In this document: in pieces, positions 1 through 64,000 of the stretch
Position numbering within the stretch: the stretch's first letter is position 1
Layout: each line of letters opens with the position of its first letter
Virus record (IMG/VR): IMGVR_UViG_3300031413_000005
Span: 32,001-96,000 of that record
Source of the DNA: a virus
DNA length: 64,000 nt
Strand: one strand, 5' to 3'
The notes under the pieces: generated by a model
Told to the model about the DNA's origin: nothing
Databases searched by the model: none
What the model saw: the letters and a program-made list of their open reading frames with translations, nothing else
Made by a program: the position numbers and the translations under genes

Positions 1-14
1 GAAGTCCTCGTGAT

Positions 15-2015
15 TCACGCCGTCCGCACCGTGCTGACGTTGTTCTTCTTCGTGACGATCATCGTGTTGCGGCAGTAGGCGCCGATGTCGTTGTGGCTGA
101 TGACCATGACGGTGCCGCGGTCGCGCGCCTTCTCCTCGAGCACGCCCATGAGGCGCTCGAGCCCGGCGTCGTCGAGCGCGTCGTCGATCTCGTCACCGAC
201 GAACAGTTCGAGGGACTTGGTCGCGCGGCTGGCGACAAGATCCTGGAGCGCGAGGAAGCAGGACAGACGCACCTTGCGCTTCTCGCCGCCCGACAGGTTC
301 TTGAACGACGGTGCGGAGCCTTGCTTCTCGACGGCGATCGAGAACCGCTCTTGTAGATCCTTGCCGCTCTTGGAGAGGGTGAGGGTGGTCCAATAGGCTT
401 CGATGATGCCGTCGGTCAGCGAGCCCAGATAATGCGCGGTGCGTTCGTTGAGGAACGGGGTCGCTTCATCGAGACGATGCGCGCGGACGCCGGCAGGCGC
501 GAAGACATCGACGACGGCGCTGGCATAGCTCACCGCGACATCGGCTTCCTTCACGGCTTCGAGCGCCTCCTTTTGAGCGGCCGCAAACTTTACGAGCTCC
601 GCGTCGAGCTGGGTCAGCATGTCGACGTAAGGGTTGGTCTCGGCGCCGATGCGCTTGAAGTCCTCGTTGAGCTGGCGAGCGGCGACGATCATGCGCTCGA
701 CCTCGCGATGCTTGTGCTGCACGAGCTGGAGCTCGCGCTGGAGCGAGGCGAGCCGGTCATTCTCCATCGAGATGTCCGTCATCGACGTGCGGTGATCGGT
801 GAGGGCCTTCTCAGCTGCGGTGAGGAGCTTGTCGACCTGCGGGACTTTCTTGGCCGTCGCGTCGCGCGCGACAACCGCCTCTGCGTGCGCCGTCTCTGCC
901 TGCGTCACGGCATTCTTTGCCACTTCGACCTTTGCCACTGCGTTCGCGATCGCGGTGTTCAGGTGGGCAGCTTCGAGCGGTCGACCGCAATCGTCGCACG
1001 GACGTCCGACGCCGGCCTTCACCTGCTCGACGTAGCGCTCGGCCGAGGTGACCTGAGCCTTCGCGTTGTCGATCATGCGGAGCCGCATCACGACCGTCGA
1101 CTCCTGACCGGCGAGGGCTTGGGCAACGGAGCTCTTTGCCGCGACCACACGCTGCACGTCCCCGGCCAGCTCACGCTCGCGCACCTGCTCACCAGCGACG
1201 GCGTTGATCGCGCTGCGTGCTGCTCCCATCGCGGTTTCGATCCCGGCGATCTCGTTCGGGTCGAGCTTCTTGTTCTCGGCCGCTGCGTTGGTGGCTGCGT
1301 CGATCGCCGCCTGACGTGCGTTCGCGATGCGCGGAACCTGCTCGTCATCCCAGGCTTCGCGGGAGACGGTCTGTCGAGCGATATGGTCGCGTGTCTGCGC
1401 GTGACGGTCGGTCGCGCGGTCGAGCGTCATTTGCGCGTCAGCGCGCTTGAGAGACGCGTCCCGCATGCGCTCGCGTGCGGTCTCGTATGCTCGCGCGAGC
1501 ACGTCGACCCCGGCAGCTTGCTCCACCAGCGTCTTGAGGTTCTTGTCCGTCATGCCGGGCAGGTCTGGCATTGCCTCCTGGCCTGCATACACCGCGGCGT
1601 TGAACACCTCCTCCGAGCAGCCCAGGATCTTCTCGATCAGCTTCTGGGTCTCGGGCGTGGTGCCCTTGGTGATCTCGTTGCCATTGGCGAACACCTGGAG
1701 GGCGTTCTTCAGCTTGGGGAACTTGCGGTGACGGATGATCTCGTAGACGTCCGCGCCGTCAAACAGCTTCCATGCGACCCTCGTGCCCTTGCCGAGCGAG
1801 GTGTTGACGACGTCGTCGCCGCTCACGTCGCGTGCGGTCGTGCCCCACAGACACCATGCGAGCGCGTCACCGATCGAGCTCTTGCCCGCACCGTTTGAGT
1901 CAGCGGCGGTCTCGTCGCTTTCACCGGAGATGTGGACCAGGCCGCGCCCGTCGAGGTTTACCTTGGCGTGACCGATGGTCAGGAACGCGTCGATCTCGCC
2001 GTCACCGAACCGCAT
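15..2015 (-). CDS. sbcC: SbcC/Rad50 (gp46-like) ATPase subunit of recombination nuclease
   Basis: Walker A SNGAGKS, coiled coil with CDDC zinc hook, signature LSGGE, Walker B FVGDE, H-loop ISH. Start taken at MRFGDGE. Confidence 0.92.
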   Translation of the reverse strand: MRFGDGEIDAFLTIGHAKVNLDGRGLVHISGESDETAADSNGAGKSSIGDALAWCLWGTTARDVSGDDVVNTSLGKGTRVAWKLFDGADVYEIIRHRKFPKLKNALQVFANGNEITKGTTPETQKLIEKILGCSEEVFNAAVYAGQEAMPDLPGMTDKNLKTLVEQAAGVDVLARAYETARERMRDASLKRADAQMTLDRATDRHAQTRDHIARQTVSREAWDDEQVPRIANARQAAIDAATNAAAENKKLDPNEIAGIETAMGAARSAINAVAGEQVRERELAGDVQRVVAAKSSVAQALAGQESTVVMRLRMIDNAKAQVTSAERYVEQVKAGVGRPCDDCGRPLEAAHLNTAIANAVAKVEVAKNAVTQAETAHAEAVVARDATAKKVPQVDKLLTAAEKALTDHRTSMTDISMENDRLASLQRELQLVQHKHREVERMIVAARQLNEDFKRIGAETNPYVDMLTQLDAELVKFAAAQKEALEAVKEADVAVSYASAVVDVFAPAGVRAHRLDEATPFLNERTAHYLGSLTDGIIEAYWTTLTLSKSGKDLQERFSIAVEKQGSAPSFKNLSGGEKRKVRLSCFLALQDLVASRATKSLELFVGDEIDDALDDAGLERLMGVLEEKARDRGTVMVISHNDIGAYCRNTMIVTKKNNVSTVRTA

Positions 2016-2187
2016 GCTTAATCTCCTTGATGTCTTTGTGGGTCGCGAACAGCATGGCGACCGCGAGGCAGGTGAAGACCAGCCACATGAGGTGGTCTTC
2101 CAATTCGAATGAGAGCCACGCGAGATAGACATTCGCGAACGCGAACAGGATCTCGAGCACGGCCCAGAACAGGTGCCGACCGATCAT
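2002..2187 (-). CDS. Small two-TM membrane protein
   Basis: 61 aa with two hydrophobic stretches; overlaps both neighbours in the operon. Confidence 0.6.
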   Translation of the reverse strand: MIGRHLFWAVLEILFAFANVYLAWLSFELEDHLMWLVFTCLAVAMLFATHKDIKEIKHAVR

Positions 2188-3233
2188 GCGGTGATGGTCT
2201 CGCGCAGCACGTCGAGCGCCATGGTGGCGACGCGGTCGCGGTCGAGCGTGGTGTTGAGGTGATCGCGTGCATAGGACGTGATCGCGGCTTCGAGCGTCGT
2301 GTTGGGGGCGACGTTGGTCGCACCGCGCACGGTCGGGCGTTTCTTCGACGAGTGGTCGACGAGGCCGATCGCGCCAGCATTCTCGAGCGACGATCGCGTG
2401 GCCTTGATGACCGCTTCCTCTGCGTCCTGAAGGCGCATGCGCACGTAATTGCCGAAGATGCCCGGCATGGTTGCGTCGGGGACGGTGACACCGTGGTCGA
2501 GGTTAACGAACTTGGGCGCGTTGCTCTCGACGAACTCGGTCTTGTTCGCATCCTCCAGCATGATGAAGCCCGCCTTGGTGCCGGGGTCGCTCCACGTCTG
2601 CATGCTGCTTGCGCCGATCGAGAATACGCCGTGCGAGAAGTTGACATGGTTGTGATAGTGGCCGGCGAGCACGCGGTTGTAGCCGAGAGCGATCAGCTCG
2701 TCGGCTTCGAGACCGTGGTCTGGAATGCCCTTGATGACGCCGTTGACCGGTGCGTGAATGATGAGGTCGAGGTGCGGGCTCGCGTTGACCTTCATGACCT
2801 TGCGCAGCTCGTCCAGATCCTGGATCCACGGCAACAGGAACACGCCGTCCTTGATCGTCGGTTCGGTGATCGCGGTGAAGCCTGGGATCTCGTCGAGCGC
2901 CTGCATCGAGTTGCCCAGCTTGTTCGCGACGATGTCTTCGAGGTCGTGGTTGCCGGCGATCGCGTCGACTTCGAGGCCCATCGCGCTGATCGCCTTGAAG
3001 GTCGCGATCGTGGGGTTGAGCACCGACGGCTCGATCTTGCCGCGGACGTGAAAGAGGTCGCCGCCCAGGATCATGCGCTTCCAGCCGCGCTTCTTCGTCA
3101 TCTCGGCCTGGCGCAGCAGCTCATCGAGGATGATGCGGAGACGGCTGTTCACGCCGTCCTCGTTCACACGCGAGAACTGCGACCATGAATGGCAGTGGTG
3201 GTCTGACGAAAGAGAATAGGGAGGAATCATCAA
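2184..3233 (-). CDS. sbcD: SbcD/Mre11 (gp47-like) metallophosphoesterase nuclease
   Basis: SDHH, GGDLFH, AGNHD and GHYH motifs; adjacent to SbcC. Confidence 0.92.
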   Translation of the reverse strand: MMIPPYSLSSDHHCHSWSQFSRVNEDGVNSRLRIILDELLRQAEMTKKRGWKRMILGGDLFHVRGKIEPSVLNPTIATFKAISAMGLEVDAIAGNHDLEDIVANKLGNSMQALDEIPGFTAITEPTIKDGVFLLPWIQDLDELRKVMKVNASPHLDLIIHAPVNGVIKGIPDHGLEADELIALGYNRVLAGHYHNHVNFSHGVFSIGASSMQTWSDPGTKAGFIMLEDANKTEFVESNAPKFVNLDHGVTVPDATMPGIFGNYVRMRLQDAEEAVIKATRSSLENAGAIGLVDHSSKKRPTVRGATNVAPNTTLEAAITSYARDHLNTTLDRDRVATMALDVLRETITA

Positions 3234-3263
3234 CGCTCCTGACGTGTGCGTGTGTGTTGTTGA

Positions 3264-3722
3264 CTATGCAATATCGCGCACCTTGCGCTTGCGCAAGGGC
3301 GGCGTGAGATGCCGGTGATGGAAACGACCGTAGGGCAAGATCCTGATCGCTCGACCGCGGTAATTGGCGCGGGTGCGGGTAAGGTTCGGATCGAAGAACT
3401 CGGCGATCGGCACGACCGAAAGGCGGGCGAGCTCCTCCACGACGATCGCGACGACTTTGCACTCTGCCTTGATCGCGCGCTGGAGCACGACGTTGTCGAC
3501 GCCGAGTCCTGCGGTGCCCATCTGAAGCGCCTCGTCGATGCTCTTTGCACCACCGCGCCAGATGTCTTTGCCCTTGGTCTCGATGATAAGCATCTTCACG
3601 CCGGGATCTTCGAGGTCGAGCGGATTGAGCTTGGTGATGACCTTGCCCTTCACGCCCGGCGCCGCGACGATCTCAGCTTCCCGTCGAGCCGCTTTCAGCA
3701 GGGGACGGAGCAGCTTGTTCAT
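3264..3722 (-). CDS. Hypothetical phage protein
   Basis: Fills the operon gap (start MNKLLRP); its stop codon lies inside a 24-bp element. Confidence 0.6.
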   Translation of the reverse strand: MNKLLRPLLKAARREAEIVAAPGVKGKVITKLNPLDLEDPGVKMLIIETKGKDIWRGGAKSIDEALQMGTAGLGVDNVVLQRAIKAECKVVAIVVEELARLSVVPIAEFFDPNLTRTRANYRGRAIRILPYGRFHHRHLTPPLRKRKVRDIA

Positions 3723-4227
3723 GCTCGCGGAGAAGGTAGATGGCCGTGAGCTTGGACTGCGGGTTGATGATGCGCGGGCCATAGTTTCTCCGAAGCCAGG
3801 TGGCGAGTTCGCGGGCAGCGTCTGCGATCAGCGTGCCCAGCATGAGGTGATTGGCGTGCGCATGGTCGCGAAGAATGCGGCCGATGCCACCACCGTCGAC
3901 GTGAATGACGCGGGAGTATCCGAAGACGGTCTCGGTCTTGGTGTTGTAGAGGCCGACCCGGTCACCGACGCGCAAGCGATCGACCCATGCCGACCCCACG
4001 CGGAAGGTGTTCGCGAGATGGGACAGGCCCGTCTCGTCCTGGAACGACAAAGCCGGCACCGTGACATTGCACGAGGCCGGCTGCTGCGCGAACGCGGCGC
4101 AACTCGATTGGAGGGCACAATACTCGCATGGCGAGTGCTGCGATCCGGCCGACCACGAGAGGTCAGGCATGCGACGCAGTGGTCGCGTGTTCGTGTTGAT
4201 ACCGGTCAAGATTGGTTCTGCGATCAT
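3673..4227 (-). CDS. Cys-cluster plus possible ASCH/PUA-like domain protein
   Basis: PCEYCALQSSC cluster followed by NTFRVG...LRVGDRVGLYN, which resembles the ASCH pattern. Confidence 0.5.
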   Translation of the reverse strand: MIAEPILTGINTNTRPLRRMPDLSWSAGSQHSPCEYCALQSSCAAFAQQPASCNVTVPALSFQDETGLSHLANTFRVGSAWVDRLRVGDRVGLYNTKTETVFGYSRVIHVDGGGIGRILRDHAHANHLMLGTLIADAARELATWLRRNYGPRIINPQSKLTAIYLLREHEQAAPSPAESGSTGS

Positions 4228-4237
4228 GTGACGCTTT

Positions 4238-4283
4238 TACCGTCGAGCGAGCACCGAAGCTCTTGGCGCTTTGCTCGACGGTA
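4238..4283. other. Intergenic inverted repeat (hairpin)
   Basis: 11-bp perfect arms taccgtcgagc / gctcgacggta. Confidence 0.6.
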
Positions 4284-4290
4284 TCGGCTT

Positions 4291-4632
4291 TTACAGGTTG
4301 ATCTTGTTCGCGGCGACGACCGCCTTGAGAGGTGCGACCGTGTCAGGCGCGTACCGCTCGGCGTAAGCGACCATCCCGCGTATGGCCTGGAGAGCTACGC
4401 GACGACGATCGACCTCCTCGGTGATGACGTCCTGTAATTCCTGAACGCGGGCGACGAGGCGGGTACGCTCGCTGTTGCTGAACACCGCGACGCGCGCGGC
4501 GACGCTGTCAGCGAACTCATCGACCATGAAGTCCTCACCGACGCCCAGCTCGATCAGGCATGCGGCCACGGTTTCCCGCGCCTTCTTGGAAGGACGCGGG
4601 TTGCGCAGGCGGTAGAGCAGCTTGGCGATCAT
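4291..4632 (-). CDS. Hypothetical protein
   Basis: 113 aa; ATGA overlap with the recA stop. Confidence 0.65.
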   Translation of the reverse strand: MIAKLLYRLRNPRPSKKARETVAACLIELGVGEDFMVDEFADSVAARVAVFSNSERTRLVARVQELQDVITEEVDRRRVALQAIRGMVAYAERYAPDTVAPLKAVVAANKINL

Positions 4633-5732
4633 GCGGCGTCTGCCACGGGAGCGAGAGCGGCGAGGGCGTCAGCGACGGCGTTGTCGTCTTCCTCCTCGAT
4701 CGCACCGACGACCGAACCGTTCTCGGCCAGGTCGAGCAGCACTTCCATGATGTCAGGCACGCCCTGGAGCATCGGGGTGAGCTGGCTCTGGTAATATTTC
4801 TTGCCGCCCCAAACGATATAGGCGCCCGCGGTCTCAAGCTTGCCCTTCGACTTGAGGTGCGTCAGCATCGTGTCGATCGTGTCGATGTAGCCCGTGCCGT
4901 CCTCGTTGAACTTGAACTCAAACGCCGTCTTCATGAAGGGGCGATAGGTCTTGTTCTTGATGCACTCGAGGCGGATCGTCTGGCCGGTGACCTCCTTCGT
5001 GTCCTTCTTGTTGTCCTTGTTCATGGACCGGGCGAGGTAGATCTTGACGGCGTCGTAATAGAACATCGCCTCGCCGCCTGGCGTGTAGCGCGGATCGCCA
5101 TGGAGAACGCCGGGCTTGAGGCGCATCTGGTTGAGGAAGATCGCGAGAATGTTGTTCTCGACGACGAACTGGTTGAACGCCGGGAGCTCCTGCGAGAACG
5201 CGGTTGCGAGCGCCAGCTTGTCGCGCATGTTGAGCGCTTCCCCCGGCTTGCGGGGCTCGAGCTTGGCAGCAGGAACCATTGCGGCTGCGGAGTCGAACAC
5301 GCACACCAGCGGCGCAGAGAAGGGGATGACGTCTGCCTTGCGGATAACGCTCATCCAGTCGATCGCCTGATCGAACGATTCCTCCAGGCTGCGCGGCCGG
5401 CGATAGGTCCACAGGCCCGGCTCGATCGAACCACCGAAGCGATTGAACAGCGACGGGACGAACGTGCGCTCGTGGTCGTGGAATGCGCCGGCGCCGCCTG
5501 CGTTCTGCGCTTCCTTAATGACGTGCTGCGCGAGCAGCGTCTTACCGGCCGACGCCGGGCTTGCGATCTCGACGATGCGCGAGGACTTCAGGCCACCACC
5601 GCGGTACTTGCCGGAGATGGCGTGGTCGACGTTCGGGATGCCCGTCGAGAGATGGAGGCCGTCATCGTGGATCGTGTCCGACGTGACCTTGCCCTTGGAC
5701 AAAGCGCCAGCGAGCTTGTTGGCGAGACTCAT
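4629..5732 (-). CDS. recA: RecA/UvsX-like recombinase
   Basis: STGIPNVD, Walker A-like SPASAGKT, FDSAAAM, IFLNQMR, TPGG, CIKNK. Start at MSLANKL. Confidence 0.9.
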   Translation of the reverse strand: MSLANKLAGALSKGKVTSDTIHDDGLHLSTGIPNVDHAISGKYRGGGLKSSRIVEIASPASAGKTLLAQHVIKEAQNAGGAGAFHDHERTFVPSLFNRFGGSIEPGLWTYRRPRSLEESFDQAIDWMSVIRKADVIPFSAPLVCVFDSAAAMVPAAKLEPRKPGEALNMRDKLALATAFSQELPAFNQFVVENNILAIFLNQMRLKPGVLHGDPRYTPGGEAMFYYDAVKIYLARSMNKDNKKDTKEVTGQTIRLECIKNKTYRPFMKTAFEFKFNEDGTGYIDTIDTMLTHLKSKGKLETAGAYIVWGGKKYYQSQLTPMLQGVPDIMEVLLDLAENGSVVGAIEEEDDNAVADALAALAPVADAA

Positions 5733-6700
5733 GCGGTTACCTCTTGGGTCTGGGTGAATGGTTTCATCCACGCCTCTGCGTCGCGAAGGATCGAGCTGAA
5801 GGAGAGCTCGGCACAGAAGTTGCGGAAGGCCGGCACGTCGACATCGCAGCGGGTTGCGCGAATGTTGATCGGTGCGGGGATTGAGGGATGGGAGAGATCC
5901 ATCAGCTCGAGCGCGAACTCGAACCGCTGTTTGACTTCGGGATCGTCACGGAGGTTTTGGTATTTGGTCGGCAGCAGGGTCGGTTGACCCTTCTTCGCCT
6001 TCGGGCAGGTCTGGCCGGCAGCTACCCAGCGCGCGACCGCTTCTTCCTGCGTGATGCGCTGGAGCTCGTGGACGTCGTCGAAGACGGACAAGAGCAATTC
6101 TGCCCCATCACCACCAACACCCGTGCGCGGCTTGATGTTGTCGCCCGTGTCGCCCTGGAGGGCCTTGGAGTGGACGAACGCTCGCTGCGTCTTGTAGCCG
6201 GTGAAGCCCTTGAACGTCGCCGCGGTGCATTTCTTCGCAGCGCGGTGGTCGCTCCACACGACGCCCGGCTCGACCAGCTGGCACCAATCCTGATCGCCCG
6301 TTTCGAGCATGACCGAGTCACCGTTTGCCAGTGCTCGACGCGTCATGATCGCCGCGAGATCGTCGGCCTCCATGTTGCCGGCGATGATCTGCGGAACGCC
6401 AAGGTAATGCAGACCACGAACGATGAACTGCTTCTGCGCCTTGTATTTGGCGCGCTCGTTGATCTGCTCCTGGGTCTTCTGTCGCGTGCCCTTGTATTCG
6501 GGGTAGCGATCGTAGCGCCAGGACCGCCCGTCCCACAGCACGACCGGCTTGGTCATGGTGGACTCGAGCATCTTACGGATCGTACCCAGAGCGCCATAGA
6601 TCGCGGTGGTCTCCTGACCGCCCGCCACCAGTGGTTTGCCCTTGCGAGCCGACGCAGCGAAACCAACGCTGTTTCCGTCAATGTAAGTGCGCATCGTCAT
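5729..6700 (-). CDS. 5'-3' exonuclease / flap endonuclease (T4 RNase H-like)
   Basis: IDGNS, WDG, YPEYKGTR, EADD, GDQDWCQL, LQGDTGDNI motifs. Confidence 0.9.
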   Translation of the reverse strand: MTMRTYIDGNSVGFAASARKGKPLVAGGQETTAIYGALGTIRKMLESTMTKPVVLWDGRSWRYDRYPEYKGTRQKTQEQINERAKYKAQKQFIVRGLHYLGVPQIIAGNMEADDLAAIMTRRALANGDSVMLETGDQDWCQLVEPGVVWSDHRAAKKCTAATFKGFTGYKTQRAFVHSKALQGDTGDNIKPRTGVGGDGAELLLSVFDDVHELQRITQEEAVARWVAAGQTCPKAKKGQPTLLPTKYQNLRDDPEVKQRFEFALELMDLSHPSIPAPINIRATRCDVDVPAFRNFCAELSFSSILRDAEAWMKPFTQTQEVTA

Positions 6701-6722
6701 GTGTGTCGTCTACCATGCACGA

Positions 6723-6791
6723 CGCACGAGGTTCGATTGGGAACCTCGTGCGAGAACAAGACGCCGGGGAAAGGAGGCTACCCCGGCGTCT
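6723..6791 (-). terminator. Tandem hairpins downstream of ssb (terminator or processing site)
   Basis: 12-bp perfect inverted repeat at 6723-6752 and 11-bp inverted repeat at 6759-6791. Confidence 0.6.
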
Positions 6792-6797
6792 AACTTA

Positions 6798-7889
6798 TCA
6801 ATCGAGCGATGCGAGGATCGCGTCGATGTCCGCGCTGTTCGCGGGCGGCACGTCTGCCTTGGGAGGCGTCGGTGCCGGGGTCGGTGCTGCGACCTGCTGG
6901 ACCGGTGCCTGGACCGGAGCGACAGTCTCGACGACCGGTGCTGCGGTGCCGTTGATCGCGGCGAGAGCTGCCTCGATCGGATCGACCGGCGTATCGACGA
7001 CCGGCGTATAAACCGCGTCTTCGATCACGGGCGCACCAGCTGCGGGGCCACCGGCGTCGGTCGGGAGGCTGTCATCGAGAACCGACGTGACAGCCGCGGT
7101 CGAGATGTTCGTCACCGGAGGAGCCGTCAGTGCAGCGTTCGCGCTGCCTGCGCCGCCCGTGAGAACCGCTGCGACCGAACCTGCGCCGGCCGTGTTGATG
7201 CCCAGCTTGCCGAGCACGCCCAGAGCCTTCTGCTCCTTCGCTTCGAACAGTGCGGTGACCCAACCGTCGAGGTCGTGCGCCTTGTCGAGGATCGCAGCAC
7301 CGAGCGGTGCGGGCTTCGGCGTTGCGAGGAACGTGTATTTGGTGTCGTTCTTGCCCGTGCCGGTGCGGCTGCACTGGAACACATGACCGCGCGTCAGCGA
7401 GGCCAGGTCATGCGACGGATCGACGTCGAGATAGATCATGAACTGCGCCAGGATCATATCGAACTGCGTCTCGGACAGCTCGACCAGCACCGGCTCACCT
7501 GCCGGCTGCTCCTTGTCGTTCAGGATCAGTGCGTTGAAGATCACGCGCGGACCGCCGAGCATTTCCTTGAAATGGTCCTTGACGTCTTCCGACGGCGCAC
7601 GCTTCATGCCGTCGAACACCATCTCGCGCAGCGGGTCTTCCTGACCATAGGTCAAGAACTTGTCGCCGATGACCACGAGGTCGGCGCCGTCGAACGACTT
7701 GAGATACAGCTGACCGAAACGACGGTCCCAGTCTGCGTTCGGATCCTTGTCGGGCAGGATGCGGAACAGCGTGTCGCCGACCTTGAACTTGTAGGGGCGG
7801 AGACCCTTGCTCTTGCCAGCTGCGATGTCGCCGCGCTTTGCAGCGATACGATCGCGAAGGCTCAATGCAGTCGTCATGTCGAAATTCAC
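6798..7889 (-). CDS. Single-stranded DNA-binding protein (T4 gp32-like)
   Basis: FRILP motif, SRTGTGKNDTKY, Ala/Pro-rich linker, acidic tail DIDAILASLD; replication-module context. Confidence 0.75.
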   Translation of the reverse strand: MNFDMTTALSLRDRIAAKRGDIAAGKSKGLRPYKFKVGDTLFRILPDKDPNADWDRRFGQLYLKSFDGADLVVIGDKFLTYGQEDPLREMVFDGMKRAPSEDVKDHFKEMLGGPRVIFNALILNDKEQPAGEPVLVELSETQFDMILAQFMIYLDVDPSHDLASLTRGHVFQCSRTGTGKNDTKYTFLATPKPAPLGAAILDKAHDLDGWVTALFEAKEQKALGVLGKLGINTAGAGSVAAVLTGGAGSANAALTAPPVTNISTAAVTSVLDDSLPTDAGGPAAGAPVIEDAVYTPVVDTPVDPIEAALAAINGTAAPVVETVAPVQAPVQQVAAPTPAPTPPKADVPPANSADIDAILASLD

Positions 7890-7961
7890 TCCTTGTTGTG
7901 TTGTCTGCTATGCACGAACGTCGTGCGAAAAACTCTTGGCACTTACGGTTAGAGAGGTGGC

Positions 7962-8474
7962 TTATGCTCCCGGTGGTGCATCTGCGGTGCCAGTGCGAAC
8001 CGCGGACGCATCGCGACGGGCGCGGTAGCTTTCGGCTGACTGGCGTGCGGTCTGCACGGTCTGGTTGTTCTGCATCTGGGCGCGGGACAGATGCCCCAAG
8101 CCGGTCAGCATTTCAGTGCGCGTGCGGAAAGCGAAATACGCCATCTTGGTGATGGTCTCGATTTCCTCGGCATCGATCAGGAGGAGGGCGGTTGTCTTCA
8201 CCACGCCATCCAAGTCGACGGTGTCGCGAACGAGGTCCGCGGTCGCCTTCTCACCAGCGTTCACAAGCTCCGTGCGCACCCGCTTGGCGACCGACGCTCG
8301 CGTCGTCTTATCCAAGAGCTTGATACGTGCGGCCTGCTTCTGTGCGCCGGCATGCTTGATGCCGTAGAAGGCGCACATCTGCGTTTGCGTTCGCATGGCC
8401 TCCGAAATGTCGTCCTGATGGGCGGCGATGTCCTTGAGGAAGGTATCGACGTCCATGAATTGTTCTAGCTGCAA
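7962..8474 (-). CDS. Helical protein, possible UvsY-like recombination mediator
   Basis: 170 aa, coiled-coil character, next to ssb and recA. Function inferred from context only. Confidence 0.45.
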   Translation of the reverse strand: MQLEQFMDVDTFLKDIAAHQDDISEAMRTQTQMCAFYGIKHAGAQKQAARIKLLDKTTRASVAKRVRTELVNAGEKATADLVRDTVDLDGVVKTTALLLIDAEEIETITKMAYFAFRTRTEMLTGLGHLSRAQMQNNQTVQTARQSAESYRARRDASAVRTGTADAPPGA

Positions 8475-8518
8475 GATCCTTTTCCTTCAGTGCGTCCCTT
8501 CGACTGCATGTGTGTCGT

Positions 8519-11500
8519 CTACCATGCACTTGCGGGATTGCAAGCGTCATTATCGACCAATTTCGCAGCGTCCCTAAAAAGATTGGTGAGCGTCTCCCGC
8601 TTTGCCTCGTCGTGGTAGATCTGGGTCGGGTTGAAACCGATGATGACGGTCGCATCCATCTCGGACGAGTAGGACATCTTGCCGCAATGCTCGGCCATGC
8701 CGCCCTTCAGGTCGGGGAAGAACGCGCGCGTGGCGTTGGCACCCAGCGTGATGATGACCGGTGGCTTCAGGATCTCGATCTCGCGCTTCAGGAACGGCTG
8801 CGCGGCCATGACCTCGTCGCGCGGGACTTCCTTCTCGCCCTTGCGCTTCGGCCGGCGTGCGCACCACGTCCAGTAGGCGTGCTCGACATGCAGCCCGCTC
8901 TCGACGAGCGACGGGCGAATGAACTGCTCGAAGCTGAAGGTCTGAGGCAGGGTCTGGTAATCGTTCAGCGGGTGATCGAGCACCACCATGATGCGCGGGT
9001 CGTTCCCGGCGTAGCCCTCCATCGCTGCGCTCCCCAGCGCTGCCTTCATCTCGGTGATGAGGCGATCGAGGGCATCGGCCGTCAGATCGTCCTGGGGGAT
9101 GACGCGCTCGGCTGACACGCCCTGGTCCATCACGCCGGGCATGAGTGCGATCTGGTCGCGCTTGCGGCACTCGTCGGTTGCGGCCGGCTGGCCGGGCTCG
9201 ATGCGCGAGAACGCGCCAACCTTGTCGAGGTTCTCCATGCCGCGGCTGGTCAGGAGCTTGCCTGGGATGCGGTTGCGCACGTCCTCCATCGAGACGAAGC
9301 GGCCCGGCCCCCACTGGTGCTTGAACACCTCGCGCGCTTTACCGCGCTTACCGTTGCTGCTCTCGGTGAAGACCGGTTCCGTCGTCGTGCGAGCTTCTAT
9401 GATCGCAGCCGCACCATTCGCAGATACGTGCATGACCGACGACAGCGGTGCGCACAGCACGGTGTCGTTGAGCGGCTCGAAGCGTGCCGTCGACACGTTG
9501 ATGTCAGGCGGGATCACCGTGATGCCGTCTTCCTTCGCCTGCTTGATGAGGCCGGGGAGCTTGTCAGGATGCACGACCGTCATTGCCGCGGCGTAGAACT
9601 CGATCTTGTAATTGGCCTTCAGATACGCGGCCTGGTACGAGATCAGCGTGTATTCGACCGCGTGGCTGCGGTTGAAAGCGTAGCCCGCGAACTTCTCAAT
9701 GCCGTCGAACAGCGCACCGGCTGGTATCGCGTCCATGCCTGCGACCTTGAAGGCGCCATCGACGAACTTGTCGCGCTGCTCGGCCATCATGTCCGCGTCC
9801 TTTTTGCCCATCGCCTTGCGGAGGACGTCTGCCTCGCCCGGCGTGAAGCCGCACAGCGCGCGCGCCACGAGCATCACCTGCTCCTGGTAGGTGACGACGC
9901 CGAAGGTCGTGTTGAGGACTGGCTCGACCAGCGGATTCACATAGCTGACGGCACGATTGCCGGCGCGACGCTCGATGTATTCCTCGCACAGACCTGCATC
10001 GAGAGGCCCTGGGCGGTTGAGCGCGTTGAGCGCCACAAGATCTTCAAACGAGAGAGGACCGCCGCGTGCCATCTGCTTGAGCAGACGACGCACGCTGGCG
10101 CCCTCGAACTGGAAGATACCGCTGGTGCGTGCGGAGGTGAAAACGTCGAGCGTCTTTTCATCGTAGAGGTCCAGGCTGTTGAGGTCGATCGTGACGCCGT
10201 GCCGCTGCTTGATGAGGCGCAGCGCGTAATCGAAGACGTCGAGCGTCGAGAGGCCGAGCACGTCGAGTTTCACGAGGCCCTGATCCTCGGACACGCGCTT
10301 GTCCCAGTTGATGACGCGACCACCGTTGCGGCGTTCGAGCACGGCGCGCTCCTCCAGATCCACGCCCGCGACGACGACGCCGGCTGCGTGCTGACCGAAG
10401 GTGCGCATCTTGCCTTCGAGCGCGACGGCATGGCTCCAGGCCAGCGGTTCGGCTTCAGCGAATGCGGCAACCTCGGGCGCGGCCTCGCGGCTGTCTTCGA
10501 GGCTCATGGCTTCACCGTGAACATCGCCGACAAACTTGGTGACGCCCGCCTGATCGCCCTTGTCATGGATGCGCAGCACGGAGCGAAGCGCGTCCTTCGC
10601 GCCCATCGAGTTGTAGTTGACGATGCCCGCCACGCGCGCGGCGCCATACTTGCCGGTGAGATACTCGACGACCTCGCCACGGCGCGAGGACATGAAGTCG
10701 AGATCGGCGTCGGGAAGATCGAGGCGGTCGGGGTTGATGAAGCGCTCGAACAGCAGGTTGAAGCGGATCGGGTCAACGTCGGTGATGCCCATCAGGTACG
10801 CGACGAGGCTACCGCCCACCGAACCGCGGCCTGGGCCGACGAGGATGCCTTGCGCCTTCGACCACCGCACGAGGTCGGACACGAGCAGGAAGTATTGCGA
10901 GAAGCCCAGCGTCTTGAGAACGCCCAGCTCGAACTTGAGGCGCGGCAGGTAATCGCTTGCGAGCTCGGCCGGGGTTGGCTGGTGACCGAACACGGGCGCG
11001 GTGAAGCGCTCGCTCCAGCCCCGCTTGCACGCGTCGGTCAGCGCCTGGTCGCAATCGACCTCGACGATCGGCAGTGAGGGGTCTTGCTTCGACCACCGGT
11101 AGGCGCACAAGCTCACGAGGCGCTCGGTATTGCGCAAGCCTGTCTGGAACAGCGGCTTTGCCTGGGTGCCGTAGCGCTGCTCGATCTGGAGCGCGGTCTC
11201 GACGGACTTGCTGACCAGCGCGGGGAGGGTGAGGGGCACGAACTCGGACGCCGGCCGCAGATAGTCGAAGTACGGGCGGTTCTCGGCGATCGAGGCGTTG
11301 ATCGAGTAGACCAGCTCGTTGCCTTCGAGCCAGAACATCGGCTGGATCACGATCGGCTCGGCCTTGGCAGCGGTGCCCCACTTGATCGCGCGGTTGTTGA
11401 TGCGCGTGAAATACGGTGTCGGTGACGGGATGAGCTCGTAAAAGACCGCTGCGAACTGGCAGCTGGTGACAAGCTTGGTGAGACCTGCTGCGCTTTCCTT

Positions 11501-11923
11501 GCGCTGTAGCGCGCTATCGAGGTCACCGGTGGTCAGCACAAGATGCGCAGGGTCGACCAGCTCGCGAATGTCGTCCCAGGTGACGCGCGCGACATAGTAG
11601 AAGCGATCCTCCTGAAAGCCGCGGGAGATCAGGCGGTAGAGGCTCTGGAGCCCTTCGACGCTGGTAGGCCACAGTTTGATGTAGCTGGCGCTCGCTTCCT
11701 TGGTGACTTCCTCGATCACACGGATGCGCGCACCGATCATAACCTGCTTGTCGGCCTTTTTGAACGCCTTGGTGGCGTCGATCAGCGAGGACACTGACAT
11801 CGTGTCGCAGATCCCGACGATGTCGGTGTCGAGCGTGGTGGCGACGTCGATCAGGTTCGATACGGCGAGCGTCGACTCTCCCAGCGAGAAATCGGTGCGG
11901 GCGCCAAGGGCAGGGTAGATCAT
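8519..11923 (-). CDS. dnaE: DNA polymerase III alpha-like (DnaE) with C-terminal UDG-like domain
   Basis: GPGRGSVGGSLVAY, FERFINPDR, PDADLDF, HAAG, KLDVLGL, YQEQVM, YAFNRSHA. The C-terminus has EIEILKPPVIITLG. Confidence 0.95.
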   Translation of the reverse strand: MIYPALGARTDFSLGESTLAVSNLIDVATTLDTDIVGICDTMSVSSLIDATKAFKKADKQVMIGARIRVIEEVTKEASASYIKLWPTSVEGLQSLYRLISRGFQEDRFYYVARVTWDDIRELVDPAHLVLTTGDLDSALQRKESAAGLTKLVTSCQFAAVFYELIPSPTPYFTRINNRAIKWGTAAKAEPIVIQPMFWLEGNELVYSINASIAENRPYFDYLRPASEFVPLTLPALVSKSVETALQIEQRYGTQAKPLFQTGLRNTERLVSLCAYRWSKQDPSLPIVEVDCDQALTDACKRGWSERFTAPVFGHQPTPAELASDYLPRLKFELGVLKTLGFSQYFLLVSDLVRWSKAQGILVGPGRGSVGGSLVAYLMGITDVDPIRFNLLFERFINPDRLDLPDADLDFMSSRRGEVVEYLTGKYGAARVAGIVNYNSMGAKDALRSVLRIHDKGDQAGVTKFVGDVHGEAMSLEDSREAAPEVAAFAEAEPLAWSHAVALEGKMRTFGQHAAGVVVAGVDLEERAVLERRNGGRVINWDKRVSEDQGLVKLDVLGLSTLDVFDYALRLIKQRHGVTIDLNSLDLYDEKTLDVFTSARTSGIFQFEGASVRRLLKQMARGGPLSFEDLVALNALNRPGPLDAGLCEEYIERRAGNRAVSYVNPLVEPVLNTTFGVVTYQEQVMLVARALCGFTPGEADVLRKAMGKKDADMMAEQRDKFVDGAFKVAGMDAIPAGALFDGIEKFAGYAFNRSHAVEYTLISYQAAYLKANYKIEFYAAAMTVVHPDKLPGLIKQAKEDGITVIPPDINVSTARFEPLNDTVLCAPLSSVMHVSANGAAAIIEARTTTEPVFTESSNGKRGKAREVFKHQWGPGRFVSMEDVRNRIPGKLLTSRGMENLDKVGAFSRIEPGQPAATDECRKRDQIALMPGVMDQGVSAERVIPQDDLTADALDRLITEMKAALGSAAMEGYAGNDPRIMVVLDHPLNDYQTLPQTFSFEQFIRPSLVESGLHVEHAYWTWCARRPKRKGEKEVPRDEVMAAQPFLKREIEILKPPVIITLGANATRAFFPDLKGGMAEHCGKMSYSSEMDATVIIGFNPTQIYHDEAKRETLTNLFRDAAKLVDNDACNPASAW

Positions 11924-12459
11924 GCGAGCTCCAGATGGGGGCCGCGAAAGCGTGCGCGGCCGGCAGAAATGAGAAGTGAAACCTCGCGCGTCGCGGTTCG
12001 TGCGGCGCTGCTGTAGGTCAGGTTTGAGCGCTCTTGCAGAGCGTCGGCTATCTCTTTGCGTGTCGATGGTGCTTCACCGATCAGCGAGACGATGGTGCGC
12101 ATGTGCTTCGACAAGCCGCCCAGTTCATCGGCAGAGCAGGTGCGCGGATCGACTTTGGTGCGAGCCGCGCGCGCGAGCGTCGCGGTGTTGCGCACATCGC
12201 CCACCTCGAGAGCCATCGTGACCAGGCCGTCGTCGAGCTGTGCCTGCTTGGCCTTCTTGCGCTCGGTCTTGGTGAGCCATGCGTAGCTCATCTCGCGACC
12301 AGTTGTGCCGTCGGTGAAGCGATCCAGCAGCGCGAGAACGCGCGGCCTGATCTCGTTCACGCGAGCTTGGCATTCGACATGCGCAGGGCACGCTTGGCAC
12401 ATTGGCTCTTTGTGGTCGTAGGAGATCATGGAGCCGAAGCATCCGGGGGCGGTGTGCAT
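11920..12459 (-). CDS. Cys-rich N-terminus plus C-terminal wHTH-like protein
   Basis: PGCFGS...CQACPAHVEC at the N-terminus; TRKEIADAL helix pattern at the C-terminus. Its ATG lies within a 24-bp element. Confidence 0.6.
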   Translation of the reverse strand: MHTAPGCFGSMISYDHKEPMCQACPAHVECQARVNEIRPRVLALLDRFTDGTTGREMSYAWLTKTERKKAKQAQLDDGLVTMALEVGDVRNTATLARAARTKVDPRTCSADELGGLSKHMRTIVSLIGEAPSTRKEIADALQERSNLTYSSAARTATREVSLLISAGRARFRGPHLELA

Positions 12460-12496
12460 GTGTGTCGTCTACCACAAGGGCCGGGAACGGAAAACC

Positions 12497-12527
12497 AAAA
12501 AATGGGCGACCGATTGCTCGATCGCCC
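12497..12527 (-). terminator. Rho-independent terminator
   Basis: GC stem followed by a 6-U tract on the minus strand, just after the AAA gene. Confidence 0.75.
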
Positions 12528-12574
12528 CAGTTTGAGGAGGAGGACTTCAGAGCAGGCCCTCGGCGCTCATCTCG

Positions 12575-13840
12575 TTATCCGAAGACGCGCTGTGCGGCCT
12601 GGCGCACCGCTTCGCCTTCGATCTTGCCCAAGCGATTGACGTAGTTGAGGTCGAGCCCATGCCGGTAGCGACCACCGGTTGCGACGCCTTTGCGAGCAGC
12701 ACCGAGCAGCTCGCGCGGGGAGATGGGGAGGCTGATCTCGCCCGCCTCATACATCGTGCGAACGCGGGTCGCGAAGTCGACCAGCTTGGCGGCGACATCG
12801 ATCTTGATGCCGATCCGCTTCACGATCATCGCCTTTTCGATCTCGTTCGAGGGATAGTCGACGCGGATCGAGGTGCCGAAGCGCGAGTAATTCGCGGCGT
12901 TACCGACCTTGGTGCCGCTATACAGACCGGTGTCGTCGCCCGACCCGTTGGTGTTGCCTGTTGCGAAGAAGCGAAAGTTGGGGTGCGGCTTCACGCGACG
13001 CATCGAGGGCGGCGCCTCCTTGATATACAGATCCTTGCCCTCGAGGACCGGCTGGTAGACCGAGAGCACGCCGGCGTGGGCGACGTCGTATTCGTCGGCC
13101 AGATAGACCCAGCCATTGAGCATCGCTTCGGCGAGCGGGCCGTAATCGAACTCGGTAGCGCCGTTACGCACGACCATCTGACCGACGATGTGGCTTTCTT
13201 CGGTCGTGTCGGTGTGCTGGACGCGCAGCATCGGGCGCTTCGTGCGGGCGCACGCCTGCTCGACGACCGTCGTCTTGCCCGTGCCGTGCGAGCCGAAGAC
13301 ATAGCAGTTATCGTTGAGCGCCAGCGACATCAGCATGTCCTTGAGCTCGTCGACGCGGAACACGTAATCGTTGTCGATCTCCGGGACCGCCTCGAGATCT
13401 GCGGGGCTGTGGTTCTGGAGGACGTCGATCTGGATCACGTCACCTTCCGTGCGACCGCGGCGCGGTGCGGTGCGGGTGGACTCGTTGAGCTCCAGGCCGA
13501 AGACCTCCCACATCGGCAGCTTGATCGCCATGCCGGGGCCGACCTCTGCGATCAGCTTTGCCTGGCGCTCGTTCTGAAGGCGCTCCTCGTTCTTGCGCGC
13601 GGTCTCGCGATCGATGTGCTGGCGCATCGCTGCGTCGTATGCGGCCGACGTCAGCGGTGCGTCGGGAAACTGCTTGCGATACTCACCAACGAGAACCTCG
13701 GGGTCGGCCGCGCCGAGCTCACCGGTCTGCTGGAGGTGCTTGCCGATGTGGTGGCTGGCGGCGCCGCACATGCGGCAAACGACCTGCCCATCGGGCGCGA
13801 GGTCGGTAGAAACTGGCTTGGTCATCGTTGCGGTCGACAT
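12575..13840 (-). CDS. CobS/MoxR-type AAA+ ATPase with N-terminal C2H2 zinc finger
   Basis: CRMC...HL zinc finger, GSHGTGKT, YLADEYD, HPNFRFFATGNTNG, ISPRELL. Confidence 0.88.
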   Translation of the reverse strand: MSTATMTKPVSTDLAPDGQVVCRMCGAASHHIGKHLQQTGELGAADPEVLVGEYRKQFPDAPLTSAAYDAAMRQHIDRETARKNEERLQNERQAKLIAEVGPGMAIKLPMWEVFGLELNESTRTAPRRGRTEGDVIQIDVLQNHSPADLEAVPEIDNDYVFRVDELKDMLMSLALNDNCYVFGSHGTGKTTVVEQACARTKRPMLRVQHTDTTEESHIVGQMVVRNGATEFDYGPLAEAMLNGWVYLADEYDVAHAGVLSVYQPVLEGKDLYIKEAPPSMRRVKPHPNFRFFATGNTNGSGDDTGLYSGTKVGNAANYSRFGTSIRVDYPSNEIEKAMIVKRIGIKIDVAAKLVDFATRVRTMYEAGEISLPISPRELLGAARKGVATGGRYRHGLDLNYVNRLGKIEGEAVRQAAQRVFG

Positions 13841-13938
13841 TCTGGTAACTCCTCGTGAACCGTCTTGCGCGGTGCATTCTCTCTAGCAGCGTTTTGAGCG
13901 CTTGTGCATGGGTGTTGTTGACCATGCACAAAGAGCCG

Positions 13939-15255
13939 TCATTGAATCAAGAATTTTTTCAGCACGCCCATCAGCTTTGCGGGCATCTCGGCCACCTCGT
14001 TGATGACGAGCGAGTTAGGATAATAGCCCTGCACGCCAGCGTATTTGATCCCGACACCGACCACATCGATCCCGGCCGCGGTGACCTCACGGACCATCTC
14101 GCCGGCATGCTGCTGGTAGGGGTGCGTCGCGGGATTGACGCCGCGGTTCTTCTTGGGGTCAGCCTTGAGCGCAGCAGCGTCGGGGTGGAACACAGGCCCC
14201 ATTGGTTTGCCGTCCGACATGACGATAAGCATTTTGCGCTTCTGCGGTTGGGCGAGAAGACGGCGCGCTGCAAACTCGACCGAGCAGCCCTCGATCGTTC
14301 CGTTCATCGTGATGGCGCTGCGAGAGTCGTGAACGGCAGCAAAGCGGCGCTGGACATCGAGATTGAAGGGCTCGTGAAATTCCTTGAAGCGGGGATACTC
14401 GAGCGGCGTCCAGCGCGTGATCGGCGCGATGTCGTGCGCGCGCTGAACCTCGGCCTGATAGTCCGCGGTCGGCTGGAAAGTCATCGCGGTGGTATAGCCG
14501 ACAACCTCGAAAGGGACGCCCACGCGCGTCAGCACAGATCCGAGCGCGTAAGCGGCGCGGACCGCAAGCGACATGGCTGACTGGTCCCAAGTGGACTGAC
14601 CGCCGTTCTGCATCGAGCCCGAGCAGTCCAGCAGCAGCGTGATCGCGGTGTCGAGGGCAGGGGCCTCTTGCTTGCGGCTGAATACGCGATCGTCACCCGA
14701 GAGGACGCGATGCAGGTTCGGCGCGTGAATGCGACCGCGGCGCTGACCGGGCAGGCGAACCGATTGCGTCTTGGCGGCGATCAGTCGCGTGATGTCTTTC
14801 TGAAGCGGACCGACCGCGGTTGCCGTTGCCGCCTGGATCTTGTCGAGCGTGACGCCGCGAGTGTTAATGTCGACGAGCTTGTCCAAGTCTTTCGTGAACA
14901 CGCGGTAGGCGTGACTGCGATCCGAGAGCTGACGCTCGATGAACACGGACAGCATGTCGTCCATGTCGACCACGTCGGCTGCGCTGAACTCGATCGGCGT
15001 CTCGGGCGCATCATCGGCCCCGCCACCAGAGCCGCCCTCGTCCTCGATGTCGACACCGTCGTCAGCTTCCTCCCACGCGCTCAGCTGGTCCTCGAGCTCG
15101 CGCATCTCCTTGAGGTGATCCGCGAACGCGGTGCTGGATTTCTCAAGCGCCTTGAGCGCGGGCTTCTGCGCTTCAGGCCAGTCTTTCGAGTAAGGTCCGA
15201 ACGTGTCGACGAGGTCGATTGCGGCGTCGATTGCGATATTGAGGCTCACCGTCAT
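13939..15255 (-). CDS. CobT-like C-terminal half, vWA domain protein
   Basis: RGRIH...DDRVFSRK, MIDAS motif LLDCSGSM, RKMLIVMSDGKP, VVGVGI. Confidence 0.85.
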   Translation of the reverse strand: MTVSLNIAIDAAIDLVDTFGPYSKDWPEAQKPALKALEKSSTAFADHLKEMRELEDQLSAWEEADDGVDIEDEGGSGGGADDAPETPIEFSAADVVDMDDMLSVFIERQLSDRSHAYRVFTKDLDKLVDINTRGVTLDKIQAATATAVGPLQKDITRLIAAKTQSVRLPGQRRGRIHAPNLHRVLSGDDRVFSRKQEAPALDTAITLLLDCSGSMQNGGQSTWDQSAMSLAVRAAYALGSVLTRVGVPFEVVGYTTAMTFQPTADYQAEVQRAHDIAPITRWTPLEYPRFKEFHEPFNLDVQRRFAAVHDSRSAITMNGTIEGCSVEFAARRLLAQPQKRKMLIVMSDGKPMGPVFHPDAAALKADPKKNRGVNPATHPYQQHAGEMVREVTAAGIDVVGVGIKYAGVQGYYPNSLVINEVAEMPAKLMGVLKKFLIQ

Positions 15256-16586
15256 TCCTTCATCAGCTTGGCGAGACCACGACGGGCCTCGCGCAACATT
15301 TCTTCCACTCGGTCAGCGCTCACGTTCAATTCGCTCGCGATCTCGGTGACCGATTTCTTGCGTTTCTTATGCAAGAAAAGAGCGCGTCGAAGGGTGGGAT
15401 CAAGCAACCCCAGCGCTTCCGTCATCGTGCGGTTGCGTTTCCCACCTTCGCCTGGGGCTGCGTCGTCTTCGGCGTCGGGCTCGTCGGCATCGTCTGGACG
15501 ATCGCCCTCGTCGCGATCGCTGTCGGCATCAGGAACAGGCTTGTCGCCTGGCTGATCGCTGGCTTCAGGTTCGCCTTCGTCACCGTCGCTATCGCCAGGC
15601 TCGTCATCGCCAGCATCATCAGCAGGATCGTCACCAGAACCGTCACCTTCCTCTGTGGCGTCAGCGTTATCGTCCCCAGCGGCGTCTGAATCATCTCCGG
15701 CATCGTCGTCGTCCTCATTGGTGGGCGAGCCGTCCTCGCCCTCGTCTGTATCATCGTCGCTCACGTCATCGCCGGGCTCAGAGCCTTCGGCGTCTTCGTC
15801 TTCGGAAGGCTCGGTCTCGCTCGGCTCGTCGTCATGCGTGCCTTCGCTGTCGTCCTCATCAGATCCCTCGCCGGGATCTTGTGAGTCCTCGTCGGCCTCC
15901 GGCTCGGGTTCGGGCTCTGGCGGGGCTGGAGGGGCCGGTGGGGGAGGCGGGGGCGTCAGCGCTTCCTTCAGCTTCTCCACGCACGCCAGCACGTCGTCGT
16001 AGGTCTCCATCGCGGCAACCTGCGCCCCAAAGCCAGGCAGTCGCTGCATCAGCGGCTCAACGATCGACCAGTAGCCCTTTTCGTCCATCAGCTGCTGGAA
16101 CACCTTCTGCCCGCCAAGCGCGCGCATGGTCGGCATGAGCAACGCGGAGATCATGCGCTTCGGGTCACCAGACTTTGCGACGTCGTCGAGCATTGGCTGC
16201 ACGATCAGCGGGAGCCAGTTGACATACATGCGCTCAAGATTGTCCTTCGTCCCGGGCAGGTCGCGGGGCAGGAGCTTCTCGAGACGAATGTCCTCGAAGA
16301 TGTTCGCGAAGGCGCCGCGTTCGGCGTCGACCCGGCGATCTGGGATCTTGTCGAACGGCGTGTAGAAGATGTGGCCGACCTCGTGATCGAGGTAACCTTG
16401 GAGCGCATCGACGAGCAGCGCAGGGGCCTCGTCGGGGATCTCGGGCAGATTGAGACGCACGACCTTGCCCGTGTGTGGGTCAGCCGCCACAAACGGAGTT
16501 GCACCACGAAAGGTGACGGCTGTGCCCTCGTTCGTCAGCAGTCGCACGGTCCGTGCAAGTGCGTCCTTTCTCGATTGTGCCTTCAC
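15252..16586 (-). CDS. CobT-like N-terminal half: HExxH domain, acidic linker, sigma70 region-4-like HTH
   Basis: YLDHEVGH and NIFEDIRLE; ~140-aa D/E-rich linker; C-terminal LDPTLRRALFL...SVTEIASELNVSADRVEEMLREAR. Confidence 0.8.
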   Translation of the reverse strand: MKAQSRKDALARTVRLLTNEGTAVTFRGATPFVAADPHTGKVVRLNLPEIPDEAPALLVDALQGYLDHEVGHIFYTPFDKIPDRRVDAERGAFANIFEDIRLEKLLPRDLPGTKDNLERMYVNWLPLIVQPMLDDVAKSGDPKRMISALLMPTMRALGGQKVFQQLMDEKGYWSIVEPLMQRLPGFGAQVAAMETYDDVLACVEKLKEALTPPPPPPAPPAPPEPEPEPEADEDSQDPGEGSDEDDSEGTHDDEPSETEPSEDEDAEGSEPGDDVSDDDTDEGEDGSPTNEDDDDAGDDSDAAGDDNADATEEGDGSGDDPADDAGDDEPGDSDGDEGEPEASDQPGDKPVPDADSDRDEGDRPDDADEPDAEDDAAPGEGGKRNRTMTEALGLLDPTLRRALFLHKKRKKSVTEIASELNVSADRVEEMLREARRGLAKLMKE

Positions 16587-16635
16587 CGTATTCTCCGCTG
16601 CATGTGTGTCGTTACCTATGCACGTCTTAGCAGAC

Positions 16636-16667
16636 GAGACCGCTCGCGCAAGTTGGCGGGCGGTCTC
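16636..16667 (-). terminator. Hairpin, probable terminator
   Basis: Arms gagaccgctcgc / gcgggcggtctc; U-tract is weak. Confidence 0.5.
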
Positions 16668-16676
16668 GATCGGTGG

Positions 16677-16853
16677 CTATAGAGGTTGGTGCGTGACGCG
16701 AATGCACACGCCGCCTGGTGAACGGTAAATCAACCCCTTGGGGTAGTGAATCGCCACGCCTCCATCGCCCATCACCTGCCGGTGAAGATTCGATGCTGCG
16801 GCTTGTTCGTCTATCTCAGCAAACTCATCGATCGAGATGGCGTCAAGCGCCAT
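16677..16853 (-). CDS. Small hypothetical protein (58 aa)
   Basis: MALDAISIDEF... preceded by GGGAAG and followed by a hairpin. Confidence 0.5.
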   Translation of the reverse strand: MALDAISIDEFAEIDEQAAASNLHRQVMGDGGVAIHYPKGLIYRSPGGVCIRVTHQPL

Positions 16854-16966
16854 GCCGGCTTCCCATCGACCAAAAGACTCCTGCACCCGCGACTCCTTCC
16901 AAGGGGTCGAGACGATGCAGGAGTTGAGGGAGGATTGCAACGAACAAAACGGGAACGAGTGTTCCT

Positions 16967-17566
16967 TTAGAGGTCCATAATCGCTTGCTTGAGAGCCTTG
17001 CGCTGCACCATCGACAGCCCGTTCTTGTTGATCTCGGGACGCTCGCTCCGAATCATGTCGAGCACGCCCATTTCCGGGACGCTGGCCCAGCGCCGCACTG
17101 CATTCCGATCGGCCGCTGCCTCACGGACTACCGCGAACTGCTCAGCAGGCATGTCAGCGAGCGGAGCGCCGGATGCGGACTGGAGATCCTCGATCATCAG
17201 AGTTTCCTCGTCAACCCGGCCAGAGCGCGTCTTGGGGTCGCCTGCTGCCTTAGACAGCATGCGCCCGAAAGGTATCTGGGGGAAACGCTGTTCGAGCACG
17301 GCGAGCAGAAACTCGGGCGCATCGAGACGCAGCGTGCGAACGAAGTCCATTGCCCGCTCGACAGGGATTGGTGCTCGTCCGCTTGCCATGTGGCTAATGA
17401 CCACCGACGACTTGTAGCCGAGCATGCCAGCTACGGTGCGCTGGCTAGTCCCGCTCTCTCGCTCGATGCGGTCGAGCCCAGCCGCGAACATACGGCAAGC
17501 CCGCGTGTTTGCGAGAGGGTAAGAACCCTCGTCTCGTTGTTCTGCCTTCAGCACTTTCGCTACCAT
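16967..17566 (-). CDS. XRE-type HTH transcriptional regulator, candidate phage repressor
   Basis: SQRTVAGMLGYKSSVVISHMASGRAPIP HTH pattern; AAGGAG RBS; beside the replicon; a 24-bp element variant lies upstream. Confidence 0.75.
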   Translation of the reverse strand: MVAKVLKAEQRDEGSYPLANTRACRMFAAGLDRIERESGTSQRTVAGMLGYKSSVVISHMASGRAPIPVERAMDFVRTLRLDAPEFLLAVLEQRFPQIPFGRMLSKAAGDPKTRSGRVDEETLMIEDLQSASGAPLADMPAEQFAVVREAAADRNAVRRWASVPEMGVLDMIRSERPEINKNGLSMVQRKALKQAIMDL

Positions 17567-17964
17567 GATCGTTACGTCGCTCCTTTTCTTCTTCTTGTTG
17601 TGTTGTACGCTATGCACCTGCTTGTTAGCTAATCAACACACACCGCGCAAGACGGCTCACATGACAAATGGTTCAGTTTATCGATAAGCCAATCGACAAA
17701 TCGACCACAAAAACCAGAACGTATAGAGAACAACACACACTGGTATCGCAGGAATGCGATAGTTTACCGTTCTTCCCGAACGGCAAGTCCATGGTGATGA
17801 ATTTCTGTGATCGAGATAATCGTCTGCTTCCCCAGCGAGGCGCGTGGAGCCCCGTAGGGGTGGAGCGCAGCGCGCCTCGCCCGTTAGAGAGAATCTGTTA
17901 TTGATTCTGTTAAGTAAGTTAAGGTCAAAATCGGCTTGCAAAATCAGTCACTTACAAGGGTTTC

Positions 17965-18096
17965 TGTAAGCGATAGACGAGTCAATGGAAGCGATAGACG
18001 AGCCGAATGCAAGCGATAGACGAGTCGATATGCAAGCGAAAGACGAGTCGATCTGGCAAATGTAAGCGATAGACGAGTCGATGTAAGCGAAACGCG
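17965..18096 (+). repeat. Iteron array downstream of repA
   Basis: Copies of TGYAAGCGATAGACGAGTC at 17965, 17986, 18008, 18031 and 18061, plus a partial copy at 18082; AT-rich tract at about 17885-17960. Confidence 0.9.
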
Positions 18097-18098
18097 TC

Positions 18099-19181
18099 TC
18101 ACTGCGGCTCGGAGGCTCCCTTTTTGGCAACCAGCGACTTCACGAGGTCAGGGAATGAGGCAAAATCGGCCGCGGTGACCGGATCGTCGATATGCTCAGG
18201 CGCAAAACGCGGTTCGACTCGTCTTTCGCTTACATTCGGGGCCGTCTCGACTCGTGTATCGCTTGCAATCTGAGCCGTGCGACGGGTGACTCGTCTATCG
18301 CTTGCGTTGGCTCGACGATGGAAGACAACCTTGAGTGCCTTCAGCCCGCGGACCAGCTTAGCATCGACCAGCGCGGTGTCGCTCTTGTCGCCAGCAAGGG
18401 ACAGTGAGATCTGATACTCTGGCAGGTCATTTGCCTGAACGATGTCCAGCACCACCTGCTTGAAGTAGCGAGTGTTCTTATCCTCGTACCCGATCTTTTC
18501 CGCCAAACGCAGCAGGTTGATCGACCAGGTAGGTTGAGTGCCGCAGTGTTTGCGCGCCAGCTCGTAGACCCGACGAGCGATCCCCGAGGTAAGCTTGAAA
18601 TAACCGGCGTCGATTGAGAGGATCGTTCTGTCTTCGACGATCTGGCGCCAAAGCCAGTCCTCCATCTCGACCTCGACCATGCCGGTCACTTTGCGGCCGT
18701 TAGGCAGCTCGCGTTCTGTCAGTTTCCCCGACTTGATCCACGAGAAGAATCCTTTTTCGTTGGTCGATGCGCCGGTCTTGATGTTGGTTCGGATCGTGGT
18801 CGACTGGAGCCGGTCGAGCGCAGCTTCGAGATCCTGATAAGCTCGACCTCCCGTGGACCGGCCGCAGCTGACGAAGAAGTCGTGGGCGTGGAAGCGAACG
18901 CGCTGGGAAACGGGCACTCCCTCATTCATGCAGCGGTTAATGTGGCTCGCGACGAAGATCAGGAGATCCTTGTCCCAGATCGTAGCGAGTCCCTCGGGTC
19001 CAGGCCGCACCTCGAACCTGACTTTACCGTCGTCGTAGATCCGCTTCTCCATCACCTTCGTCTTGGAGATTGAGAAAAAGGGGAACTCCATCAGGTTCGT
19101 GATGTCTCGGAAGCTGACGCGATCCTGGCGATCCAGAAAGAGGTCAGGCGTTTCAACGATCTGGTTCACGGGCGCTCCCAA
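18099..19181 (-). CDS. repA: Plasmid replication initiator RepA (RPA family)
   Basis: LMEFPFFSISK, GLATIWDKDLLIF, ALDRLQSTTIRTNI, YFKLTSGIARRVYELARKHCG; flanked by iterons. Confidence 0.9.
   Translation of the reverse strand: MGAPVNQIVETPDLFLDRQDRVSFRDITNLMEFPFFSISKTKVMEKRIYDDGKVRFEVRPGPEGLATIWDKDLLIFVASHINRCMNEGVPVSQRVRFHAHDFFVSCGRSTGGRAYQDLEAALDRLQSTTIRTNIKTGASTNEKGFFSWIKSGKLTERELPNGRKVTGMVEVEMEDWLWRQIVEDRTILSIDAGYFKLTSGIARRVYELARKHCGTQPTWSINLLRLAEKIGYEDKNTRYFKQVVLDIVQANDLPEYQISLSLAGDKSDTALVDAKLVRGLKALKVVFHRRANASDRRVTRRTAQIASDTRVETAPNVSERRVEPRFAPEHIDDPVTAADFASFPDLVKSLVAKKGASEPQ
18217..18306 (-). repeat. Three inverted iterons inside the repA 3' end
   Basis: gactcgtctttcgcttaca (18217), gactcgtgtatcgcttgca (18249), gactcgtctatcgcttgcg (18288). 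Confidence 0.85.
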
Positions 19182-19275
19182 TGCAAGCGATAGACGAGCG
19201 GGCCTAGCGCGAATGCAAGGGATAGACGAGCCCTAAATGCAAGCGATAGACGAATCTTTGCAAGGGATAGACGAC
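19182..19275 (+). repeat. Iteron array upstream of repA
   Basis: TGCAAGSGATAGACGA at 19182, 19214, 19238 and 19259. Confidence 0.9.
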
Positions 19276-19330
19276 TGAGGTCCGGGTTCGATAAGAGAGA
19301 TTATGTGAAATTGATCTATGGACTGGCCGA

Positions 19331-19810
19331 TTAGCCGTCTAGCTCACACGACCCGTGCTTGATCGCCTTGGACGACACCAGCTTCGCATTCTCGATCCCG
19401 AGCCCCAGGAAATTGTGGTTGCCATAGTCATGAGCGACAATGCGGCCGTCAAGCATGCCGAAGTTCGAGGGCTTCAGGTCGGCAAGGAACGCCGGCACGC
19501 GCTTTAGCTCGTTCCACTGCTCGCGCGTTGGCGGCATCGTGCGGTGCTGGACCAAGACAGCGCCGTAGCCGTCGATCGAGACGCACGGTGCGAACCACTT
19601 CTCCCACTTGGTCCCCTGGACCTCTTGCCAGATGCTCCACTCGTGGGCGTTCGAGAACGTCATCCCGCGAGCTTCGATCTTGAGGACCAGGTGATCGGCG
19701 TGGCGCATCCGGTAGACGTCGCGATAAGCCCCAGAGCCGACGAACGCGCCGGTCAGCGCCGACAGCGCGCAGTCCTTCAGCTTCTCGTGGTAGCTCCAGA
19801 TGGTGCTCAC
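19331..19810 (-). CDS. Minimal Ser/Thr protein kinase-like protein
   Basis: GSGAYRDV Gly loop, VLK lysine, NAHE glutamate, DLKPSN catalytic loop, DYG. Confidence 0.75.
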   Translation of the reverse strand: MSTIWSYHEKLKDCALSALTGAFVGSGAYRDVYRMRHADHLVLKIEARGMTFSNAHEWSIWQEVQGTKWEKWFAPCVSIDGYGAVLVQHRTMPPTREQWNELKRVPAFLADLKPSNFGMLDGRIVAHDYGNHNFLGLGIENAKLVSSKAIKHGSCELDG

Positions 19811-20892
19811 TTGTAGGGGTTCCTGATCTTGATCTTCATGGCGAGGGAGCGGCTGTAGGATCGCGCGTTGGCGATCGCGTACCGGACGACATGCGGCTCG
19901 ACTTCGTTGGGGTCGCAGCCCTTCGGGAGGAAGGCGATGCGCATGGCAAAGCCGTAGCGGGTGAGCTGTTCGGCTGCGTTGAGAGCTGCGGTCAGAGCAT
20001 CGGGCGTTCCGTCCCAGATGATCGTGATGATCTTGAGACCGGCGTCGCGCAGCGCGAGCAGCGCGGTGAGCTGGTTCGGCCCCTCGCCGGTCAGCGTCAG
20101 GTTTTTGCCGAACGAGCCGACGGGGATGATCGAGCGCATGGTGTGGTCCTGGTCGAGCGCCGCCTTGGTGGCGATGACGTCGAACGCGCCCTCCCCCATG
20201 GCTATGTGACTCGCCCCAACCGCGTTGTGCCCGTTGTAGAGGAAGCGTGCGGTGCCAGGCAGGCGCTTGGGGAACAGGTATTTGCGATCAGTCTCGAGCG
20301 TCGGTAGCGCGCGGCCCTGGAACGTGACCAGCGTGCGATCGAGATCCCAGATGGGGATCAGGATGCGCCCCGAAAACACCGTGCGGCGCTTCTCTCCTGC
20401 CTCGTCGTTGTAGAAGAACGCGCCGTCATGGCAGTAGCGCAGGCCGAAATAGCGCGCGAGGTCGTTCGAGATGTTGCGCTCGACGAGATAGGGCAGCGTG
20501 CGGCCGTCAGGCGTCGGGAGCTCGATCGAGTTGGGGAGCTTTACCGCGCCGTCGAGCGCTGGCGCCGAGATGCGCTTCTCGCGGCGCTTGGGCTTCCAGC
20601 CGCCCAGGCCGGCGATCTCGTCGAAGCTCTTGCCGATCGTCTTGCTATCGTCGGTCCCCAGCAGCGCCTTGACGAAGCTCCACATATTGTAGGGGCCGCA
20701 TTTGAAGCAGTTGCCCAGGCCGGTGTCCTCGCCGAGGTAGACCTTCCAGTCGCTCGTGCCACAGCGCGGGCAGGACTTGATGTTGAACTGCGGGCCAGAG
20801 CGGCCCGACACGGGACCGCGGTACTCGATGCCGTGATGGTCGAGCATCTCCACGCACGAGACCTGGTCATAGCCGCGATCGGGGTTCGTCAC
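19807..20892 (-). CDS. DNA primase (zinc finger plus TOPRIM)
   Basis: CPRC...CFKC, YLVERNI, RILIP, FQGR, GEGAFD, IIWD, DPNE. Confidence 0.88.
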   Translation of the reverse strand: MTNPDRGYDQVSCVEMLDHHGIEYRGPVSGRSGPQFNIKSCPRCGTSDWKVYLGEDTGLGNCFKCGPYNMWSFVKALLGTDDSKTIGKSFDEIAGLGGWKPKRREKRISAPALDGAVKLPNSIELPTPDGRTLPYLVERNISNDLARYFGLRYCHDGAFFYNDEAGEKRRTVFSGRILIPIWDLDRTLVTFQGRALPTLETDRKYLFPKRLPGTARFLYNGHNAVGASHIAMGEGAFDVIATKAALDQDHTMRSIIPVGSFGKNLTLTGEGPNQLTALLALRDAGLKIITIIWDGTPDALTAALNAAEQLTRYGFAMRIAFLPKGCDPNEVEPHVVRYAIANARSYSRSLAMKIKIRNPYK

Positions 20893-21053
20893 GCGTGCGC
20901 CACCCGGTAGCCCTCACCTGGCGGCGAGCAGCATGGGCATGGCTCGATCGACATATCATAATGCGACCCGATCACCCCGCGACCGCCGCAACGGATGCAG
21001 TGTCCGAACACCAGCGAGACGAGCTGAATTAGTGCATGTGTTACGTTCACCAT
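20889..21053 (-). CDS. 54-aa zinc-finger protein (not in ORF track)
   Basis: Own translation MVNVTHALIQLVSLVFGHCIRCGGRGVIGSHYDMSIEPCPCCSPPGEGYRVAHA; AAGGAG RBS; abuts the dnaB stop and overlaps the primase start (GTGA). Confidence 0.65.
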   Translation of the reverse strand: MVNVTHALIQLVSLVFGHCIRCGGRGVIGSHYDMSIEPCPCCSPPGEGYRVAHA

Positions 21054-22391
21054 TCACTCCTTGCCAACGAAACTGGTGATGAATCGCATGCAGTCGATTT
21101 GCTGATTGAACCGCAGCCGCAGCCCGCCCTCGGTGTTTCGCATTTCTGAGAAGTAGAGGACGACCTCACCGTTCTGCTTTTCCTCCGGGCTCGCGTTGAT
21201 CGTGATGAGCACGTCGGCCAGTCGAACCTTGTCGTAATCCTCCGCAGCGTCCGTGCCGTCGGTGACGTTCTTTGCGGCCTTCTTGGTGCCCTCTCGGTTC
21301 GTCTGCGTGGCGGTCAGCAGCGCGACGTTGAAGTCCTTGGCGAGCGCGCGCAGGTCGCGGAAGATCTGCGACAGCTCGTGGCGCTTGTCGCTCTCGCGGC
21401 GCTCGGAACACATGATGTCGCCGTAGTCGACCACGACCAGATCGAAGATGATCCCGTCGGCCTCGAAGCGCTTCAGGATGCGGCGCAGCTCGGAGACCTT
21501 GAGGGTGCCGGTTGCGAAATCCTGGATCTCGAGCTCGCCGGCGCCGATCGCCCAGCGCGATACCGACGCGTCGACCTCGCTGCTGCGGGAGCGGAGCTCC
21601 TTGACCGGGACGCCCGATACGTTGGCGTCAGCGCGGTCCTCGATGATCTCCTTGGACACTTCGCACGAGGCGTAGAATACGTTCTTGCCCGATGCAGCCG
21701 CGCCCACGGCGAAGCCGACCATCGCCGCGGTCTTGCCCGACTTCGGCGGTCCCATGAGGATCGACATCTCCTTGCGCCCCCAGCCGTTGTGCGGGAACAG
21801 AAACTTGTCCAGGTCAGCGTTGCCGGTGCTGATGCCAGTCGGGACCGCGGTGCCGGCGAGCAGCGCTGCGCGGTTCGCGGTACGCTCCTGCCGGCGCTTG
21901 GCGAAGTTGTTCGAGCGCGCGACGTCGGCCGCACCGACCTGGAACGCGTTGGTCATCTGGACCGCGCCCTTCTCGATCTCAGCCTGCTTGCCGTCGACCA
22001 GCGCGTCAGCCATCACCATCGTCGCGTTCTCGATCGCCTTGGTGCGGGCGAACTCTGCGATCTTGTCGATGACGAACGGGCGATCGTTAGGGTCGCACGA
22101 ACCCGCGCCGTAGAGCACGCCGAGCAGACGCTTGGCTTCTGCAGGGTCGGCGATTTGGATCTGCTTCTTGGCGACCGCGTCCTTATACGCCTGGACGTAT
22201 GCGGTCAGCGTGGGGCACGCGCGATACCGGGTCCAATAATCCTTCTGGACCCATACGAGCTGCTGGAGCGTCTCGTTCTCGAAATAGGCCGGCTCGATGA
22301 GGCCCTCGATCGTGTGACCGAAGGCGTCGTCGCGCAGGTAAAAGGATGCTACCTTCTCTTGGAAGGCAGCGTCGAACGTGTAGGCCATCAA
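21054..22391 (-). CDS. dnaB: DnaB-like replicative helicase
   Basis: GISTG, GPPKSGKT, VVVDYGD, TATQTNREG. Confidence 0.9.
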   Translation of the reverse strand: MMAYTFDAAFQEKVASFYLRDDAFGHTIEGLIEPAYFENETLQQLVWVQKDYWTRYRACPTLTAYVQAYKDAVAKKQIQIADPAEAKRLLGVLYGAGSCDPNDRPFVIDKIAEFARTKAIENATMVMADALVDGKQAEIEKGAVQMTNAFQVGAADVARSNNFAKRRQERTANRAALLAGTAVPTGISTGNADLDKFLFPHNGWGRKEMSILMGPPKSGKTAAMVGFAVGAAASGKNVFYASCEVSKEIIEDRADANVSGVPVKELRSRSSEVDASVSRWAIGAGELEIQDFATGTLKVSELRRILKRFEADGIIFDLVVVDYGDIMCSERRESDKRHELSQIFRDLRALAKDFNVALLTATQTNREGTKKAAKNVTDGTDAAEDYDKVRLADVLITINASPEEKQNGEVVLYFSEMRNTEGGLRLRFNQQIDCMRFITSFVGKE

Positions 22392-22443
22392 TGCCCCTGC
22401 ATGTGTGTTGTTGACTATGCACTAGCGCCCAAGGTTGGGGCGG

Positions 22444-23274
22444 TCAAGCTGCGAGCGATTTGGCTCTGCGAATGACGCTGGCGTCAAAGGTCTGCTCGGC
22501 GAGCGCGAGCGGGAGCTGGGGCTTGTCGAACAACACGATCGACAGCGGGATCGCGATGTCGTCGACACGCCGCATGATCTGTTTCACGAGATACGCGTGA
22601 TAGTCGTCCTGCGCCGGGTGTCCGACGTAGTGCTCGATCGAGTAGAACGGGTGCTTGGCAGCGACCAGGCGCTGGCTCGTATGCGCGTCCCAGAGATTGA
22701 TCGTCTCTGCGGCCAGCTTCTCGCCGTATAAATTGCTTGGCTGTGGAACGCGCGTCCAGTTTGCTTCCATCGCCTGACGGATCGCGAGCGAGCAGAACAG
22801 GTCGTAGGGCATGCCGAACATATCGGCGACCGTCATGGCCTTGAACAGGCCGACGATGTATCGCGTGTCGCGCTCCCAGATGTCGGCCTCGGTCTGCTTC
22901 GTGAACGTCGCGCCGTAGAGCTTCATGTGGCTGGCGACCTGAGCGCGCGTCATCACCTTGCCGGTCTTGGTGCGCATCGGGCCGCGGCTGTTGATGAAGT
23001 CGCGGGCGCCGCGCTGCATGGCGGTCAGGTACTCCCGCGAGAACAGCATGAAGCTGTGACCGAACGGCAGGCGTCGGTAATCGAACCAGCGGCTCGCATA
23101 GCAGTTCACCGCCCCGGCGAAGTGCTGGCGCTTGACGTGCGCCATGAGCAAAGCCTCAATACGACTCGAGGGGGCGTTAACCCCCTCGAACGTACCGAAC
23201 AAACTGACGTTCAGCGACCAGTCGTCATGCGGCTTGTCGAACTGGAAGGCCGGTGCGGGGATCGGTGTAAGCAT
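22444..23274 (-). CDS. Hypothetical protein upstream of dnaB
   Basis: 276-aa ORF in the operon; no recognisable motif. Confidence 0.7.
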   Translation of the reverse strand: MLTPIPAPAFQFDKPHDDWSLNVSLFGTFEGVNAPSSRIEALLMAHVKRQHFAGAVNCYASRWFDYRRLPFGHSFMLFSREYLTAMQRGARDFINSRGPMRTKTGKVMTRAQVASHMKLYGATFTKQTEADIWERDTRYIVGLFKAMTVADMFGMPYDLFCSLAIRQAMEANWTRVPQPSNLYGEKLAAETINLWDAHTSQRLVAAKHPFYSIEHYVGHPAQDDYHAYLVKQIMRRVDDIAIPLSIVLFDKPQLPLALAEQTFDASVIRRAKSLAA

Positions 23275-24025
23275 TGTCGTTGTGGCTCTGTTTGCTGTAG
23301 CGCTCGATCACGGCACGGCACATGCCAGACCGGACGATGTCGTCGGTGGTGAACTGGTGGTGTGCGACCGACTTGACGCCCATCATGCGCTGCACGGCAT
23401 CAGCGAGACCGTCGGCCTGATCCCCGAACCTCTGACGGCTGTCACCGCAGACGACGATCTTGGTCTCCTCGCCGATGCGAGTGAGAAACATCTCCATCTC
23501 GCGCGGCGACATATTCTCGGCTTCGTCCAGGATCACGAACGCGTCCTCGAAGGTCGAGCCCTGAAGGAACGGGACGGGGGCGATCTCGATCTTGCCGTTG
23601 GCGATGTATGCCTCGACGGTCGCCTTCCCCAGGATCTTCTCGAAGATCGTGCGGACCGGCTTGAAGTACGGCTCGAACTTCTCGGTCATGTCGCCCTTCA
23701 GGAAGCCCATCGGGGTGCCCGCTTCGACGTTGGGGCGGCAGACGACGACGCGCTGAACGATCTTGTCGCGGAGTGCGAGCGCGGCTGGAGCGGCGCCGCA
23801 GTGGGTCTTGCCGGTGCCGGCCGGGCCGGTCAGGAACGTCAGCTGGTTTGCCATGACCTTCGCATGCGCGAGGCGCTGCGCGTCGTTCTTGGGCTTGAAC
23901 TCTCCGGTGCCGCGAGCGCGCGGGCCGGTGTCGAGGAGCGCGTCGGTAGGCAGCGGAACCTGTCGAGCTGCTGCTCGGCTACGCTTGCCGTCACGCTGGG
24001 GACGGTTCGAACGATCCTTGGTCAT
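23225..24025 (-). CDS. phoH: PhoH-family ATPase
   Basis: GPAGTGKT, RPNVEAG, MGFLKGD, GSTFEDAFVILDEAEN, LTRIG, GDSRQ, DIVRS. Confidence 0.93.
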   Translation of the reverse strand: MTKDRSNRPQRDGKRSRAAARQVPLPTDALLDTGPRARGTGEFKPKNDAQRLAHAKVMANQLTFLTGPAGTGKTHCGAAPAALALRDKIVQRVVVCRPNVEAGTPMGFLKGDMTEKFEPYFKPVRTIFEKILGKATVEAYIANGKIEIAPVPFLQGSTFEDAFVILDEAENMSPREMEMFLTRIGEETKIVVCGDSRQRFGDQADGLADAVQRMMGVKSVAHHQFTTDDIVRSGMCRAVIERYSKQSHNDNAYTDPRTGLPVRQAA

Positions 24026-24110
24026 TGGTCACTCCGGTTTGCATGTGTGTCGTCTACCATGCACGCGGTTTGATGCAAGAGTGAATTTGCGCGCACGGTC
24101 AGTGGAAATG

Positions 24111-24141
24111 AAAAGACCGCCCCTCACGAGGAGGGACGGTC
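24111..24141 (-). terminator. Rho-independent terminator ending the late/lysis transcript
   Basis: gaccgtccctc...gaggggcggtc followed by TTTT on the minus strand. Confidence 0.75.
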
Positions 24142-24155
24142 GGATAGAGGATTAA

Positions 24156-24191
24156 TTAACGGATGGGCTTGCCGATGGGCCAATAGCGCAT
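24156..24191 (-). CDS. Putative 11-aa micropeptide MRYWPIGKPIR
   Basis: Strong SD (AGAAAGGAGA) just upstream of the ATG; TAA stop immediately before the terminator. Confidence 0.45.
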   Translation of the reverse strand: MRYWPIGKPIR

Positions 24192-24247
24192 GGAGTCTCT
24201 CCTTTCTGTGTTGCTGAAGTGGTTAGGAAACCGGTGCCGGCGGTCGA

Positions 24248-24733
24248 CTACGCGACCAGCTCGAAATGCGGGCTGTCAGTCTCGCCCTTCTCGCGGGGCT
24301 TGCCGTTCGCGTTCCAGTCAGCGCCCCAGCGGATCGCGACCTTCTCGAGCTTCGCGGCTTCGAGCACCAACCTCGCCATGGCGTCGAAGCGCTTCAGGTT
24401 GTTCCAGTCGACGGGATACGGGACGATGTCGACCGCGTGACCGTAACCCGACGCCTGCTTGACGTGCTTCGAGTTGAGCGGGTTCTTGAGCCAGGTGACC
24501 TTCGAGAGGTTGGGCTTGGCGTGGCTGGCTGGGGCGCCCGCTGCGATGCACTGTGCGGCTGTGCGGCCCTTGCCAAAGTTCACGAAGCACTGCTCGGGCG
24601 AGCGCACGCCTTCGATCACCGTGAAGTCGAGATCCGGGGTCGCCATCTCGGCCGCGCGCTTCAGGACGCGGATGAGATCGGGATGGACCCCTACGAGGTT
24701 CGCAAGCGAACGGGCACCAAACTGGATAGCCAA
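24248..24733 (-). CDS. Endolysin, M15 family (L-Ala-D-Glu peptidase-like)
   Basis: EGVRS, SKH, GHAVDI, WGADW, DSPHFEL. TTG start after AGGAGAG. Confidence 0.9.
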   Translation of the reverse strand: MAIQFGARSLANLVGVHPDLIRVLKRAAEMATPDLDFTVIEGVRSPEQCFVNFGKGRTAAQCIAAGAPASHAKPNLSKVTWLKNPLNSKHVKQASGYGHAVDIVPYPVDWNNLKRFDAMARLVLEAAKLEKVAIRWGADWNANGKPREKGETDSPHFELVA

Positions 24734-24743
24734 AGCAACTCTC

Positions 24744-24857
24744 CTATTGTGTGTGTGGTTTACCATGCACTGCGGCGAAATGCAATCGCGGTGCGTTCGG
24801 GATGGACTTGCCGGGAGTGAGCAGCGCCAGGAAGGTCGCGAGGATTAGCTTGCGCAT
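24744..24857 (-). CDS. 37-aa peptide with signal-like N-terminus
   Basis: MRKLILATFLALLTPGKSIPNAPRLHFAAVHGKPHTQ; TGATG overlap with the holin stop. Confidence 0.4.
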   Translation of the reverse strand: MRKLILATFLALLTPGKSIPNAPRLHFAAVHGKPHTQ

Positions 24858-25228
24858 CAGTCTGCCTTCTTGCCGAAGCCGGGAATGCTGGGCAGCAGAT
24901 CCTTGAGAAACGTTCCGAGCGTTGCGAACGGGCTGTCGCGGAAGTTCTCGGATGCCTTCACGAAGCCCATGACGATGTTCTCGGTCATGACGGCCGCAAT
25001 CCCTGCCCCACCGAGCATCCAGGCAGTGCCCCAGCCCTCCAGGGCGAGCCCTGCGACCAGTGCGCCGATGCCCCCGAAGATGCAGCCGGCGAACAGCTTG
25101 AGCGCGGTGCGCCGCGTGACGTCGAAGATCGAGACCAGCAGCGTGATGAGCGTGCCGCCGACGAAGAAGAACAGATGCCCGACATAGGCAACGTAGGCGT
25201 TGGTGAACGTGATCGTGTTCGTCGGCAT
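24857..25228 (-). CDS. Holin-like membrane protein
   Basis: 123 aa, about 3 TM segments, charged C-terminus, upstream of the endolysin. Confidence 0.6.
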   Translation of the reverse strand: MPTNTITFTNAYVAYVGHLFFFVGGTLITLLVSIFDVTRRTALKLFAGCIFGGIGALVAGLALEGWGTAWMLGGAGIAAVMTENIVMGFVKASENFRDSPFATLGTFLKDLLPSIPGFGKKAD

Positions 25229-25581
25229 CAGCCATTACCCCAGAGGTACGAAGGTGCGCGATCCCGCGAGTTCTCGATCTTCGCTTTGATGAACAGGTGT
25301 GCGGTGAGAAACAGCAGACCCATGGCGGCGTGAAAGCTCATCCACATGGTCGTGTGTTGCTCGCCGACGATTGCAGGACCGCCGATCCAGATCCAGAACC
25401 CGATGACCGCGGAATGGGAAATGCTGAAGATCGTCGACAGCGTGACCCAGATATAGGCGATGGCGTTTTCACGACCGCGAGCGATGTCGCGGGTGCTAAA
25501 GTGCCAGTCCTTCCCGCTGCCGATCGCCAGGAGCCCCGACAGAAACGCGGCGAGAGAACAGACCAGAGCGATGTAGATCAT
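25228..25581 (-). CDS. Membrane protein in the lysis cassette
   Basis: 117 aa from MIYIALVC, 3 hydrophobic segments. Confidence 0.6.
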   Translation of the reverse strand: MIYIALVCSLAAFLSGLLAIGSGKDWHFSTRDIARGRENAIAYIWVTLSTIFSISHSAVIGFWIWIGGPAIVGEQHTTMWMSFHAAMGLLFLTAHLFIKAKIENSRDRAPSYLWGNG

Positions 25582-25582
25582 G

Positions 25583-25753
25583 TTACTTCGACGTCTGCTG
25601 CGGCGGGCGATTGTTGCCGCCCATTCCACCAAAACCACCGCCAACGCCGGGGATGGTTTCTGGCGTCGGCGCGGTCGCGCGAAGGCGACTCCGAACGACC
25701 AGAACTGCCACGACCACCACGAGGGCAATCATGACGAAAAATACAGGATTCAT
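25583..25753 (-). CDS. Small single-TM protein
   Basis: MNPVFFVMIALVVVVAVLVV followed by a Gly/Pro-rich tail. Confidence 0.55.
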   Translation of the reverse strand: MNPVFFVMIALVVVVAVLVVRSRLRATAPTPETIPGVGGGFGGMGGNNRPPQQTSK

Positions 25754-25827
25754 TGGAACAAGCCTCGTGCAAGTGTGTTGCTTGCCATGCAGTATAGCAC
25801 GCAGGCAACACACCGGCAACGATGGCC

Positions 25828-26154
25828 TTAGACCGTCGCCGTCTCCGGCAGCGGGATCGGCGTCGAAAGCAGCTCGATCTGCTGCGCTACGGGCATCGCG
25901 TCGTAGCGCATAATCGATACCAGGCGTTCGAGCCGCTGGTAAGTCTCACGGTCGACATTCGGCATAACCGCGGCGATTGCTTCAATCTGAGCGGTTACGT
26001 GACGAACCGAGAGCAAATCCTTGAGCGGCTCGTAGATTTTCAGCTTGGCGAGGCGCTCGGTTTCACGCGCGTTCCAGTTCTGCTTGGCCTTCTTGGCTTG
26101 CAGCGAGGCGAGGAGCGCTAGTTCTTCGCTCGTGAGGTCATCTTCGAGGTCCAT
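25828..26154 (-). CDS. Hypothetical protein
   Basis: 108 aa, GGAG RBS. Confidence 0.65.
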   Translation of the reverse strand: MDLEDDLTSEELALLASLQAKKAKQNWNARETERLAKLKIYEPLKDLLSVRHVTAQIEAIAAVMPNVDRETYQRLERLVSIMRYDAMPVAQQIELLSTPIPLPETATV

Positions 26155-26238
26155 AGGCTCTCCATAGGCAAATGCGGTGGGTATGTGTGTGGCGATGATA
26201 ACACATGGTAGGCATTCGCTCCACCCGGTTTCGATGGC

Positions 26239-26982
26239 TTAGTGGCCCGTGACGTCGAGCACGAGCACCGGTCCCATTGGCCTGCTCCACGTTGCGTTTG
26301 CCGGAATTGTCGGCGGGAACCGACTGTTGCCGAGCGAGCGAGCGACATCGTCATAGCTGACAAGTCCCGTCGACACGGTCGCCCCAGAAGCGGCGGTCCC
26401 ATTGAGCTTACCGTCGTTGTTGTAGGTCCAATTTCCGGCCGTGTTTCCGCTGTCGCCAGGTTCGTAAAGTCGACCGTCCTTGTAGAGCTGTCCGTTGTTA
26501 CGAGAGCGACCAGTCCATTCCTGTGCAGCGAGAGCGTAGGAACGCCCCGCCGAAAGGGTCGCGCTTTGCGTAGCGCCGTCAAGAACCGCGGCGATCGTCG
26601 CAACAGGGCGAGAGGACGAGTAGGTTAGATTGCCGGCAGTATCGAACAGCTCCAGGCCAACGCCGGTAGGCGGAAACCTGTTCGACTGTCCATACAGCCA
26701 ATAATTCACCGGCTGATTGACGTCTGCCCCCGATACGAAATGCGCGACGGCTTGTGCGCCGTTCATGTAGCGGCCCGCGCGCGCGCAATAGAAAGGGCTT
26801 TGGACTGCGAGAATGATCGGCGATGTCAGGTCAGGAAGCGGCACGAGGACGCTACTCTTGGTAGTAGTTCCCGAAAGTCGGGCTTGGGTAAAAACTGTCC
26901 CCTTGCCGATTAGAGCCATTGTCATCAGCCCGGCATCGAACTGAAGGGCACCATCGCTCCGAAAAGTCTGAAACGTCGCCAT
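26239..26982 (-). CDS. Tail-tip accessory protein
   Basis: FQTFRSDGALQFD and GLELFDTAGNLTYSS repeats, typical of small genes that follow siphovirus central fibres. Confidence 0.6.
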   Translation of the reverse strand: MATFQTFRSDGALQFDAGLMTMALIGKGTVFTQARLSGTTTKSSVLVPLPDLTSPIILAVQSPFYCARAGRYMNGAQAVAHFVSGADVNQPVNYWLYGQSNRFPPTGVGLELFDTAGNLTYSSSRPVATIAAVLDGATQSATLSAGRSYALAAQEWTGRSRNNGQLYKDGRLYEPGDSGNTAGNWTYNNDGKLNGTAASGATVSTGLVSYDDVARSLGNSRFPPTIPANATWSRPMGPVLVLDVTGH

Positions 26983-26983
26983 G

Positions 26984-27295
26984 TCAAAACGTCCCATACA
27001 TAATTGTAGCCCGCGGCCGGTCGCTTTCGTAGGTCGCCTCCGCCGAAGGGTAGCTCCACGATACGCCGTTTGCAGACGTAGTTATTATGGCCTCCTTGTT
27101 GTCTGCGCCGGGGATGCCACCGAGGAGCTGAAACGCAAATGGGCGACCGTTGCCGAGCCGAGCGTCGGTGATCGAGCCTGACTGCGCAGAACCCGCTCCT
27201 CCGATCGCGAAGGTGCCGAGTATTAGCGCGACGCTGCTCGTGGTATCGATCAACAAGGTGCCATTCTGAGCCCAGACTTGCAGTCCTGTTGCCAT
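26984..27295 (-). CDS. Small tail-tip accessory protein
   Basis: MATGLQVWAQNGTLLIDT...IMYGTF. Confidence 0.65.
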   Translation of the reverse strand: MATGLQVWAQNGTLLIDTTSSVALILGTFAIGGAGSAQSGSITDARLGNGRPFAFQLLGGIPGADNKEAIITTSANGVSWSYPSAEATYESDRPRATIMYGTF

Positions 27296-27296
27296 G

Positions 27297-30200
27297 TTAG
27301 ATCCCCAGCCTGACGGCGCGTTGACCGTTAGAATAGTAAACGTCGACCCCAGCGGCGCCGATGGTCGTCGATCCGTTCCCGTTAGCCCCGGTGATGCGGA
27401 CGTCACCAATGATGTCGACGCCAGCGCCGGCATTCGCATCTGCCCAGACCCGCATCTGCGCGCGGTTGTTGCCGGCGACCGACTGCACCTGCCAATAGGC
27501 GGACGCGCGGCCCTTGAGATCTGCAACCGCGCCCTCTGCGGTGGTCACGCGCGCGAGGAGGTTCGACTGCTCGACCTTCTTGGACGCGATCTCGCCTGCG
27601 GTGGATGGACGCATGACGATGCGGTGCCAGATCGTGCGCAGGAAGCCATAGCCGCCCGCGCCGGTAAAGCCCGTCCACCCGGCCATCAGATAGAGGTTCA
27701 CGCCCGGCGACTGCGCGCCGTTGTAAAACATGAAAGTGAACTTGCGCTGGGCATTGCCGATATTGCCGATGCGGTCAGCGGTATCCGCGTTGTTGTGGAA
27801 GCCGTATTCGACCGAGTATCCGTTGTTGAACTGGCAATGGACGCCCGCACCGGACCAGTTGCCATCCTGGCCCTCGACATCGACCTCAAAGGTGTACCAG
27901 CCGGGAGGCATCTTGCCCAACGCCTGCGTCAGCCCGTTCTGGTTTCCCTGACGGTCGATTTGGAGTGGATAGCGCGCGCCATACTGGGAACCGCCTGCCC
28001 CATACGGCCCGTAATACGCGTTTGCGTCCTGCGCCCACATCGACCAGCCTTGAGGCATGTGCCAGCCGCCATCATAGATCCAGTTCACGTCGGGCTGGGT
28101 GAACGTCCCGTTGCGCACGAGATTGTTGCTGTCGTAGCCCACCGACGCCTCGACGATCGACGTGCGGCCGGCTGCGACGCTATCCGCATTCGCGCGGGCG
28201 ACGGCCTCGTTGTAGATCCGCGTGTTGAGCTCGCTGTCCTGCGCACCGCGAAGCTGAGCCTCAACAGTGTCGGCGCGGGTAGCGAGAGCGCTGTCACGCG
28301 CGAGGCGGGTGTCTTCTTCGGTTTTCACGCGAGCGGTGAGCGACACGACGCTCGCTGCCGCCTTGCCAGCTTCGATCTCGCCGACACTTGCCGGGCGAAG
28401 TGTAAGTCGACCCCACTTGATATACTTCGACGCACGGTAGCGGCCGAACCCGGTCCAGCTGTGCATGCAGTGCAGGTTCATTTCGCTGTAGGCCCCGATG
28501 TCGATCATCTTGGTCCACGTCCGAATTTCCATGTTCGCGCTGTCGCCCACGCGCCCAGTCGTGTCCGGGTCGGAGAGGAAGTCGAGGTTGTAGACGCCGC
28601 TCAGCGTGACGCCAGCACCCGACAGGCTACCGGAGACGCGCTGTGCGGTCACCTCGATGACCCACTTGCCCGCATGGACGGGGACGGTCTGGTAGATGCC
28701 GCACTCTGCGTTTTCGATGTTCGTCGTGTAGGCCGCGTAGGGACTGCCAACCATGCCGCCTGGCTCGCGGCCGATACCCCACTGGCCTTCCGTGACCCAC
28801 GCCGCCCATCCGGTCGGGTAGACCTGACCGTAGGGCCAGATCGCGAACTTGTCGTTTTTGCCTGTGCCCGATCCGATCGTCGCCGTGCTCTCGATCCCCG
28901 ACACACGGTTCCCCATCGTCACGTCCGCATCGGTTCGCGCGATCGTCTCGTTGTAGATGCGGGTGTTGAGCTCGCTGTCACGAGCGCCGCGAAGCTGCGC
29001 CTCGATCACGTCGGAACGCGATGCGAGCGCACGGTTGGCGTCCGCTGCGGTCGTGGCGTTCTCGATGATCGTGGCGTTGAGCTTGGTCTGCTCGGCCACA
29101 TTGCTGCCCGGCGTGTAAGGCACGGCCTCGGTGATACCGGGGCGGATTTTCACTAGCTGCGGGCGCAAGAACCAAGCGTAGCTGTTACCACCGGACGTCG
29201 TGCCGTGCTTCATCAGGTATATGCGGACCCAAGAATATCCGGCCGGCACAGTGAACGTGACTACGGTGCGCTTGTAGGTGCTCAACAGCTTGGCGTCGGC
29301 ATCCAGAGGCACAGTCACCTTTTCCCCGAGGAACAAGCCAGCGTTAGCTGGCGTGAAACCGTCGATGTAGATGCCCGTGTTGCATCGGTGAGAGTATGAG
29401 TAGACCGTCGCCTGATAGGTCGCCCCCGGCTCCAGGCCATGCACGTCTTGCGACCAGTGCCCCGCGCGCGCGGTGCTCGCATTTTCCTGCCCGATGACGA
29501 GCGCGTTCATGTTGTTGGGCCACCAAATATTGGCGGTGATACCGTTGCGCGCGCCAATGGAGCCTGCTTCCGGCGTAAAGCCCCAGCCCTCGTTGCCGGT
29601 GGTCCATTCGGTATTCGACAGAAGGTTGGAGCTGGTGCCCGCGCTCGCCTCGATAACGGAGGTCCGACCGGCCAGAACGCGATCGGCTTCCGCGAGCGTG
29701 CTGCGGTTCTCCTCGATCTTGGCCGACATCGGCGACGCGGTGGTCATGGCGACCTTGCTCTCGAGCGACGTGGTCCGATCCGCTACGGCTTTGGTCGCCG
29801 CGGCGGACACGATCGAGCTGTCCGTGATTGCTGCGTTTGCGGCTGCGATCGCGAACTTCTCGGAGCCCGGCGAGTAAGGTATCCACCCGGTCTGGCCTTC
29901 ATTGGCGACACCAATGAACGGGCGCCAGATCCAGACGTACGTGTCATTCAGACCGGTGCCATAGGTGCGAAGGCAGATCCGGGCCGAGACCGTGTTTGGC
30001 GGTGCTTTTACCGACTTTACGCCAGTCTGGTCCCATTGCTTGGGATCCTTGCCGCCTGCATCGACGCGCGCTCCGACGTTCTCGCCACCGTAGCCGGTGA
30101 AGGCCCCGTTTACGTCGTAGAACATGATGGAGACCCAAGCACGGCTTCGGTGGCTCGCGGTCATGGCGTAACACTGGTAGAACTCGCCCGCGCTGACCGG

Positions 30201-31568
30201 GATCGGTTCGCTGACGACTTCCATGATGCTGCCGGTCGGCGCTTTGCTTTGGCGCATCGCGAGGGCGTTTTCACCGATTGGGTGCCAGTCATCGCTAGGC
30301 GCGTTGATGACAATCACGCCACCATTAGGATTGTTGGTGATCGAGTAGCCGCGCAGGGTCTCAAAGGCGGTGTTCTGCAAGAGGTTACCACCACCCGTTG
30401 CCCGCGCCTCGAGAGCAGCCGTGCGGCCGGCGATCGCCCGCGTCGCATCTGCCGCGGCGGTCGATGCGTCACGAATGCTTGCCGCAAGCGGGCTGTCTTG
30501 TTTGCCGTCCAGCTTCGCCTCGACGACGCTCGTCCGGTTCGCGACCGCCGATACGGTCGTCGCGCGCACCGCCTTTTCGTCCTCGATCGCAGCCGCGTTG
30601 CTCGAAACGTCTTTCTGGACGAGTGCCTGCTTGTCGCGCAGCACCGCATCCTCTCCAGTTGAGCGCGCAATCTCGTTGGCGAGGTTGTTGCGAACGCCCG
30701 CCAAGTCGCCTTCCAGCTCGGTGCGCGCGTCAGTCAGATCCTGATTTGCCTGATCGATCTCGAGACCAGCTGCTGCTGCGGCCGCGCGCGCCTGGCGAGC
30801 CTCCTGAAATGCCTTGGCGACTTCCGCCATCGCTTCGGAAATGCGAACCTGTGCGTCGGTGAGCTCCTCGACGATCTCGACCGCGGGCTTGCCGCCAACG
30901 GCGTTCGTGTCCTTCGAGGTGTTGTCGCCGGTGACGTCTGCGTTGTCGTCAGGCTTGTTTGCGCCGGTGACGCCGTCCCACTTCGCGAGCTGGGCGGCGC
31001 GATCGGCGATCATGGCGTCGAGATCGGCCAGCGCCGACACGGCTGCTGCGTAAGAGGTCTGGAAGGTCGCGGCGTTGATCGGCGTGTCCTTCGACATATC
31101 GTTATACGCCGGGACGAGGCTCACGATATAGTCGGTCCACGCCTTCGTCGCGACGTTGGAGGCGTCGATGTAGGCGTCGATCCCGCCCAGCTGTCGCGCT
31201 TTCGCGGCCGAAGCCGACGACGAGGCCAGCAGCTGCGAATGCACCAGCGAAAGCTGCGGCTTTTCTGCACGCGACAGTATGTTGTCGGCCGTCATCCCGC
31301 GAATGTCCGAGATGACCTGGCTCGCCGCGACGTCCATAATCGTGCCGGTGATGTTGCCGTTGAACGACACCCGCACGCTGGGCCGGTAGCGCGTGTTCTT
31401 CGCTGGCGTGAGCGGCGAGTAGACGACGCCGTCGGCGTTGATGTCAGAGTCGACCCGGCGATATGCGCGCACGCTGAAGTCGTAAAAGCGGTCTGCCGCC
31501 ATGCCGGGCAGGATGACAGACCGCTTGTTCGGCTGGATGAAAACGCTGGTATCGGTGGGATTTGCCAT
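27297..31568 (-). CDS. Central tail fibre / receptor-binding protein with four CBM-like modules
   Basis: N-terminal partial FN3, coiled coils, four beta-rich modules starting NLLQNTAF, NLLSNTEW, KNDKFAIW and NLVRNGTF, and a J-like C-terminus ending VRLGI. Confidence 0.8.
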   Translation of the reverse strand: MANPTDTSVFIQPNKRSVILPGMAADRFYDFSVRAYRRVDSDINADGVVYSPLTPAKNTRYRPSVRVSFNGNITGTIMDVAASQVISDIRGMTADNILSRAEKPQLSLVHSQLLASSSASAAKARQLGGIDAYIDASNVATKAWTDYIVSLVPAYNDMSKDTPINAATFQTSYAAAVSALADLDAMIADRAAQLAKWDGVTGANKPDDNADVTGDNTSKDTNAVGGKPAVEIVEELTDAQVRISEAMAEVAKAFQEARQARAAAAAAGLEIDQANQDLTDARTELEGDLAGVRNNLANEIARSTGEDAVLRDKQALVQKDVSSNAAAIEDEKAVRATTVSAVANRTSVVEAKLDGKQDSPLAASIRDASTAAADATRAIAGRTAALEARATGGGNLLQNTAFETLRGYSITNNPNGGVIVINAPSDDWHPIGENALAMRQSKAPTGSIMEVVSEPIPVSAGEFYQCYAMTASHRSRAWVSIMFYDVNGAFTGYGGENVGARVDAGGKDPKQWDQTGVKSVKAPPNTVSARICLRTYGTGLNDTYVWIWRPFIGVANEGQTGWIPYSPGSEKFAIAAANAAITDSSIVSAAATKAVADRTTSLESKVAMTTASPMSAKIEENRSTLAEADRVLAGRTSVIEASAGTSSNLLSNTEWTTGNEGWGFTPEAGSIGARNGITANIWWPNNMNALVIGQENASTARAGHWSQDVHGLEPGATYQATVYSYSHRCNTGIYIDGFTPANAGLFLGEKVTVPLDADAKLLSTYKRTVVTFTVPAGYSWVRIYLMKHGTTSGGNSYAWFLRPQLVKIRPGITEAVPYTPGSNVAEQTKLNATIIENATTAADANRALASRSDVIEAQLRGARDSELNTRIYNETIARTDADVTMGNRVSGIESTATIGSGTGKNDKFAIWPYGQVYPTGWAAWVTEGQWGIGREPGGMVGSPYAAYTTNIENAECGIYQTVPVHAGKWVIEVTAQRVSGSLSGAGVTLSGVYNLDFLSDPDTTGRVGDSANMEIRTWTKMIDIGAYSEMNLHCMHSWTGFGRYRASKYIKWGRLTLRPASVGEIEAGKAAASVVSLTARVKTEEDTRLARDSALATRADTVEAQLRGAQDSELNTRIYNEAVARANADSVAAGRTSIVEASVGYDSNNLVRNGTFTQPDVNWIYDGGWHMPQGWSMWAQDANAYYGPYGAGGSQYGARYPLQIDRQGNQNGLTQALGKMPPGWYTFEVDVEGQDGNWSGAGVHCQFNNGYSVEYGFHNNADTADRIGNIGNAQRKFTFMFYNGAQSPGVNLYLMAGWTGFTGAGGYGFLRTIWHRIVMRPSTAGEIASKKVEQSNLLARVTTAEGAVADLKGRASAYWQVQSVAGNNRAQMRVWADANAGAGVDIIGDVRITGANGNGSTTIGAAGVDVYYSNGQRAVRLGI

Positions 31569-31575
31569 GGCGCGG

Positions 31576-31611
31576 ATAATACCAGATTGCATGTGTGTTA
31601 TCTACCATGCA
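31576..31611 (-). promoter_or_regulatory. Element plus extended -10 promoter for the tail fibre gene
   Basis: Element-ATCTGG-TATTAT-7 nt-ATG. Confidence 0.65.
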
Positions 31612-31612
31612 C

Positions 31613-34600
31613 TTAGGACGCCGTGCTCCTCCAGGTAACCTCGAAGCCGTCGATCGTCGCTTCGTCGCCGCCCCACCCGAACTCGAAGCTGATGTCTGCC
31701 GAGCCGTCGGTGTTGATGACGTGCTCGACATCGGTAGCGGCATCGGTTGTCGGCGCGACGATCGGGTCAGGGTTCCGATTATTCCACTTCGAGAAATCCT
31801 GCATGTTCGTAGGCGCAACCGCGATGGTGAACTCCTTCGTCACCCAAGGCGAGATCGAGTTTTCCGCGACCGCGCGCACCTGAACGACATAGGCTCCCGT
31901 CTGAAGACCGTTCATTGCGCACCGCGTCTGGGTGTGGCTCCCAAGGCTCAACCATTCGGTCTCGACCTTGCGCCGATACTGAGCCTCGTAACCGGTCACC
32001 CCAGTACCGTCGCCCGGCGCCACCCAGCTTACAGCCGCAGAGCCGATGACATCGAAGTTCGTGGGAACGACGGTGAGCCCGGTTGGCGGATCGAGCGTTG
32101 CGTAGATGACCGCGATGGTGCCGCGAACGCTTGGAGCAGTCGCGAACGGGGCACGGTCGCCGCGCTTGTTGTAGGCCACGACCTTGAACTCGGGCACGTC
32201 GCCCTCATTGAGCGACACGAGCAGCTCGGTCATGTTGAGCGCGGTCCCGACCGGACGCATCGCGCCCCCGTTGAGCGCCATGTAGACGTCCGCGCCGGCA
32301 TAGTTGCGGATCCCCGCAGCGGTCCAGTGGACGCGCGCGTTGAGCGACTTGCGGTTGGCCGAGACCATGCGCTCGTAATCGAACAGGAGCGACTGGACGT
32401 GCGCGACCTCGCGATCGGAAGGCGGCGCAACCGGGATCGGGATCTCGAGCTCCGCAGGACCGTAGACCCGCTCGTCGTATTCCATGAAGGTCAGCTTGCG
32501 CTTCTCGACGCCGTTCCCGCTGACGCCCGTCAGCGTGTAGGGCTTCTTGACCAGGCGCAGCTCGCCAAAGATAAAGTTGCGCAGCGAAGCGGGCGCGACC
32601 GGGAACGCCACGGTCACGTCGACAAAGGACCGCTCGACAGCCCCAGCTGGCGCGACGACCTCGCGCTCGATCAGGACGTCGGTATCCCAGAACGTGACGG
32701 TGTCGCCGGTCTTGATGCCGTCGTTGCTGGCAAGCAGGACGGTGTCGAACTGCGACCCCTTCACGACCTGGGCGATCTCGCAATCCACCTCGCCGACCTT
32801 GGCACGCGCGGGGACCTTCCCGGGCGACAGGAAGGACGCGGTCGGGATCATGAGCTTATTGCCGATGACGCTCGACACCTTGGCGGTGCCCTGTGCGATC
32901 GCGTCGTAAAGGATGAGGACGCCCCAGGACTTGCCCGGCTCCATATACACGTTCTGGTCGAGCTGGATGCGCGTCGTCGTCGATCCCGCGGCCGTGCGGC
33001 CCGACTGCGACCACTCCATCATGTTGTGCGCGATCAGCGCGTTCTCACCTTGGACGATGTTGATCGATTCCAGGAACGACTCAAACTCGATCGTGCGGAT
33101 TAGCAGCCGGTTGGCGTAGATGTTGCGCCACAGCTCGCGCCGCGCCTGCTCGATGTTGTCGACGCCCATGAGCGCGATCGATGACAGACGCTGGCTTTCG
33201 TTGAACGTGACCGCCTTGGGGTCGACGTAGCGAATGGTCTTCTGCTTGTTGCGGTCGTTCCGATCGAAGTAGCTGACCTCGAACTCATTCGCCCGATCGA
33301 CCATTGGCATGTAGGTGACCTGGAAGGTCCCCTTGAGGATCGAGCCCTGGCCGAACGCCGTGACGGGATCGCGCTTGCGATCGATCACCACCGAGATCTT
33401 ATTGCCTACCGGAACCGGCGCCGCATGGCCGACGCGCAGCACGGTCTGGAACGCCTCGGCGAGCGTCGTGCCCGTCTCGAACACGCCGTTGAACGCCAGG
33501 TTGTTGTCGCGGCAGTGCTGCGCGAAATCGAGCCATGCAGGCCAGTCGATCTCAGTCTTTGGCGTTCCGGCGCCGCGCTCGATGCCCGCGAGAATGTCCA
33601 GCGCGACCCAGGCGACATTATTGCTCCAGCGCTTGACGGTCGGGTTGCCCTCGAAGTCGTATTCTTGGAGCAGCGAGCCTCGCACGCGCGCGGTCAGCCC
33701 CGGTATTCCGTTGAGCTGTTCGTTCAGCTTGATCTTGAGCGACAGGTTCGCGGTGCCGCGCAGCGCGACCTGGTCCGTCTGGATCTCCGCGACGTCCGTC
33801 AGGAAGACTTCGTCGAGCAGATACTGATCGGTGGACGTGACGGTCGTGCGCCGAATGCGCGCCTGGTAGTAGCCGCGAGCGAGCCGGCCGCTTTCGAACG
33901 ACTTGCGGATCTGGCGCGTGCGCTTGTCCGTGACAGTGACCGTGCCGGTCTGGTTGGGCGGGTAGGCGATAACCTCGCTGATCGTCCCGTTCGGAAGGCG
34001 CAAATCCACGACGCCCGCCTTACTGAGCGTGACGTCGTAGGTGCTGTTCGCGATCGGCGTGATGTCGGTGTCGCCGACGATCGAGCCGTCACCCGACGGG
34101 TCGAGATTGTAGCCGACGCTGGGCTCGCTCGACAGCGTAGGGGCGACCGAGACCCAGTTGCCCCCGTCGACGCGGTATTCGAGGCTGTTGGCGGAAAGCG
34201 CGCGAGCTTCAGCTGCGGTCGACGCGACGTTCGACTGAGCACCGACGATAAAGCGCATGGCGGTGCCGACGATCGACAGGTTCGCGGCGCTGCCAATGTA
34301 GTTGCTCGGGTTCGCCGCGCCCGTCCATGCCTGGACCGGCTGCTTCGTGATCGGGTCGAGCAGGCGATATTCCATAACGAACGTCACCGACCGCGGCTTG
34401 TAGGTGCCCTTCTTCTGGTCGATCTGAACAAGGCCCTGAGTGAAGCCGACATCGAAGCGGAGCTGATCGACCTCGGTCGACGTCTCGTGAACGAGCGCCG
34501 TCGTGTCGATCTTCATCCCTTTGTTGACCTGACGGATCGACCGGCCAAACCAGTCATTCACGTCTTCGGTCAGCGTCCCCTTCTTGAAGCGCGTCTCGAC

Positions 34601-35269
34601 GTTCGTGAAGTTGGCGAGCGGCTGCTCGTTCACCTCGATGTCGTAGACACCCTCGATCTCGCCGTCGTTGAGGACGGTGCGCAGGAACAGGTATTGGTCG
34701 TCGCCGACGTTCAGCGTGTAGAGGTCGCCGAAGTTGCCGGCGACGCGATACTCGCCATAGATGACAGGGTAAGGGATACCCTCGACCGCGGAGTTCTTCG
34801 CGCCGTCGATGCCGTAGCTGTTCGAGGTGTTGCTGTCGTTGCCGAGCTTGCTCTTTGGGGTGAGCAGGAACGCGTTCACGAGCCCGGCGCCGACCGCGAC
34901 GAGGGCGATGACCCACCACTGCTGCGTGATAGCCGCGACGACTGCCACAGCAGCCGTCAGCGCGATGCGCATGATCGCCTTGAAGCCGTCACCGCCCTGC
35001 GGGATCAGGATTAACCCGAGCTGGTCGCCCTTGTTGACGACGTGCAGGTGCGCATGGTCGAGCGCGACCTCCTGCCCGTTGTGAAACGCCTTCCACTCGT
35101 GCTCGGTCGGAAGCCCATCGAAATACTGGTCGAGCGTCGCGCCCTCCCGGTATTCCATCTCGTGAACCTCGACGCTCGAAGGCGTGAATGCGTCGTAGAG
35201 CAGCCGGAGCTGCACCAGATCCGGGACGACGTCGGGCGAGCGATCCTCACGCATAGAGGTATGCCGCAA
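31613..35269 (-). CDS. Tail tip / host specificity protein (lambda I+J-like fusion)
   Basis: PQGG plus hydrophobic segment, PYPVIYGEYRVAGN, WSNNVAW, FNGVF, FN3 domains. The start may be at 35254. Confidence 0.88.
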   Translation of the reverse strand: MRHTSMREDRSPDVVPDLVQLRLLYDAFTPSSVEVHEMEYREGATLDQYFDGLPTEHEWKAFHNGQEVALDHAHLHVVNKGDQLGLILIPQGGDGFKAIMRIALTAAVAVVAAITQQWWVIALVAVGAGLVNAFLLTPKSKLGNDSNTSNSYGIDGAKNSAVEGIPYPVIYGEYRVAGNFGDLYTLNVGDDQYLFLRTVLNDGEIEGVYDIEVNEQPLANFTNVETRFKKGTLTEDVNDWFGRSIRQVNKGMKIDTTALVHETSTEVDQLRFDVGFTQGLVQIDQKKGTYKPRSVTFVMEYRLLDPITKQPVQAWTGAANPSNYIGSAANLSIVGTAMRFIVGAQSNVASTAAEARALSANSLEYRVDGGNWVSVAPTLSSEPSVGYNLDPSGDGSIVGDTDITPIANSTYDVTLSKAGVVDLRLPNGTISEVIAYPPNQTGTVTVTDKRTRQIRKSFESGRLARGYYQARIRRTTVTSTDQYLLDEVFLTDVAEIQTDQVALRGTANLSLKIKLNEQLNGIPGLTARVRGSLLQEYDFEGNPTVKRWSNNVAWVALDILAGIERGAGTPKTEIDWPAWLDFAQHCRDNNLAFNGVFETGTTLAEAFQTVLRVGHAAPVPVGNKISVVIDRKRDPVTAFGQGSILKGTFQVTYMPMVDRANEFEVSYFDRNDRNKQKTIRYVDPKAVTFNESQRLSSIALMGVDNIEQARRELWRNIYANRLLIRTIEFESFLESINIVQGENALIAHNMMEWSQSGRTAAGSTTTRIQLDQNVYMEPGKSWGVLILYDAIAQGTAKVSSVIGNKLMIPTASFLSPGKVPARAKVGEVDCEIAQVVKGSQFDTVLLASNDGIKTGDTVTFWDTDVLIEREVVAPAGAVERSFVDVTVAFPVAPASLRNFIFGELRLVKKPYTLTGVSGNGVEKRKLTFMEYDERVYGPAELEIPIPVAPPSDREVAHVQSLLFDYERMVSANRKSLNARVHWTAAGIRNYAGADVYMALNGGAMRPVGTALNMTELLVSLNEGDVPEFKVVAYNKRGDRAPFATAPSVRGTIAVIYATLDPPTGLTVVPTNFDVIGSAAVSWVAPGDGTGVTGYEAQYRRKVETEWLSLGSHTQTRCAMNGLQTGAYVVQVRAVAENSISPWVTKEFTIAVAPTNMQDFSKWNNRNPDPIVAPTTDAATDVEHVINTDGSADISFEFGWGGDEATIDGFEVTWRSTAS

Positions 35270-35618
35270 GCGGAGTAAACATGCCGTTGGTCAGGCGGTC
35301 GGTGGTGACACCGGTCGCCTCGAACGCGTGGAGGAAACGGTCGCCGGTCAACGTGAAGCCGACATGCGCGCCGATACCCTCGACACGCAGGGTCACCAGC
35401 GAGCCGACGGTGCCGATCGGAACTCGGCGCCAGCGTGCGCTCTCGGACGAGATGAGGTCTGCAACCTCCTCGATCGTACCTGGACTTTCGAAGTCGGGAA
35501 GAACGACACCTGCGCGTCGAAACATCTCGATCGCCAACCCATAGCAATCATAGGCGTCGGGACCACGCGCGCCGCGTTTGAACGGCACGCCAAGGAGATC
35601 GAGATATTCGGGTGTCAT
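35247..35618 (-). CDS. NlpC/P60 tail assembly protein (lambda K-like)
   Basis: LLGVPFKRGARGPDAYDCYGL, HVG, FLHA. Confidence 0.88.
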   Translation of the reverse strand: MTPEYLDLLGVPFKRGARGPDAYDCYGLAIEMFRRAGVVLPDFESPGTIEEVADLISSESARWRRVPIGTVGSLVTLRVEGIGAHVGFTLTGDRFLHAFEATGVTTDRLTNGMFTPLAAYLYA

Positions 35619-35626
35619 AGCGGCAC

Positions 35627-35662
35627 ATCATACCAGATTGCATGTGTGTTATCTACCATGCA
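35627..35662 (-). promoter_or_regulatory. Element plus extended -10 promoter for the NlpC/P60 gene
   Basis: Element-ATCTGG-TATGAT-8 nt-ATG. Confidence 0.7.
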
Positions 35663-35666
35663 CCTC

Positions 35667-36308
35667 CTACAGGTTCATGGGCACCAGGCCGGGCAGAACG
35701 CGTGCGTTCATGCTGTTACCCTTCTCGCGGCACCCGCCCTTCCCATCGAGGACATAGGTGCAGGTGGTCGCTGCACCCTTATAGCCGCACCCATAATCCT
35801 TGAAGCGCCAGGCGCAGCGCTCGCGGAACTGCTTGTATTTGGGGAACTGGATATTAAGCGGGTTCTCGGCCCCCAGGTTCGCGGTGACGACATAGTCCTT
35901 GGACGACGTCGTGATGACGCTGAACTTCTCGCGCACCTCCGCGGGTTTATCGAGGCGCGCGGTGTTCACCACCATCAGCACGACCTCCGAAAATACGCCC
36001 CCGGCGTAGCCCTCGATCCTCGACTGGATGAACATCGTCGGGTCCGTTGCGGTCAGCGTCACGCTCGGCGACGTGTTTGCCTTCTGGTCGATCTGAAGGT
36101 CGAAGTTGGCCGACTGGTAGATCGCCGTGTAGCCCTTCTCGTCGAGCCCGAACATGATGTTTTCGTCGTTCGCTGCCAGGCGCAGGATTTCGACGACCTG
36201 GCGTGTGTTGGGGTCGACGATCCGCAGCTCGAGCAGAACGACGAACGCCACCTTGGACGAGATCTTGTTCTTCTCAATTACCGTTGCGACAGAAAGATGG
36301 CGTGCCAT
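35667..36308 (-). CDS. Minor tail protein L-like
   Basis: C-terminal CAWRF..CGY..C..C cluster; tail synteny. Confidence 0.8.
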   Translation of the reverse strand: MARHLSVATVIEKNKISSKVAFVVLLELRIVDPNTRQVVEILRLAANDENIMFGLDEKGYTAIYQSANFDLQIDQKANTSPSVTLTATDPTMFIQSRIEGYAGGVFSEVVLMVVNTARLDKPAEVREKFSVITTSSKDYVVTANLGAENPLNIQFPKYKQFRERCAWRFKDYGCGYKGAATTCTYVLDGKGGCREKGNSMNARVLPGLVPMNL

Positions 36309-36682
36309 TACAGCTCCTTCATCTCGAATGTTGGGGACCACATGCGGTTACGACCGATGATCTGGGGCTCCCAGTTCGGCTCCTTCTCGAAGCGCATCGT
36401 CCGGTAGAAGCCGTGGACATAGTCGTAATAGGTGAACGCCTCGGTCGTGAGGTGCGCATCCCAGAACGCCTTCAGCTTCAGATAGTCGTCGTGCGAGCAG
36501 CCGATGAAGCCGGTCTTGACGGTCTCGCGCGGCCGGCGCGTGGTGCGCTGCCGGCGAAACTCATAGCCGCCATCTGCATCTGCTCGAATGTCGTTGACCT
36601 CGACGCCAGGGACGTACTTGGACGGGCTCTCCCCTCGTTCGAGAAAGCCCGCCCCAACTCCCTTGATGGGAAACTGTGCCAT
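36308..36682 (-). CDS. Distal tail protein (lambda M-like)
   Basis: DGGYEFRR...FW...FTY; directly after the tape measure gene. Confidence 0.75.
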   Translation of the reverse strand: MAQFPIKGVGAGFLERGESPSKYVPGVEVNDIRADADGGYEFRRQRTTRRPRETVKTGFIGCSHDDYLKLKAFWDAHLTTEAFTYYDYVHGFYRTMRFEKEPNWEPQIIGRNRMWSPTFEMKEL

Positions 36683-36684
36683 TA

Positions 36685-39600
36685 CTAACCTGCTCCAAGC
36701 TGTTTGAGCGCGGTGCGGAGCGGGCCTTGCTTACTGGTCGCCTCGGTGACGATGCCGATGACCCAGTCCTTCCCGTTGAAGGACGGCTCGCTCGCTTCGG
36801 CCTCCATGTCCGTGCCGCTGTTGTTGATGAAGTCGATCTTAACCGACGGAGCGACACCGCCCCCGCCTGCGAGCCGTCGACCAAGGAGGTTCTGCTGATC
36901 TTCCGTCAGCATGAGCTCCTTTTCCTTGGCGATGATCGGATGCTCGCCTGGCTGGAGCGGTCGCTCACCGATAAAGCCGCCCGTGTGATACTTCGCGGCG
37001 TTCGCAAAGATGGCCGGGTTGACCCCGCTGACCGTCTTGAGAGCACCACCGATCACACCGCCCGTGTGGGCTACCGGGGTCTTTGCGGCCGAGTAACCGA
37101 TGCTGGACTTCGAGCCGTTATTCAGCCCCACGCCTGCCCCCATCTGACCCTTCAGGAACGAGCCCATGCTGACGTGCTTGCCGTCCGAGTTGTTCGCCAT
37201 GCCGATCGCCGAGAGGATTGCGTAGGCAATCATCGCCGTAAGGATCACCTTCATCAGGCTCTTGACCACACCCAGCACGAACTCACCGGTATTGAACTCG
37301 GCCTCACCGATGCCGTCGGCGTAGCTCGCCACGGCGTCGGCCATCGTCGACTGGATGCCCTGGCCCATCTTGGCCCAGTCGCGACCCATGCGAGTGATTG
37401 CGCCCTCGTTCTGGCGAGCAAGCTGCGCCTTCGAACCGCGGTCCCACTCAGCAAACGCCTTTTCCATATCGAGGCGACGCTGCGACCCGGCTGCGGTCAG
37501 CTCGATCAGGCGGCGCTGACGCGCGACCTCCAGCTCGTAGTTCTTCTGGCGCTGGTCGTTCTCCGACAGCAGGCTGTTCCGCATCTCGATCGCTGCATCG
37601 CTCCAGCCCTGGGCAATGTCGGCCGCGTCTGCGTCCTTGAAGTTCTGGACGATCTTGTCGATCGTGGCGTTCGCCGAAGCGAGATCGTCGCCCTTCAGTC
37701 CGTCGGTCAGACCAGCGAAGCGCGACGTGATCTGCGCGAGCCGCTTGTCGGTCTCCATCGTCCCCGACGAAAACGACTTCCACAGCGCATCGGCTTCGGT
37801 GCGTGACTTCGACAGTTCCGCGTCGAGCCGACCTGTGGATGCCTTCACGTCCTTCTGGCGATTGAGGCTCTCGACGATCTTCAGATACTCGCGCATCTGG
37901 TCGATCTTCTCCTGCGGCACGCCCTTAAACGCACCGGCCTCGAATTGAGCGTTGAAGCTGGCAAGGTCACCCTCGCCGCCCTGGAGCTCGTCGCGAAGCC
38001 CGGCGATCTTGCCCGCGAGGTTCGTCAGGCGCGTGTCGAGGTCGTCTGCTGCGTTTGCGGCGTCGGCCTGCCCACCCTTCGCGGCGGTCAGCGCATCCTT
38101 CATTGCCATCTGGCCGCGCACGACGTCGAGCTGAGCCTTGCTCCAGCCCTTATACTTCGGCGCACCAGCTGCGACCTCTGCGTTGAATTTCGCGAGGTTG
38201 CCGGCAGAGCCGTCCAGCTGAGCCTTGAGCTTGGCGACATTACCTGCACCCGCTGCCATAGCGGCCGGGAAGCTGCTCTTGCCGCCTCCACCACCGCTCA
38301 CGGCATTCGCGGTGCCTTCCAACGCGCCATTGGTCGCATCTGCCTGCTGCTTGAGCTGCCGAAGTGCCGAGATCATCGGACCCGACTTGAGACCCTTTGC
38401 CGTTCGAGCATCGACCATTGCCTGAAGGCTACCGATACGGTTCTGGAGATCGCCAGACGCCTTCTTGTCGTACTTGGCGCGCAGCTCCGCATCGATCGCA
38501 GCGATCTTCTTCTGATCGGTTACGCCCTTGGTGCGGATCTGCTGCTCGCGGACGTAGCTCTGCGAAAGACGGTCCAGGAAGGCGTCATGATCCGAGGTGA
38601 CCTTGTTTTGCCACTGCTGCTGCCGCTGCACATAGGCGGTCTGTTGACCCGCGGCGCGTGCGCCCACGAGGTCGTCATCCTCCTTCTTGATTTCAGCGAG
38701 GCGCTTCTTGCGCGAGGCGTCGTTGACGAACCAGGCGCCGTTGCCGGTGTTCTGGTGCGACTGACCGGATACGCCGATCCCCTTGCCCATGTCCTCGTTG
38801 AGCTCGCGAGCTTCCGCGGCCAGGTTCGCACGCTGCATGGCAACCTTTGCGGCGTCACCGGCTTCCTGGAACCCCTGACGCATGCGCTGCGCTGCTGCGG
38901 TCGCACGGTCAGCCGCGGTCTCGAACACGCCGAAAGCCGTTGCTGCCTGGTAGGCGAGCATCGCGATGATGCCGACCGGACCGAGCGCAAGGTTGACCGC
39001 GGCCCCGAGCGCGGTCGTTGCCACTGCGGCAACGCCGGTTGCAGCGCTATAGACGCCCTTGGCAAGCGCTGCTGCGCGCGTGGCGAGCGTCGACTCGACC
39101 GTCGATGCAGTCTCGGCATTCTGTGCTCGGACAAGCGCTGCCTCGGCCAGGATCTGGCGCTCGACGTTCGCGAGGATCTGGAACCCGACGCTGACCTTGC
39201 CCTTACCCGCGACAGCATTCCCAGCCATTGCGGCCGTCTCGCGAGAGATCGCAGCGGTGACGCCCGCGGTCGCCGTCGCAAGCCGTGCCTTGGCCGAAAT
39301 CTCCTGCGCGGTCTCTGCGCGGCCGGCGAGGCGACGAGCGCGCACTTCGCCTTCAACCCGTGAAAGGTTGGCTGCGGCGAGGGCTGCATTGCGCTGGGCT
39401 TGCGCAAGCTCGCTCTCCGCGATCGTCTGCTGCCGAAGCGCGGTGCGAATCTGCTGTGCGCGCTGTGTGCGGGTCAGGGCCGAGTTGTTGGCTGCGGCGT
39501 CGGCCTGGGCGCGAGCGACGGACAGACGCTCGATTGCGGCCTGCTCCTCCGCTGTCATGGCGATCGACTGAGCGCGAGCGGCCTGGATCGCCGGATCGGA

Positions 39601-41103
39601 CGCCATGTTCTTCGTCGCCTTGGCGATCGCCAGCTCGCGCACGCGGATCAGCTCTTGCTCGGCTGCTGCTGCGGCTGCGCGTGCCATGACGACATTCTGC
39701 GATGCGGCGAGCTGGCCTGCGCGCGAAGCGGCGTTCTGCGCGGCCTGCGTGGCGCGAAGCTGCGTCTCCTGCAACTTGAGCAGGACCAGTCGATTGTTCT
39801 CGTTCACGACGGCCTGGGCGGCGCCCGCGGCTGCTGCGCGTGCGCGCTGAGCTTCAGCCTGCGCGGACCCAAGGATCGTCACCCGGCCCGTCGCGACCGC
39901 CATGTTGTAGCGGATCTGCGCAACGGTGCCGTTGTCGACGCCCGAGAACAACGTGCGCATGTTTGCGCCGAGATTCGTCAGGTAGCCGGCGAGATTGTTC
40001 AGCATCTGGCCGAGCGAGTTCGCCCACGCCAGGCCCGTCTTCATCGCCCAGACGGTCGCGAGCGCCTTTGCGGCAAAGCCCACCTGATCCTTGAACTGGA
40101 CCACGGTCTTGATGACCGACACCAGCAGGCCCGCGACATTGCCGACACCCGCGCCGAACGACGCCAGGAACGACCGGGCCTCGGTCGAGCGCATGAGCGT
40201 GTTGAGCTGCTTCATCTCCCCGACGACGCGGCCGAAGAAGCTGTCTTTTTGACCCATGCCGGTGAAGTCGGTGGTGAGCTGCGCCCAATTCGACTTCACC
40301 TGCGCCATCTGGCCGAACAGGGTGTTTGCGAGCTTCTCGCCCGAGCCGTGGTAGACGCGCTCCATCTCGGCGAACATCGCGGCAAGCGCTGGCTTGGCCT
40401 GGACGGTCCCCTTCTGGATCATCTTGGCGAGTTCGGGCATCGACTTGCCCATGGCACGCGCCATCAGGCTCATAGCCGACGGCACCGCTTCACCCAGCTG
40501 CTGGCGAAGTTCTTCCATCGAGATGACGCCCTTGCCGGCCATCTGCTGGATCGCGATCGCGGCGCGGTTGAGGGTGTCACTGTTACCGCCGAACGCCGCG
40601 GTCGCGTCGACCAAGCCACGGAGCGAACCGTTCATCGGGTCGATGCCGCCCGACTTGATCTTGACGAACGACTGCGCGAGTTCCTGGACTGCAAAGCCCG
40701 AGGTGCGCGCGATCTGGTAGAGCGACGAAAGGCTCTGCTGCGCTTCCTTGCTCTTGCCGATGTCGGTGGTTGCGGTCGACAGGCCCTTCATGAGGACCGT
40801 CAGGCGCTCGATCTCGCCCGCCTGCTTGAAGATCGCGCCCAGCCAGCCGACCGAGACGTCCTTCAGCGTGAGGAATGCGGAGCGCGCCTGGCCCAAGATG
40901 ACCATCAGGTCGCGCAAGCGGGCGGTGGGCGAGGACATCGAACGCCCGACGTTGCCCATCGTGGCGCTGAAGCGATTGGCCTCGAGCCCGGTCGAACGTA
41001 CCGCACCGCCGAAGTTCAGGACGTCGCCCTTGGCGCCCGAGAGTTTGCCGTTCCACCGCGAGGTATCGAGATCGAGGACGACGCTTAGTTTACGGACGGC
41101 CAT
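36685..41103 (-). CDS. Tape measure protein
   Basis: About 1470 aa, Ala-rich helical; IQQMAGKGVISMEELRQQLGEAVP; C-terminal HTGG repeats. Confidence 0.93.
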   Translation of the reverse strand: MAVRKLSVVLDLDTSRWNGKLSGAKGDVLNFGGAVRSTGLEANRFSATMGNVGRSMSSPTARLRDLMVILGQARSAFLTLKDVSVGWLGAIFKQAGEIERLTVLMKGLSTATTDIGKSKEAQQSLSSLYQIARTSGFAVQELAQSFVKIKSGGIDPMNGSLRGLVDATAAFGGNSDTLNRAAIAIQQMAGKGVISMEELRQQLGEAVPSAMSLMARAMGKSMPELAKMIQKGTVQAKPALAAMFAEMERVYHGSGEKLANTLFGQMAQVKSNWAQLTTDFTGMGQKDSFFGRVVGEMKQLNTLMRSTEARSFLASFGAGVGNVAGLLVSVIKTVVQFKDQVGFAAKALATVWAMKTGLAWANSLGQMLNNLAGYLTNLGANMRTLFSGVDNGTVAQIRYNMAVATGRVTILGSAQAEAQRARAAAAGAAQAVVNENNRLVLLKLQETQLRATQAAQNAASRAGQLAASQNVVMARAAAAAAEQELIRVRELAIAKATKNMASDPAIQAARAQSIAMTAEEQAAIERLSVARAQADAAANNSALTRTQRAQQIRTALRQQTIAESELAQAQRNAALAAANLSRVEGEVRARRLAGRAETAQEISAKARLATATAGVTAAISRETAAMAGNAVAGKGKVSVGFQILANVERQILAEAALVRAQNAETASTVESTLATRAAALAKGVYSAATGVAAVATTALGAAVNLALGPVGIIAMLAYQAATAFGVFETAADRATAAAQRMRQGFQEAGDAAKVAMQRANLAAEARELNEDMGKGIGVSGQSHQNTGNGAWFVNDASRKKRLAEIKKEDDDLVGARAAGQQTAYVQRQQQWQNKVTSDHDAFLDRLSQSYVREQQIRTKGVTDQKKIAAIDAELRAKYDKKASGDLQNRIGSLQAMVDARTAKGLKSGPMISALRQLKQQADATNGALEGTANAVSGGGGGKSSFPAAMAAGAGNVAKLKAQLDGSAGNLAKFNAEVAAGAPKYKGWSKAQLDVVRGQMAMKDALTAAKGGQADAANAADDLDTRLTNLAGKIAGLRDELQGGEGDLASFNAQFEAGAFKGVPQEKIDQMREYLKIVESLNRQKDVKASTGRLDAELSKSRTEADALWKSFSSGTMETDKRLAQITSRFAGLTDGLKGDDLASANATIDKIVQNFKDADAADIAQGWSDAAIEMRNSLLSENDQRQKNYELEVARQRRLIELTAAGSQRRLDMEKAFAEWDRGSKAQLARQNEGAITRMGRDWAKMGQGIQSTMADAVASYADGIGEAEFNTGEFVLGVVKSLMKVILTAMIAYAILSAIGMANNSDGKHVSMGSFLKGQMGAGVGLNNGSKSSIGYSAAKTPVAHTGGVIGGALKTVSGVNPAIFANAAKYHTGGFIGERPLQPGEHPIIAKEKELMLTEDQQNLLGRRLAGGGGVAPSVKIDFINNSGTDMEAEASEPSFNGKDWVIGIVTEATSKQGPLRTALKQLGAG

Positions 41104-41121
41104 CGGTTGATCTCGATCCAC

Positions 41122-41445
41122 TCACTTGCTGTTGAAATTGGCCTGCATTTCGAGGAACTTGGCCTCGTCGAAGCCCTTGATGACGAGCATCGGCGAGCCG
41201 ACCTCGGCGCGCAGGCTGGCAAAGAGCTCCTTCGCCGTGTCGCCGGAGCTGGCCGCGATCAGGAGCTGAAGGGTGCGCTGGTCACGCTCGGCCTGAAGGC
41301 GATCGATCTGCTTGTTGGCGGACCAGAACGACTTCAGGGGAAGCGACAGAACCTGCGTGTGTGTCAGCCCGTATGCACTTGCTACGCGCCAGAAGAAGAA
41401 GGGGAGATCGACTGATTCCAGCCGGTCTCCCTCTAGGCGTTTCCC
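41122..41445 (-). CDS. Tail assembly chaperone frameshift extension (gpGT-like), not in ORF track
   Basis: Slippery G GGA AAC at 41439-41445. The -1 frame is open to the TGA at 41122 and reads KRLEGDRLESVDLPFFFWRVASAYGL...FNSK. Confidence 0.8.
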   Translation of the reverse strand, partial: GKRLEGDRLESVDLPFFFWRVASAYGLTHTQVLSLPLKSFWSANKQIDRLQAERDQRTLQLLIAASSGDTAKELFASLRAEVGSPMLVIKGFDEAKFLEMQANFNSK

Positions 41446-41867
41446 TCGGCGTCCGTCGCACCTTCAGCGCCGGCATCGTTCATGTCCTGGCTCATCTGGT
41501 TGAGCCAGGCGAAGATCGTGAACAACTTGGGGACCGGCAGCTGGTTGACCGGCAGCGTGGGGAAGAACGAGATGACGGCGTCGCGAATGACTTCGACGGC
41601 CTTCAGCTCGGCGTCCTGCGCTTCCTCGACGGTCGCGTCGGGCGAGTTCGCGGCGAGCTCGACCAGGCGCTCGTGCTCCTGGGCGCGAGCCTGCTGCTCG
41701 ACGAAGCCTTCGACGGTGAGGATCACCATCGCGTGCTCGACGCCTTGATGCTTGATCTTGATGTCCGACTCTGTGGTCGGCATCTCGTCGAGGTTGAGGT
41801 AACGGGGGCCAGTGCTGGTCAAGGGAATACCGTGCTGTTCGAAGGTGGGCGGGGTGACCGAAGTCAC
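41433..41867 (-). CDS. Tail assembly chaperone (gpG-like)
   Basis: Lies between the tail tube and tape measure genes; ends EGNA at the slippery site. Confidence 0.8.
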   Translation of the reverse strand: MTSVTPPTFEQHGIPLTSTGPRYLNLDEMPTTESDIKIKHQGVEHAMVILTVEGFVEQQARAQEHERLVELAANSPDATVEEAQDAELKAVEVIRDAVISFFPTLPVNQLPVPKLFTIFAWLNQMSQDMNDAGAEGATDAEGNA

Positions 41868-41876
41868 CCCGACGGG

Positions 41877-42419
41877 TTAGGCTGCGGTGAGCGCCGGATC
41901 GCCGAAGACGCAGAGCGTGTCGGTGGTCAGGTCCACGTAGCCCGTGAACTCGACGTTGAAGATGCGCTGGTCGTCGACCTTGTAGGCGAAGGTCATGTCG
42001 CCCTTGCTGTTCGCGATCGGCACGACGAAGTCGCGGCTCTTGTCGGTGTCGGGCATGCCCTTGGGATGCAGGACGAGAATGCCGGCCGACTTGCGCAGCG
42101 ATGCGCCAACACCCGAGCCGAGCGTCAGCTTCTTCTTGGTGCCGTTGGTGACGAGCGTCGCGCCCGGCGTCACCGCGAGCAGCTTGTCGAGATCGCGCTC
42201 TGCCATCGGCACCTTCACGGTGACCTTACGGCCCTTGATGACTTCGTCGATCGCGGTCTCGCCGAACTGGTCAGCGGTAATCATCGTGGACTCGGTCGCG
42301 ATGGCAACTTCGCAGCCGCCCTTGGTGAGGCCGAGGTTCACGCCCTTAAAGGTGGGCGTGCATGGACCCATCTCGAGGTTTTCAAAATTGGTGGCGTCAG
42401 CCATTTCAGACATCTCCAA
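41877..42419 (-). CDS. Major tail (tube) protein
   Basis: LGLTKGG, DQFGET; position between tail terminator and chaperone. Confidence 0.85.
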   Translation of the reverse strand: MEMSEMADATNFENLEMGPCTPTFKGVNLGLTKGGCEVAIATESTMITADQFGETAIDEVIKGRKVTVKVPMAERDLDKLLAVTPGATLVTNGTKKKLTLGSGVGASLRKSAGILVLHPKGMPDTDKSRDFVVPIANSKGDMTFAYKVDDQRIFNVEFTGYVDLTTDTLCVFGDPALTAA

Positions 42420-42456
42420 GTCGGTTTTGATCGTTCGGATCTATTTAGCAGTGGCA

Positions 42457-42492
42457 ATAATAACACAGTGCATGCGTGTGGTCTACCATGCA
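42457..42492 (-). promoter_or_regulatory. Element plus -10 promoter for the tail tube gene
   Basis: Element-CTGTGT-TATTAT, the same 6-nt spacing as the other three. Confidence 0.6.
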
Positions 42493-42494
42493 CG

Positions 42495-42884
42495 TCAGTC
42501 GGGCTTTTGACCCCAGCTGATGATGAACGGGATTCCCCATTCGACAGTGCCCGCGTCGCTGCGCGGGTACGCGATGGGCCGGGTTCGGGGGCGGCAATCG
42601 GTGATCCAGATCTCCCCCGACTGCTCGCGGCCGATCGTCAGGGCAGACGAGATGGTCTTGCACTTCTCGAATGCGGCTCTGCCATCGCCGCCACGGACCA
42701 CTACCAGGAACTCGCTGGAGTAGAAGTCGGGCTGTTCCGGGTTGATCGGATCGCCCGTCAGCGGGCCGCGGATCATGATGCCGTTCTGGACGTCCGCTGG
42801 CAGGGTGAACATGAACAGGTCGTCGCCAGCGGCCGCTACGCCAGTTGCTTCGATCAGCTCCGCGATGCGCATAAGGTGGATCAC
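42495..42884 (-). CDS. Tail terminator / completion protein
   Basis: Size and synteny. Confidence 0.65.
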   Translation of the reverse strand: MIHLMRIAELIEATGVAAAGDDLFMFTLPADVQNGIMIRGPLTGDPINPEQPDFYSSEFLVVVRGGDGRAAFEKCKTISSALTIGREQSGEIWITDCRPRTRPIAYPRSDAGTVEWGIPFIISWGQKPD

Positions 42885-43309
42885 AACAGGTCTCCCATGA
42901 TTTCGTCGATCAGGTCTTCGGGAAGGTCGTCGGAGAACTCGTCGAATGCCCGCTCAAGAAAGTGCGGACCGACCTGGGAGCCTTTGGCGATCGAGCGGTC
43001 GCCCAGCTTCTCGAACAGTCCCTCCTCGATGATCGATGCGTATTTATCGACATCGGTGCGAGTCAGGCCGGTCGCGCCCACCTGAACGGTCGTCACGATA
43101 CGGCGATTCTCAGCCTTCTCCTCAACGATCTCGTGCGCTGCCTCCAGATCGCCGCGAAGGATCGGTGCGTTCTTGACCGACTGGTCTTTCACCTTCTTGG
43201 CAACGCGGCGCATTGCGCGAAGCGCCCGAGCACTGGTGCGATCACCGACACGCTCGAACGTCGCGCCGACATCACTGGCGCCCTCGCCTGGCTTGAACGT
43301 GAAGCTCAC
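42881..43309 (-). CDS. HK97 gp10-like tail completion protein
   Basis: APILRGDL, YASIIEEG, PHFLERAF. Confidence 0.8.
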   Translation of the reverse strand: MSFTFKPGEGASDVGATFERVGDRTSARALRAMRRVAKKVKDQSVKNAPILRGDLEAAHEIVEEKAENRRIVTTVQVGATGLTRTDVDKYASIIEEGLFEKLGDRSIAKGSQVGPHFLERAFDEFSDDLPEDLIDEIMGDLL

Positions 43310-43656
43310 GTCGCCAGCTCCTGGATAACACCGGCCACTTCGATGTGGTCGAGCTTGCCGGCGACATTGAAACGCGGGACGACTTTGGTGACGCGGATTT
43401 GGACGCCGGAGACGGTCAGGACGTAGTTGATCGCGACCTTGACGGTTGTCGGGAACAGGATGACAGCCGCTGCCTCTTGCTGCTCTGCGGCGCCGCGGCT
43501 TGCGCTGCTATCGGCGCGCACCGACGTCGTCAGCGCGGTCGTCTCCAGCTTCACGATCGAACAGGGCACGCGGACGGGCTTCGTCAGGCGAGGTTTGCTG
43601 AATAGGTCACGCCCCGCGGGGCGGCTCAACAGGCACTTGTTGTTCGGTCGGAACAC
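43306..43656 (-). CDS. Head closure (stopper) protein
   Basis: 116 aa, beta-rich; synteny. Confidence 0.6.
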   Translation of the reverse strand: MFRPNNKCLLSRPAGRDLFSKPRLTKPVRVPCSIVKLETTALTTSVRADSSASRGAAEQQEAAAVILFPTTVKVAINYVLTVSGVQIRVTKVVPRFNVAGKLDHIEVAGVIQELAT

Positions 43657-43659
43657 GGC

Positions 43660-44406
43660 TCACTCCACCATCGAAAGGAATGCGTCGGACGATGGATGAA
43701 ACACCTCGTCGCGGACGTCGTAATAGCTCTCCCCTGCCCCTTCGACGTCGTGGACCGCGATGATTTCGCCGTGCCATTTGTGTTGCGGGTTCGGGTGGTT
43801 GATCTGGACCTCGGTGACGCCAGCTTCAGACATCGCGTAGAGGAAGGCTTCGTTGCTGGTCGTCAGCAGGTGATGGCGATATTGGTCACGCACATGCTTC
43901 GCGGACGAGTAGCTCCGGCCCATGCGATCGATGAACCGGAACTCGGGACCTTGGCGCCGCATCAGCAGCGCAGCAGCTAGAGCGATCTCCTTCGGCTTGC
44001 CCGCGCGCGCGGCCATGTCGAGCCGGATGCCTGTCGAGTTGACCTCGCGAACCATCGTGGAGATGTCGCGTGCAGCTTGCGCAGCGAGTATCTCGACCAA
44101 ATAGTCCCCGGTGTTGCCGAAGTGCGTGTGAAGCTCTGTCGGTGCTTCAGGGGCGATCTGCCCGGTCGCCCGTGCTGCATCGTCGTATGCCTGGAGACCG
44201 AGACCGTAGGTGTCGATGCGAATGACCTCTGCCTCGTCAGCAAGCCATTCCCGGGCCTGGTCCTTGGCGTTGTCGGCCGCGGTCAGTCGCGTCGAACCGT
44301 GCGTGGGGTCGTCAGCGACTGCCAATTCGAACTGGCGGCGCAAGAGGTCGAGGAGCGCCTGGTAGCGCGCGGTCGCATCGAGCGCCCGCTGGGTGATCGG
44401 ATTCAT
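43660..44406 (-). CDS. Minor head / head morphogenesis protein
   Basis: FIDRMGRSY...W.G...VFHPSS pattern resembling the phage minor capsid family. Confidence 0.6.
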   Translation of the reverse strand: MNPITQRALDATARYQALLDLLRRQFELAVADDPTHGSTRLTAADNAKDQAREWLADEAEVIRIDTYGLGLQAYDDAARATGQIAPEAPTELHTHFGNTGDYLVEILAAQAARDISTMVREVNSTGIRLDMAARAGKPKEIALAAALLMRRQGPEFRFIDRMGRSYSSAKHVRDQYRHHLLTTSNEAFLYAMSEAGVTEVQINHPNPQHKWHGEIIAVHDVEGAGESYYDVRDEVFHPSSDAFLSMVE

Positions 44407-45206
44407 CCGCGCGTCAGTTCGATCCGTCGATAGATGTAACCGGACAGCTCACGGTTAGCCGACCGCGACAGCGGCATGTCGAGCGCCGGCCGCGAGTTGA
44501 ACATCATCGAGCTTTCGCCCGTCGTCTCGGACAGGATGCCGTCTGCGCGCCGCTTCCCGATGATGTCGCCGCCCAGGAGGTTGTCGGCTTCAAGCAGCTG
44601 CGCGCGCTTGAGCGCGGTCAGGAACCGCTCGGGCAATGCCTTGAACTTGTCGACGGGCATGCGCGCGATGTCGGTCACGAGATACGCGACGCCCATTCCG
44701 CCCAGATAGTCCGTGTCTTCGTACCCGGCATACTGGCTCGGATCGTCAGGCGTCAGCTTGAACGACAGGCGCGAGATCTTGTGGAACGCGTGCTCCATCG
44801 CCTGCGTGCGCTCGGTGGTCGTGGCGACGTCCCAGCCGTCCAGCAGGCCACCAAAGCTCTCGCGCAGCACGATCGACTGCCCCATCGTCTGGAAGCTGTT
44901 CTCGAGCATGGCGAGGATCGTCGACTTGGTGACGAGGTAGAAGGTGTCGACCACGACGTCGCCACTCTCGGTCGCGAACGTCACCCGCAGGTTGCGCGCT
45001 TCACGCACCTCGGTAATCGCGTTGTGGGCACCGGGAATGAGGACCGAGACGGCGTTCTGGTCGAGCGCCCCGTCACCGGATGCAATCTCGACTTCGTCCT
45101 GGTCGAACAGACGCCAAGTCGCTGCGGTAGCCGCGATCGCGCCCCCGGTGTCGTCCTGAAGCGGAACGGTGATCGCAAGCGGCGAGGCGTCTGTTACCCG
45201 CTGCAT
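44403..45206 (-). CDS. Head-tail adaptor
   Basis: KRAQLLEA...GILSETTGESS; synteny. Confidence 0.65.
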   Translation of the reverse strand: MQRVTDASPLAITVPLQDDTGGAIAATAATWRLFDQDEVEIASGDGALDQNAVSVLIPGAHNAITEVREARNLRVTFATESGDVVVDTFYLVTKSTILAMLENSFQTMGQSIVLRESFGGLLDGWDVATTTERTQAMEHAFHKISRLSFKLTPDDPSQYAGYEDTDYLGGMGVAYLVTDIARMPVDKFKALPERFLTALKRAQLLEADNLLGGDIIGKRRADGILSETTGESSMMFNSRPALDMPLSRSANRELSGYIYRRIELTRG

Positions 45207-45742
45207 TACGCTGCCAGTGCCTTCGCCTGAGCCTTCAGGATCGCAGCGACGAGCTCGGTGACCGATCGACCCTTCACGTTGTCCATGGTCTCCGCGATCG
45301 CGCGCAGGCCGGCGATGCCGTCGTTGGCGCCGATGCCCTCGAGCTCCATGCGCGTGTAGACGACAGGCGTCTCGGACTCGATCTTGGCGCGGGCCGACGC
45401 AAGCGCTTCGGCTTCAGCTGCGGCCTTCTCGGCTTCAGCTGCGGCGTTCTTCTCGGCTTCCTCGCGCTCGGCCTGGATGCGCAGCACGCTTTCCACACCG
45501 GTCTCGGTATGCGCGCGGACGGGCATGTCATCGCCGCGGATATTGAACAGCGTGGCGGCAGGCCCGACCTGGCCGACATTCTCGCCGTCCTCGTCGACTT
45601 CCTCGATCGACAGGCTGCAACCGATACGCATGACGAGGCGACGATCGACATCTGCGACCGAGACGCCGTCCTGAAACATGGTGCCGCCAGCGAGCGGGCC
45701 GGTGAAGTTCTCCCAACCGGGCGAGGTGATACGGATCTTCAA
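45206..45742 (-). CDS. Hypothetical virion-associated protein
   Basis: TTG start (MKIRITSPGW) after GAAGGA; HeH-like C-terminus GLRAIAE...VKGRSVTELVAAIL. Confidence 0.6.
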   Translation of the reverse strand: MKIRITSPGWENFTGPLAGGTMFQDGVSVADVDRRLVMRIGCSLSIEEVDEDGENVGQVGPAATLFNIRGDDMPVRAHTETGVESVLRIQAEREEAEKNAAAEAEKAAAEAEALASARAKIESETPVVYTRMELEGIGANDGIAGLRAIAETMDNVKGRSVTELVAAILKAQAKALAA

Positions 45743-45764
45743 ATGGATTTCCTTCTCTGAAACG

Positions 45765-45794
45765 AAAAGGGCGGGACCTTTCGGCCCCGCCCCT
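45765..45794 (-). terminator. Rho-independent terminator after the major capsid gene
   Basis: GC stem, GAAA loop, then TTTT on the minus strand. Confidence 0.8.
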
Positions 45795-45833
45795 GTTGAG
45801 ACCTGCATGTGTGGTGGACACCACACACACGGA

Positions 45834-46751
45834 TCAAATGTTGGTGACACCACCCAGGCGGGCCAGCGACTTCGTCGACTTCAGCGCCAGGCCGGTGTAC
45901 CACTTCACGCGGTAGCGCTCGGCGTCCTTGTTCTGGACCGGGCCGACCGAGCTCACCCGAACGCCTGCGGTGGGACCACCGAAGATGCCGTGGACGCCGT
46001 CGGCTTCGTTGAAGCGCGCTGCGTAGATCGAGCAGGTCGTCGGGGCCGCGCCGCGCACTTCCTTGTCCGACAGGAAGTCGTTGATGATGATCGGGACCGA
46101 ACGATACGACGGGACCGAGATCTTGCGATCACCACCCAGCGAGATCGTGACGTGCTCGGGGTTGGTGCCGCCCAGCTGGCGCAGCATCGCGGCGATCGCG
46201 TCGGTCGTGCCACCGCGCATCACCAGCGCGTCCGCACCGAGCGGGATCATACGGAGCAGACGATCGAGGTTCTCGAAGGTCAGCGCGCCGCCATTGCCAC
46301 CCGAGCCGGCATAGAAGGTCTGGTCCGCCGTCACGAGACGCTGGATGCCGTCGAACTCCTTGTTGCGGGCCGAGTTGTCGCCCTGGACCAGCGTGCGCTG
46401 GAACTTGCGGCTCATGCCCTTCACCTTGGCGGCGATCTGAACGGCCGTCTGGTCGTTCGTCTCCGACATGGTCTCGTCGAGGAAGTTGTCGACGTCGACG
46501 TCGCCGATCAGGATGCGGAGCTTCGCCACGACTTCCTGGAACGTCGAAGCGCTCTCGTTGATCGTGTCGTTCGGATCGAGGAAATCACCCTCGGCCAGCT
46601 CGAGCTCGCGGTCGTAGATGTAGCCCTTGCCCTGGATGCGCATGAAGGGCAGCATCGCGAACATGGCATCGTTGTCGATGATCTCCTCGATCACGCCCCG
46701 CTCGAGGGTCGTGGTCGAGAGCTTCTCGGCTTCCACACGAAGCAAAGGCAT
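45834..46751 (-). CDS. Major capsid protein (HK97 fold)
   Basis: 305 aa; GDVDVD, EFDGI, YRSVPI, RVKWYTGL; strong AGGAGA RBS; follows the scaffold gene. Confidence 0.9.
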   Translation of the reverse strand: MPLLRVEAEKLSTTTLERGVIEEIIDNDAMFAMLPFMRIQGKGYIYDRELELAEGDFLDPNDTINESASTFQEVVAKLRILIGDVDVDNFLDETMSETNDQTAVQIAAKVKGMSRKFQRTLVQGDNSARNKEFDGIQRLVTADQTFYAGSGGNGGALTFENLDRLLRMIPLGADALVMRGGTTDAIAAMLRQLGGTNPEHVTISLGGDRKISVPSYRSVPIIINDFLSDKEVRGAAPTTCSIYAARFNEADGVHGIFGGPTAGVRVSSVGPVQNKDAERYRVKWYTGLALKSTKSLARLGGVTNI

Positions 46752-46848
46752 CTCGTTCTCCTAATCGGTTTTCTTTATTTCTGACACCATCCTACATCAG
46801 GGTGCATGTGTTGTAAATACCACACACTACCCTGATGTAAAAATGTCA

Positions 46849-47595
46849 CTACCGCCGATTGCTCGCACGCAGGTTTGCGAAGCCCTCCGCGAACAGCTGA
46901 TGACGGCTCTTGCCCGTGTCGGGGTCGGTCTTGCCGCCATCGGTGCGCGAGCCCGCGCCGGGCTTGGCGTTCGACTTCAGCAGGTCGTCCTTGTCGGGAT
47001 CGGCCATGATGACCTTCTCGATCGCGGCTTCGAAGCCCAGCGGCTTGCCGGAACCGTCGACCAGCATCGTGCGCTTCGCGGCGCCCTTGGGCTTGTCATA
47101 GACGACGGTCTCGCCATCGACGACTTCCGCATGCTCGTGGAACAGGGTGCGAACCTTGCCGACCGGCAATGCGACCTTCTCGCGGAGGAACTTGCTTTCG
47201 TTGAAGGCGCGGTCGATCGCCATGTTGTCGAGGCGGGCGTCTGCGGCCGACTTGCCGGTCTTCAGCTCCTCGATCTGCGCCTGGAGCGCCGCTTCCTTGG
47301 CGTCACGCTCGGCGACCATCAGCTCGCGCACGCGCTCCCAGTTGCCCTCGGCTTCGGCCTTTGCCTTCTCGGCATCGCGCTTCGCAGCTTCCGACGCGTC
47401 ACGCGCGGCGATTGCTGCCTTGGCTGCGGCCGGGTCGAGGCCCTCGAACTGTGCGAGGCTGGCGTCGCGGCTTGCGAGTTCGGCGCGCAGACGTTCGAGC
47501 TCAGCCACATTGGCGTCGGGCTTCTCGTCCTTCTTGTCGGCTGCTGCGGCTGCTGCTGCGGCCGCATCTGCTGCGGCCTGTTCTTCTGGATCCAC
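46849..47595 (-). CDS. Capsid scaffolding protein
   Basis: Charged coiled coil, directly upstream of the major capsid gene. Confidence 0.75.
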   Translation of the reverse strand: MDPEEQAAADAAAAAAAAADKKDEKPDANVAELERLRAELASRDASLAQFEGLDPAAAKAAIAARDASEAAKRDAEKAKAEAEGNWERVRELMVAERDAKEAALQAQIEELKTGKSAADARLDNMAIDRAFNESKFLREKVALPVGKVRTLFHEHAEVVDGETVVYDKPKGAAKRTMLVDGSGKPLGFEAAIEKVIMADPDKDDLLKSNAKPGAGSRTDGGKTDPDTGKSRHQLFAEGFANLRASNRR

Positions 47596-47686
47596 GAAAC
47601 ACCTTTACTTGAAACTATGTAGGTGTGGCTATTGTGCCACACCTACCCCGAGTTTGCAACGCGCATGTGTGTTACAGACCATGCGG

Positions 47687-48943
47687 CTACTTGCCGACGA
47701 TTTGCGTCACGTATGGATTGACGGGAACGCTGTATCGCGTCGCCTTGGAGCCATCCATCTTGTAGATGTAGCTCTCCGGCCAGATACGACCGCCGCCCCA
47801 CCACGTCGCGCCCTTGAGCACATCGGCGTTGGCGCGCAGCGCTTCGATAGCCTCCTGCCCCACAGCCTTGCAGGTCGAATGCACACCATAGCTCGAGCCG
47901 AATGCGGACTCAGTGATGTAGGCTTGGAGGTTGCGCCGGCGAAGCTGCTCGGCGAACTCGACGAACCCGCTGGTCTTGGCGTCGCATTCCTTGCTCGTGC
48001 CCGACGAACCCCGATCGAAGTAGCGGTGGGCGTTGATGCGCGTCAGGCCGAGCGGGTCCTTCAGGCCACCCCCGCGGTCGATCGCGCAGGCCGCGCTCTC
48101 GCAAGCCTTGTTCGGTCCTTCATGCTTGTCGAAGCGGAACGATGCTGACCACTGCGGATATTCGAGCAGGATCGGGTGCCGGATACCGTTCGCACGCAGA
48201 CCGGCGATGATGATGTTGCTGTCGCGCAGCCACTGGTCCCAGTCGTTTGTCAGGACCGGATCATCGAAGCCCTTCGGCTCGTTGACCAGGTCGAGAAGTA
48301 CAGACCCATCATCAGGGAAGTTTCGCGCGAAGGCCGTCCAGTCGGCGATCATCACCGAAGGCACGCGCCAGGTGTAATCGTGGCGGTCGAGGATGACGGG
48401 AACACCCTTGCTGCCAGCATAGGCGACGCTGACCTTCAGGTCTGCGACCCGGGCCGGGGTCATGCGCTCCAGCTTGAACGGGTAGCGGATGAGCTGGAAG
48501 CCGTACCGCTCGATGTAACCCGTCCAGTCCTCGATCGACGGCCGAACCGCGTCGCTTCCGCTTGCTTCGGCGCCGGATAGGTTTGCACCGAACAGCACCT
48601 TTGCGGGCTTTACTGCTGCGGCGCAGGGAGCCGCGTCGATCGGTGCGTAGACCCAGCCCTTGCCCTGGACGTTCTCGACGAACCGGATCTTGCTGGCGCC
48701 GATCGTCTCGAACCAGTTGCCGGCCGCGTCCGAACGCGCGCGATCGTTCCAGCCCTTCCACCCCTTCTCACGCGAGCCGTCGGCCAGGAGCTCGCGGCCC
48801 ATCTTCTTTTTGAGAACTAGGGTGTCGCCCGCGCAGACGGTAATCTGCGCGGGAGGGTTGGCGCCGGTGACGATGTGTTCGGTCCGCGCAGCTACCGGCG
48901 TGGAGAGGAGCGCGGCGATGGCGAAAACGACGCCGCGGATCAC
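47687..48943 (-). CDS. Secreted GH5 endoglucanase (cellulase family)
   Basis: Signal peptide ending PVAA; GANLSGAE, RYPF..ER, LDRHDY, NEP (acid/base), HRYFD, ITE (nucleophile), WWGGG. Confidence 0.85.
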   Translation of the reverse strand: MIRGVVFAIAALLSTPVAARTEHIVTGANPPAQITVCAGDTLVLKKKMGRELLADGSREKGWKGWNDRARSDAAGNWFETIGASKIRFVENVQGKGWVYAPIDAAPCAAAVKPAKVLFGANLSGAEASGSDAVRPSIEDWTGYIERYGFQLIRYPFKLERMTPARVADLKVSVAYAGSKGVPVILDRHDYTWRVPSVMIADWTAFARNFPDDGSVLLDLVNEPKGFDDPVLTNDWDQWLRDSNIIIAGLRANGIRHPILLEYPQWSASFRFDKHEGPNKACESAACAIDRGGGLKDPLGLTRINAHRYFDRGSSGTSKECDAKTSGFVEFAEQLRRRNLQAYITESAFGSSYGVHSTCKAVGQEAIEALRANADVLKGATWWGGGRIWPESYIYKMDGSKATRYSVPVNPYVTQIVGK

Positions 48944-51822
48944 TGGTCGAGCGCCTTAAAGCCAGAGGGGATGGGGATGGTCATCGTGGCAGCAGTGAAG
49001 CGGGCGACGAAGTTCCCGACCCCTCGGAACGAACAACATGCGGAATAGCCCGAGTTCCGTCGCCCGACAGCGGCAACGTCAAGGGCGCGAATTTGCGATA
49101 TGTCGATGCCTCCAACACCGGTTGCCGGGTTCGCATCAGCCGAACCATTGAACAGGGTTGACGTAGAAGGTCGCACCCAAAGAAGATCAGCGTCCGCATC
49201 CACGCAGAAAAGATACGACCCGCCACTCGGCACAGCCTCTGCTTTAGCATTCGCAACAGCGGCGAGAAGCATGGTGACTTGCCCGTTGGCGACAGGATTA
49301 AAGCCGATCCCCTCGTTTGTTGCGTACACGGTGCCGCTCTGCGGCTTGTTCAGCTTGGTGAGGTGTCCGACAACGCCAAGCATCATATTCGCGGGCGTTC
49401 CCGTATAACCGACCTCCCAGCAGTATTTACCGGTGCGAATGATCGGGTAACCGTAGACCACGGTCCCGCCACCGCCGCTCGGAAGCGAGGCAATGTCTGC
49501 GCCCCGGATAGCGGAAGCTGCGTCGCCGTTGGCGTTGGTCAAAACCACAGCCGTAGAATGGTCGAACCAGCTCCACGTCAGCGGCCCGAAGGTCCGAACG
49601 CCAGGAGCTGCGACTGCCTTGTTGATTGCGGCGCTATAAACTGGCCCGAAGTATTCAACCGCTGTGTTCTTGAAGTGCGTGCCGTCACCCGAGAAATCTA
49701 CGGTAACCTTCGCAGCAGTATCGAGCTCTGGAACTGAGCCCAAATCGAACATGTAATCCGCGTTTAGGTAGCTGCTGTATAGGGCGCGAATGCTCTGGTT
49801 GAGCGGCACGGTAGCGCCGTCGAAGTTGTGCTCGACACTGGTATCAGTGGCATCGAACGCCACGTTATTGCGTGACGGGATGGTGCCGACAAGGGTTCGT
49901 TGGAACCCGACGCCACCAGCTCTGACCATTACGGAACGGAGAGCCCGCATGATGGAGTCATGCGCCTGGAACACGCCGTCGTTGGTGCCGGCCATGATCG
50001 TGCCGATATTCATATCGACGTTGGGGTTAAAGGCAGGCCCCATGCCGACGTCCGAACCGGTGCCACCAAGCGGTCCTGCCGTTACCGAGATAGGCCCCGA
50101 GCCACCAGTGCCGTTCGCGAACTGGCTTGCCATGATTGCCGCAGTCTGACCGCTCAAAGACAGCTTGCGGTAAGTGTAGGTCGGCCCGGCAGTCAGGCCC
50201 GATACCACACCTCGATCGACGTAGCTGTTGATGCCACCAGGCGTACCGCCGATGCCGGTCGTGTTGCTGTCGCCCTCGGCAGCGATCTGCACGGTGGACG
50301 GCAGGTTCGAGAAGGCGTCATCGTTAAGGATAGTGCCGGTCGCGCTCATCGATGCGCCCGTGACGTAGCCGCTCGGGGTCGAGATCAGGACGGTGAACGT
50401 CTCGTCAGGTTCGAATGAAGGGTCGCCGTTGACGCTAATCGAGAAGGTCCCAGTCGCGACACCGTCTGCCATCGCGACGTTTCCACCAGCAGGGAACGAC
50501 CCACCGGTGAAGTCGCTCGCCGAAGTGCTGCCCGCGGTGAACGACCACGGAACATTGATCGCGCCCGTCGTCGACGATCGCGTCACGGTGTAGGTGAACA
50601 CGGTTGCGCCGCTGTTCCCTTCGGACTTCGATTGCGCGCCCGACATGGTGACAGTTGGCGCAGCGTCGTCGTTTGTGATCGTGCCGGTCGACGTCACGGT
50701 GTTGAGCCCAGCTGCCGTAACAGCGAGGGTGAACGTGTCGTTGGGCTCGAATGCGGTGTCGCCCGCGACAATCACCGAAATGGTCTTGCTCGTCTCGCCT
50801 GCTGCAAACGTACCGCTGCCGGCCGGGAATGCACCGCCGAAGTCTGCCGCGTCGGCCGGGTTTGCACCGCTACCCACGGTGGACCAGCTGAACGGATACG
50901 CTGCCGTGCTGCCGTCTCGGTTGAGCGTGAGGGTCCAGGAGAAGACAGCCGTTCCGCTGTTGCCTTCGGACTTGGTGACCGCAGACGAGAGCGACAGGGA
51001 AGGCGCTGGGACCGCAGCAGCAGCTGATACCGTAACCGGGGAGGAGGTCGACTTGATCGTCTCTCCGTTGGTGCCAAGCACGGTATTCTCGCGGGTCAGC
51101 GAGCCCGTGGCATTCGGCGTGACCGTGGCGCCGGTGCCAATCGCGGTCGTGCCGAGCAGCCAGCGACGGCTCGTGATCGTGCCGTTCGTGGGGGTGCCGT
51201 CTGTCGCGGAGAAGGTCGTTCCGACCGCGCCGCTACTTGGCGAGATCGTCGGCTGGGTAAGCGTGGGCGACGGGATCGGCGTTACGGTTTCGCCGTCACC
51301 TGCGACCAGATCCGGGTCGCCGAAGACGCAGAGTGTGTCGGTTTCCAGGTTCACATAACCGTTGAACTCGACCGCGAACACACGCTGGTCGTCAACCTTG
51401 TAGGCGAAGGCCATGTCGCCCTTGCAGCTGGCAAGCGGGATGGTGAAGTCGCGGCTCTTGTCCTCGATCGGCATGCCCTTGGGGTGCAGAACCAGCGCGC
51501 CCGAAGTCTTGCGCAACGACGCACCGACGCCCGAACCGAGCGTGAGCTTCTTCCTCGCAAACTTGCCGATGCCGTTGGTTACGAGCGTCGCGCCAGGCGT
51601 CACGGCCAGGAGCTTGTCGAGATCGCGTTCAGCCATCGGCACCTTCACGGTGACCTTGCGACCCTTGATGACCTCGTCGATGGCGGTCTCGCCAAACTGG
51701 TCGACCGTGATGAGGGTCGATTCCGTGGCGATCGAGACTTCGACGCCGCCCTTCGTGAGACCAAGATCCAGGCCGCGATACGTCGGCAGGCATGGACCCA
51801 TCTCAAGCTTTTCGAAACTCAC
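48940..51822 (-). CDS. Tail-tube paralogue fused to Ig-like, 2x Calx-beta, SGNH hydrolase and SPRY-like domains
   Basis: First ~170 aa are roughly 80% identical (manual alignment) to 41877-42419; two SEGNSG...EP.(D/E)TF Calx-beta repeats; GDS/G/GTND/DGTH SGNH blocks; GKYCWEV...VDADADLLW SPRY-like tail. Confidence 0.85.
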   Translation of the reverse strand: MSFEKLEMGPCLPTYRGLDLGLTKGGVEVSIATESTLITVDQFGETAIDEVIKGRKVTVKVPMAERDLDKLLAVTPGATLVTNGIGKFARKKLTLGSGVGASLRKTSGALVLHPKGMPIEDKSRDFTIPLASCKGDMAFAYKVDDQRVFAVEFNGYVNLETDTLCVFGDPDLVAGDGETVTPIPSPTLTQPTISPSSGAVGTTFSATDGTPTNGTITSRRWLLGTTAIGTGATVTPNATGSLTRENTVLGTNGETIKSTSSPVTVSAAAAVPAPSLSLSSAVTKSEGNSGTAVFSWTLTLNRDGSTAAYPFSWSTVGSGANPADAADFGGAFPAGSGTFAAGETSKTISVIVAGDTAFEPNDTFTLAVTAAGLNTVTSTGTITNDDAAPTVTMSGAQSKSEGNSGATVFTYTVTRSSTTGAINVPWSFTAGSTSASDFTGGSFPAGGNVAMADGVATGTFSISVNGDPSFEPDETFTVLISTPSGYVTGASMSATGTILNDDAFSNLPSTVQIAAEGDSNTTGIGGTPGGINSYVDRGVVSGLTAGPTYTYRKLSLSGQTAAIMASQFANGTGGSGPISVTAGPLGGTGSDVGMGPAFNPNVDMNIGTIMAGTNDGVFQAHDSIMRALRSVMVRAGGVGFQRTLVGTIPSRNNVAFDATDTSVEHNFDGATVPLNQSIRALYSSYLNADYMFDLGSVPELDTAAKVTVDFSGDGTHFKNTAVEYFGPVYSAAINKAVAAPGVRTFGPLTWSWFDHSTAVVLTNANGDAASAIRGADIASLPSGGGGTVVYGYPIIRTGKYCWEVGYTGTPANMMLGVVGHLTKLNKPQSGTVYATNEGIGFNPVANGQVTMLLAAVANAKAEAVPSGGSYLFCVDADADLLWVRPSTSTLFNGSADANPATGVGGIDISQIRALDVAAVGRRNSGYSACCSFRGVGNFVARFTAATMTIPIPSGFKALDQ

Positions 51823-53450
51823 TTACCTGACTCCTTGGCTTTATCGTCGGCCTTCACCGATCCCTTGTTGTTCTGTCCCTGCGAGCCGTTCTGTCCGGGG
51901 AGACGGCCGGGCTTCGGCGCCGTGGGGCGCCCAGCAGGCCCGCCAGGCATCAGCTCGGCCGGATCAGGCTCTGCGAGCCAGTCGCCGTCGATGTCGGCTT
52001 CGATGGCCTTCTTGTCGGTCTCGCTGACCTGGGGGTACATTTTGCCCGCCAGCTTCTTCATCTGGATCTTGCGGAGCGCCTTGGGCGCATTCATCACAGC
52101 CAGGCGCTGGGCGTTGTCCATGTCGTCGGCGAGGTTGCGGACGTCGAAGGTCGTCGGATACGTGACGTATTCTTTGCAGTCCTCAAGCTCCTCGAGGGTG
52201 CCCCACCAGCCCATCACGAGACGGTTGATCGAGTTCTCGGCCGCGGCGAGCGCCATCGCCTTCGCGACCAGCATCGCGTTCAGGCGCTCGAAGTCATACG
52301 CCTTGGCGACGCCCGAGCTGTTGTCGATGCCGACCGAGTTGTCCGACTTGGTCCGCTCGCCGGCCATGCCGATCGAGTGGTAGATCTCGTCGATGATCTT
52401 AGAGATGACGGTGATGATGATCCCAGCCTGGCGAGGATCTGGGGACAGAAACTCCGGCGCGGAACCGCCTTCAGCATTGTAGGCGAACACCCGCTTGGTG
52501 CCCATCTCATACATCTGCTTCTGGGTGCCCTTCTTGCCCTCGTCGTCGTTGTCGGACTCGAGCAGTCCCTGATACGGGATCGCCAGCTGGCTGAAGGTCT
52601 GGTCCTGGATGATCGCGTCGAGGTTCGACAGGTAGTTCGTGGCGCCGCGATCCATGTAGGCCACGTCGTCGATCAGGCCCTTGTTGGAGTAGAGCTCCTC
52701 GGACGGGTTGTGATCGACCGGCACGACCGGCACCGCGCCCAGCTTGTGCTCGGCGTTCTCACCGACCGCGGCGATGCGGTCACCGGCCTCGTTCTTGGCG
52801 ACGGTGATGACGGCGTAAAATTCGGGCGTCCAGATGCGGAACTGCGTCGCGACCTTGCCGGAAGCGAGCGGGCTCACGTCGTCGCGCTTGGTCTCGGCCA
52901 GCAGGAACCACGACAGCTCGCCGTCCTCGTCATAGGCGAAATCGAGCGCGTCGATCGGGGACACCAGGTAGGCGTAGACGCGACCCTTTGATGCCTTTTC
53001 CTCGGCGACGGTCTTGGTCTCGGCGGGGAAGTTGTTGTCGACGACAACGTAGACGCGGCCGAAGATCGAGGACTTGCGCGAGATGGTGTCCATCAGCGTG
53101 TCGACTGGACGCTTCATGAGCGTCGCGTTCTTCCAGAACCGCTTGATCTTATCCGGAGCATCGGCGCTGCGCGCGATGTCGCCCTTCAGGACATATTTGT
53201 TGACGAGGTTCACGACCTCGCGTGTGTGCGGGAAGCGATAGGCGCGCTTCTTGCGCTCGCGAAATTCCCGCAGACCCTCCTTGTGATAGCGCCAGAGGTT
53301 CGCGTCGAACCACGAACGGCCCCCGTCATGGGTCGCTTCGAGGAAACGCCAATGATCGAGGTTGTCCGCATATTCGGGGTGCCGGCGATCGACGATCGCG
53401 AGCAGGGCGTCAGACGATGCCGCCTTCAGTTCAGTGAGCGTGATAGCCAT
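51819..53450 (-). CDS. Portal protein
   Basis: 543 aa, directly after terL; HPEY, LGAVPVV, SGVAK. Confidence 0.85.
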   Translation of the reverse strand: MAITLTELKAASSDALLAIVDRRHPEYADNLDHWRFLEATHDGGRSWFDANLWRYHKEGLREFRERKKRAYRFPHTREVVNLVNKYVLKGDIARSADAPDKIKRFWKNATLMKRPVDTLMDTISRKSSIFGRVYVVVDNNFPAETKTVAEEKASKGRVYAYLVSPIDALDFAYDEDGELSWFLLAETKRDDVSPLASGKVATQFRIWTPEFYAVITVAKNEAGDRIAAVGENAEHKLGAVPVVPVDHNPSEELYSNKGLIDDVAYMDRGATNYLSNLDAIIQDQTFSQLAIPYQGLLESDNDDEGKKGTQKQMYEMGTKRVFAYNAEGGSAPEFLSPDPRQAGIIITVISKIIDEIYHSIGMAGERTKSDNSVGIDNSSGVAKAYDFERLNAMLVAKAMALAAAENSINRLVMGWWGTLEELEDCKEYVTYPTTFDVRNLADDMDNAQRLAVMNAPKALRKIQMKKLAGKMYPQVSETDKKAIEADIDGDWLAEPDPAELMPGGPAGRPTAPKPGRLPGQNGSQGQNNKGSVKADDKAKESGK

Positions 53451-53458
53451 AGCGCGCT

Positions 53459-53494
53459 ATCATACCAGATTGCATGTGTGTTGCCTACCATGCA
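53459..53494 (-). promoter_or_regulatory. Element plus extended -10 promoter for the portal gene
   Basis: Element-ATCTGG-TATGAT-8 nt-ATG. Confidence 0.7.
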
Positions 53495-53498
53495 CTGC

Positions 53499-54752
53499 CT
53501 ACAGATCGATACCGATCGGCATGCGGACCTTGCGGCCGTAGTGATAGTGGATCGGGTAACCCACGGCGTCGGCCATGTGGTCCACACCCATCGTCTTGTC
53601 GACCATCGGCGTGCCCGGCTTGTAGATCGTCTGCTCCATCGCCTCGATGACGTGCGTGCATTTGGCGTCGAACCGGAGGCGGATCGTGCCGTCTGCGGTG
53701 CGCAGCATCGAGTTCACGGCCGACACGCGGTCCGCGACCAGTGGATGCTTCTTCGGGAAGATGAGCTTGATGTAGCCCTTCTCGCGGAAGACATCGAGGT
53801 CGCTCTCGCCGCGGCTGGAGCTGCGGTTCGAACCGGCCGGATCGGGGTAGATGGCGATCGAGCGCTTGTATTTGAAATAGCGGCGGTCGAGTTCCTCGGC
53901 CACCTCCATGACGTTCGAGTTCGGGAAGTGGATCTCGTCGATGATCCAGACCTCGCCGTTCTCCTGCACCTGCATGATTGCAGACGACATCGGATCGACG
54001 TTGAAGTCCTGGCCAACGATGATCGGTAGCTTCGGATTGAACGGGTAATTGCCGACGTGCTGCCGGCGATCGAACTGGTAATAGACGCGGCCCGACATGC
54101 TCTCGAACGACGCCTCGAACTCCTGACGGAAGCTCTTGGGGTCCATCGAGTTACGCGCGGTCTCGATCTCAGAAGGCGGGAAGAACGGGCTTTCGATCGT
54201 GGGAATCTGCCACGACATATACTCCAGTTTCTTCTGGTTCTTCTTGATCTGCCCGAGACGATACATCTCGTGGAAATGGTTGAAGGACTTCGGCGTGCCG
54301 ATGATGAGCGCGCGACCGCGGGTGGTCGTCAGCGTCGGGAACAGAACCTCCTGCCAGACGCCCGGCCGGAAATCCTGGTACTCGTCCAAGATCAGGAAGT
54401 GCAGCGCACGGCCGCGCAGCGTGTCGGGGCGATCGGCGCCCTTCAGCTGGATGAGCACGCCGTTGATGAGGCGGATCTCGAGCCTGGTCTCGTGGGTCTT
54501 GCGGATCCACGACGCCGGTATGTTCGCCAGCAGCTCGTCCCACATCAGGTCGCGGGCCATCGTGAAGGTCGGCGCGACATACCAGATGATCTTAGGACCG
54601 CGGCCCCGCGCGGCGCGGATGATCTCGGCGCGCGCAAGCGTGGTCTTCCCGAACCGTCGACCCGCGACAAGCGTGCGGAAGCGAGCCGGGTGACGGAACA
54701 CGTCGGCCTGCCCCTTGTGGAGCTTGATGTGGATCTTCGGTGGTTCGAACAT
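53499..54752 (-). CDS. terL: Terminase large subunit
   Basis: AGRRFGKT, YVAPT, LILDEY, IIGTPK, GQDFN, DHMADA. Confidence 0.95.
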   Translation of the reverse strand: MFEPPKIHIKLHKGQADVFRHPARFRTLVAGRRFGKTTLARAEIIRAARGRGPKIIWYVAPTFTMARDLMWDELLANIPASWIRKTHETRLEIRLINGVLIQLKGADRPDTLRGRALHFLILDEYQDFRPGVWQEVLFPTLTTTRGRALIIGTPKSFNHFHEMYRLGQIKKNQKKLEYMSWQIPTIESPFFPPSEIETARNSMDPKSFRQEFEASFESMSGRVYYQFDRRQHVGNYPFNPKLPIIVGQDFNVDPMSSAIMQVQENGEVWIIDEIHFPNSNVMEVAEELDRRYFKYKRSIAIYPDPAGSNRSSSRGESDLDVFREKGYIKLIFPKKHPLVADRVSAVNSMLRTADGTIRLRFDAKCTHVIEAMEQTIYKPGTPMVDKTMGVDHMADAVGYPIHYHYGRKVRMPIGIDL

Positions 54753-54757
54753 GAGGA

Positions 54758-55324
54758 TTAGCCGGCGTTGTCGCCGTCGTCCTCTGCATCCTCGTCCAGG
54801 CCGGTCTGATAGGACTCCTCGATCGCGTCCTGAATACCGGTGATCTCGTCGGTCGTGTATTCGCCGATGTTCAGATCCGGCAGTTCCTCGGACTGGTCCT
54901 TCAAATCGTCGATGCTCAGGATCGTCCAGATCTCGGAGCGGCCCTTCTCGACGATCTTCATCGCGTTGCCGAGAACGATCAAGTCGGCGTTGATGCCAGG
55001 AAGGGCGCTGGCCTGATTGGCTTCGAGCACCTTCTTCATCGCCATTCGCGTGATCGCAGTCACGTAGCCGGCGTGGTCCGACTTCAACTTGGTCGCCTCG
55101 GCAACGCGGCGGGCAAGCTCGGCACGGGCGGCGTCGTCAGCGTCGTTGCGCACCTCATCGAGACGCGACGCCTTTTCGATGCCGCGCTCCTTCAGGCCCT
55201 TCTCGATGGCCTGGCGCGACACCCCGAACTGCTCACCCAGCTGTCGAGTGTTCTTCTCGCCGCGCTGGTAGAGGACGACGATGGTCGCCCATTCCGCAGC
55301 CGTGAGGTTCTTGCCGGTGGTCAT
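54758..55324 (-). CDS. terS: Terminase small subunit
   Basis: N-terminal HTH (TRQLGEQFGVSRQAI); directly upstream of terL. Confidence 0.75.
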   Translation of the reverse strand: MTTGKNLTAAEWATIVVLYQRGEKNTRQLGEQFGVSRQAIEKGLKERGIEKASRLDEVRNDADDAARAELARRVAEATKLKSDHAGYVTAITRMAMKKVLEANQASALPGINADLIVLGNAMKIVEKGRSEIWTILSIDDLKDQSEELPDLNIGEYTTDEITGIQDAIEESYQTGLDEDAEDDGDNAG

Positions 55325-55621
55325 CTCTAGTCGTCTTTTATCGGGAGTGTCAAGCGGTGCATGTGTGTAGTCTACCATGCACCTCGATTTTTTGGAAGCC
55401 AGCGCGCTTCGCGCTGATCGCCGCGGGATTTTCGGTCTCGTGCGCGTGCTCGCGTATGCGCGCTAGGCGTGTGCGCTCGCGTGCGCGCGCGTTAGAGATT
55501 CTCCGATTGCGCTGGATTCGAGCTTGATCTCGAAACTCCCGCGCTCCGGTATATTACTTACTACGTAGTAATATGGGAACGAGGTTCTTTTTTGTTCTTT
55601 TAGACAGAATGTCTTACCTAT

Positions 55622-55909
55622 TCAGATTGAGGGTCTGAAAAGCGCATAACCCGCGGTGGTCGACGCATACGTGCGGAGTGAGCGCTTCCTCCTGGTCACG
55701 AGCTTATCCTCGCGAGCCAGACCATGCGCGGCGAGATGCCGAAGGCTGCACAACATGGCTCCCCGGGTCGTCCCCGGTGATACGAGGTCGATCAGCTGCA
55801 TGAGGTCGAGCAGACTCCCGTCGGGATTGCGCCGAATGAGCGCCTGCATGATCGCCGTCTGCTTCGGGGTCATCTTGGGCGGAAGACGCTTCGCGTCGAG
55901 CTGCATCAT
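55622..55909 (-). CDS. Winged-helix DNA-binding protein
   Basis: MTPKQ..IM, TRGAMLCSLRHL..GL, YAST..GY pattern. Confidence 0.65.
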   Translation of the reverse strand: MMQLDAKRLPPKMTPKQTAIMQALIRRNPDGSLLDLMQLIDLVSPGTTRGAMLCSLRHLAAHGLAREDKLVTRRKRSLRTYASTTAGYALFRPSI

Positions 55910-56820
55910 GGCATCACCAGCGGCATGTTCGGGGCCTGTGCGTCGAAGCACCGCAGCGGCAGGATTGCCGGCAGCGGAGCGGCCTGGACGGGGTTCTGGT
56001 AAACCCCGTAGAGCGGGCTCGCTAGGGTCATCTGCTGGAGGTTGTGAAGCACGTCGCGCATGGGCATTGCGGCCACGCGGCGCTCACCCACACCACCCAG
56101 CGATTTGCCGGTCTTCTCCATCGATGAGTTCTTGTAATAGAACGATTTTGTTTGCTCCTCGATCGCCTTACGCTCGGCGATCGGCAGGCTCATAAATTCC
56201 TCCACGAGCGCCTCCAGATCGGCCGGATCGCTGGTGAACGTCGAGCGGAAAAACCGCATGCCCAGGTCGTATTTGTTCGAGCGCATCGGCTTGACGAACG
56301 TGAAGCCGGCGCGGTGCGCGAACAGGTTGTATTTCGACATCGACGACTGGATCTCGATGTAGCGTTTGCCCTCCATCCGAGCGGCCAGATTGGTGAACCG
56401 GTAGGCAAGCCCGGCGCCGCGGTACATCGTGTCGATGACGACGCGCGCCACGACCGACATATTCGCGTTGATCCACTTCATCCGGTATTGGTTCGTCAGC
56501 TTGTTGTCCTCGCCGGTGGGCTTCAGCTTCGGGAAGGCGACGTGCCGCTCCTTCAGCAGAAGCTTCGGGCTTGCCATCACCAGCACACCGACCAGCTCGT
56601 CGCCGAGCTTGAGCGTGAAGTGGTGCGAGCCGGCCGGGAGCGATCCTGCCTGCTTGTAGTGGAGGGCCTCGAGCGTGCGCCAGTCCTCGATCGTGCCGCG
56701 CTGGACGGTCATGTCGTCGAGCAGCGACAGCTTCGGCGTGGCGAGCGAACGCACGACGTCCCAGTGAACTTCCGGGTTGCGCTCCAAGATTCGCGGTTCT
56801 ATGTGTGTGTTATCCACCAT
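55906..56820 (-). CDS. GNAT (Mom-like) acetyltransferase
   Basis: LHYK, VARVVIDTMYRGAGLA acetyl-CoA motif, SMSKYN.F..AGF. Confidence 0.8.
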   Translation of the reverse strand: MVDNTHIEPRILERNPEVHWDVVRSLATPKLSLLDDMTVQRGTIEDWRTLEALHYKQAGSLPAGSHHFTLKLGDELVGVLVMASPKLLLKERHVAFPKLKPTGEDNKLTNQYRMKWINANMSVVARVVIDTMYRGAGLAYRFTNLAARMEGKRYIEIQSSMSKYNLFAHRAGFTFVKPMRSNKYDLGMRFFRSTFTSDPADLEALVEEFMSLPIAERKAIEEQTKSFYYKNSSMEKTGKSLGGVGERRVAAMPMRDVLHNLQQMTLASPLYGVYQNPVQAAPLPAILPLRCFDAQAPNMPLVMP

Positions 56821-57457
56821 GCACCCGATTGATAGAGATACGCTCGTGAAACCTTTTCGTGATGCTCAAGGAAGGCGACAGCTCCTCGATCAGATCCGAG
56901 TGCGTGGTGGCGACGATCAGGGTCTTGCCGTAGGCACGCGCGGCCTTGGCGAGATTCCAAGCCACAATTCTCGCCGTGACGCGATCGAGTACCGCCCCAA
57001 ACTCGTCCGCGACCCAGACGTCGGCATCGCTTTCGATCAGCTTCGCAAGACGGTATCGGTACTTCTGTCCATCCGAGAGCTCACCGGGCTTTCGAATGTA
57101 GAGGTAAGCGTCGGAAAGACCGGCGATGGAAAGCAAGCGGATAGCGTCGGCCATGCTCTCGGGTGCGAGCTGATCTATGATCGCCTTTTCATCGGAGAAC
57201 TCGATAGCGTCGAGATTGGCGACCTTCTGACCCGTGCGCTCCAGCGCGGCGCTCGTCTCACGGAGAAGCACCGACTTGCCGGCGCCCGACTGTCCGTTGA
57301 TGTAGACGACGTCACCCGGCTCAAGGTCAAATTCTACGTTGTCGAGGACCGTGAAGTCCCGGTCTTCCAGCCCAAGCCCAAAGGCTTCGGCCACCTTGAT
57401 GACTCGCTCGCTGCGCGCGGTGCGGGTGGTGAACGACCGATTTAGGGTGATCTTCAT
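56810..57457 (-). CDS. Soluble ABC-type ATPase
   Basis: GQSGAGKS, LSDGQKYR, ADEF, ATTH; no permease nearby. Confidence 0.88.
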   Translation of the reverse strand: MKITLNRSFTTRTARSERVIKVAEAFGLGLEDRDFTVLDNVEFDLEPGDVVYINGQSGAGKSVLLRETSAALERTGQKVANLDAIEFSDEKAIIDQLAPESMADAIRLLSIAGLSDAYLYIRKPGELSDGQKYRYRLAKLIESDADVWVADEFGAVLDRVTARIVAWNLAKAARAYGKTLIVATTHSDLIEELSPSLSITKRFHERISINRVHGG

Positions 57458-57876
57458 GCCTCGTCCTCGTCATACTGGGCCTGGCTGAAGACCTCCTTGA
57501 TGTGGCTTTCGAGCAGCGAGCAGCCGCCCAGGAACAGTGCCATGTGCTCCTCGAGCCCGACCGACATCGCGGTCTGCACCGTGCCCATGTTCGTCTGATT
57601 GCTCTCGACACCGGCCACCAGCGCGACGTGACGGACCTCGCCCTGCTCGACGAGGTCGATGTAATGTTCCAGCAGCGAGATCGTCTCGTCGCGCTCGAGC
57701 TGGCGCATGTCGTCGCCGGTCACGAACGGCTCGCCCTCCACGGCAACCATGTGGTCGGGCTCTGCGACCTCCTCGTCGGTAACAAGAATCATGATCTTCT
57801 GGCCCGGGCCGGGCTTCAGGACGTCCGCGGCGAGGTCGCGCAGCGCTTCCAGGTCTGCGAGCTCAGGGACGTGCAT
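57454..57876 (-). CDS. Hypothetical acidic protein
   Basis: Start MHVPELAD; overlaps both neighbours. Confidence 0.6.
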   Translation of the reverse strand: MHVPELADLEALRDLAADVLKPGPGQKIMILVTDEEVAEPDHMVAVEGEPFVTGDDMRQLERDETISLLEHYIDLVEQGEVRHVALVAGVESNQTNMGTVQTAMSVGLEEHMALFLGGCSLLESHIKEVFSQAQYDEDEA

Positions 57877-58552
57877 TGAGCCACTCCGTGAAGGCTTCAG
57901 CGCCCTTCTTGCCGGTCGCGCCCTCAACCTCGGCCACGAAGCGCTTGAACAGCACCACCTGCGCGACCGGCACGCCGCGGAACCCGAACACCTTCGAGAT
58001 CGGCTGCATGGCGGTGTCCACGGCCGCGACCTTGTCGGCGGTTTCCGCATCCTGGGCGTCGAGCTCGGCGTCGAGATCCTCGGCCAGTCCGCCAAGATCC
58101 ATCGCGCCCAGATCCTCGGTCAGGAAGGCGAGTTCGCGATCGTCGAGGCCAAGGCTCCCCAGATCGACATCGTCGACCATCGAGAGGCGAGCGATTTCCT
58201 CGGCCATGAAGCCGCTGTCGTAATCGGTGCCCTGCGTCTTGTTGTCGGCGATGCGCGCGGCGTCGGCCTGGTTCTTCGTCAAATGCTTGGCGTGACGCAC
58301 CGGGAACTCGACGTGGCCCATCTCGAGCAGGCACGCGTAGCGCTTGTGACCGGCGATCAGAACCCCGTCGACATCGACGATCAGCGTGTTGATGAGACCG
58401 AACTCGCGGATCGACGCGATCGTCTTGTCCTTGTCGGTGCGGCTGTGGATCTTGTTGTTCTTCGCATACGGCGAGATGCGATCAGCCGTCCACATCTCGA
58501 CGGGGAGACGCTGAAGGCCATAGGGGTCATGCGTGTGTGTGTTGTCTGCCAT
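57863..58552 (-). CDS. ParB/Srx N-terminal domain protein
   Basis: PYAKNNKIH, SIREFG, LIAGHKRY, RIADNK. Confidence 0.85.
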   Translation of the reverse strand: MADNTHTHDPYGLQRLPVEMWTADRISPYAKNNKIHSRTDKDKTIASIREFGLINTLIVDVDGVLIAGHKRYACLLEMGHVEFPVRHAKHLTKNQADAARIADNKTQGTDYDSGFMAEEIARLSMVDDVDLGSLGLDDRELAFLTEDLGAMDLGGLAEDLDAELDAQDAETADKVAAVDTAMQPISKVFGFRGVPVAQVVLFKRFVAEVEGATGKKGAEAFTEWLNARP

Positions 58553-58558
58553 GCGCTC

Positions 58559-58720
58559 TCAGCCCAAAAATAGCATGTCGTCGACGCCGGCTGGCTCGAC
58601 TTCTTCGAAAAACTCACCGGCATCGCAGCCGGAGCATGTGCGCACGCGGCCTGCAAACACGCAGTCCTCGCACTCGTCGAACTTCAGCTCGACGTCTTCC
58701 AGATCACGCTGGCGTGGCAT
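58559..58720 (-). CDS. 53-aa CxxC...CxxC protein (not in ORF track)
   Basis: Own translation MPRQRDLEDVELKFDECEDCVFAGRVRTCSGCDAGEFFEEVEPAGVDDMLFLG; fills the gap between the two ParB-like genes. Confidence 0.65.
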   Translation of the reverse strand: MPRQRDLEDVELKFDECEDCVFAGRVRTCSGCDAGEFFEEVEPAGVDDMLFLG

Positions 58721-59405
58721 TGGGGTCGTCCTTGGTGAGAATGTGCATCAAGGCGTCGCCAGCGTTTGTCAGATCGTCGGCATGGCTGAAGCCTTGTGCT
58801 TTCATGACCCCGCCCACGATGGCGCGCGCTCGCGCGGCATCTTGGATCGAAACCTTGAAACGGAGAATGTCGTGGGTCTTCGGCTCCTTCGTGGGAGCCT
58901 GGTCGAGCGTGTCGAGGTCACCGGGCGCGATCGGGTCGTCGTCCAGATCCAGATCGGCCACGTTGACCGACAGGGAGGCGGTGAAGCCCTCCATCTCGCC
59001 GGCCGACCACGGCATGACCATCGCCAGATCGATGTCCTTCAGCGAGCCGAGCAGCTCACCCAGCTTCAGCACGTCGTCGTGACCGTAGCGCGCATTGTCG
59101 AGCAGGCTGATTTCCTGCGCTCGCGCGTCGGGGATGATCCCAAGGTTGATGACGGGGACGGTGTCGAAGTCCAGGTCGCAGGCTTGCTCGACGCGGTGCC
59201 AGCCGCCTAGCGACTGATATTCCCCAGCGGGAAGACCGGCGACCTCGCGCACGACGACCGGGCGGAAGAAGCCGTGCCGCTTGAGCGACTCCTGGATCTT
59301 CAGCTCGTTTTCGTGGCTCACGACGTTCGTGTTCCACGGGTTGGGATGGATGAGACGGGGGTCGACCGCCAGGTGCTCATATTGCGCTGCGGGTGTGTGG
59401 TGCAT
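58704..59405 (-). CDS. ParB/Srx N-terminal domain protein
   Basis: PNPWNTN, SLKRHGF..PVVVR, GGWHR, LDNARYG. Confidence 0.85.
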   Translation of the reverse strand: MHHTPAAQYEHLAVDPRLIHPNPWNTNVVSHENELKIQESLKRHGFFRPVVVREVAGLPAGEYQSLGGWHRVEQACDLDFDTVPVINLGIIPDARAQEISLLDNARYGHDDVLKLGELLGSLKDIDLAMVMPWSAGEMEGFTASLSVNVADLDLDDDPIAPGDLDTLDQAPTKEPKTHDILRFKVSIQDAARARAIVGGVMKAQGFSHADDLTNAGDALMHILTKDDPNATPA

Positions 59406-59496
59406 GCCACACATGATAACCCAAAAACGCCGGCAGATCCACGTCTCTTTACTCAAAGGAGCTATACACAACGCATGGTAGACGACACGCATGCAG

Positions 59497-59525
59497 TTGC
59501 CAAACTACACTCAAACCGGTATGAT
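59497..59525 (+). promoter_or_regulatory. Sigma70-type promoter for the rightward operon
   Basis: TTGCCA-17 bp-TATGAT, immediately after the 24-bp element at 59472; ATG 7 nt downstream. Confidence 0.7.
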
Positions 59526-59532
59526 ATTTCGA

Positions 59533-61101
59533 ATGAACAAGACCGCACAGCTGATCGCGAACCCCGTCGTCGCGCAGGTAAACGGCGTCGATGACGACGT
59601 GCGCCGTCAGCTATCCGACGCCATGAGCTATCAGGTCGAAGGGCACGAGCACATGGGCGCGAACCCCGGCTGGGACGGCCGCTCGACGCTCTACGACTGG
59701 AACTCGAACAAATTCCCGGCAGGCTTCCAGGCAACCGCGGAGGCCGTGCTGAAGGCGAACGGCTACACCGTGCAGCTGGTCAAGAACGCCCTTCCCGCGC
59801 CGCTTGGTCCGATGCCGACCCAGGAGAACAGCCTGGTCGACGACTTCGGGCCGGATGCTCGTTACGACTATCAGTTTCGCGCCCCCGCGATCCTGGAGAA
59901 GCACGGCGCGTATATCGCCCGCTGCGCGACCGGCGCCGGTAAGAGTCGCATCGCGAAGCTCTGCACCAAGCGCATCGGCCGCAAGACGCTGTTCGTAACC
60001 TCGCGCACCGTCCTGCTCTACCAGATGGGTGAGGCTTACGAGGCAGCAGGCTTCAAGGTCAGCTACATTGGCGACGGTTCGTGGGACACGTCGGGCGATG
60101 TCGTGCTGGGCATGGTTAAGACGCTCGCCGATCGCCTGGTCGACCAGCCTGCGGCAAGCATGATGGCGACGCCGGCCGAGATCAACGCAGCGACCGAGCG
60201 TTGGCGTTCGCGCCGCGACGAAGCGCTGAATCTGCTCCACTCGATCGAGTTTGTGATCGGCGAGGAAGCGCACGAGTCTGGCGGCAACAGCTACTACACG
60301 GTGCTCAAGAATTGCCGTCGTGCTGCGTATCGTTTGGCGCTGACCGGCACTCCGCTGATGCGCGACGGTGAATCGAACGCGCGCCTGATCGCGATGTTTG
60401 GACCCATCCGCCTCGAGGTCAGCGAGAAGCAGCTCATCGACAGCGGCATTCTCGCGCGCCCAATCTTCAAGATCATCGACAGCGACGCGCCGCCCACCCT
60501 GAAGCGCGGCTCGGCATGGCAGAAGGCCGACGAGATCGGCATCGTCATGAACCAGTGGCGCAACAAGCGCATCTGCGCGGAGGCCATTCGAGCGTCGCGC
60601 TACGGACTGGGCACGATGATCCTCGTGAAGCGCAAGGCACACGGCGAGATCCTGAAGGCGATCCTCACACGCGCGGGGATGCGGGCGGAATACATCTTCG
60701 GTGACAGCAACAAGAAGAAGCGCGACGAAGCGCTAAAGAAGATGAAGCGCGGCGAGCTCGACGTGCTGATCGGCTCGACCATCCTCGATGTCGGTGTCGA
60801 CGTGCCGGCGATCGGCATGCTGATCCTCGCGGGCGGTGGGAAAGCGGAGGTTGCGACCCGTCAGCGCATCGGCCGCGGGCTGCGCGCTAAGCACAAGGGT
60901 CCGAACGTCTGCTACGTCGTCGACTTCAAGGACGCGAAGAACAGCCACCTCCTGAAGCATAGCCAGACGCGTCTCGCGATCCTCCAGCAGACCGAGGGCT
61001 TCGCCGAGAATATCCTCAAACGGGGCGTCGACTTCAACTTCGCAGGCGACGGCTTTGTAGTCCTCGCCAACGACAACGCGAGCCAGGCAGCAGCAGCGTG
61101 A
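59533..61101 (+). CDS. Superfamily 2 helicase (UvsW/XPB-like)
   Basis: ATGAGKS, EEAH, LTGTP, DVGVDVP, QRIGRGLR. Confidence 0.9.
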   Translation: MNKTAQLIANPVVAQVNGVDDDVRRQLSDAMSYQVEGHEHMGANPGWDGRSTLYDWNSNKFPAGFQATAEAVLKANGYTVQLVKNALPAPLGPMPTQENSLVDDFGPDARYDYQFRAPAILEKHGAYIARCATGAGKSRIAKLCTKRIGRKTLFVTSRTVLLYQMGEAYEAAGFKVSYIGDGSWDTSGDVVLGMVKTLADRLVDQPAASMMATPAEINAATERWRSRRDEALNLLHSIEFVIGEEAHESGGNSYYTVLKNCRRAAYRLALTGTPLMRDGESNARLIAMFGPIRLEVSEKQLIDSGILARPIFKIIDSDAPPTLKRGSAWQKADEIGIVMNQWRNKRICAEAIRASRYGLGTMILVKRKAHGEILKAILTRAGMRAEYIFGDSNKKKRDEALKKMKRGELDVLIGSTILDVGVDVPAIGMLILAGGGKAEVATRQRIGRGLRAKHKGPNVCYVVDFKDAKNSHLLKHSQTRLAILQQTEGFAENILKRGVDFNFAGDGFVVLANDNASQAAAA

Positions 61102-61379
61102 ACACGTCGATCGACCTCACGGTCAAACCGGTGAACATCAAGCTTTCGGTCGCTGCGCACGCGCGCGCCAAAGACATTGCGGCCCGCCACGGGCTCAAGC
61201 TCCAGGACGTCTTCTCGGCTGCGCTGATGGAGATGCCCGAGGCCGACTTAGTGGCCGCGTGTCGCGAGCGCGCTGCGCAAACCGCCAACCTCCCCAAGGC
61301 CATCAGAGGCGTGCTCGCGCAAGCGCACCGCATGTCGCCCGAGGACAAGCAGAAGATCATCGATGCCCTTCTATCCTAA
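61098..61379 (+). CDS. Small RHH-like protein
   Basis: PVNIKLS strand followed by two helices. Confidence 0.5.
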   Translation: MNTSIDLTVKPVNIKLSVAAHARAKDIAARHGLKLQDVFSAALMEMPEADLVAACRERAAQTANLPKAIRGVLAQAHRMSPEDKQKIIDALLS

Positions 61380-61935
61380 GCTGATCGGCGTCGTCGGCCA
61401 CCCGACGCACGGCAAGACGACCGCGCTGCGCGTGATCCAGCGCCTGACCGGTGCGGTGATCTTCGATACGGGCGAACCGCTGCGCCGCGCGTGCATGGAG
61501 CTCTATGGGCTGAGCTGGGAGGACGTCTCGACGCAGGAGGGCAAGGCCCGCATGGTCTATCGCCCCGAGCTGGGCGACACGGTTACCGTGCGTCAGGCGC
61601 TGGGCGACTATGGCAAGATCCTGGAGCGCGAGAGTCCCGACAAGAACATCTGGACAACGATCGCCGTCGACCAGGCCATGCAGACGCTGTTCCCGGTCCT
61701 TGCCTTCGACAGCGTGCGCATGGGCCAGGGCGAGGTGATCCAGAAGCGGGGCGGTATCGTCATCTCGATCGAGGATCCACGCAAGCCCAAGAGCCCGCAC
61801 GACTTCGACCAGTTCGACCCTCGCTTCGTCGACCTATCCATCTCGAACGCCAGCACGCTCGAGCGTTTCGAGCGCAGCATCGAGTTCGCCTTGGCATATT
61901 CGTTTCCCGACGACTGGACAGCTCTAGCCGCTTGA
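61363..61935 (+). CDS. Deoxynucleoside monophosphate kinase-like
   Basis: IGVVG...GKTT, PLR, TVRQAL..YG, DSVR...E. Confidence 0.8.
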   Translation: MPFYPKLIGVVGHPTHGKTTALRVIQRLTGAVIFDTGEPLRRACMELYGLSWEDVSTQEGKARMVYRPELGDTVTVRQALGDYGKILERESPDKNIWTTIAVDQAMQTLFPVLAFDSVRMGQGEVIQKRGGIVISIEDPRKPKSPHDFDQFDPRFVDLSISNASTLERFERSIEFALAYSFPDDWTALAA

Positions 61936-61993
61936 GCGTAACTATCAGCTAACGTATCGGTGCATTTATCGATTAGTTGATAGAAAGATTCGC

Positions 61994-62629
61994 ATGCAGA
62001 TCATTGCCTGTATCAGTCAGAAGGGCGGCGTCGGTAAATCCGTCATCACCCGCCTTCTCGCGCGCGAACTCGCCGCGGCTGACTTCGTCGTAAAGATCGC
62101 TGACCTCGATGTGCAGCAGGCGACGTCGACCCGCTGGATCGGAACCCGGCTCGAGAACGGACACAAGCCCGACATCTCCGGCGCCTTCTACAAGACCGTG
62201 GGCGAAGCTCTGCGCGACGCGGGCGAGACCGAGATCATGATCTTCGACGGCAAGCCCGTCGCTGACCAGCAGGCCACCGAGGTTGCGAAGAAGGCCGACC
62301 TGATCGTCCTCCCTTCCGGCGCGAGCGTCGATGACCTCCGGCCGACCGTCCAGCTGATGCACGCGCTGCTGGGCGCTGGCGTGCCGGCCAAGCGCATGAT
62401 CGTCGTTCTGGTGTCGTCCATGACCCCGGCAACCGAGGCCGACGCTCGCGCGGTCCTCGAGAACGCGGGCATTCGCGTCGCTGCGCGTGCGCTGCGCAAG
62501 CTTCCCAGCTACGAGGTCGCGCTCGGCCAGGGGCAGTCCCCTTCCGAAGCCCGCGGGCGTGCTGACGTCCGCAAGGAGGCGGCAGACGTCGCCGAGGAAA
62601 TCTACAAAGCGCTTCAGGAGACCGAGTGA
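61994..62629 (+). CDS. parA: ParA family partition ATPase (short, type Ib-like)
   Basis: SQKGGVGKS, DLDVQ, ADLIVLP. Confidence 0.9.
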   Translation: MQIIACISQKGGVGKSVITRLLARELAAADFVVKIADLDVQQATSTRWIGTRLENGHKPDISGAFYKTVGEALRDAGETEIMIFDGKPVADQQATEVAKKADLIVLPSGASVDDLRPTVQLMHALLGAGVPAKRMIVVLVSSMTPATEADARAVLENAGIRVAARALRKLPSYEVALGQGQSPSEARGRADVRKEAADVAEEIYKALQETE

Positions 62630-62862
62630 TGCCGATCGAGAAACCCGTGCGCAAGCCGCGCATCGACCTTGGCGACATCACGCCGCCCGCGGCGCTGTCG
62701 AGCGCGACCGACCCGAAGGAATATTACAGCGTCCGCATCCCCGCCTCGCTCATGAAAGCGATCCGGCAGGCGCAGGCCCGCGAGGGGCACAACCAGGGCT
62801 ACAAGCATTTCACCGAGATCATGACCGAGTATCTCAGGAATAAGCACCCCGACCTGCTCTGA
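62626..62862 (+). CDS. Small partition partner (ParG-like RHH)
   Basis: 78 aa after parA; flexible N-terminus then YSVRIP strand and helices. Confidence 0.6.
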   Translation: MMPIEKPVRKPRIDLGDITPPAALSSATDPKEYYSVRIPASLMKAIRQAQAREGHNQGYKHFTEIMTEYLRNKHPDLL

Positions 62863-62867
62863 ACAAC

Positions 62868-62895
62868 GGGCGCGCGAGATTGCACTTGCGCGCCC
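62868..62895 (+). terminator. Hairpin after the par operon
   Basis: gggcgcgcgag / cttgcgcgccc; U-tract is weak. Confidence 0.5.
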
Positions 62896-62930
62896 AATAT
62901 CTCATCGCTAGTGCATAGTGAATGACACAC

Positions 62931-63215
62931 ATGCACCACGAGGCGGCTATCGAATTAGAGCGCGATTACCCGCCCGTCATCGACGCGTTCGTTCTCCATG
63001 ACGAGGGCGCAGCGCACTCGGCCTTCCTCGTTGGAGCCCTCGCGAACGTCGACGAGACGCTGCTCGCAGATGGTTATGACCAGATGCGCTTGGGCCAGGC
63101 GCATGCAAGCCGCTCGCTCGACCTGATCCGGCTCTGCGATCGCCCGACAGCACGCTACCTGATGCTGATGAACGCGAAGCTGTGGCTCGACCAAGCGAAG
63201 TCGTTAGGCGAATGA
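62931..63215 (+). CDS. Hypothetical protein
   Basis: Start codon lies within the 24-bp element at 62912. Confidence 0.55.
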   Translation: MHHEAAIELERDYPPVIDAFVLHDEGAAHSAFLVGALANVDETLLADGYDQMRLGQAHASRSLDLIRLCDRPTARYLMLMNAKLWLDQAKSLGE

Positions 63216-63589
63216 GCCCGCGTCTCAAGGCTTTGAAGGCCAAGGCAACCAAGCGCTTTATCGCTTTCGTGATGATCCACTGCTCCACCCTGCGGGTCAG
63301 CTACAGCACGCTGATCGCCGAGCGCAACGCCCTTCGCAGGGACCTTGATGCACTAGAAGCGCGTCACACGCCGCTGATGGATGCAGCCTCGCGCTTCAAC
63401 CGCATGCTCGACAACACGCACACACAGCGGCCCGGGTCGATCCAGTTGGTGATCGCCGACGAGCCCCTCGCACTCGCCTTCAAGACCAAGCTGAACAACC
63501 TCGTCCTCGCAGTCGAGGGGAAGCCGCTCACTGATGACCCTTTCTTCGACCTGCCGGTGTCGGCCGGTCCCAGCCGCAGGATGCACTGA
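63212..63589 (+). CDS. Hypothetical protein
   Basis: ATGA overlap at the start (MSPRLK); contains an internal element-like sequence at 63401. Confidence 0.55.
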   Translation: MSPRLKALKAKATKRFIAFVMIHCSTLRVSYSTLIAERNALRRDLDALEARHTPLMDAASRFNRMLDNTHTQRPGSIQLVIADEPLALAFKTKLNNLVLAVEGKPLTDDPFFDLPVSAGPSRRMH

Positions 63590-64000
63590 TGCTTATCTCG
63601 ATCGACGGAATGTCCCACACCGGCCGCAAAGATCTCGCGCGTGCGGTCGCCCGCCAATTCGCCTTGCCTTTGCTCGACGTCGAAGCCCTCTGGAATCTGC
63701 TTGCTCTCCAGCTCACCGGCATGCGGGTAACCGCCGACGCCTCGCCGGATTATCTGGAGCGCGCGGCGCACAAGCTGATCTCAGACGGGCTCGATATTGA
63801 GCTAATCGATAGTGGCTTCGCGCAGGTGCCCGAAATGACCAAGTTCGCCGAAACGCTGCGGCGCTTTCCGCTCATTCGCACCCGCATGGCCAATGTCGCC
63901 CGCGATTGGCTGGTCGTGAGCCAGCAGAAGGCCGTCGTGTTCGGCCGTGACACGGGGCGGGCCATTGCGCCTCATGCAGACCACAAGGTCTTCCTGATCG
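63589..64000 (+). CDS. Cytidylate kinase-like protein, runs off the window
   Basis: Own translation MLISIDGMSHTGRKDLARAVA...VVFGRDTG...ADHKVFLI matches the Cmk layout; the P-loop is degenerate. Confidence 0.7.
   Translation, partial: MLISIDGMSHTGRKDLARAVARQFALPLLDVEALWNLLALQLTGMRVTADASPDYLERAAHKLISDGLDIELIDSGFAQVPEMTKFAETLRRFPLIRTRMANVARDWLVVSQQKAVVFGRDTGRAIAPHADHKVFLI

What the first reader, a model, noticed from the sequence alone, without database searches (positions are those of the whole stretch)
3247..63424. Genome-wide, transcription-oriented 24-bp element at about 26 sites: a candidate single-regulator control system covering early and late genes
Seen: the mRNA-strand consensus is TGCATGGTAGACGACACACATGCA, with inverted TGCATG/CATGCA arms and an asymmetric core in which ACAC is strongly conserved. 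Perfect copies lie at 8505 and 24040; the rest are listed in the repeat feature. All 24 copies left of 59.4 kb follow the minus-strand genes, and orientation flips where transcription flips (59472, 62912, 63401). Copies precede replication and recombination genes (sbcD, exonuclease, ssb, AAA, CobT-N, dnaB, phoH) and also terS, portal, scaffold, capsid, tail tube, tail tip, fibre and lysis genes. Position relative to sigma70-like boxes varies: over the -10 region (8505 and 24040: TTGCAW-16 bp-TAGACG), over the -35 region (31588, 35639, 42469, 53471), or just upstream of -35 (55358 TTGACA; 59472 TTGCCA). Several copies directly follow terminator hairpins (6696, 12455, 16599, 24040, 62912). Known analogy: P1 C1 operators are dispersed, asymmetric and oriented, but P1 late genes use a separate activator. 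Inference: one repressor directly silences nearly every transcription unit, giving a flat regulon rather than a cascade. Alternative: an RNA hairpin (6-bp stem, 12-nt loop; compensatory CGCATG/CATGCG at 47662) bound or cut at the RNA level.
Basis: partly seen in the sequence, partly recalled or inferred. Interest (0 to 1): 0.88.

Follow-up and report, generated by a model that had tools for sequence, protein, structure and literature searches.

The report
Genome-wide oriented operator-like motif in phage-plasmid
A 24-25-bp one-directional DNA signal sits in front of genes about 45 times in an uncultured Sphingomonas-type phage-plasmid and in all its known relatives, and is most likely the docking site of the element's own lambda-repressor-like protein, which would keep nearly the whole virus silent: a known kind of control in a new, unusually multiplied form.

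Summary
The window is 64 kb of a 109-kb SSU5-like phage-plasmid from a phyllosphere metagenome. It carries 27 motif loci, and the whole genome about 45. The logo is gTGCATRGTarAyrACACACAygca, about 31 bits. Sites are intergenic and co-oriented with genes.

- **Conservation:** twelve related elements carry the same motif family at 0.4-0.6 sites per kb. 24 sites are at orthologous positions in a relative with ~72% nucleotide identity.
- **Not a host repeat:** in a Sphingomonas MAG with a related element, all hits lie on two contigs, 22 on the element's contig C8 and 3 on C126, whose identity I did not check.
- **No hairpin:** the arms do not covary, so the RNA-hairpin alternative fails.
- **No phage polymerase:** no phage RNA polymerase or sigma factor was found.
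- **Promoter registers:** the motif overlaps sigma70-like promoters in at least two registers. Inverted copies overlap three further promoters, including that of the 199-aa HTH gene (16967-17566).
- **Candidate binder:** that protein has a lambda-cI-type fold, is predicted to dimerise, and defines the clade.

Best reading: a dispersed operator built around a promoter hexamer. Binding and repression are inferred, not shown. The scan earlier noted palindromic counterparts in enterobacterial SSU5-like plasmids. I class it as a new variant of a known kind.

The parts
3247..3270 (-). motif copy upstream of SbcD-like gene. The upstream gene's stop codon TAG lies inside the motif.
   Evidence: orthologous copy in G002
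6696..6719 (-). motif copy 4 nt after a hairpin, upstream of the exonuclease gene
8505..8528 (-). perfect copy in class A register: TTGCAA-N16-TAGACG, so the motif covers -10 and +1. The DnaE stop codon lies inside the motif.
12455..12478 (-). copy 24 nt after a strong intrinsic terminator. The arrangement is conserved in G002 and G003.
13905..13928 (-). copy upstream of the CobS-like AAA+ gene
16599..16622 (-). copy upstream of the CobT N-terminal-half gene. A copy at this place, just downstream of the HTH gene, was seen in most related loci that include it.
16967..17566 (-). 199-aa XRE/lambda-cI-type HTH protein, the candidate motif-binding regulator
17593..17650 (-). promoter region of the HTH gene: TTGCGC-N17-TAACAA, with an inverted motif core (17635-17642) in the spacer and a degenerate forward motif (17593-17616) at about +1
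17720..17743 (+). weak motif copy, inverted relative to the HTH gene
21033..21056 (-). weak copy between the DnaB and primase genes
22398..22421 (-). copy between a stop codon and the DnaB start (9 nt)
24040..24063 (-). perfect copy, class A (TTGCAT-N16-TAGACG), 51 nt after a terminator and upstream of PhoH
24746..24769 (-). copy upstream of the endolysin gene, class A
25768..25791 (-). copy upstream of lysis-region gene 25228-25728
31566..31611 (-). class B cassette: the motif hexamer TAGATA acts as -35, then N17, then TGG-TATTAT as -10. An ATG follows 7 nt later (leaderless type), starting the 1431-aa fibre gene.
35639..35662 (-). class B copy upstream of the NlpC/P60 tail gene
41354..41377 (-). 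weak copy in the tail-chaperone/tape-measure region, conserved in G002
42469..42492 (-). class B copy upstream of gene 41877-42404 (major tail tube by position and an earlier scan note; not run through a family search here)
45804..45831 (.). palindromic variant TGTGTGG-N-CCACACA just before the terminator after the capsid gene. G002 has TGCGTGG...CCACGCA at this place.
46803..46830 (.). palindromic variant upstream of the capsid gene, identical in G002
47662..47685 (-). copy upstream of gene 46849-47595 (scaffold by position only; no family hit reported)
53471..53494 (-). class B copy upstream of the portal gene
55358..55381 (-). copy ending 4 nt upstream of TTGACA-N17-CTAGAG, before the small-terminase-like gene
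56800..56823 (-). copy at a gene junction. The ATG of the left box is the predicted start of the 304-aa ABC-type ATPase.
58532..58555 (-). copy at a gene junction before the second ParB-like gene
59390..59417 (.). weak palindromic variant near the start of the first ParB-like gene
59472..59525 (+). divergent control region. The motif (59472-59495) is followed by rightward TTGCCA-N17-TATGAT, with a leaderless-type helicase start. The leftward TTGGCA-N17-TACCAT (59503 to 59475) takes its -10 from the reverse complement of motif positions 4-9.
62912..62935 (+). copy after a hairpin downstream of the ParA operon
63401..63424 (+). lower-scoring copy inside or at the end of a called ORF
17960..19330 (-). 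repA (18099-19169, Pfam RPA) flanked on both sides by CGTCTATCGCTTGCA-type iterons. No motif copy here, so this is a plasmid-maintenance unit outside the regulon.

Best explanation
The motif is a DNA-level protein-binding site: a dispersed operator of a regulator encoded by the element itself.

Its architecture is a roughly 20-bp imperfect palindrome. The left half-site is TGYRTGG. The right half-site is RACACACA, which reads TGTGTGT on the other strand. The two halves flank a central hexamer, T-A-G-A-C-A, that host RNA polymerase can use as a -10-like box (with an upstream TTG) or as a -35-like box (with a downstream TAnnnT).

The best candidate binder is the 199-aa lambda-cI-type HTH protein at 16967-17566, acting as a dimer held together by its C-terminal domain.

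In the plasmid-prophage state it would occupy about 45 sites. That would shut promoters of replication, structural and lysis genes alike, and possibly block read-through at sites with no promoter, as stoperators do. repA and its iterons, and the regulator's own promoter, lie outside or under separate control.

Shown: the sites, their orientation, their conservation, their registers on promoter-like boxes, the protein's fold, and its co-occurrence with the motif.

Inferred: binding, the identity of the binder, the sign of regulation, and roadblocking.
For: 1. **Real and selected.** There were 0 chance matches in shuffles. 24 of about 31 mappable sites lie at orthologous intergenic positions in G002, where the flanks have diverged. 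The motif family is present at 0.4-0.6 sites per kb in all 12 related elements examined.

2. **Element-specific.** In a 3.7-Mb Sphingomonas MAG, all 25 hits lie on two contigs: 22 on the 119-kb contig that carries the related element and 3 on contig C126, which I assume but did not check is part of the same element; none elsewhere. The reversed control pattern gave 0. A scan of 185,579 species genomes found only that MAG.

3. **DNA-level, not a fixed promoter part.** The motif occupies two different, individually enriched registers relative to -35 and -10 boxes. Inverted copies overlap sigma70-like promoters of the HTH gene in most of the relatives examined, the leftward early promoter, and the ligase gene.

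4. **No phage polymerase.** Pfam and PHROGs scans covered about 150 of the 159 called ORFs, skipping only those under 50 aa and a few mid-sized structural ones. They found no phage RNA polymerase and no sigma factor.

5. **The candidate.** It is the only phage-repressor-type HTH found. Its fold matches lambda cI, P22 c2 and 434 N-domains (Foldseek TM 0.65-0.68; VIA Z 7-8). The recognition helix is nearly invariant across 27 homologues. All 11 loci fetched by homology to it carry the motif. The only orphan RACACACA core in the genome lies in its promoter. The gene is bracketed by its own promoter and terminator.

6. **Homodimer model.** ipSAE was 0.75 against a best control of 0.16. That mark was reached by 20 of 30 proteins solved as pairs of one chain and by 1 of 23 proteins solved as single chains. 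The runs share at least 81% of contacts and pLDDT is at least 80. The model supports dimerisation but does not show it.

7. **Enterobacterial counterpart.** SSU5-like plasmids encode a 28-32% identical homologue of the HTH N-domain. One of them carries a dispersed 20-bp palindrome at about 14 sites, one directly upstream of that homologue.

8. **Maintenance gene outside the regulon.** repA is iteron-controlled and has no motif.
Against: - No binding or expression data exist.
- A symmetric dimer does not by itself explain why the left half-site is so consistently TGCAT rather than TGTGT, nor why orientation follows transcription so strictly. This needs the added assumption that the embedded promoter hexamer, or coding and punctuation constraints, fix the orientation.
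- 56% of sites show neither a -35 TTG nor a downstream -10.
- After two or three strong terminators the motif is the only conserved block before the next gene. This fits a promoter reading at least as well.
- The central hexamer never has T at its last position, so its use as a -10 box is uncertain.
- ParA lies downstream of a motif-associated promoter.
- HTH identity between relatives is only 45-53% although the motif is nearly the same.
Confidence: 0.6

Rival explanations
1. The motif is itself a phage-specific core promoter. Host RNA polymerase would start transcription near motif position 20 at every copy, either alone through the TGG-TAGACA extended -10-like part or with an unrecognised phage specificity factor. 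That would give one promoter per gene or small operon.
For: - Orientation strictly follows transcription, and sites lie just upstream of genes with 9-75 nt to the start codon.
- The motif follows terminators in a conserved way, with no other conserved block before the next gene.
- Canonical sigma70 promoters are not enriched in the first 20 kb (2 found against 3.7 expected).
- TTG is enriched at -35 distance from positions 8-13.
- The length and contiguous conservation resemble T7-type promoters.
Against: - No phage RNA polymerase or sigma factor was found.
- The most conserved positions, TGCAT and ACACACA, lie outside any sigma70 recognition element.
- The presumed -10 box never ends in T.
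- 23 sites carry a proper TAnnnT -10 box about 6 nt downstream of the motif. That places the motif at -35 in a second register, conserved in G002.
- Inverted copies sit on promoters that fire the other way: the HTH gene, leftward P_L and the ligase gene. As promoters these would drive only antisense transcription.
Confidence: 0.2
2. The motif is an activator-binding site. A phage-encoded activator, possibly the same HTH protein, would recruit host polymerase to otherwise weak promoters, as T4 MotA or P1 Lpa do.
For: - In class B sites and at 55358 and 59472, the motif lies over or just upstream of -35, where activators can act.
- Many motif-associated promoters lack a good -35 box.
Against: - In class A sites the motif covers -10 and +1, where a bound protein would exclude polymerase.
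- The variable register is atypical for activators.
- An activator gene with its binding sites on its own -10/+1 region fits autorepression better.
Confidence: 0.1
3. The motif acts as RNA: a hairpin or linear element bound or cut upstream of each gene, serving processing or translational control.
For: - Orientation is strictly on the mRNA strand and sites are close to ribosome-binding sites.
- The consensus of this lineage has 6-nt inverted arms.
Against: - Arm pairing is 0.669 against 0.665 in shuffles, and 260 of 1000 shuffles reach the observed value.
- Only 26 of 187 sites are fully paired, and A-C mismatches are frequent with no compensating changes.
- The right arm is absent in G003 and in other relatives.
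- Orthologous pairs change one arm only.
- In class A and B sites, the local promoter leaves all or most of the motif untranscribed.
- Distance to the start codon varies from about 9 to 75 nt.
Confidence: 0.04
4. The motif marks strand-specific nicks or another DNA-transaction site (packaging, replication, recombination). Nick-associated motifs of this kind are known in phages T5, tf/Rembedalsseter and phiKMV.
For: - Strand-specific dispersed motifs linked to nicks exist in other phages (PMC11780129).
- Two ParB-like nuclease-domain genes lie next to the terminase genes.
- Motif orientation flips at one point in the genome.
Against: - The sites are tied to gene starts and to promoter boxes in defined registers, which nick motifs need not be.
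- No HNH or nickase family was found.
- Copies are present on the regulator's own promoter.
Confidence: 0.05

Closest known systems
Operators and stoperators of cluster A mycobacteriophages (L5 gp71, TipsytheTRex repressor; PMC9283540)
   Same: - More than 20 dispersed copies of one asymmetric site, at promoters and in short intergenic gaps.
- Orientation strikingly correlated with transcription.
- No phage RNA polymerase.
- A repressor of about 180-200 aa with an N-terminal HTH.
- Early and late genes both covered.
   Different: - The site is 24-25 bp and an imperfect palindrome, not 13 bp.
- The candidate protein is predicted to dimerise through its C-terminal domain. It is not a monomer with a second DNA-binding ('stoperator') domain.
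- No sequence relationship.
- The host is a Gram-negative alphaproteobacterium and the element is a plasmid-prophage.
- The site embeds a promoter hexamer used in two registers.
- Blocking of elongation is untested.
Dispersed 20-22-bp palindromic sites of enterobacterial SSU5-like phage-plasmids
   Same: - Same phage-plasmid supercommunity: DnaE, CobST, SbcCD and genome size.
- Homologous HTH N-domain (28-32% identity), with a site directly upstream of that gene.
- Sites of about 20 bp scattered over the lytic genes.
   Different: - There the site is a perfect palindrome, about 14-25 copies, with no orientation.
- The protein there is about 126 aa, without the 80-aa C-terminal domain.
- Here the site is asymmetric, oriented, about 45 copies, with a different sequence.
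Phage P1 C1 repressor and its dispersed asymmetric operators (own knowledge)
   Same: - A phage-plasmid.
- One repressor and many dispersed asymmetric operators controlling separate operons.
   Different: - The P1 operator is 17 bp, bound by a 283-aa monomer that is unrelated in sequence by my knowledge. This was not tested here.
- P1 late genes use a separate activator (Lpa). Here structural and lysis genes carry the same motif.
Lambda cI / P22 c2 / 434 repressors (XRE-type HTH)
   Same: - Fold of the N-terminal domain.
- Predicted dimer through the C-terminal part.
- Operator overlapping -35 or -10, with sites on its own promoter.
   Different: - No S24 peptidase domain.
- About 45 operators instead of 6.
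- The sites are asymmetric and oriented.

Membership tests
Cluster A mycobacteriophage operator/stoperator system | more than 20 dispersed copies of one site across the genome | tested here: met
   about 45 sites in 109 kb; 0.4-0.6 sites per kb in 10 related sequences
Cluster A mycobacteriophage operator/stoperator system | asymmetric site whose orientation follows the direction of transcription | tested here: met
   38 of 43 sites on the strand of the nearest gene, P=2.5e-7; the same holds in relatives
Cluster A mycobacteriophage operator/stoperator system | sites both at promoters and in short intergenic gaps within operons | tested here: met
   52 of 119 sites have promoter boxes in register and 67 have none. 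This rests on sequence only.
Cluster A mycobacteriophage operator/stoperator system | monomeric repressor with an HTH plus a second (stoperator) DNA-binding domain; 13-bp site | tested here: not met
   The site is 24-25 bp. The candidate is predicted to be a homodimer through its C-terminal domain (ipSAE 0.75 against control 0.16). Foldseek and VIA matched the N-domain only.
Cluster A mycobacteriophage operator/stoperator system | bound repressor stops elongating polymerase in an orientation-dependent way | not testable with these tools
   needs reporter or in vitro transcription assays
XRE / lambda-cI-type phage repressors | five-helix HTH DNA-binding domain | tested here: met
   pLDDT 96-97 over residues 20-100; matches to lambda cI, P22 c2, 434, ImmR and DdrO; PF01381 in homologues
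XRE / lambda-cI-type phage repressors | S24 (LexA-like) autocleavage domain | tested here: not met
   Pfam found only a weak HTH_31 match. The C-terminal part is all-helical.
XRE / lambda-cI-type phage repressors | binds the operator and represses lytic promoters | not testable with these tools
   only indirect evidence: motif copies on its own promoter and co-occurrence with the motif
Phage RNA-polymerase (T7-type) promoters | phage-encoded RNA polymerase | tested here: not met
   no RNA-polymerase or sigma family among the ~150 of 159 called ORFs scanned (ORFs under 50 aa and a few mid-sized structural ones were not)
Phage RNA-polymerase (T7-type) promoters | single fixed register relative to the transcription start | tested here: inconclusive
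   Two registers relative to sigma70-like boxes, plus inverted copies on promoters, but transcription starts are not mapped.
Structured RNA element (hairpin) | base pairs maintained by covariation | tested here: not met
   paired fraction 0.669 against 0.665 shuffled; 26 of 187 sites fully paired; the right arm is lost in relatives
SSU5-supercommunity phage-plasmids | about 100-120-kb siphovirus genome with DnaE, CobS/CobT, SbcCD and recombinase, plus plasmid replication and partition genes | tested here: met
   RepA with iterons; ParA
Host repeat (REP-like) or host-factor site | comparable density in the host chromosome | tested here: not met
   In a Sphingomonas MAG, 22 of 25 hits are on the element's contig C8 and 3 on contig C126 (assumed part of the element, not checked); none on any other contig. 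Only that MAG matched among 185,579 species genomes. The true host of this record is not known.

The most novel reading that the evidence does not exclude
A clade of alphaproteobacterial (Sphingomonas-type) phage-plasmids has turned the ordinary palindromic operator of the SSU5-type repressor into an asymmetric, oriented, 45-copy 'promoter-in-operator' cassette. One dimeric cI-like protein would then directly switch essentially every transcription unit, early and late, with no cascade. It would also act as a roadblock at sites with no promoter. This would be a convergent, Gram-negative counterpart of the mycobacteriophage stoperator system, built on a different protein architecture.
Probability: 0.35. 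Interest if true: 0.75.

Novelty: new variant of a known kind. Interest (0 to 1): 0.6.

Why it matters
How SSU5-like phage-plasmids are kept silent is, as far as I could find, not described. This is a large group that includes clinically common enterobacterial plasmids.

This locus gives a concrete and testable handle:
- one candidate repressor family that is conserved across the group;
- its probable DNA target;
- a lineage in which that target has been multiplied, made asymmetric and fused to promoter elements.

If confirmed, genome-wide operator/stoperator silencing would not be a peculiarity of actinobacteriophages. The work would also yield a compact 25-bp regulated promoter cassette for alphaproteobacteria.

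Tried and rejected
- **RNA hairpin:** rejected.
- **Host repeat:** rejected, within the limits of a MAG and of species-representative genomes.
- **Phage RNA polymerase or sigma factor:** none found in Pfam or PHROGs.
- **sigma54, ECF, DnaA-box, IHF and RfaH-ops resemblances:** considered from memory and dropped because spacing or key bases do not fit.
- **Near-identical DNA in cultured phages:** none.
- **Close relatives of the HTH protein by single-sequence search of viral contigs:** none. The alignment-based search worked.
- **Sequence search of solved structures with the HTH protein:** nothing useful.
- **C-terminal domain folded alone:** pLDDT 56, too poor for a fold search. Its fold and role rest on the full-length model and the dimer model only.
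- **RNA evidence:** no RNA holder was listed among the sequencing runs.
- **Klebsiella relative:** the most over-represented strand-specific word proved to be clustered replication iterons, not a dispersed motif.
- **Nick-site idea:** raised by PMC11780129. It cannot be tested here. The paper on phage nickie was not held, and PMC8537276 says nothing about motifs.

Full report
**What the window is.** The window is bases 32001-96000 of a 109,429-bp IMG/VR virus record, estimated 98% complete, with 62% G+C. Family searches show a siphovirus with these genes:
- DnaE-type polymerase, SbcCD, UvsX-like recombinase, exonuclease, SSB, and CobS plus a split CobT;
- primase, DnaB, PhoH, ribonucleotide reductase and thymidylate synthase;
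- terminase, portal, capsid, tape measure and J-like tail tip;
- a plasmid RepA (Pfam RPA), a ParA and two ParB-like proteins.

Its DnaE is 35-41% identical to those of Rhizobium phage RHEph10, Pseudomonas phage nickie, Salmonella phage SSU5 and related phage-plasmids. repA is flanked on both sides by iterons. The element is therefore an SSU5-supercommunity phage-plasmid.

A related 119-kb contig (capsid 71% identical) lies in a Sphingomonas MAG. One homologue of the regulator is named from Sphingomonas elodea. The DNA is held by phyllosphere and leaf-litter metagenome runs. A sphingomonad host is therefore likely, though not shown.

**The observation.** The stated consensus matches 9 times at <=3 mismatches, against 0 in shuffles. 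An iterated position weight matrix finds 27 loci in the window and about 45 in the whole record.

A logo built from 75 sites of three genomes is 25 bp and about 31 bits: g-TGCAT-R-G-T-a-r-A-y-r-ACACACA-y-g-c-a. The flanks carry no information, apart from a weak TTG about 22 bp upstream of position 8.

Sites are intergenic (32 of 43, P=1e-19) and lie on the strand of the nearest gene (38 of 43, P=2.5e-7). Many are squeezed between a stop codon and the next ribosome-binding site. In several, the stop codon (TAG at positions 5-7 or 8-10) or a start codon lies inside the motif.

**Conservation.** G002 is an 80-kb IMG/VR contig, syntenic, with ~72% nucleotide and 50-88% protein identity. It has about 27 sites. 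24 of about 31 mappable sites are at orthologous positions, while the surrounding intergenic sequence has diverged.

The Sphingomonas MAG contig carries about 30-49 sites of a variant, TGCATGGTRACTGACACACACA. Eleven further viral contigs were retrieved only through homology to the HTH protein. All of them carry the family at 0.4-0.6 sites per kb, co-oriented with the genes.

The part conserved across the clade is ..RTG-N7/8-RACACRCA. The TGCAT left box and the CATGCA right arm are specific to lineages.

**Not a host repeat.** In the 3.7-Mb MAG, all 25 matches to its own consensus lie on two contigs: 22 on the element's contig C8 and 3 on contig C126, which I assume but did not check belongs to the element. 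There are none elsewhere. The reversed control pattern gave none. A degenerate pattern scanned over 185,579 species genomes hit only that MAG.

**Not an RNA hairpin.** Over 187 distinct sites, the six arm pairs form standard pairs in 66.9% of cells, against 66.5% after shuffling; 260 of 1000 shuffles reach the observed value. Only 26 sites pair fully. A4-C21 (75 sites) and A6-C19 (50 sites) are common and show no compensating change. Orthologous pairs often change one arm only, for example CATGCA to CACACA.

**Not a phage-polymerase promoter.** Pfam on 114 small proteins at once, and Pfam or PHROGs on the larger ones, together covering about 150 of the 159 called ORFs, found no RNA polymerase or sigma factor.

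**Relation to promoters.** Among 119 sites in ten sequences, two registers are each enriched about five-fold over shifted controls:
- 32 have TTG at 16-18 bp upstream of positions 8-13. Here the motif covers -10 and +1, as in TTGCAA-N16-TAGACG at 8505.
- 23 have TAnnnT 2-9 nt downstream of the motif. Here positions 8-13 act as a -35-like box, as in TAGATA-N17-TGG-TATTAT at 31588.

Both registers are conserved at orthologous sites in G002. Where the G002 -10 box lies 3 nt closer, the motif reads TGGCAA at positions 5-10 instead, which keeps a 17-bp spacer. Class B promoters are followed by an ATG 7-8 nt after the -10 box, so they are of the leaderless type.

Inverted copies overlap three sigma70-like promoters that fire the other way:
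- The HTH gene's own promoter. It is TTGCGC-N17-TAACAA with the inverted core in the spacer in this genome. It is TTGACW-N16-TAGTCA directly followed by the inverted core in G003, L032, L033 and L034.
- The leftward early promoter at 59503-59475, whose -10 box TACCAT is the reverse complement of motif positions 4-9. This is conserved in G002.
- The ligase promoter, outside the window.

A sequence that occupies several registers and both orientations on promoters behaves as a protein-binding site, not as a fixed part of the promoter.

On the other hand, 67 of 119 sites show no promoter boxes. After strong terminators the motif is the only conserved block before the next gene. E. coli-type promoters are not enriched in the first 20 kb. 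The promoter reading therefore remains a live rival, and the central hexamer very likely does serve polymerase.

**The candidate binder.** The 199-aa protein at 16967-17566 is the only phage-repressor-type HTH found.
- Its N-domain (pLDDT 96-97) matches lambda cI, P22 c2, 434, ImmR and DdrO.
- It has about 60 homologues, all from metagenomes or Sphingomonas. The segment SQR..A..LGYKSSV..SHM..GR.PIP is almost invariant.
- The gene has its own promoter and terminator and sits next to the plasmid origin.
- The only RACACACA core in the genome that lies outside a motif site is in its promoter.
- A homodimer model passes. ipSAE is 0.75 against a best control of 0.16. That mark was reached by 20 of 30 proteins solved as pairs of one chain and by 1 of 23 proteins solved as single chains. 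The runs agree in at least 81% of contacts and pLDDT is at least 80. The interface is formed by residues 120-199. This supports dimerisation through the C-terminal domain but does not show it.

A dimer fits the site if the site is read as an imperfect 20-bp palindrome. TGYRTGG (positions 1-7) would face TGTGTGT, the bottom strand of positions 14-20. Four sites in this genome are true palindromes of TGTGTGG...CCACACA. One of them changes both halves together in G002, to TGCGTGG...CCACGCA.

The dimer model does not explain why the left half is almost always TGCAT, nor why orientation is so strict. I attribute this to the embedded polymerase hexamer and to coding and punctuation constraints. That is inference.

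**Wider context.** The HTH N-domain has 28-32% identical counterparts in 575 enterobacterial plasmids of the SSU5 type, including Yersinia pestis pMT1-type plasmids. These are annotated as hypothetical.

In Klebsiella phage GArcari-2022b, that homologue is about 126 aa and lacks the C-terminal domain. A 20-bp palindrome, ATAGGTAAGTACTTACCTAT, occurs at about 14 dispersed sites, one directly upstream of the gene. Earlier notes of this scan reached the same reading on other SSU5-like plasmids.

The Sphingomonas-clade system thus looks like an asymmetric, oriented and multiplied derivative of a regulator-operator pair shared by the whole group.

**Comparison with known systems.** The system works most like the operator/stoperator system of cluster A mycobacteriophages. 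There, more than twenty 13-bp asymmetric sites are oriented with transcription, lie at promoters and in short intergenic gaps, and reversing a site abolishes repression (PMC9283540).

It is not a member of that family. The site is twice as long and pseudo-palindromic, the candidate protein is predicted to be a dimer rather than a two-domain monomer, and there is no sequence relationship.

It also differs from P1, where late genes need a separate activator (own knowledge). Here portal, capsid, tail and lysis genes carry the same motif.

**Verdict.** The operator reading is the best supported (about 0.6), with the HTH protein as probable binder (about 0.55 on its own). The 'flat regulon' is plausible but untested. 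I class the finding as a new variant of a known kind.

Noticed in passing
window 17960-18098 and 19175-19330: Two sets of CGTCTATCGCTTGCA-type iterons flank repA (Pfam RPA). They probably mark the plasmid origin and an autoregulated repA promoter. G002 has the same arrangement with a diverged iteron. The G003 relative lacks this RepA altogether.
   Followed up: partly
window 31566-31581, 35590-35620, 53450-53470, 59520-59545; L011 2040-2060: Several genes (fibre, NlpC/P60, portal, helicase, ligase) start 7-9 nt after a -10-like hexamer and have no Shine-Dalgarno sequence. They look like leaderless mRNAs. The arrangement is conserved in G002.
   Followed up: partly
L040-L042 (Klebsiella phage GArcari-2022b, CP101896.1): A 20-bp palindrome, ATAGGTAAGTACTTACCTAT, occurs at about 14 dispersed sites, one directly upstream of a 126-aa homologue of the HTH protein. 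A separate oriented ~25-bp word, AACAAnTTGTTTTCTTrTTGGTGTTATTAT, occurs at about 9 sites. The most repeated 15-mer belongs to clustered replication iterons.
   Followed up: partly
plasmid collection: The HTH N-domain has 28-32% identical, 'hypothetical' counterparts in 575 enterobacterial plasmids (Klebsiella, Enterobacter, Salmonella, Escherichia, Citrobacter), including Yersinia pestis pMT1-type plasmids.
   Followed up: no
window 55622-59492: A highly conserved block (75-88% identity to G002) of two ParB-like nuclease-domain genes, two ABC-type ATPase genes and two tiny ORFs lies between the early divergent promoters and the terminase genes. Its role is unknown.
   Followed up: no
window 13939-16586: The CobT-like protein is split into two adjacent ORFs. 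Both match phrog_1576, the N half at 15252-16586 and the C half at 13939-15249. My GC3-based gene caller mis-called the N half as plus-strand ORFs.
   Followed up: partly
window 45768-45831: The capsid gene is followed by a palindromic motif variant and then a strong intrinsic terminator (dG about -23). The next motif is 3.3 kb downstream, so the head-completion and tail genes behind it probably depend on read-through.
   Followed up: partly
window 47687-51822: A GH5 cellulase-family protein (418 aa) and a 960-aa protein with an Ig-like N-terminus and Calx-beta repeats sit between the portal and the putative scaffold gene. G002 lacks the first and most of the second.
   Followed up: no
whole record, several sites: The motif supplies coding punctuation. 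TAG at positions 5-7 or 8-10 ends upstream genes (for example DnaE at 8519-8521). ATG at positions 4-6 or 20-22 is the predicted start of some downstream genes (56820, 58552).
   Followed up: partly

What the first reader, a model, noticed from the sequence alone, without database searches (positions are those of the whole stretch)
48940..51822. Second tail-tube gene carrying an enzyme: tube-Ig-Calx-beta x2-SGNH esterase-SPRY, placed in the head module
Seen: residues ~1-170 are a full-length paralogue of the major tail protein, roughly 80% identical by manual alignment, with an identical run DQFGETAIDEVIKGRKVTVKVPMAERDLDKLLAVTPGATLVTNG and a 4-aa insertion. They are followed by about 790 aa of adhesin-like domains, an SGNH hydrolase with intact Ser/Gly/Asn/Asp-x-x-His blocks, and a SPRY/lectin-like end. 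Established: tail tubes can carry Ig/FN3 extensions (lambda gpV; SPP1 gp17.1* by frameshift). I do not know of a separately encoded tube paralogue bearing a catalytic domain. Inference: it co-polymerises as a minor subunit and displays polysaccharide de-O-acylases along the tail shaft, making the tube domain a display anchor for swappable cargo. The SGNH-SPRY part looks less GC3-biased by eye.
Basis: partly seen in the sequence, partly recalled or inferred. Interest (0 to 1): 0.8.

Follow-up and report, generated by a model that had tools for sequence, protein, structure and literature searches.

The report
Tail-tube paralogue carrying an esterase
A 109-kb phage of leaf-surface bacteria (probably Sphingomonas) has a second, diverged copy of its tail-tube gene fused to a long stalk ending in a sugar-deacetylating enzyme. 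The same stalk-plus-glucanase cassette sits behind a different, resident-type tube domain in unrelated phages, so tube domains appear to serve as lineage-matched anchors for exchangeable enzymes.

Summary
ORF 48940-51822 (minus strand, 960 aa) starts with a tail-tube domain 80% identical to the phage's own 180-aa major tail protein. It continues with an Ig-like domain, two Calx-beta domains, an SGNH esterase with all catalytic blocks, and a SPRY-like end.

It is not an assembly artefact. Contigs from two further studies bridge the three junctions I checked (portal/ORF start, tube/stalk, stalk/SGNH) with no differences.

The tube pair is old (dS 0.73) and under purifying selection (dN/dS 0.18). 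A 44-residue core is identical between the copies despite 12 silent changes, while the nearest orthologue differs there at 10 of 44 positions.

The gene is a lineage-specific insertion. 32 of 33 related records have only the scaffold gene between portal and capsid genes, and all 50 related records carry a single short tube gene per genome copy.

The new result is a natural anchor swap. Lambda-like Sphingomonas phages carry the same stalk (81% identical) and the same downstream GH5 gene (68-76%). There they follow a lambda-type tube domain that is 75% identical to that lineage's own short tube protein.

This supports the anchor-with-swappable-cargo reading. Incorporation into the tail is still inferred, not shown. 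I found no precedent in the literature searched.

The parts
48940..51822 (-). Whole gene for the 960-aa tube-stalk-esterase protein (P0001), stop codon included
   Evidence: contigs of other samples are identical over long parts of it
51298..51822 (-). Tail-tube domain, residues 1-175
   Evidence: 80% identical to the major tail protein. phrog_2175 E 6e-43. Model pLDDT 92 with Foldseek hits to solved tail-tube proteins. dN/dS 0.18.
51013..51297 (-). Pro/Thr-rich linker and Ig-like domain, residues 176-270
   Evidence: Start of the stalk shared at 81% identity with lambda-type long paralogues. The Ig/PKD-like fold rests on leads only.
50308..51012 (-). Two Calx-beta domains, residues 271-505
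   Evidence: Pfam PF03160, 38.6 bits, two stretches. 81% identical to L249 residues 150-485.
49594..50307 (-). SGNH/GDSL esterase domain, residues 506-743, with S519, G558, N614, D713 and H716
   Evidence: Blocks invariant in eight homologues. Homologues pass the Pfam GDSL cut-offs. VIA Z 10-11.4 to GDSL and carbohydrate esterases.
48943..49593 (-). SPRY-like beta-sandwich, residues 744-960
   Evidence: Foldseek E 5e-6. VIA Z 12-13.8.
51831..51836 (-). Shine-Dalgarno AAGGAG, 8 nt before the GTG start, which overlaps the portal stop codon (GTGA)
47687..48943 (-). GH5 glycoside hydrolase with a hydrophobic, signal-peptide-like N-terminus; its GTG start overlaps the stop codon of P0001
   Evidence: Pfam PF00150 E 2e-19. 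Junction. GH5 genes 68-76% identical follow the lambda-type long paralogues.
41877..42419 (-). The phage's ordinary major tail (tube) protein, just upstream of the chaperone and tape-measure genes
   Evidence: Synteny in phages Unity and RHph_X66. A TGCATG-N12-CATGCA element lies just upstream.
51819..53450 (-). Portal gene, upstream neighbour
   Evidence: phrog_145 E 7e-83
46849..47595 (-). Scaffold gene. In 32 of 33 relatives it is the only gene between portal and capsid genes.

Best explanation
The gene encodes an accessory virion protein. Its N-terminal domain is a diverged copy of the phage's own tail-tube subunit, and I infer that it enters the tube as a minor subunit alongside the 180-aa major tail protein. 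Its C-terminal 785 residues form an arm projecting from the tail: a linker, an Ig-like domain, two Calx-beta domains, an SGNH esterase and a SPRY-like sugar-binding end. The arm most likely removes O-acyl groups from the host's exopolysaccharide or capsule, together with the co-transferred GH5 glucanase. That would help the particle get through the polysaccharide layer of a Sphingomonas-type host.

Shown: the domain make-up, the intact catalytic motifs, purifying selection on the tube domain, the mosaic origin, and the pairing of shared cargo with a resident-type tube domain in two phage lineages.

Inferred: incorporation into the tail, low copy number, and the substrate.
For: (1) Tube identity. 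The domain is 80% identical to the major tail protein. The predicted fold matches solved tail-tube proteins at pLDDT 92. Homologues sit directly before the chaperone and tape-measure genes in isolated phages.

(2) Constraint. dN/dS is 0.18 at dS 0.73. Residues 41-84 are 44/44 identical between the paralogues despite 12 silent changes, while the nearest orthologue (L006) differs there at 10/44.

(3) Natural anchor swap. Contigs L249, L250 and L252 carry a lambda-type tube domain, identified by Atlas features 0.95 and TM 0.9. It is followed by a stalk 81% identical to residues 180-508 and then by a GH5 gene 68-76% identical to the window's. In provirus G055 the long form's tube domain is 75% identical to that provirus's own short tube protein, with dN/dS 0.16. 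The two tube families show no detectable sequence similarity to each other.

(4) Same anchor, other enzymes. P0122 carries a GDSL lipase and P0135 a CE4 deacetylase. The G055 long form carries GH5.

(5) Topology. The tube domain is N-terminal and the cargo C-terminal, as in lambda gpV and SPP1 gp17.1* (PMC8718954).

(6) Expression set-up consistent with a minor component, though no level was measured. The gene has a GTG start coupled to the portal gene's stop codon and a lower GC3. The major tail protein has a palindromic element of its own just upstream.

(7) Enzyme. The SGNH residues are invariant and the fold matches carbohydrate esterases.
Against: There are no virion proteomics or imaging data. 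Mixed-ring models could not be run.

The long copy's tube domain has evolved about four times faster than the major tail protein since the split (branch lengths 0.21 and 0.049). That could mean relaxed constraint.

The gene is absent from 32 of 33 related records, so it is dispensable for the phage type.

Relative G006 carries a large Ig-Calx-beta-helix gene at the same site without any tube domain. Cargo genes at this site therefore do not need a tube anchor.

The substrate is unknown. The SGNH model has low confidence (pLDDT about 60), and the domain itself misses the Pfam cut-off.
Confidence: 0.58

Rival explanations
1. The long paralogue does not mix at random with the major tail protein. 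It forms one dedicated ring, or a few, at a fixed place such as next to the tail tip or the neck, giving a collar of six enzyme arms.
For: The tube fold is reused for single-ring adaptors such as terminators and distal tail proteins, and Foldseek lists such proteins among the matches. The long copy has diverged faster, with 14 changes assigned to its branch against 4, which could reflect a specialised position. Six arms of 785 aa per ring would be crowded if spread along the whole tube (inference).
Against: 80% identity and a fully identical 44-residue core suggest the same contacts as the major tail protein. Nothing in the sequence marks a special position.
Confidence: 0.17
2. The protein is not part of the virion. 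The tube domain only makes the enzyme oligomeric, and the enzyme is released at lysis, with the secreted GH5, to strip host polysaccharide so that progeny can escape or spread.
For: The partner GH5 has a hydrophobic, signal-peptide-like N-terminus, which fits an enzyme that acts outside the virion. G006 has an enzyme gene at the same site without any recognisable anchor. The cassette behaves like a mobile accessory unit.
Against: If any oligomerising domain would do, there is no reason for the anchor to match the resident tube family in two unrelated lineages. There is also no reason for a core segment to stay identical to the resident major tail protein. A free tube-competent domain would be expected to enter growing tails anyway (inference).
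Confidence: 0.15
3. The feature is an assembly chimera or a decaying duplicate without function.
For: The record is a metagenome-assembled virus, and the protein cluster is seen on one contig only.
Against: Contigs from two other studies are identical across the junctions. The 960-codon frame is open. dN/dS is 0.18 and the catalytic residues are invariant. The start and stop overlap the neighbouring genes. The same architecture recurs in other phages.
Confidence: 0.02

Closest known systems
Bacillus phage SPP1 gp17.1 / gp17.1* (tube subunit extended by an FN3 domain)
   Same: Two forms of the tube subunit, one short and one with a C-terminal extension facing outwards, present together in one tube at 3:1. 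The extension is dispensable (PMC8718954).
   Different: In SPP1 both forms come from one gene by a programmed frameshift, and the extension is one small binding domain. Here the long form is a separate, diverged gene (80% identical) 5.5 kb away, with 785 aa of cargo that includes a catalytic domain.
Lactococcal 936-group phages, major tail protein extension TpeX
   Same: A long extension on the tube subunit that carries a carbohydrate-binding module and binds the host surface. The modules are shared with other virion anchors such as Dit and the neck passage structure (PMC6669499).
   Different: TpeX is made by a frameshift from the major tail protein gene and is a binding module. It is not described as an enzyme in that paper.
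Phage lambda gpV and T5 pb6 (tube proteins with a C-terminal Ig-like domain)
   Same: Tube domain at the N-terminus and a decoration at the C-terminus. The lambda-type family is the anchor of the parallel Sphingomonas examples.
   Different: In lambda and T5 every subunit carries one small Ig-like domain, and there is neither a paralogue nor an enzyme.
Rhodobacter capsulatus GTA head spike (base Rcc01079, fibre Rcc01080)
   Same: Some Sphingomonas proteins join a spike-base domain (NF048002) to a Calx-beta domain 69-79% identical to that of P0001. The same stalk is therefore also hung on a head anchor.
   Different: P0001 has no spike-base domain (no NCBIfam hit). Its anchor is a tube domain.
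Tail-fibre or tailspike esterases and depolymerases
   Same: A virion-borne enzyme acting on host surface polysaccharide. The SGNH-SPRY head of P0001 is 91-93% identical to one carried on a different N-terminus that follows two large (1212- and 488-aa) ORFs in another viral contig.
   Different: Those enzymes sit at the tail tip or baseplate on fibre-type anchors. Here the anchor is a tube subunit.

Membership tests
Siphophage major tail (tube) protein, PHROG 2175 / 1280 family | Sequence membership in the family | tested here: met
   phrog_2175 E 6e-43 and phrog_1280 E 1e-26 over residues 5-174. 80% identical to the resident major tail protein.
Siphophage major tail (tube) protein, PHROG 2175 / 1280 family | Tail-tube fold | tested here: met
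   Model pLDDT 92. Foldseek E 1e-6 to 1e-2 to solved tube proteins, including Douge, YSD1, T5, lambda V and R4C.
Siphophage major tail (tube) protein, PHROG 2175 / 1280 family | Gene directly upstream of the tail chaperone and tape-measure genes | tested here: not met
   P0001 lies between the portal and scaffold genes. The 180-aa paralogue holds the canonical position.
Siphophage major tail (tube) protein, PHROG 2175 / 1280 family | Polymerises into hexameric rings in the virion | not testable with these tools
SGNH/GDSL hydrolase | Conserved blocks I, II, III and V with Ser, Gly, Asn and Asp-x-x-His | tested here: met
   S519, G558, N614, D713 and H716 are invariant in eight homologues.
SGNH/GDSL hydrolase | Alpha/beta SGNH fold | tested here: met
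   VIA-align Z 10-11.4 over model residues 3-237 to GDSL, CE3, acetyl-xylan and sialate esterases. The model there has only moderate confidence.
SGNH/GDSL hydrolase | Pfam gathering score | tested here: not met
   The domain alone scores 12.6 bits against 32.9. Homologues 37-38% identical pass: P0271 34.1 against 32.9, P0272 26.6 against 23.6.
SGNH/GDSL hydrolase | Esterase activity | not testable with these tools
   Needs an enzyme assay.
SPRY / B30.2 domain | Bent beta-sandwich SPRY fold | tested here: met
   Foldseek E 5e-6, probability 1.0. VIA Z 12-13.8, 144-164 residues aligned at 2.8-3.5 A.
SPRY / B30.2 domain | Pfam PF00622 match | tested here: not met
   No hit for residues 746-960. 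Homologue P0271 scores only E 0.17.
Calx-beta domain | Pfam PF03160 above the gathering score | tested here: met
   38.6 bits against 27, two stretches.
Frameshift-extended tube proteins (SPP1 gp17.1*, 936 TpeX) | Long form made from the major tail protein gene itself by programmed frameshift | tested here: not met
   Separate gene, 79.5% nucleotide identity, own Shine-Dalgarno and start codon.
RcGTA head-spike base (NF048002) | Spike-base N-terminal domain | tested here: not met
   No NCBIfam hit in P0001. The domain is present in P0040 and P0047.

The most novel reading that the evidence does not exclude
Tail-tube domains act as lineage-matched docking modules. A mobile enzyme cassette (Ig-Calx stalk with an exchangeable enzyme head, plus a secreted GH5) can be plugged into unrelated siphophages by fusing it to a copy of whichever tube protein the recipient uses. 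The result would be tails whose shafts are enzymatically active, with copy number set by a separate, weakly expressed paralogue rather than by a frameshift.
Probability: 0.5. Interest if true: 0.8.

Novelty: new variant of a known kind. Interest (0 to 1): 0.68.

Why it matters
Decorated tail tubes are known, but only as small binding domains added to the tube gene itself. A separately encoded tube paralogue carrying a catalytic domain would make the tail shaft an active tool for crossing capsules and biofilm matrix, not just the tip.

It would also be a second, gene-duplication route to setting how many decorated subunits a tail contains.

The natural anchor swap between two tube families is a ready-made design rule for displaying foreign proteins on phage tails.

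Finally, it gives a simple annotation rule: a long protein whose first 150-180 residues match the resident tube protein is a candidate virion enzyme.

Tried and rejected
The genomic contexts of P0122, P0135, P0136 and P0006 could therefore not be read. Scans for P0122, P0135 and P0136 in viral and metagenome contigs found nothing usable.
- Megablast of the structural region against isolated phages found no match. No isolated phage record covers more than 21% of P0001 or more than 60% of the lambda-type long form. The GH5 has no match at all.
- Sequence and profile searches of the PDB with either tube family found nothing. hhalign between the two tube families gave probability 0.1.
- P0147 (4178 aa) in the representative search is a spurious repeat-motif match, not a tube fusion.
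- The profile hit to the RcGTA head-spike fibre Rcc01080 (E 2e-8) comes from alignment columns whose consensus does not resemble P0001. I take these to be parts of other homologues. P0001's own end does not match that fibre.
- The word-based search for longer proteins with this tube domain returned only P0001. This is weak evidence, because the HMMER scan did find P0122, P0135 and P0136.
- Two 151-nt contigs from a metatranscriptome run are identical to the stalk region. This is too little to claim transcription.
- The 4-residue 'insertion' lies in a loop of variable length, and the orthologue L006 has the longer loop as well. It may equally be a deletion in the major tail protein.
Full report
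**What is there.** The window is part of a 109,429-bp virus record estimated 98% complete. Its late genes run on the minus strand in this order:
- large terminase, 53499-54752
- portal, 51819-53450
- the 960-aa ORF under study, 48940-51822
- a GH5 hydrolase, 47687-48943
- scaffold, 46849-47595
- major capsid protein, 45834-46751
- connector genes
- a 180-aa protein, 41877-42419
- a chaperone-like gene
- a 1478-aa tape-measure gene, 36685-41121.

The 180-aa protein belongs to PHROG 2175/1280. Its homologues in Paenibacillus phage Unity and Rhizobium phage RHph_X66 lie directly before the chaperone and tape-measure genes. It is therefore the major tail (tube) protein.

- Residues 2-174 of the long protein are 80% identical to the tube protein, with one 4-residue gap (E 1e-95).
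- At the DNA level the copies are 79.5% identical, and 46 of 138 conserved residues use different codons.
- A model of residues 1-180 built on 78 family members has pLDDT 92. It matches solved tail-tube proteins, including mycobacteriophage Douge, YSD1, T5, lambda V and roseophage R4C.
- Pfam finds two Calx-beta domains.
- Residues 506-743 carry the four SGNH blocks (S519, G558, N614, D713-x-x-H716). These are invariant in eight homologues, some of which pass the Pfam GDSL cut-offs. The modelled fold aligns with GDSL and carbohydrate esterases at Z 10-11.4.
- Residues 744-960 match SPRY domains (Foldseek E 5e-6; Z up to 13.8).
- The Ig-like label for residues 176-275 rests on weak leads only.
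- GC3 falls from 0.81 in the tube part to 0.70 and 0.665 in the SGNH and SPRY parts. Neighbouring genes have 0.81-0.88.

**Not an artefact.**
- The GTG start overlaps the portal stop codon (GTGA) and follows an AAGGAG motif by 8 nt. The stop codon overlaps the GTG start of the GH5 gene.
- Contigs from a phyllosphere run and from two leaf-litter runs, each filed under its own study, match the window without differences. They bridge the portal/ORF, tube/stalk and stalk/SGNH junctions.

**Evolution of the duplicate.**
- For the tube pair, dS is 0.73 and dN/dS is 0.18.
- In a tree of 24 tube domains, the two window copies and the tube protein of the closest relative (L006) form a clade with 99/98 support. 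The branching order inside that clade is unresolved. The branch lengths are 0.049 for the major tail protein and 0.21 for the long copy.
- Residues 41-84 are identical in the two copies although their DNA has 12 silent differences. The L006 orthologue differs from both at 10 of these 44 positions. This segment is therefore not unusually constrained between phages, yet it has stayed fixed between the two copies inside one phage.
- This is what co-assembly into one tube would demand. That reading is an inference.

**A lineage-specific insertion.**
- Fifty related viral records, 19 of them at least 90% complete and about 100-117 kb long, each carry one short tube gene of 170-255 aa per genome copy. 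One 215-kb record has everything doubled.
- In 32 of 33 records the portal and capsid genes are 0.9-1.4 kb apart, which leaves room for the scaffold gene only.
- The exception, G006, has a 1393-aa gene at the same junction. It begins with the same three residues, contains an Ig-like region and a Calx-beta domain 35% identical to those of P0001, and has a right-handed beta-helix. It has no tube domain.
- The portal/scaffold junction is therefore a repeated landing site for large enzyme genes, and the position says nothing about a role in the head.

**The protein is a three-part mosaic.**
1. Residues 1-175 derive from the resident tube protein.
2. Residues 180-508 are 81% identical to the stalk of an 887-aa protein in metagenome contig L249, and about 80% identical to several Sphingomonas proteins.
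3. Residues 498-960 are 91-93% identical to the C-terminal head of P0002 and the L005 protein, which has a different N-terminus and follows two large ORFs in another viral contig. They are 77% identical to P0003.

**The natural anchor swap.**
- The Sphingomonas proteins that share the stalk begin with a 150-residue domain that has no detectable similarity to the window's tube domain. Atlas features (0.95) and predicted structure (TM about 0.9) identify it as a lambda-like tail-tube protein.
- In provirus G055 this long form (1494 aa, with GH5 cargo) coexists with an ordinary 151-aa tube protein. The two are 75% identical, with dN/dS 0.16 and dS 0.97.
- Related contigs show the short gene in the canonical position before the chaperone and tape-measure genes (L265, L270). 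The long gene lies at the far end of the late region.
- In L249, L250 and L252 the lambda-type long gene is followed by a GH5 gene 68-76% identical over its whole length to the window's GH5. In G055 the following GH5 is 40% identical.
- So one cassette, stalk with enzyme head plus GH5, occurs in two unrelated siphophage types. Each time it is fused to a diverged copy of the recipient's own tube protein.
- A third anchor also occurs. P0040 and P0047 join a GTA head-spike base domain to a Calx-beta domain 69-79% identical to that of P0001.
- Within the window's own tube family, a full HMMER scan found 744 relatives. Among the best 150, three real long fusions appeared: P0122 (cadherin-like repeats plus a GDSL lipase), P0135 (a CE4 polysaccharide deacetylase) and P0136.

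**Most likely mechanism.** The tube domain enters the growing tail with the major tail protein. The arm projects outwards, as C-terminal decorations do in lambda, SPP1, T5 and the lactococcal 936 phages. The esterase then removes acyl groups from the host's surface polysaccharide, and the SPRY-like end holds the chain.

A low copy number is plausible but not measured. The gene has a GTG start coupled to the portal gene and lower GC3. The major tail protein has a palindromic TGCATG-N12-CATGCA element just upstream, which earlier notes of this scan read as a promoter or operator.

The host is probably Sphingomonas. The closest cargo relatives are Sphingomonas proteins, and the phage occurs in phyllosphere and leaf-litter samples. 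The substrate is unknown. Acylated sphingan-type polysaccharide is my suggestion from general knowledge only.

**Rivals.** These are a dedicated ring of six arms, a free oligomeric enzyme released at lysis, and an artefact. The last is contradicted. The free-enzyme reading does not explain why the anchor tracks the resident tube family.

**Comparison with what is known.**
- The closest described systems are SPP1 gp17.1*, the 936-group TpeX extension and the Ig-like ends of lambda gpV and T5 pb6.
- All of those are made from the tube gene itself and carry binding domains.
- A review of major tail proteins contains no occurrence of the words enzyme, hydrolase or paralogue. Five full-text searches found no tube paralogue with a catalytic domain.
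- No isolated phage in the collection searched has an equivalent gene.
- I class this as a new variant of a known kind, the decorated tail tube.
- Another first-reader note of this scan describes the same stretch in similar terms.

**Limits.**
- There is no direct evidence for incorporation into virions.
- The SGNH-SPRY model is of moderate quality (pLDDT 60).

Noticed in passing
window 47687-48943 (-); L249:6362-7615; L216:14344-15732: A GH5 hydrolase with a hydrophobic, signal-peptide-like N-terminus always follows the tube-anchored enzyme gene. It is 68-76% identical between this phage and lambda-like Sphingomonas phages and 40% identical in provirus G055. It has no match in isolated phages. 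It looks like a secreted partner enzyme that travels with the cassette.
   Followed up: partly
L248:2015-6196 (-) (record G006): A related provirus has a 1393-aa gene at the same portal/scaffold junction, with an Ig-like region, a Calx-beta domain and a right-handed beta-helix. It starts with the same three residues (V-S-F) overlapping the portal stop codon but has no tube domain. How, or whether, it attaches to the particle is unknown.
   Followed up: partly
proteins P0040 and P0047 (Sphingomonas genomes): The same Calx-beta domain (69-79% identical) is also fused to an RcGTA-type head-spike base domain (NF048002). The stalk is therefore shared among tube, fibre-like and head-spike anchors.
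   Followed up: partly
alignment A6, profile positions 856-965: A profile of the SGNH-SPRY homologues matches the RcGTA head-spike fibre Rcc01080 (PDB 6tb9, E 2e-8). The matching columns do not resemble P0001 and probably come from parts of other homologues.
   Followed up: partly
window 42470-42494 (-): A TGCATG-N12-CATGCA element lies about 50 nt upstream of the major tail protein gene. None was seen in the approximately 60 nt read upstream of the long paralogue's start. Earlier notes of this scan describe about 26 copies genome-wide.
   Followed up: no
window 42402-42419 (-): The listed TTG start of the major tail protein is probably too early. Family members begin about 5 residues before the conserved N-x-x-L-E-M-G-P-C stretch, which fits the ATG at 42404 preceded by GGAG.
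   Followed up: no
record G042 (215,656 bp): This related viral record carries two copies of the tube and portal genes and two to three pieces of the capsid gene about 107 kb apart. It looks like a head-to-tail dimer of one genome rather than a larger phage.
   Followed up: no
L005:9635-11392: A copy of the SGNH-SPRY head 91% identical to residues 498-960 sits on a different N-terminus after 1212-aa and 488-aa ORFs in another viral contig. This points to recent exchange of the enzyme head between phages.
   Followed up: partly
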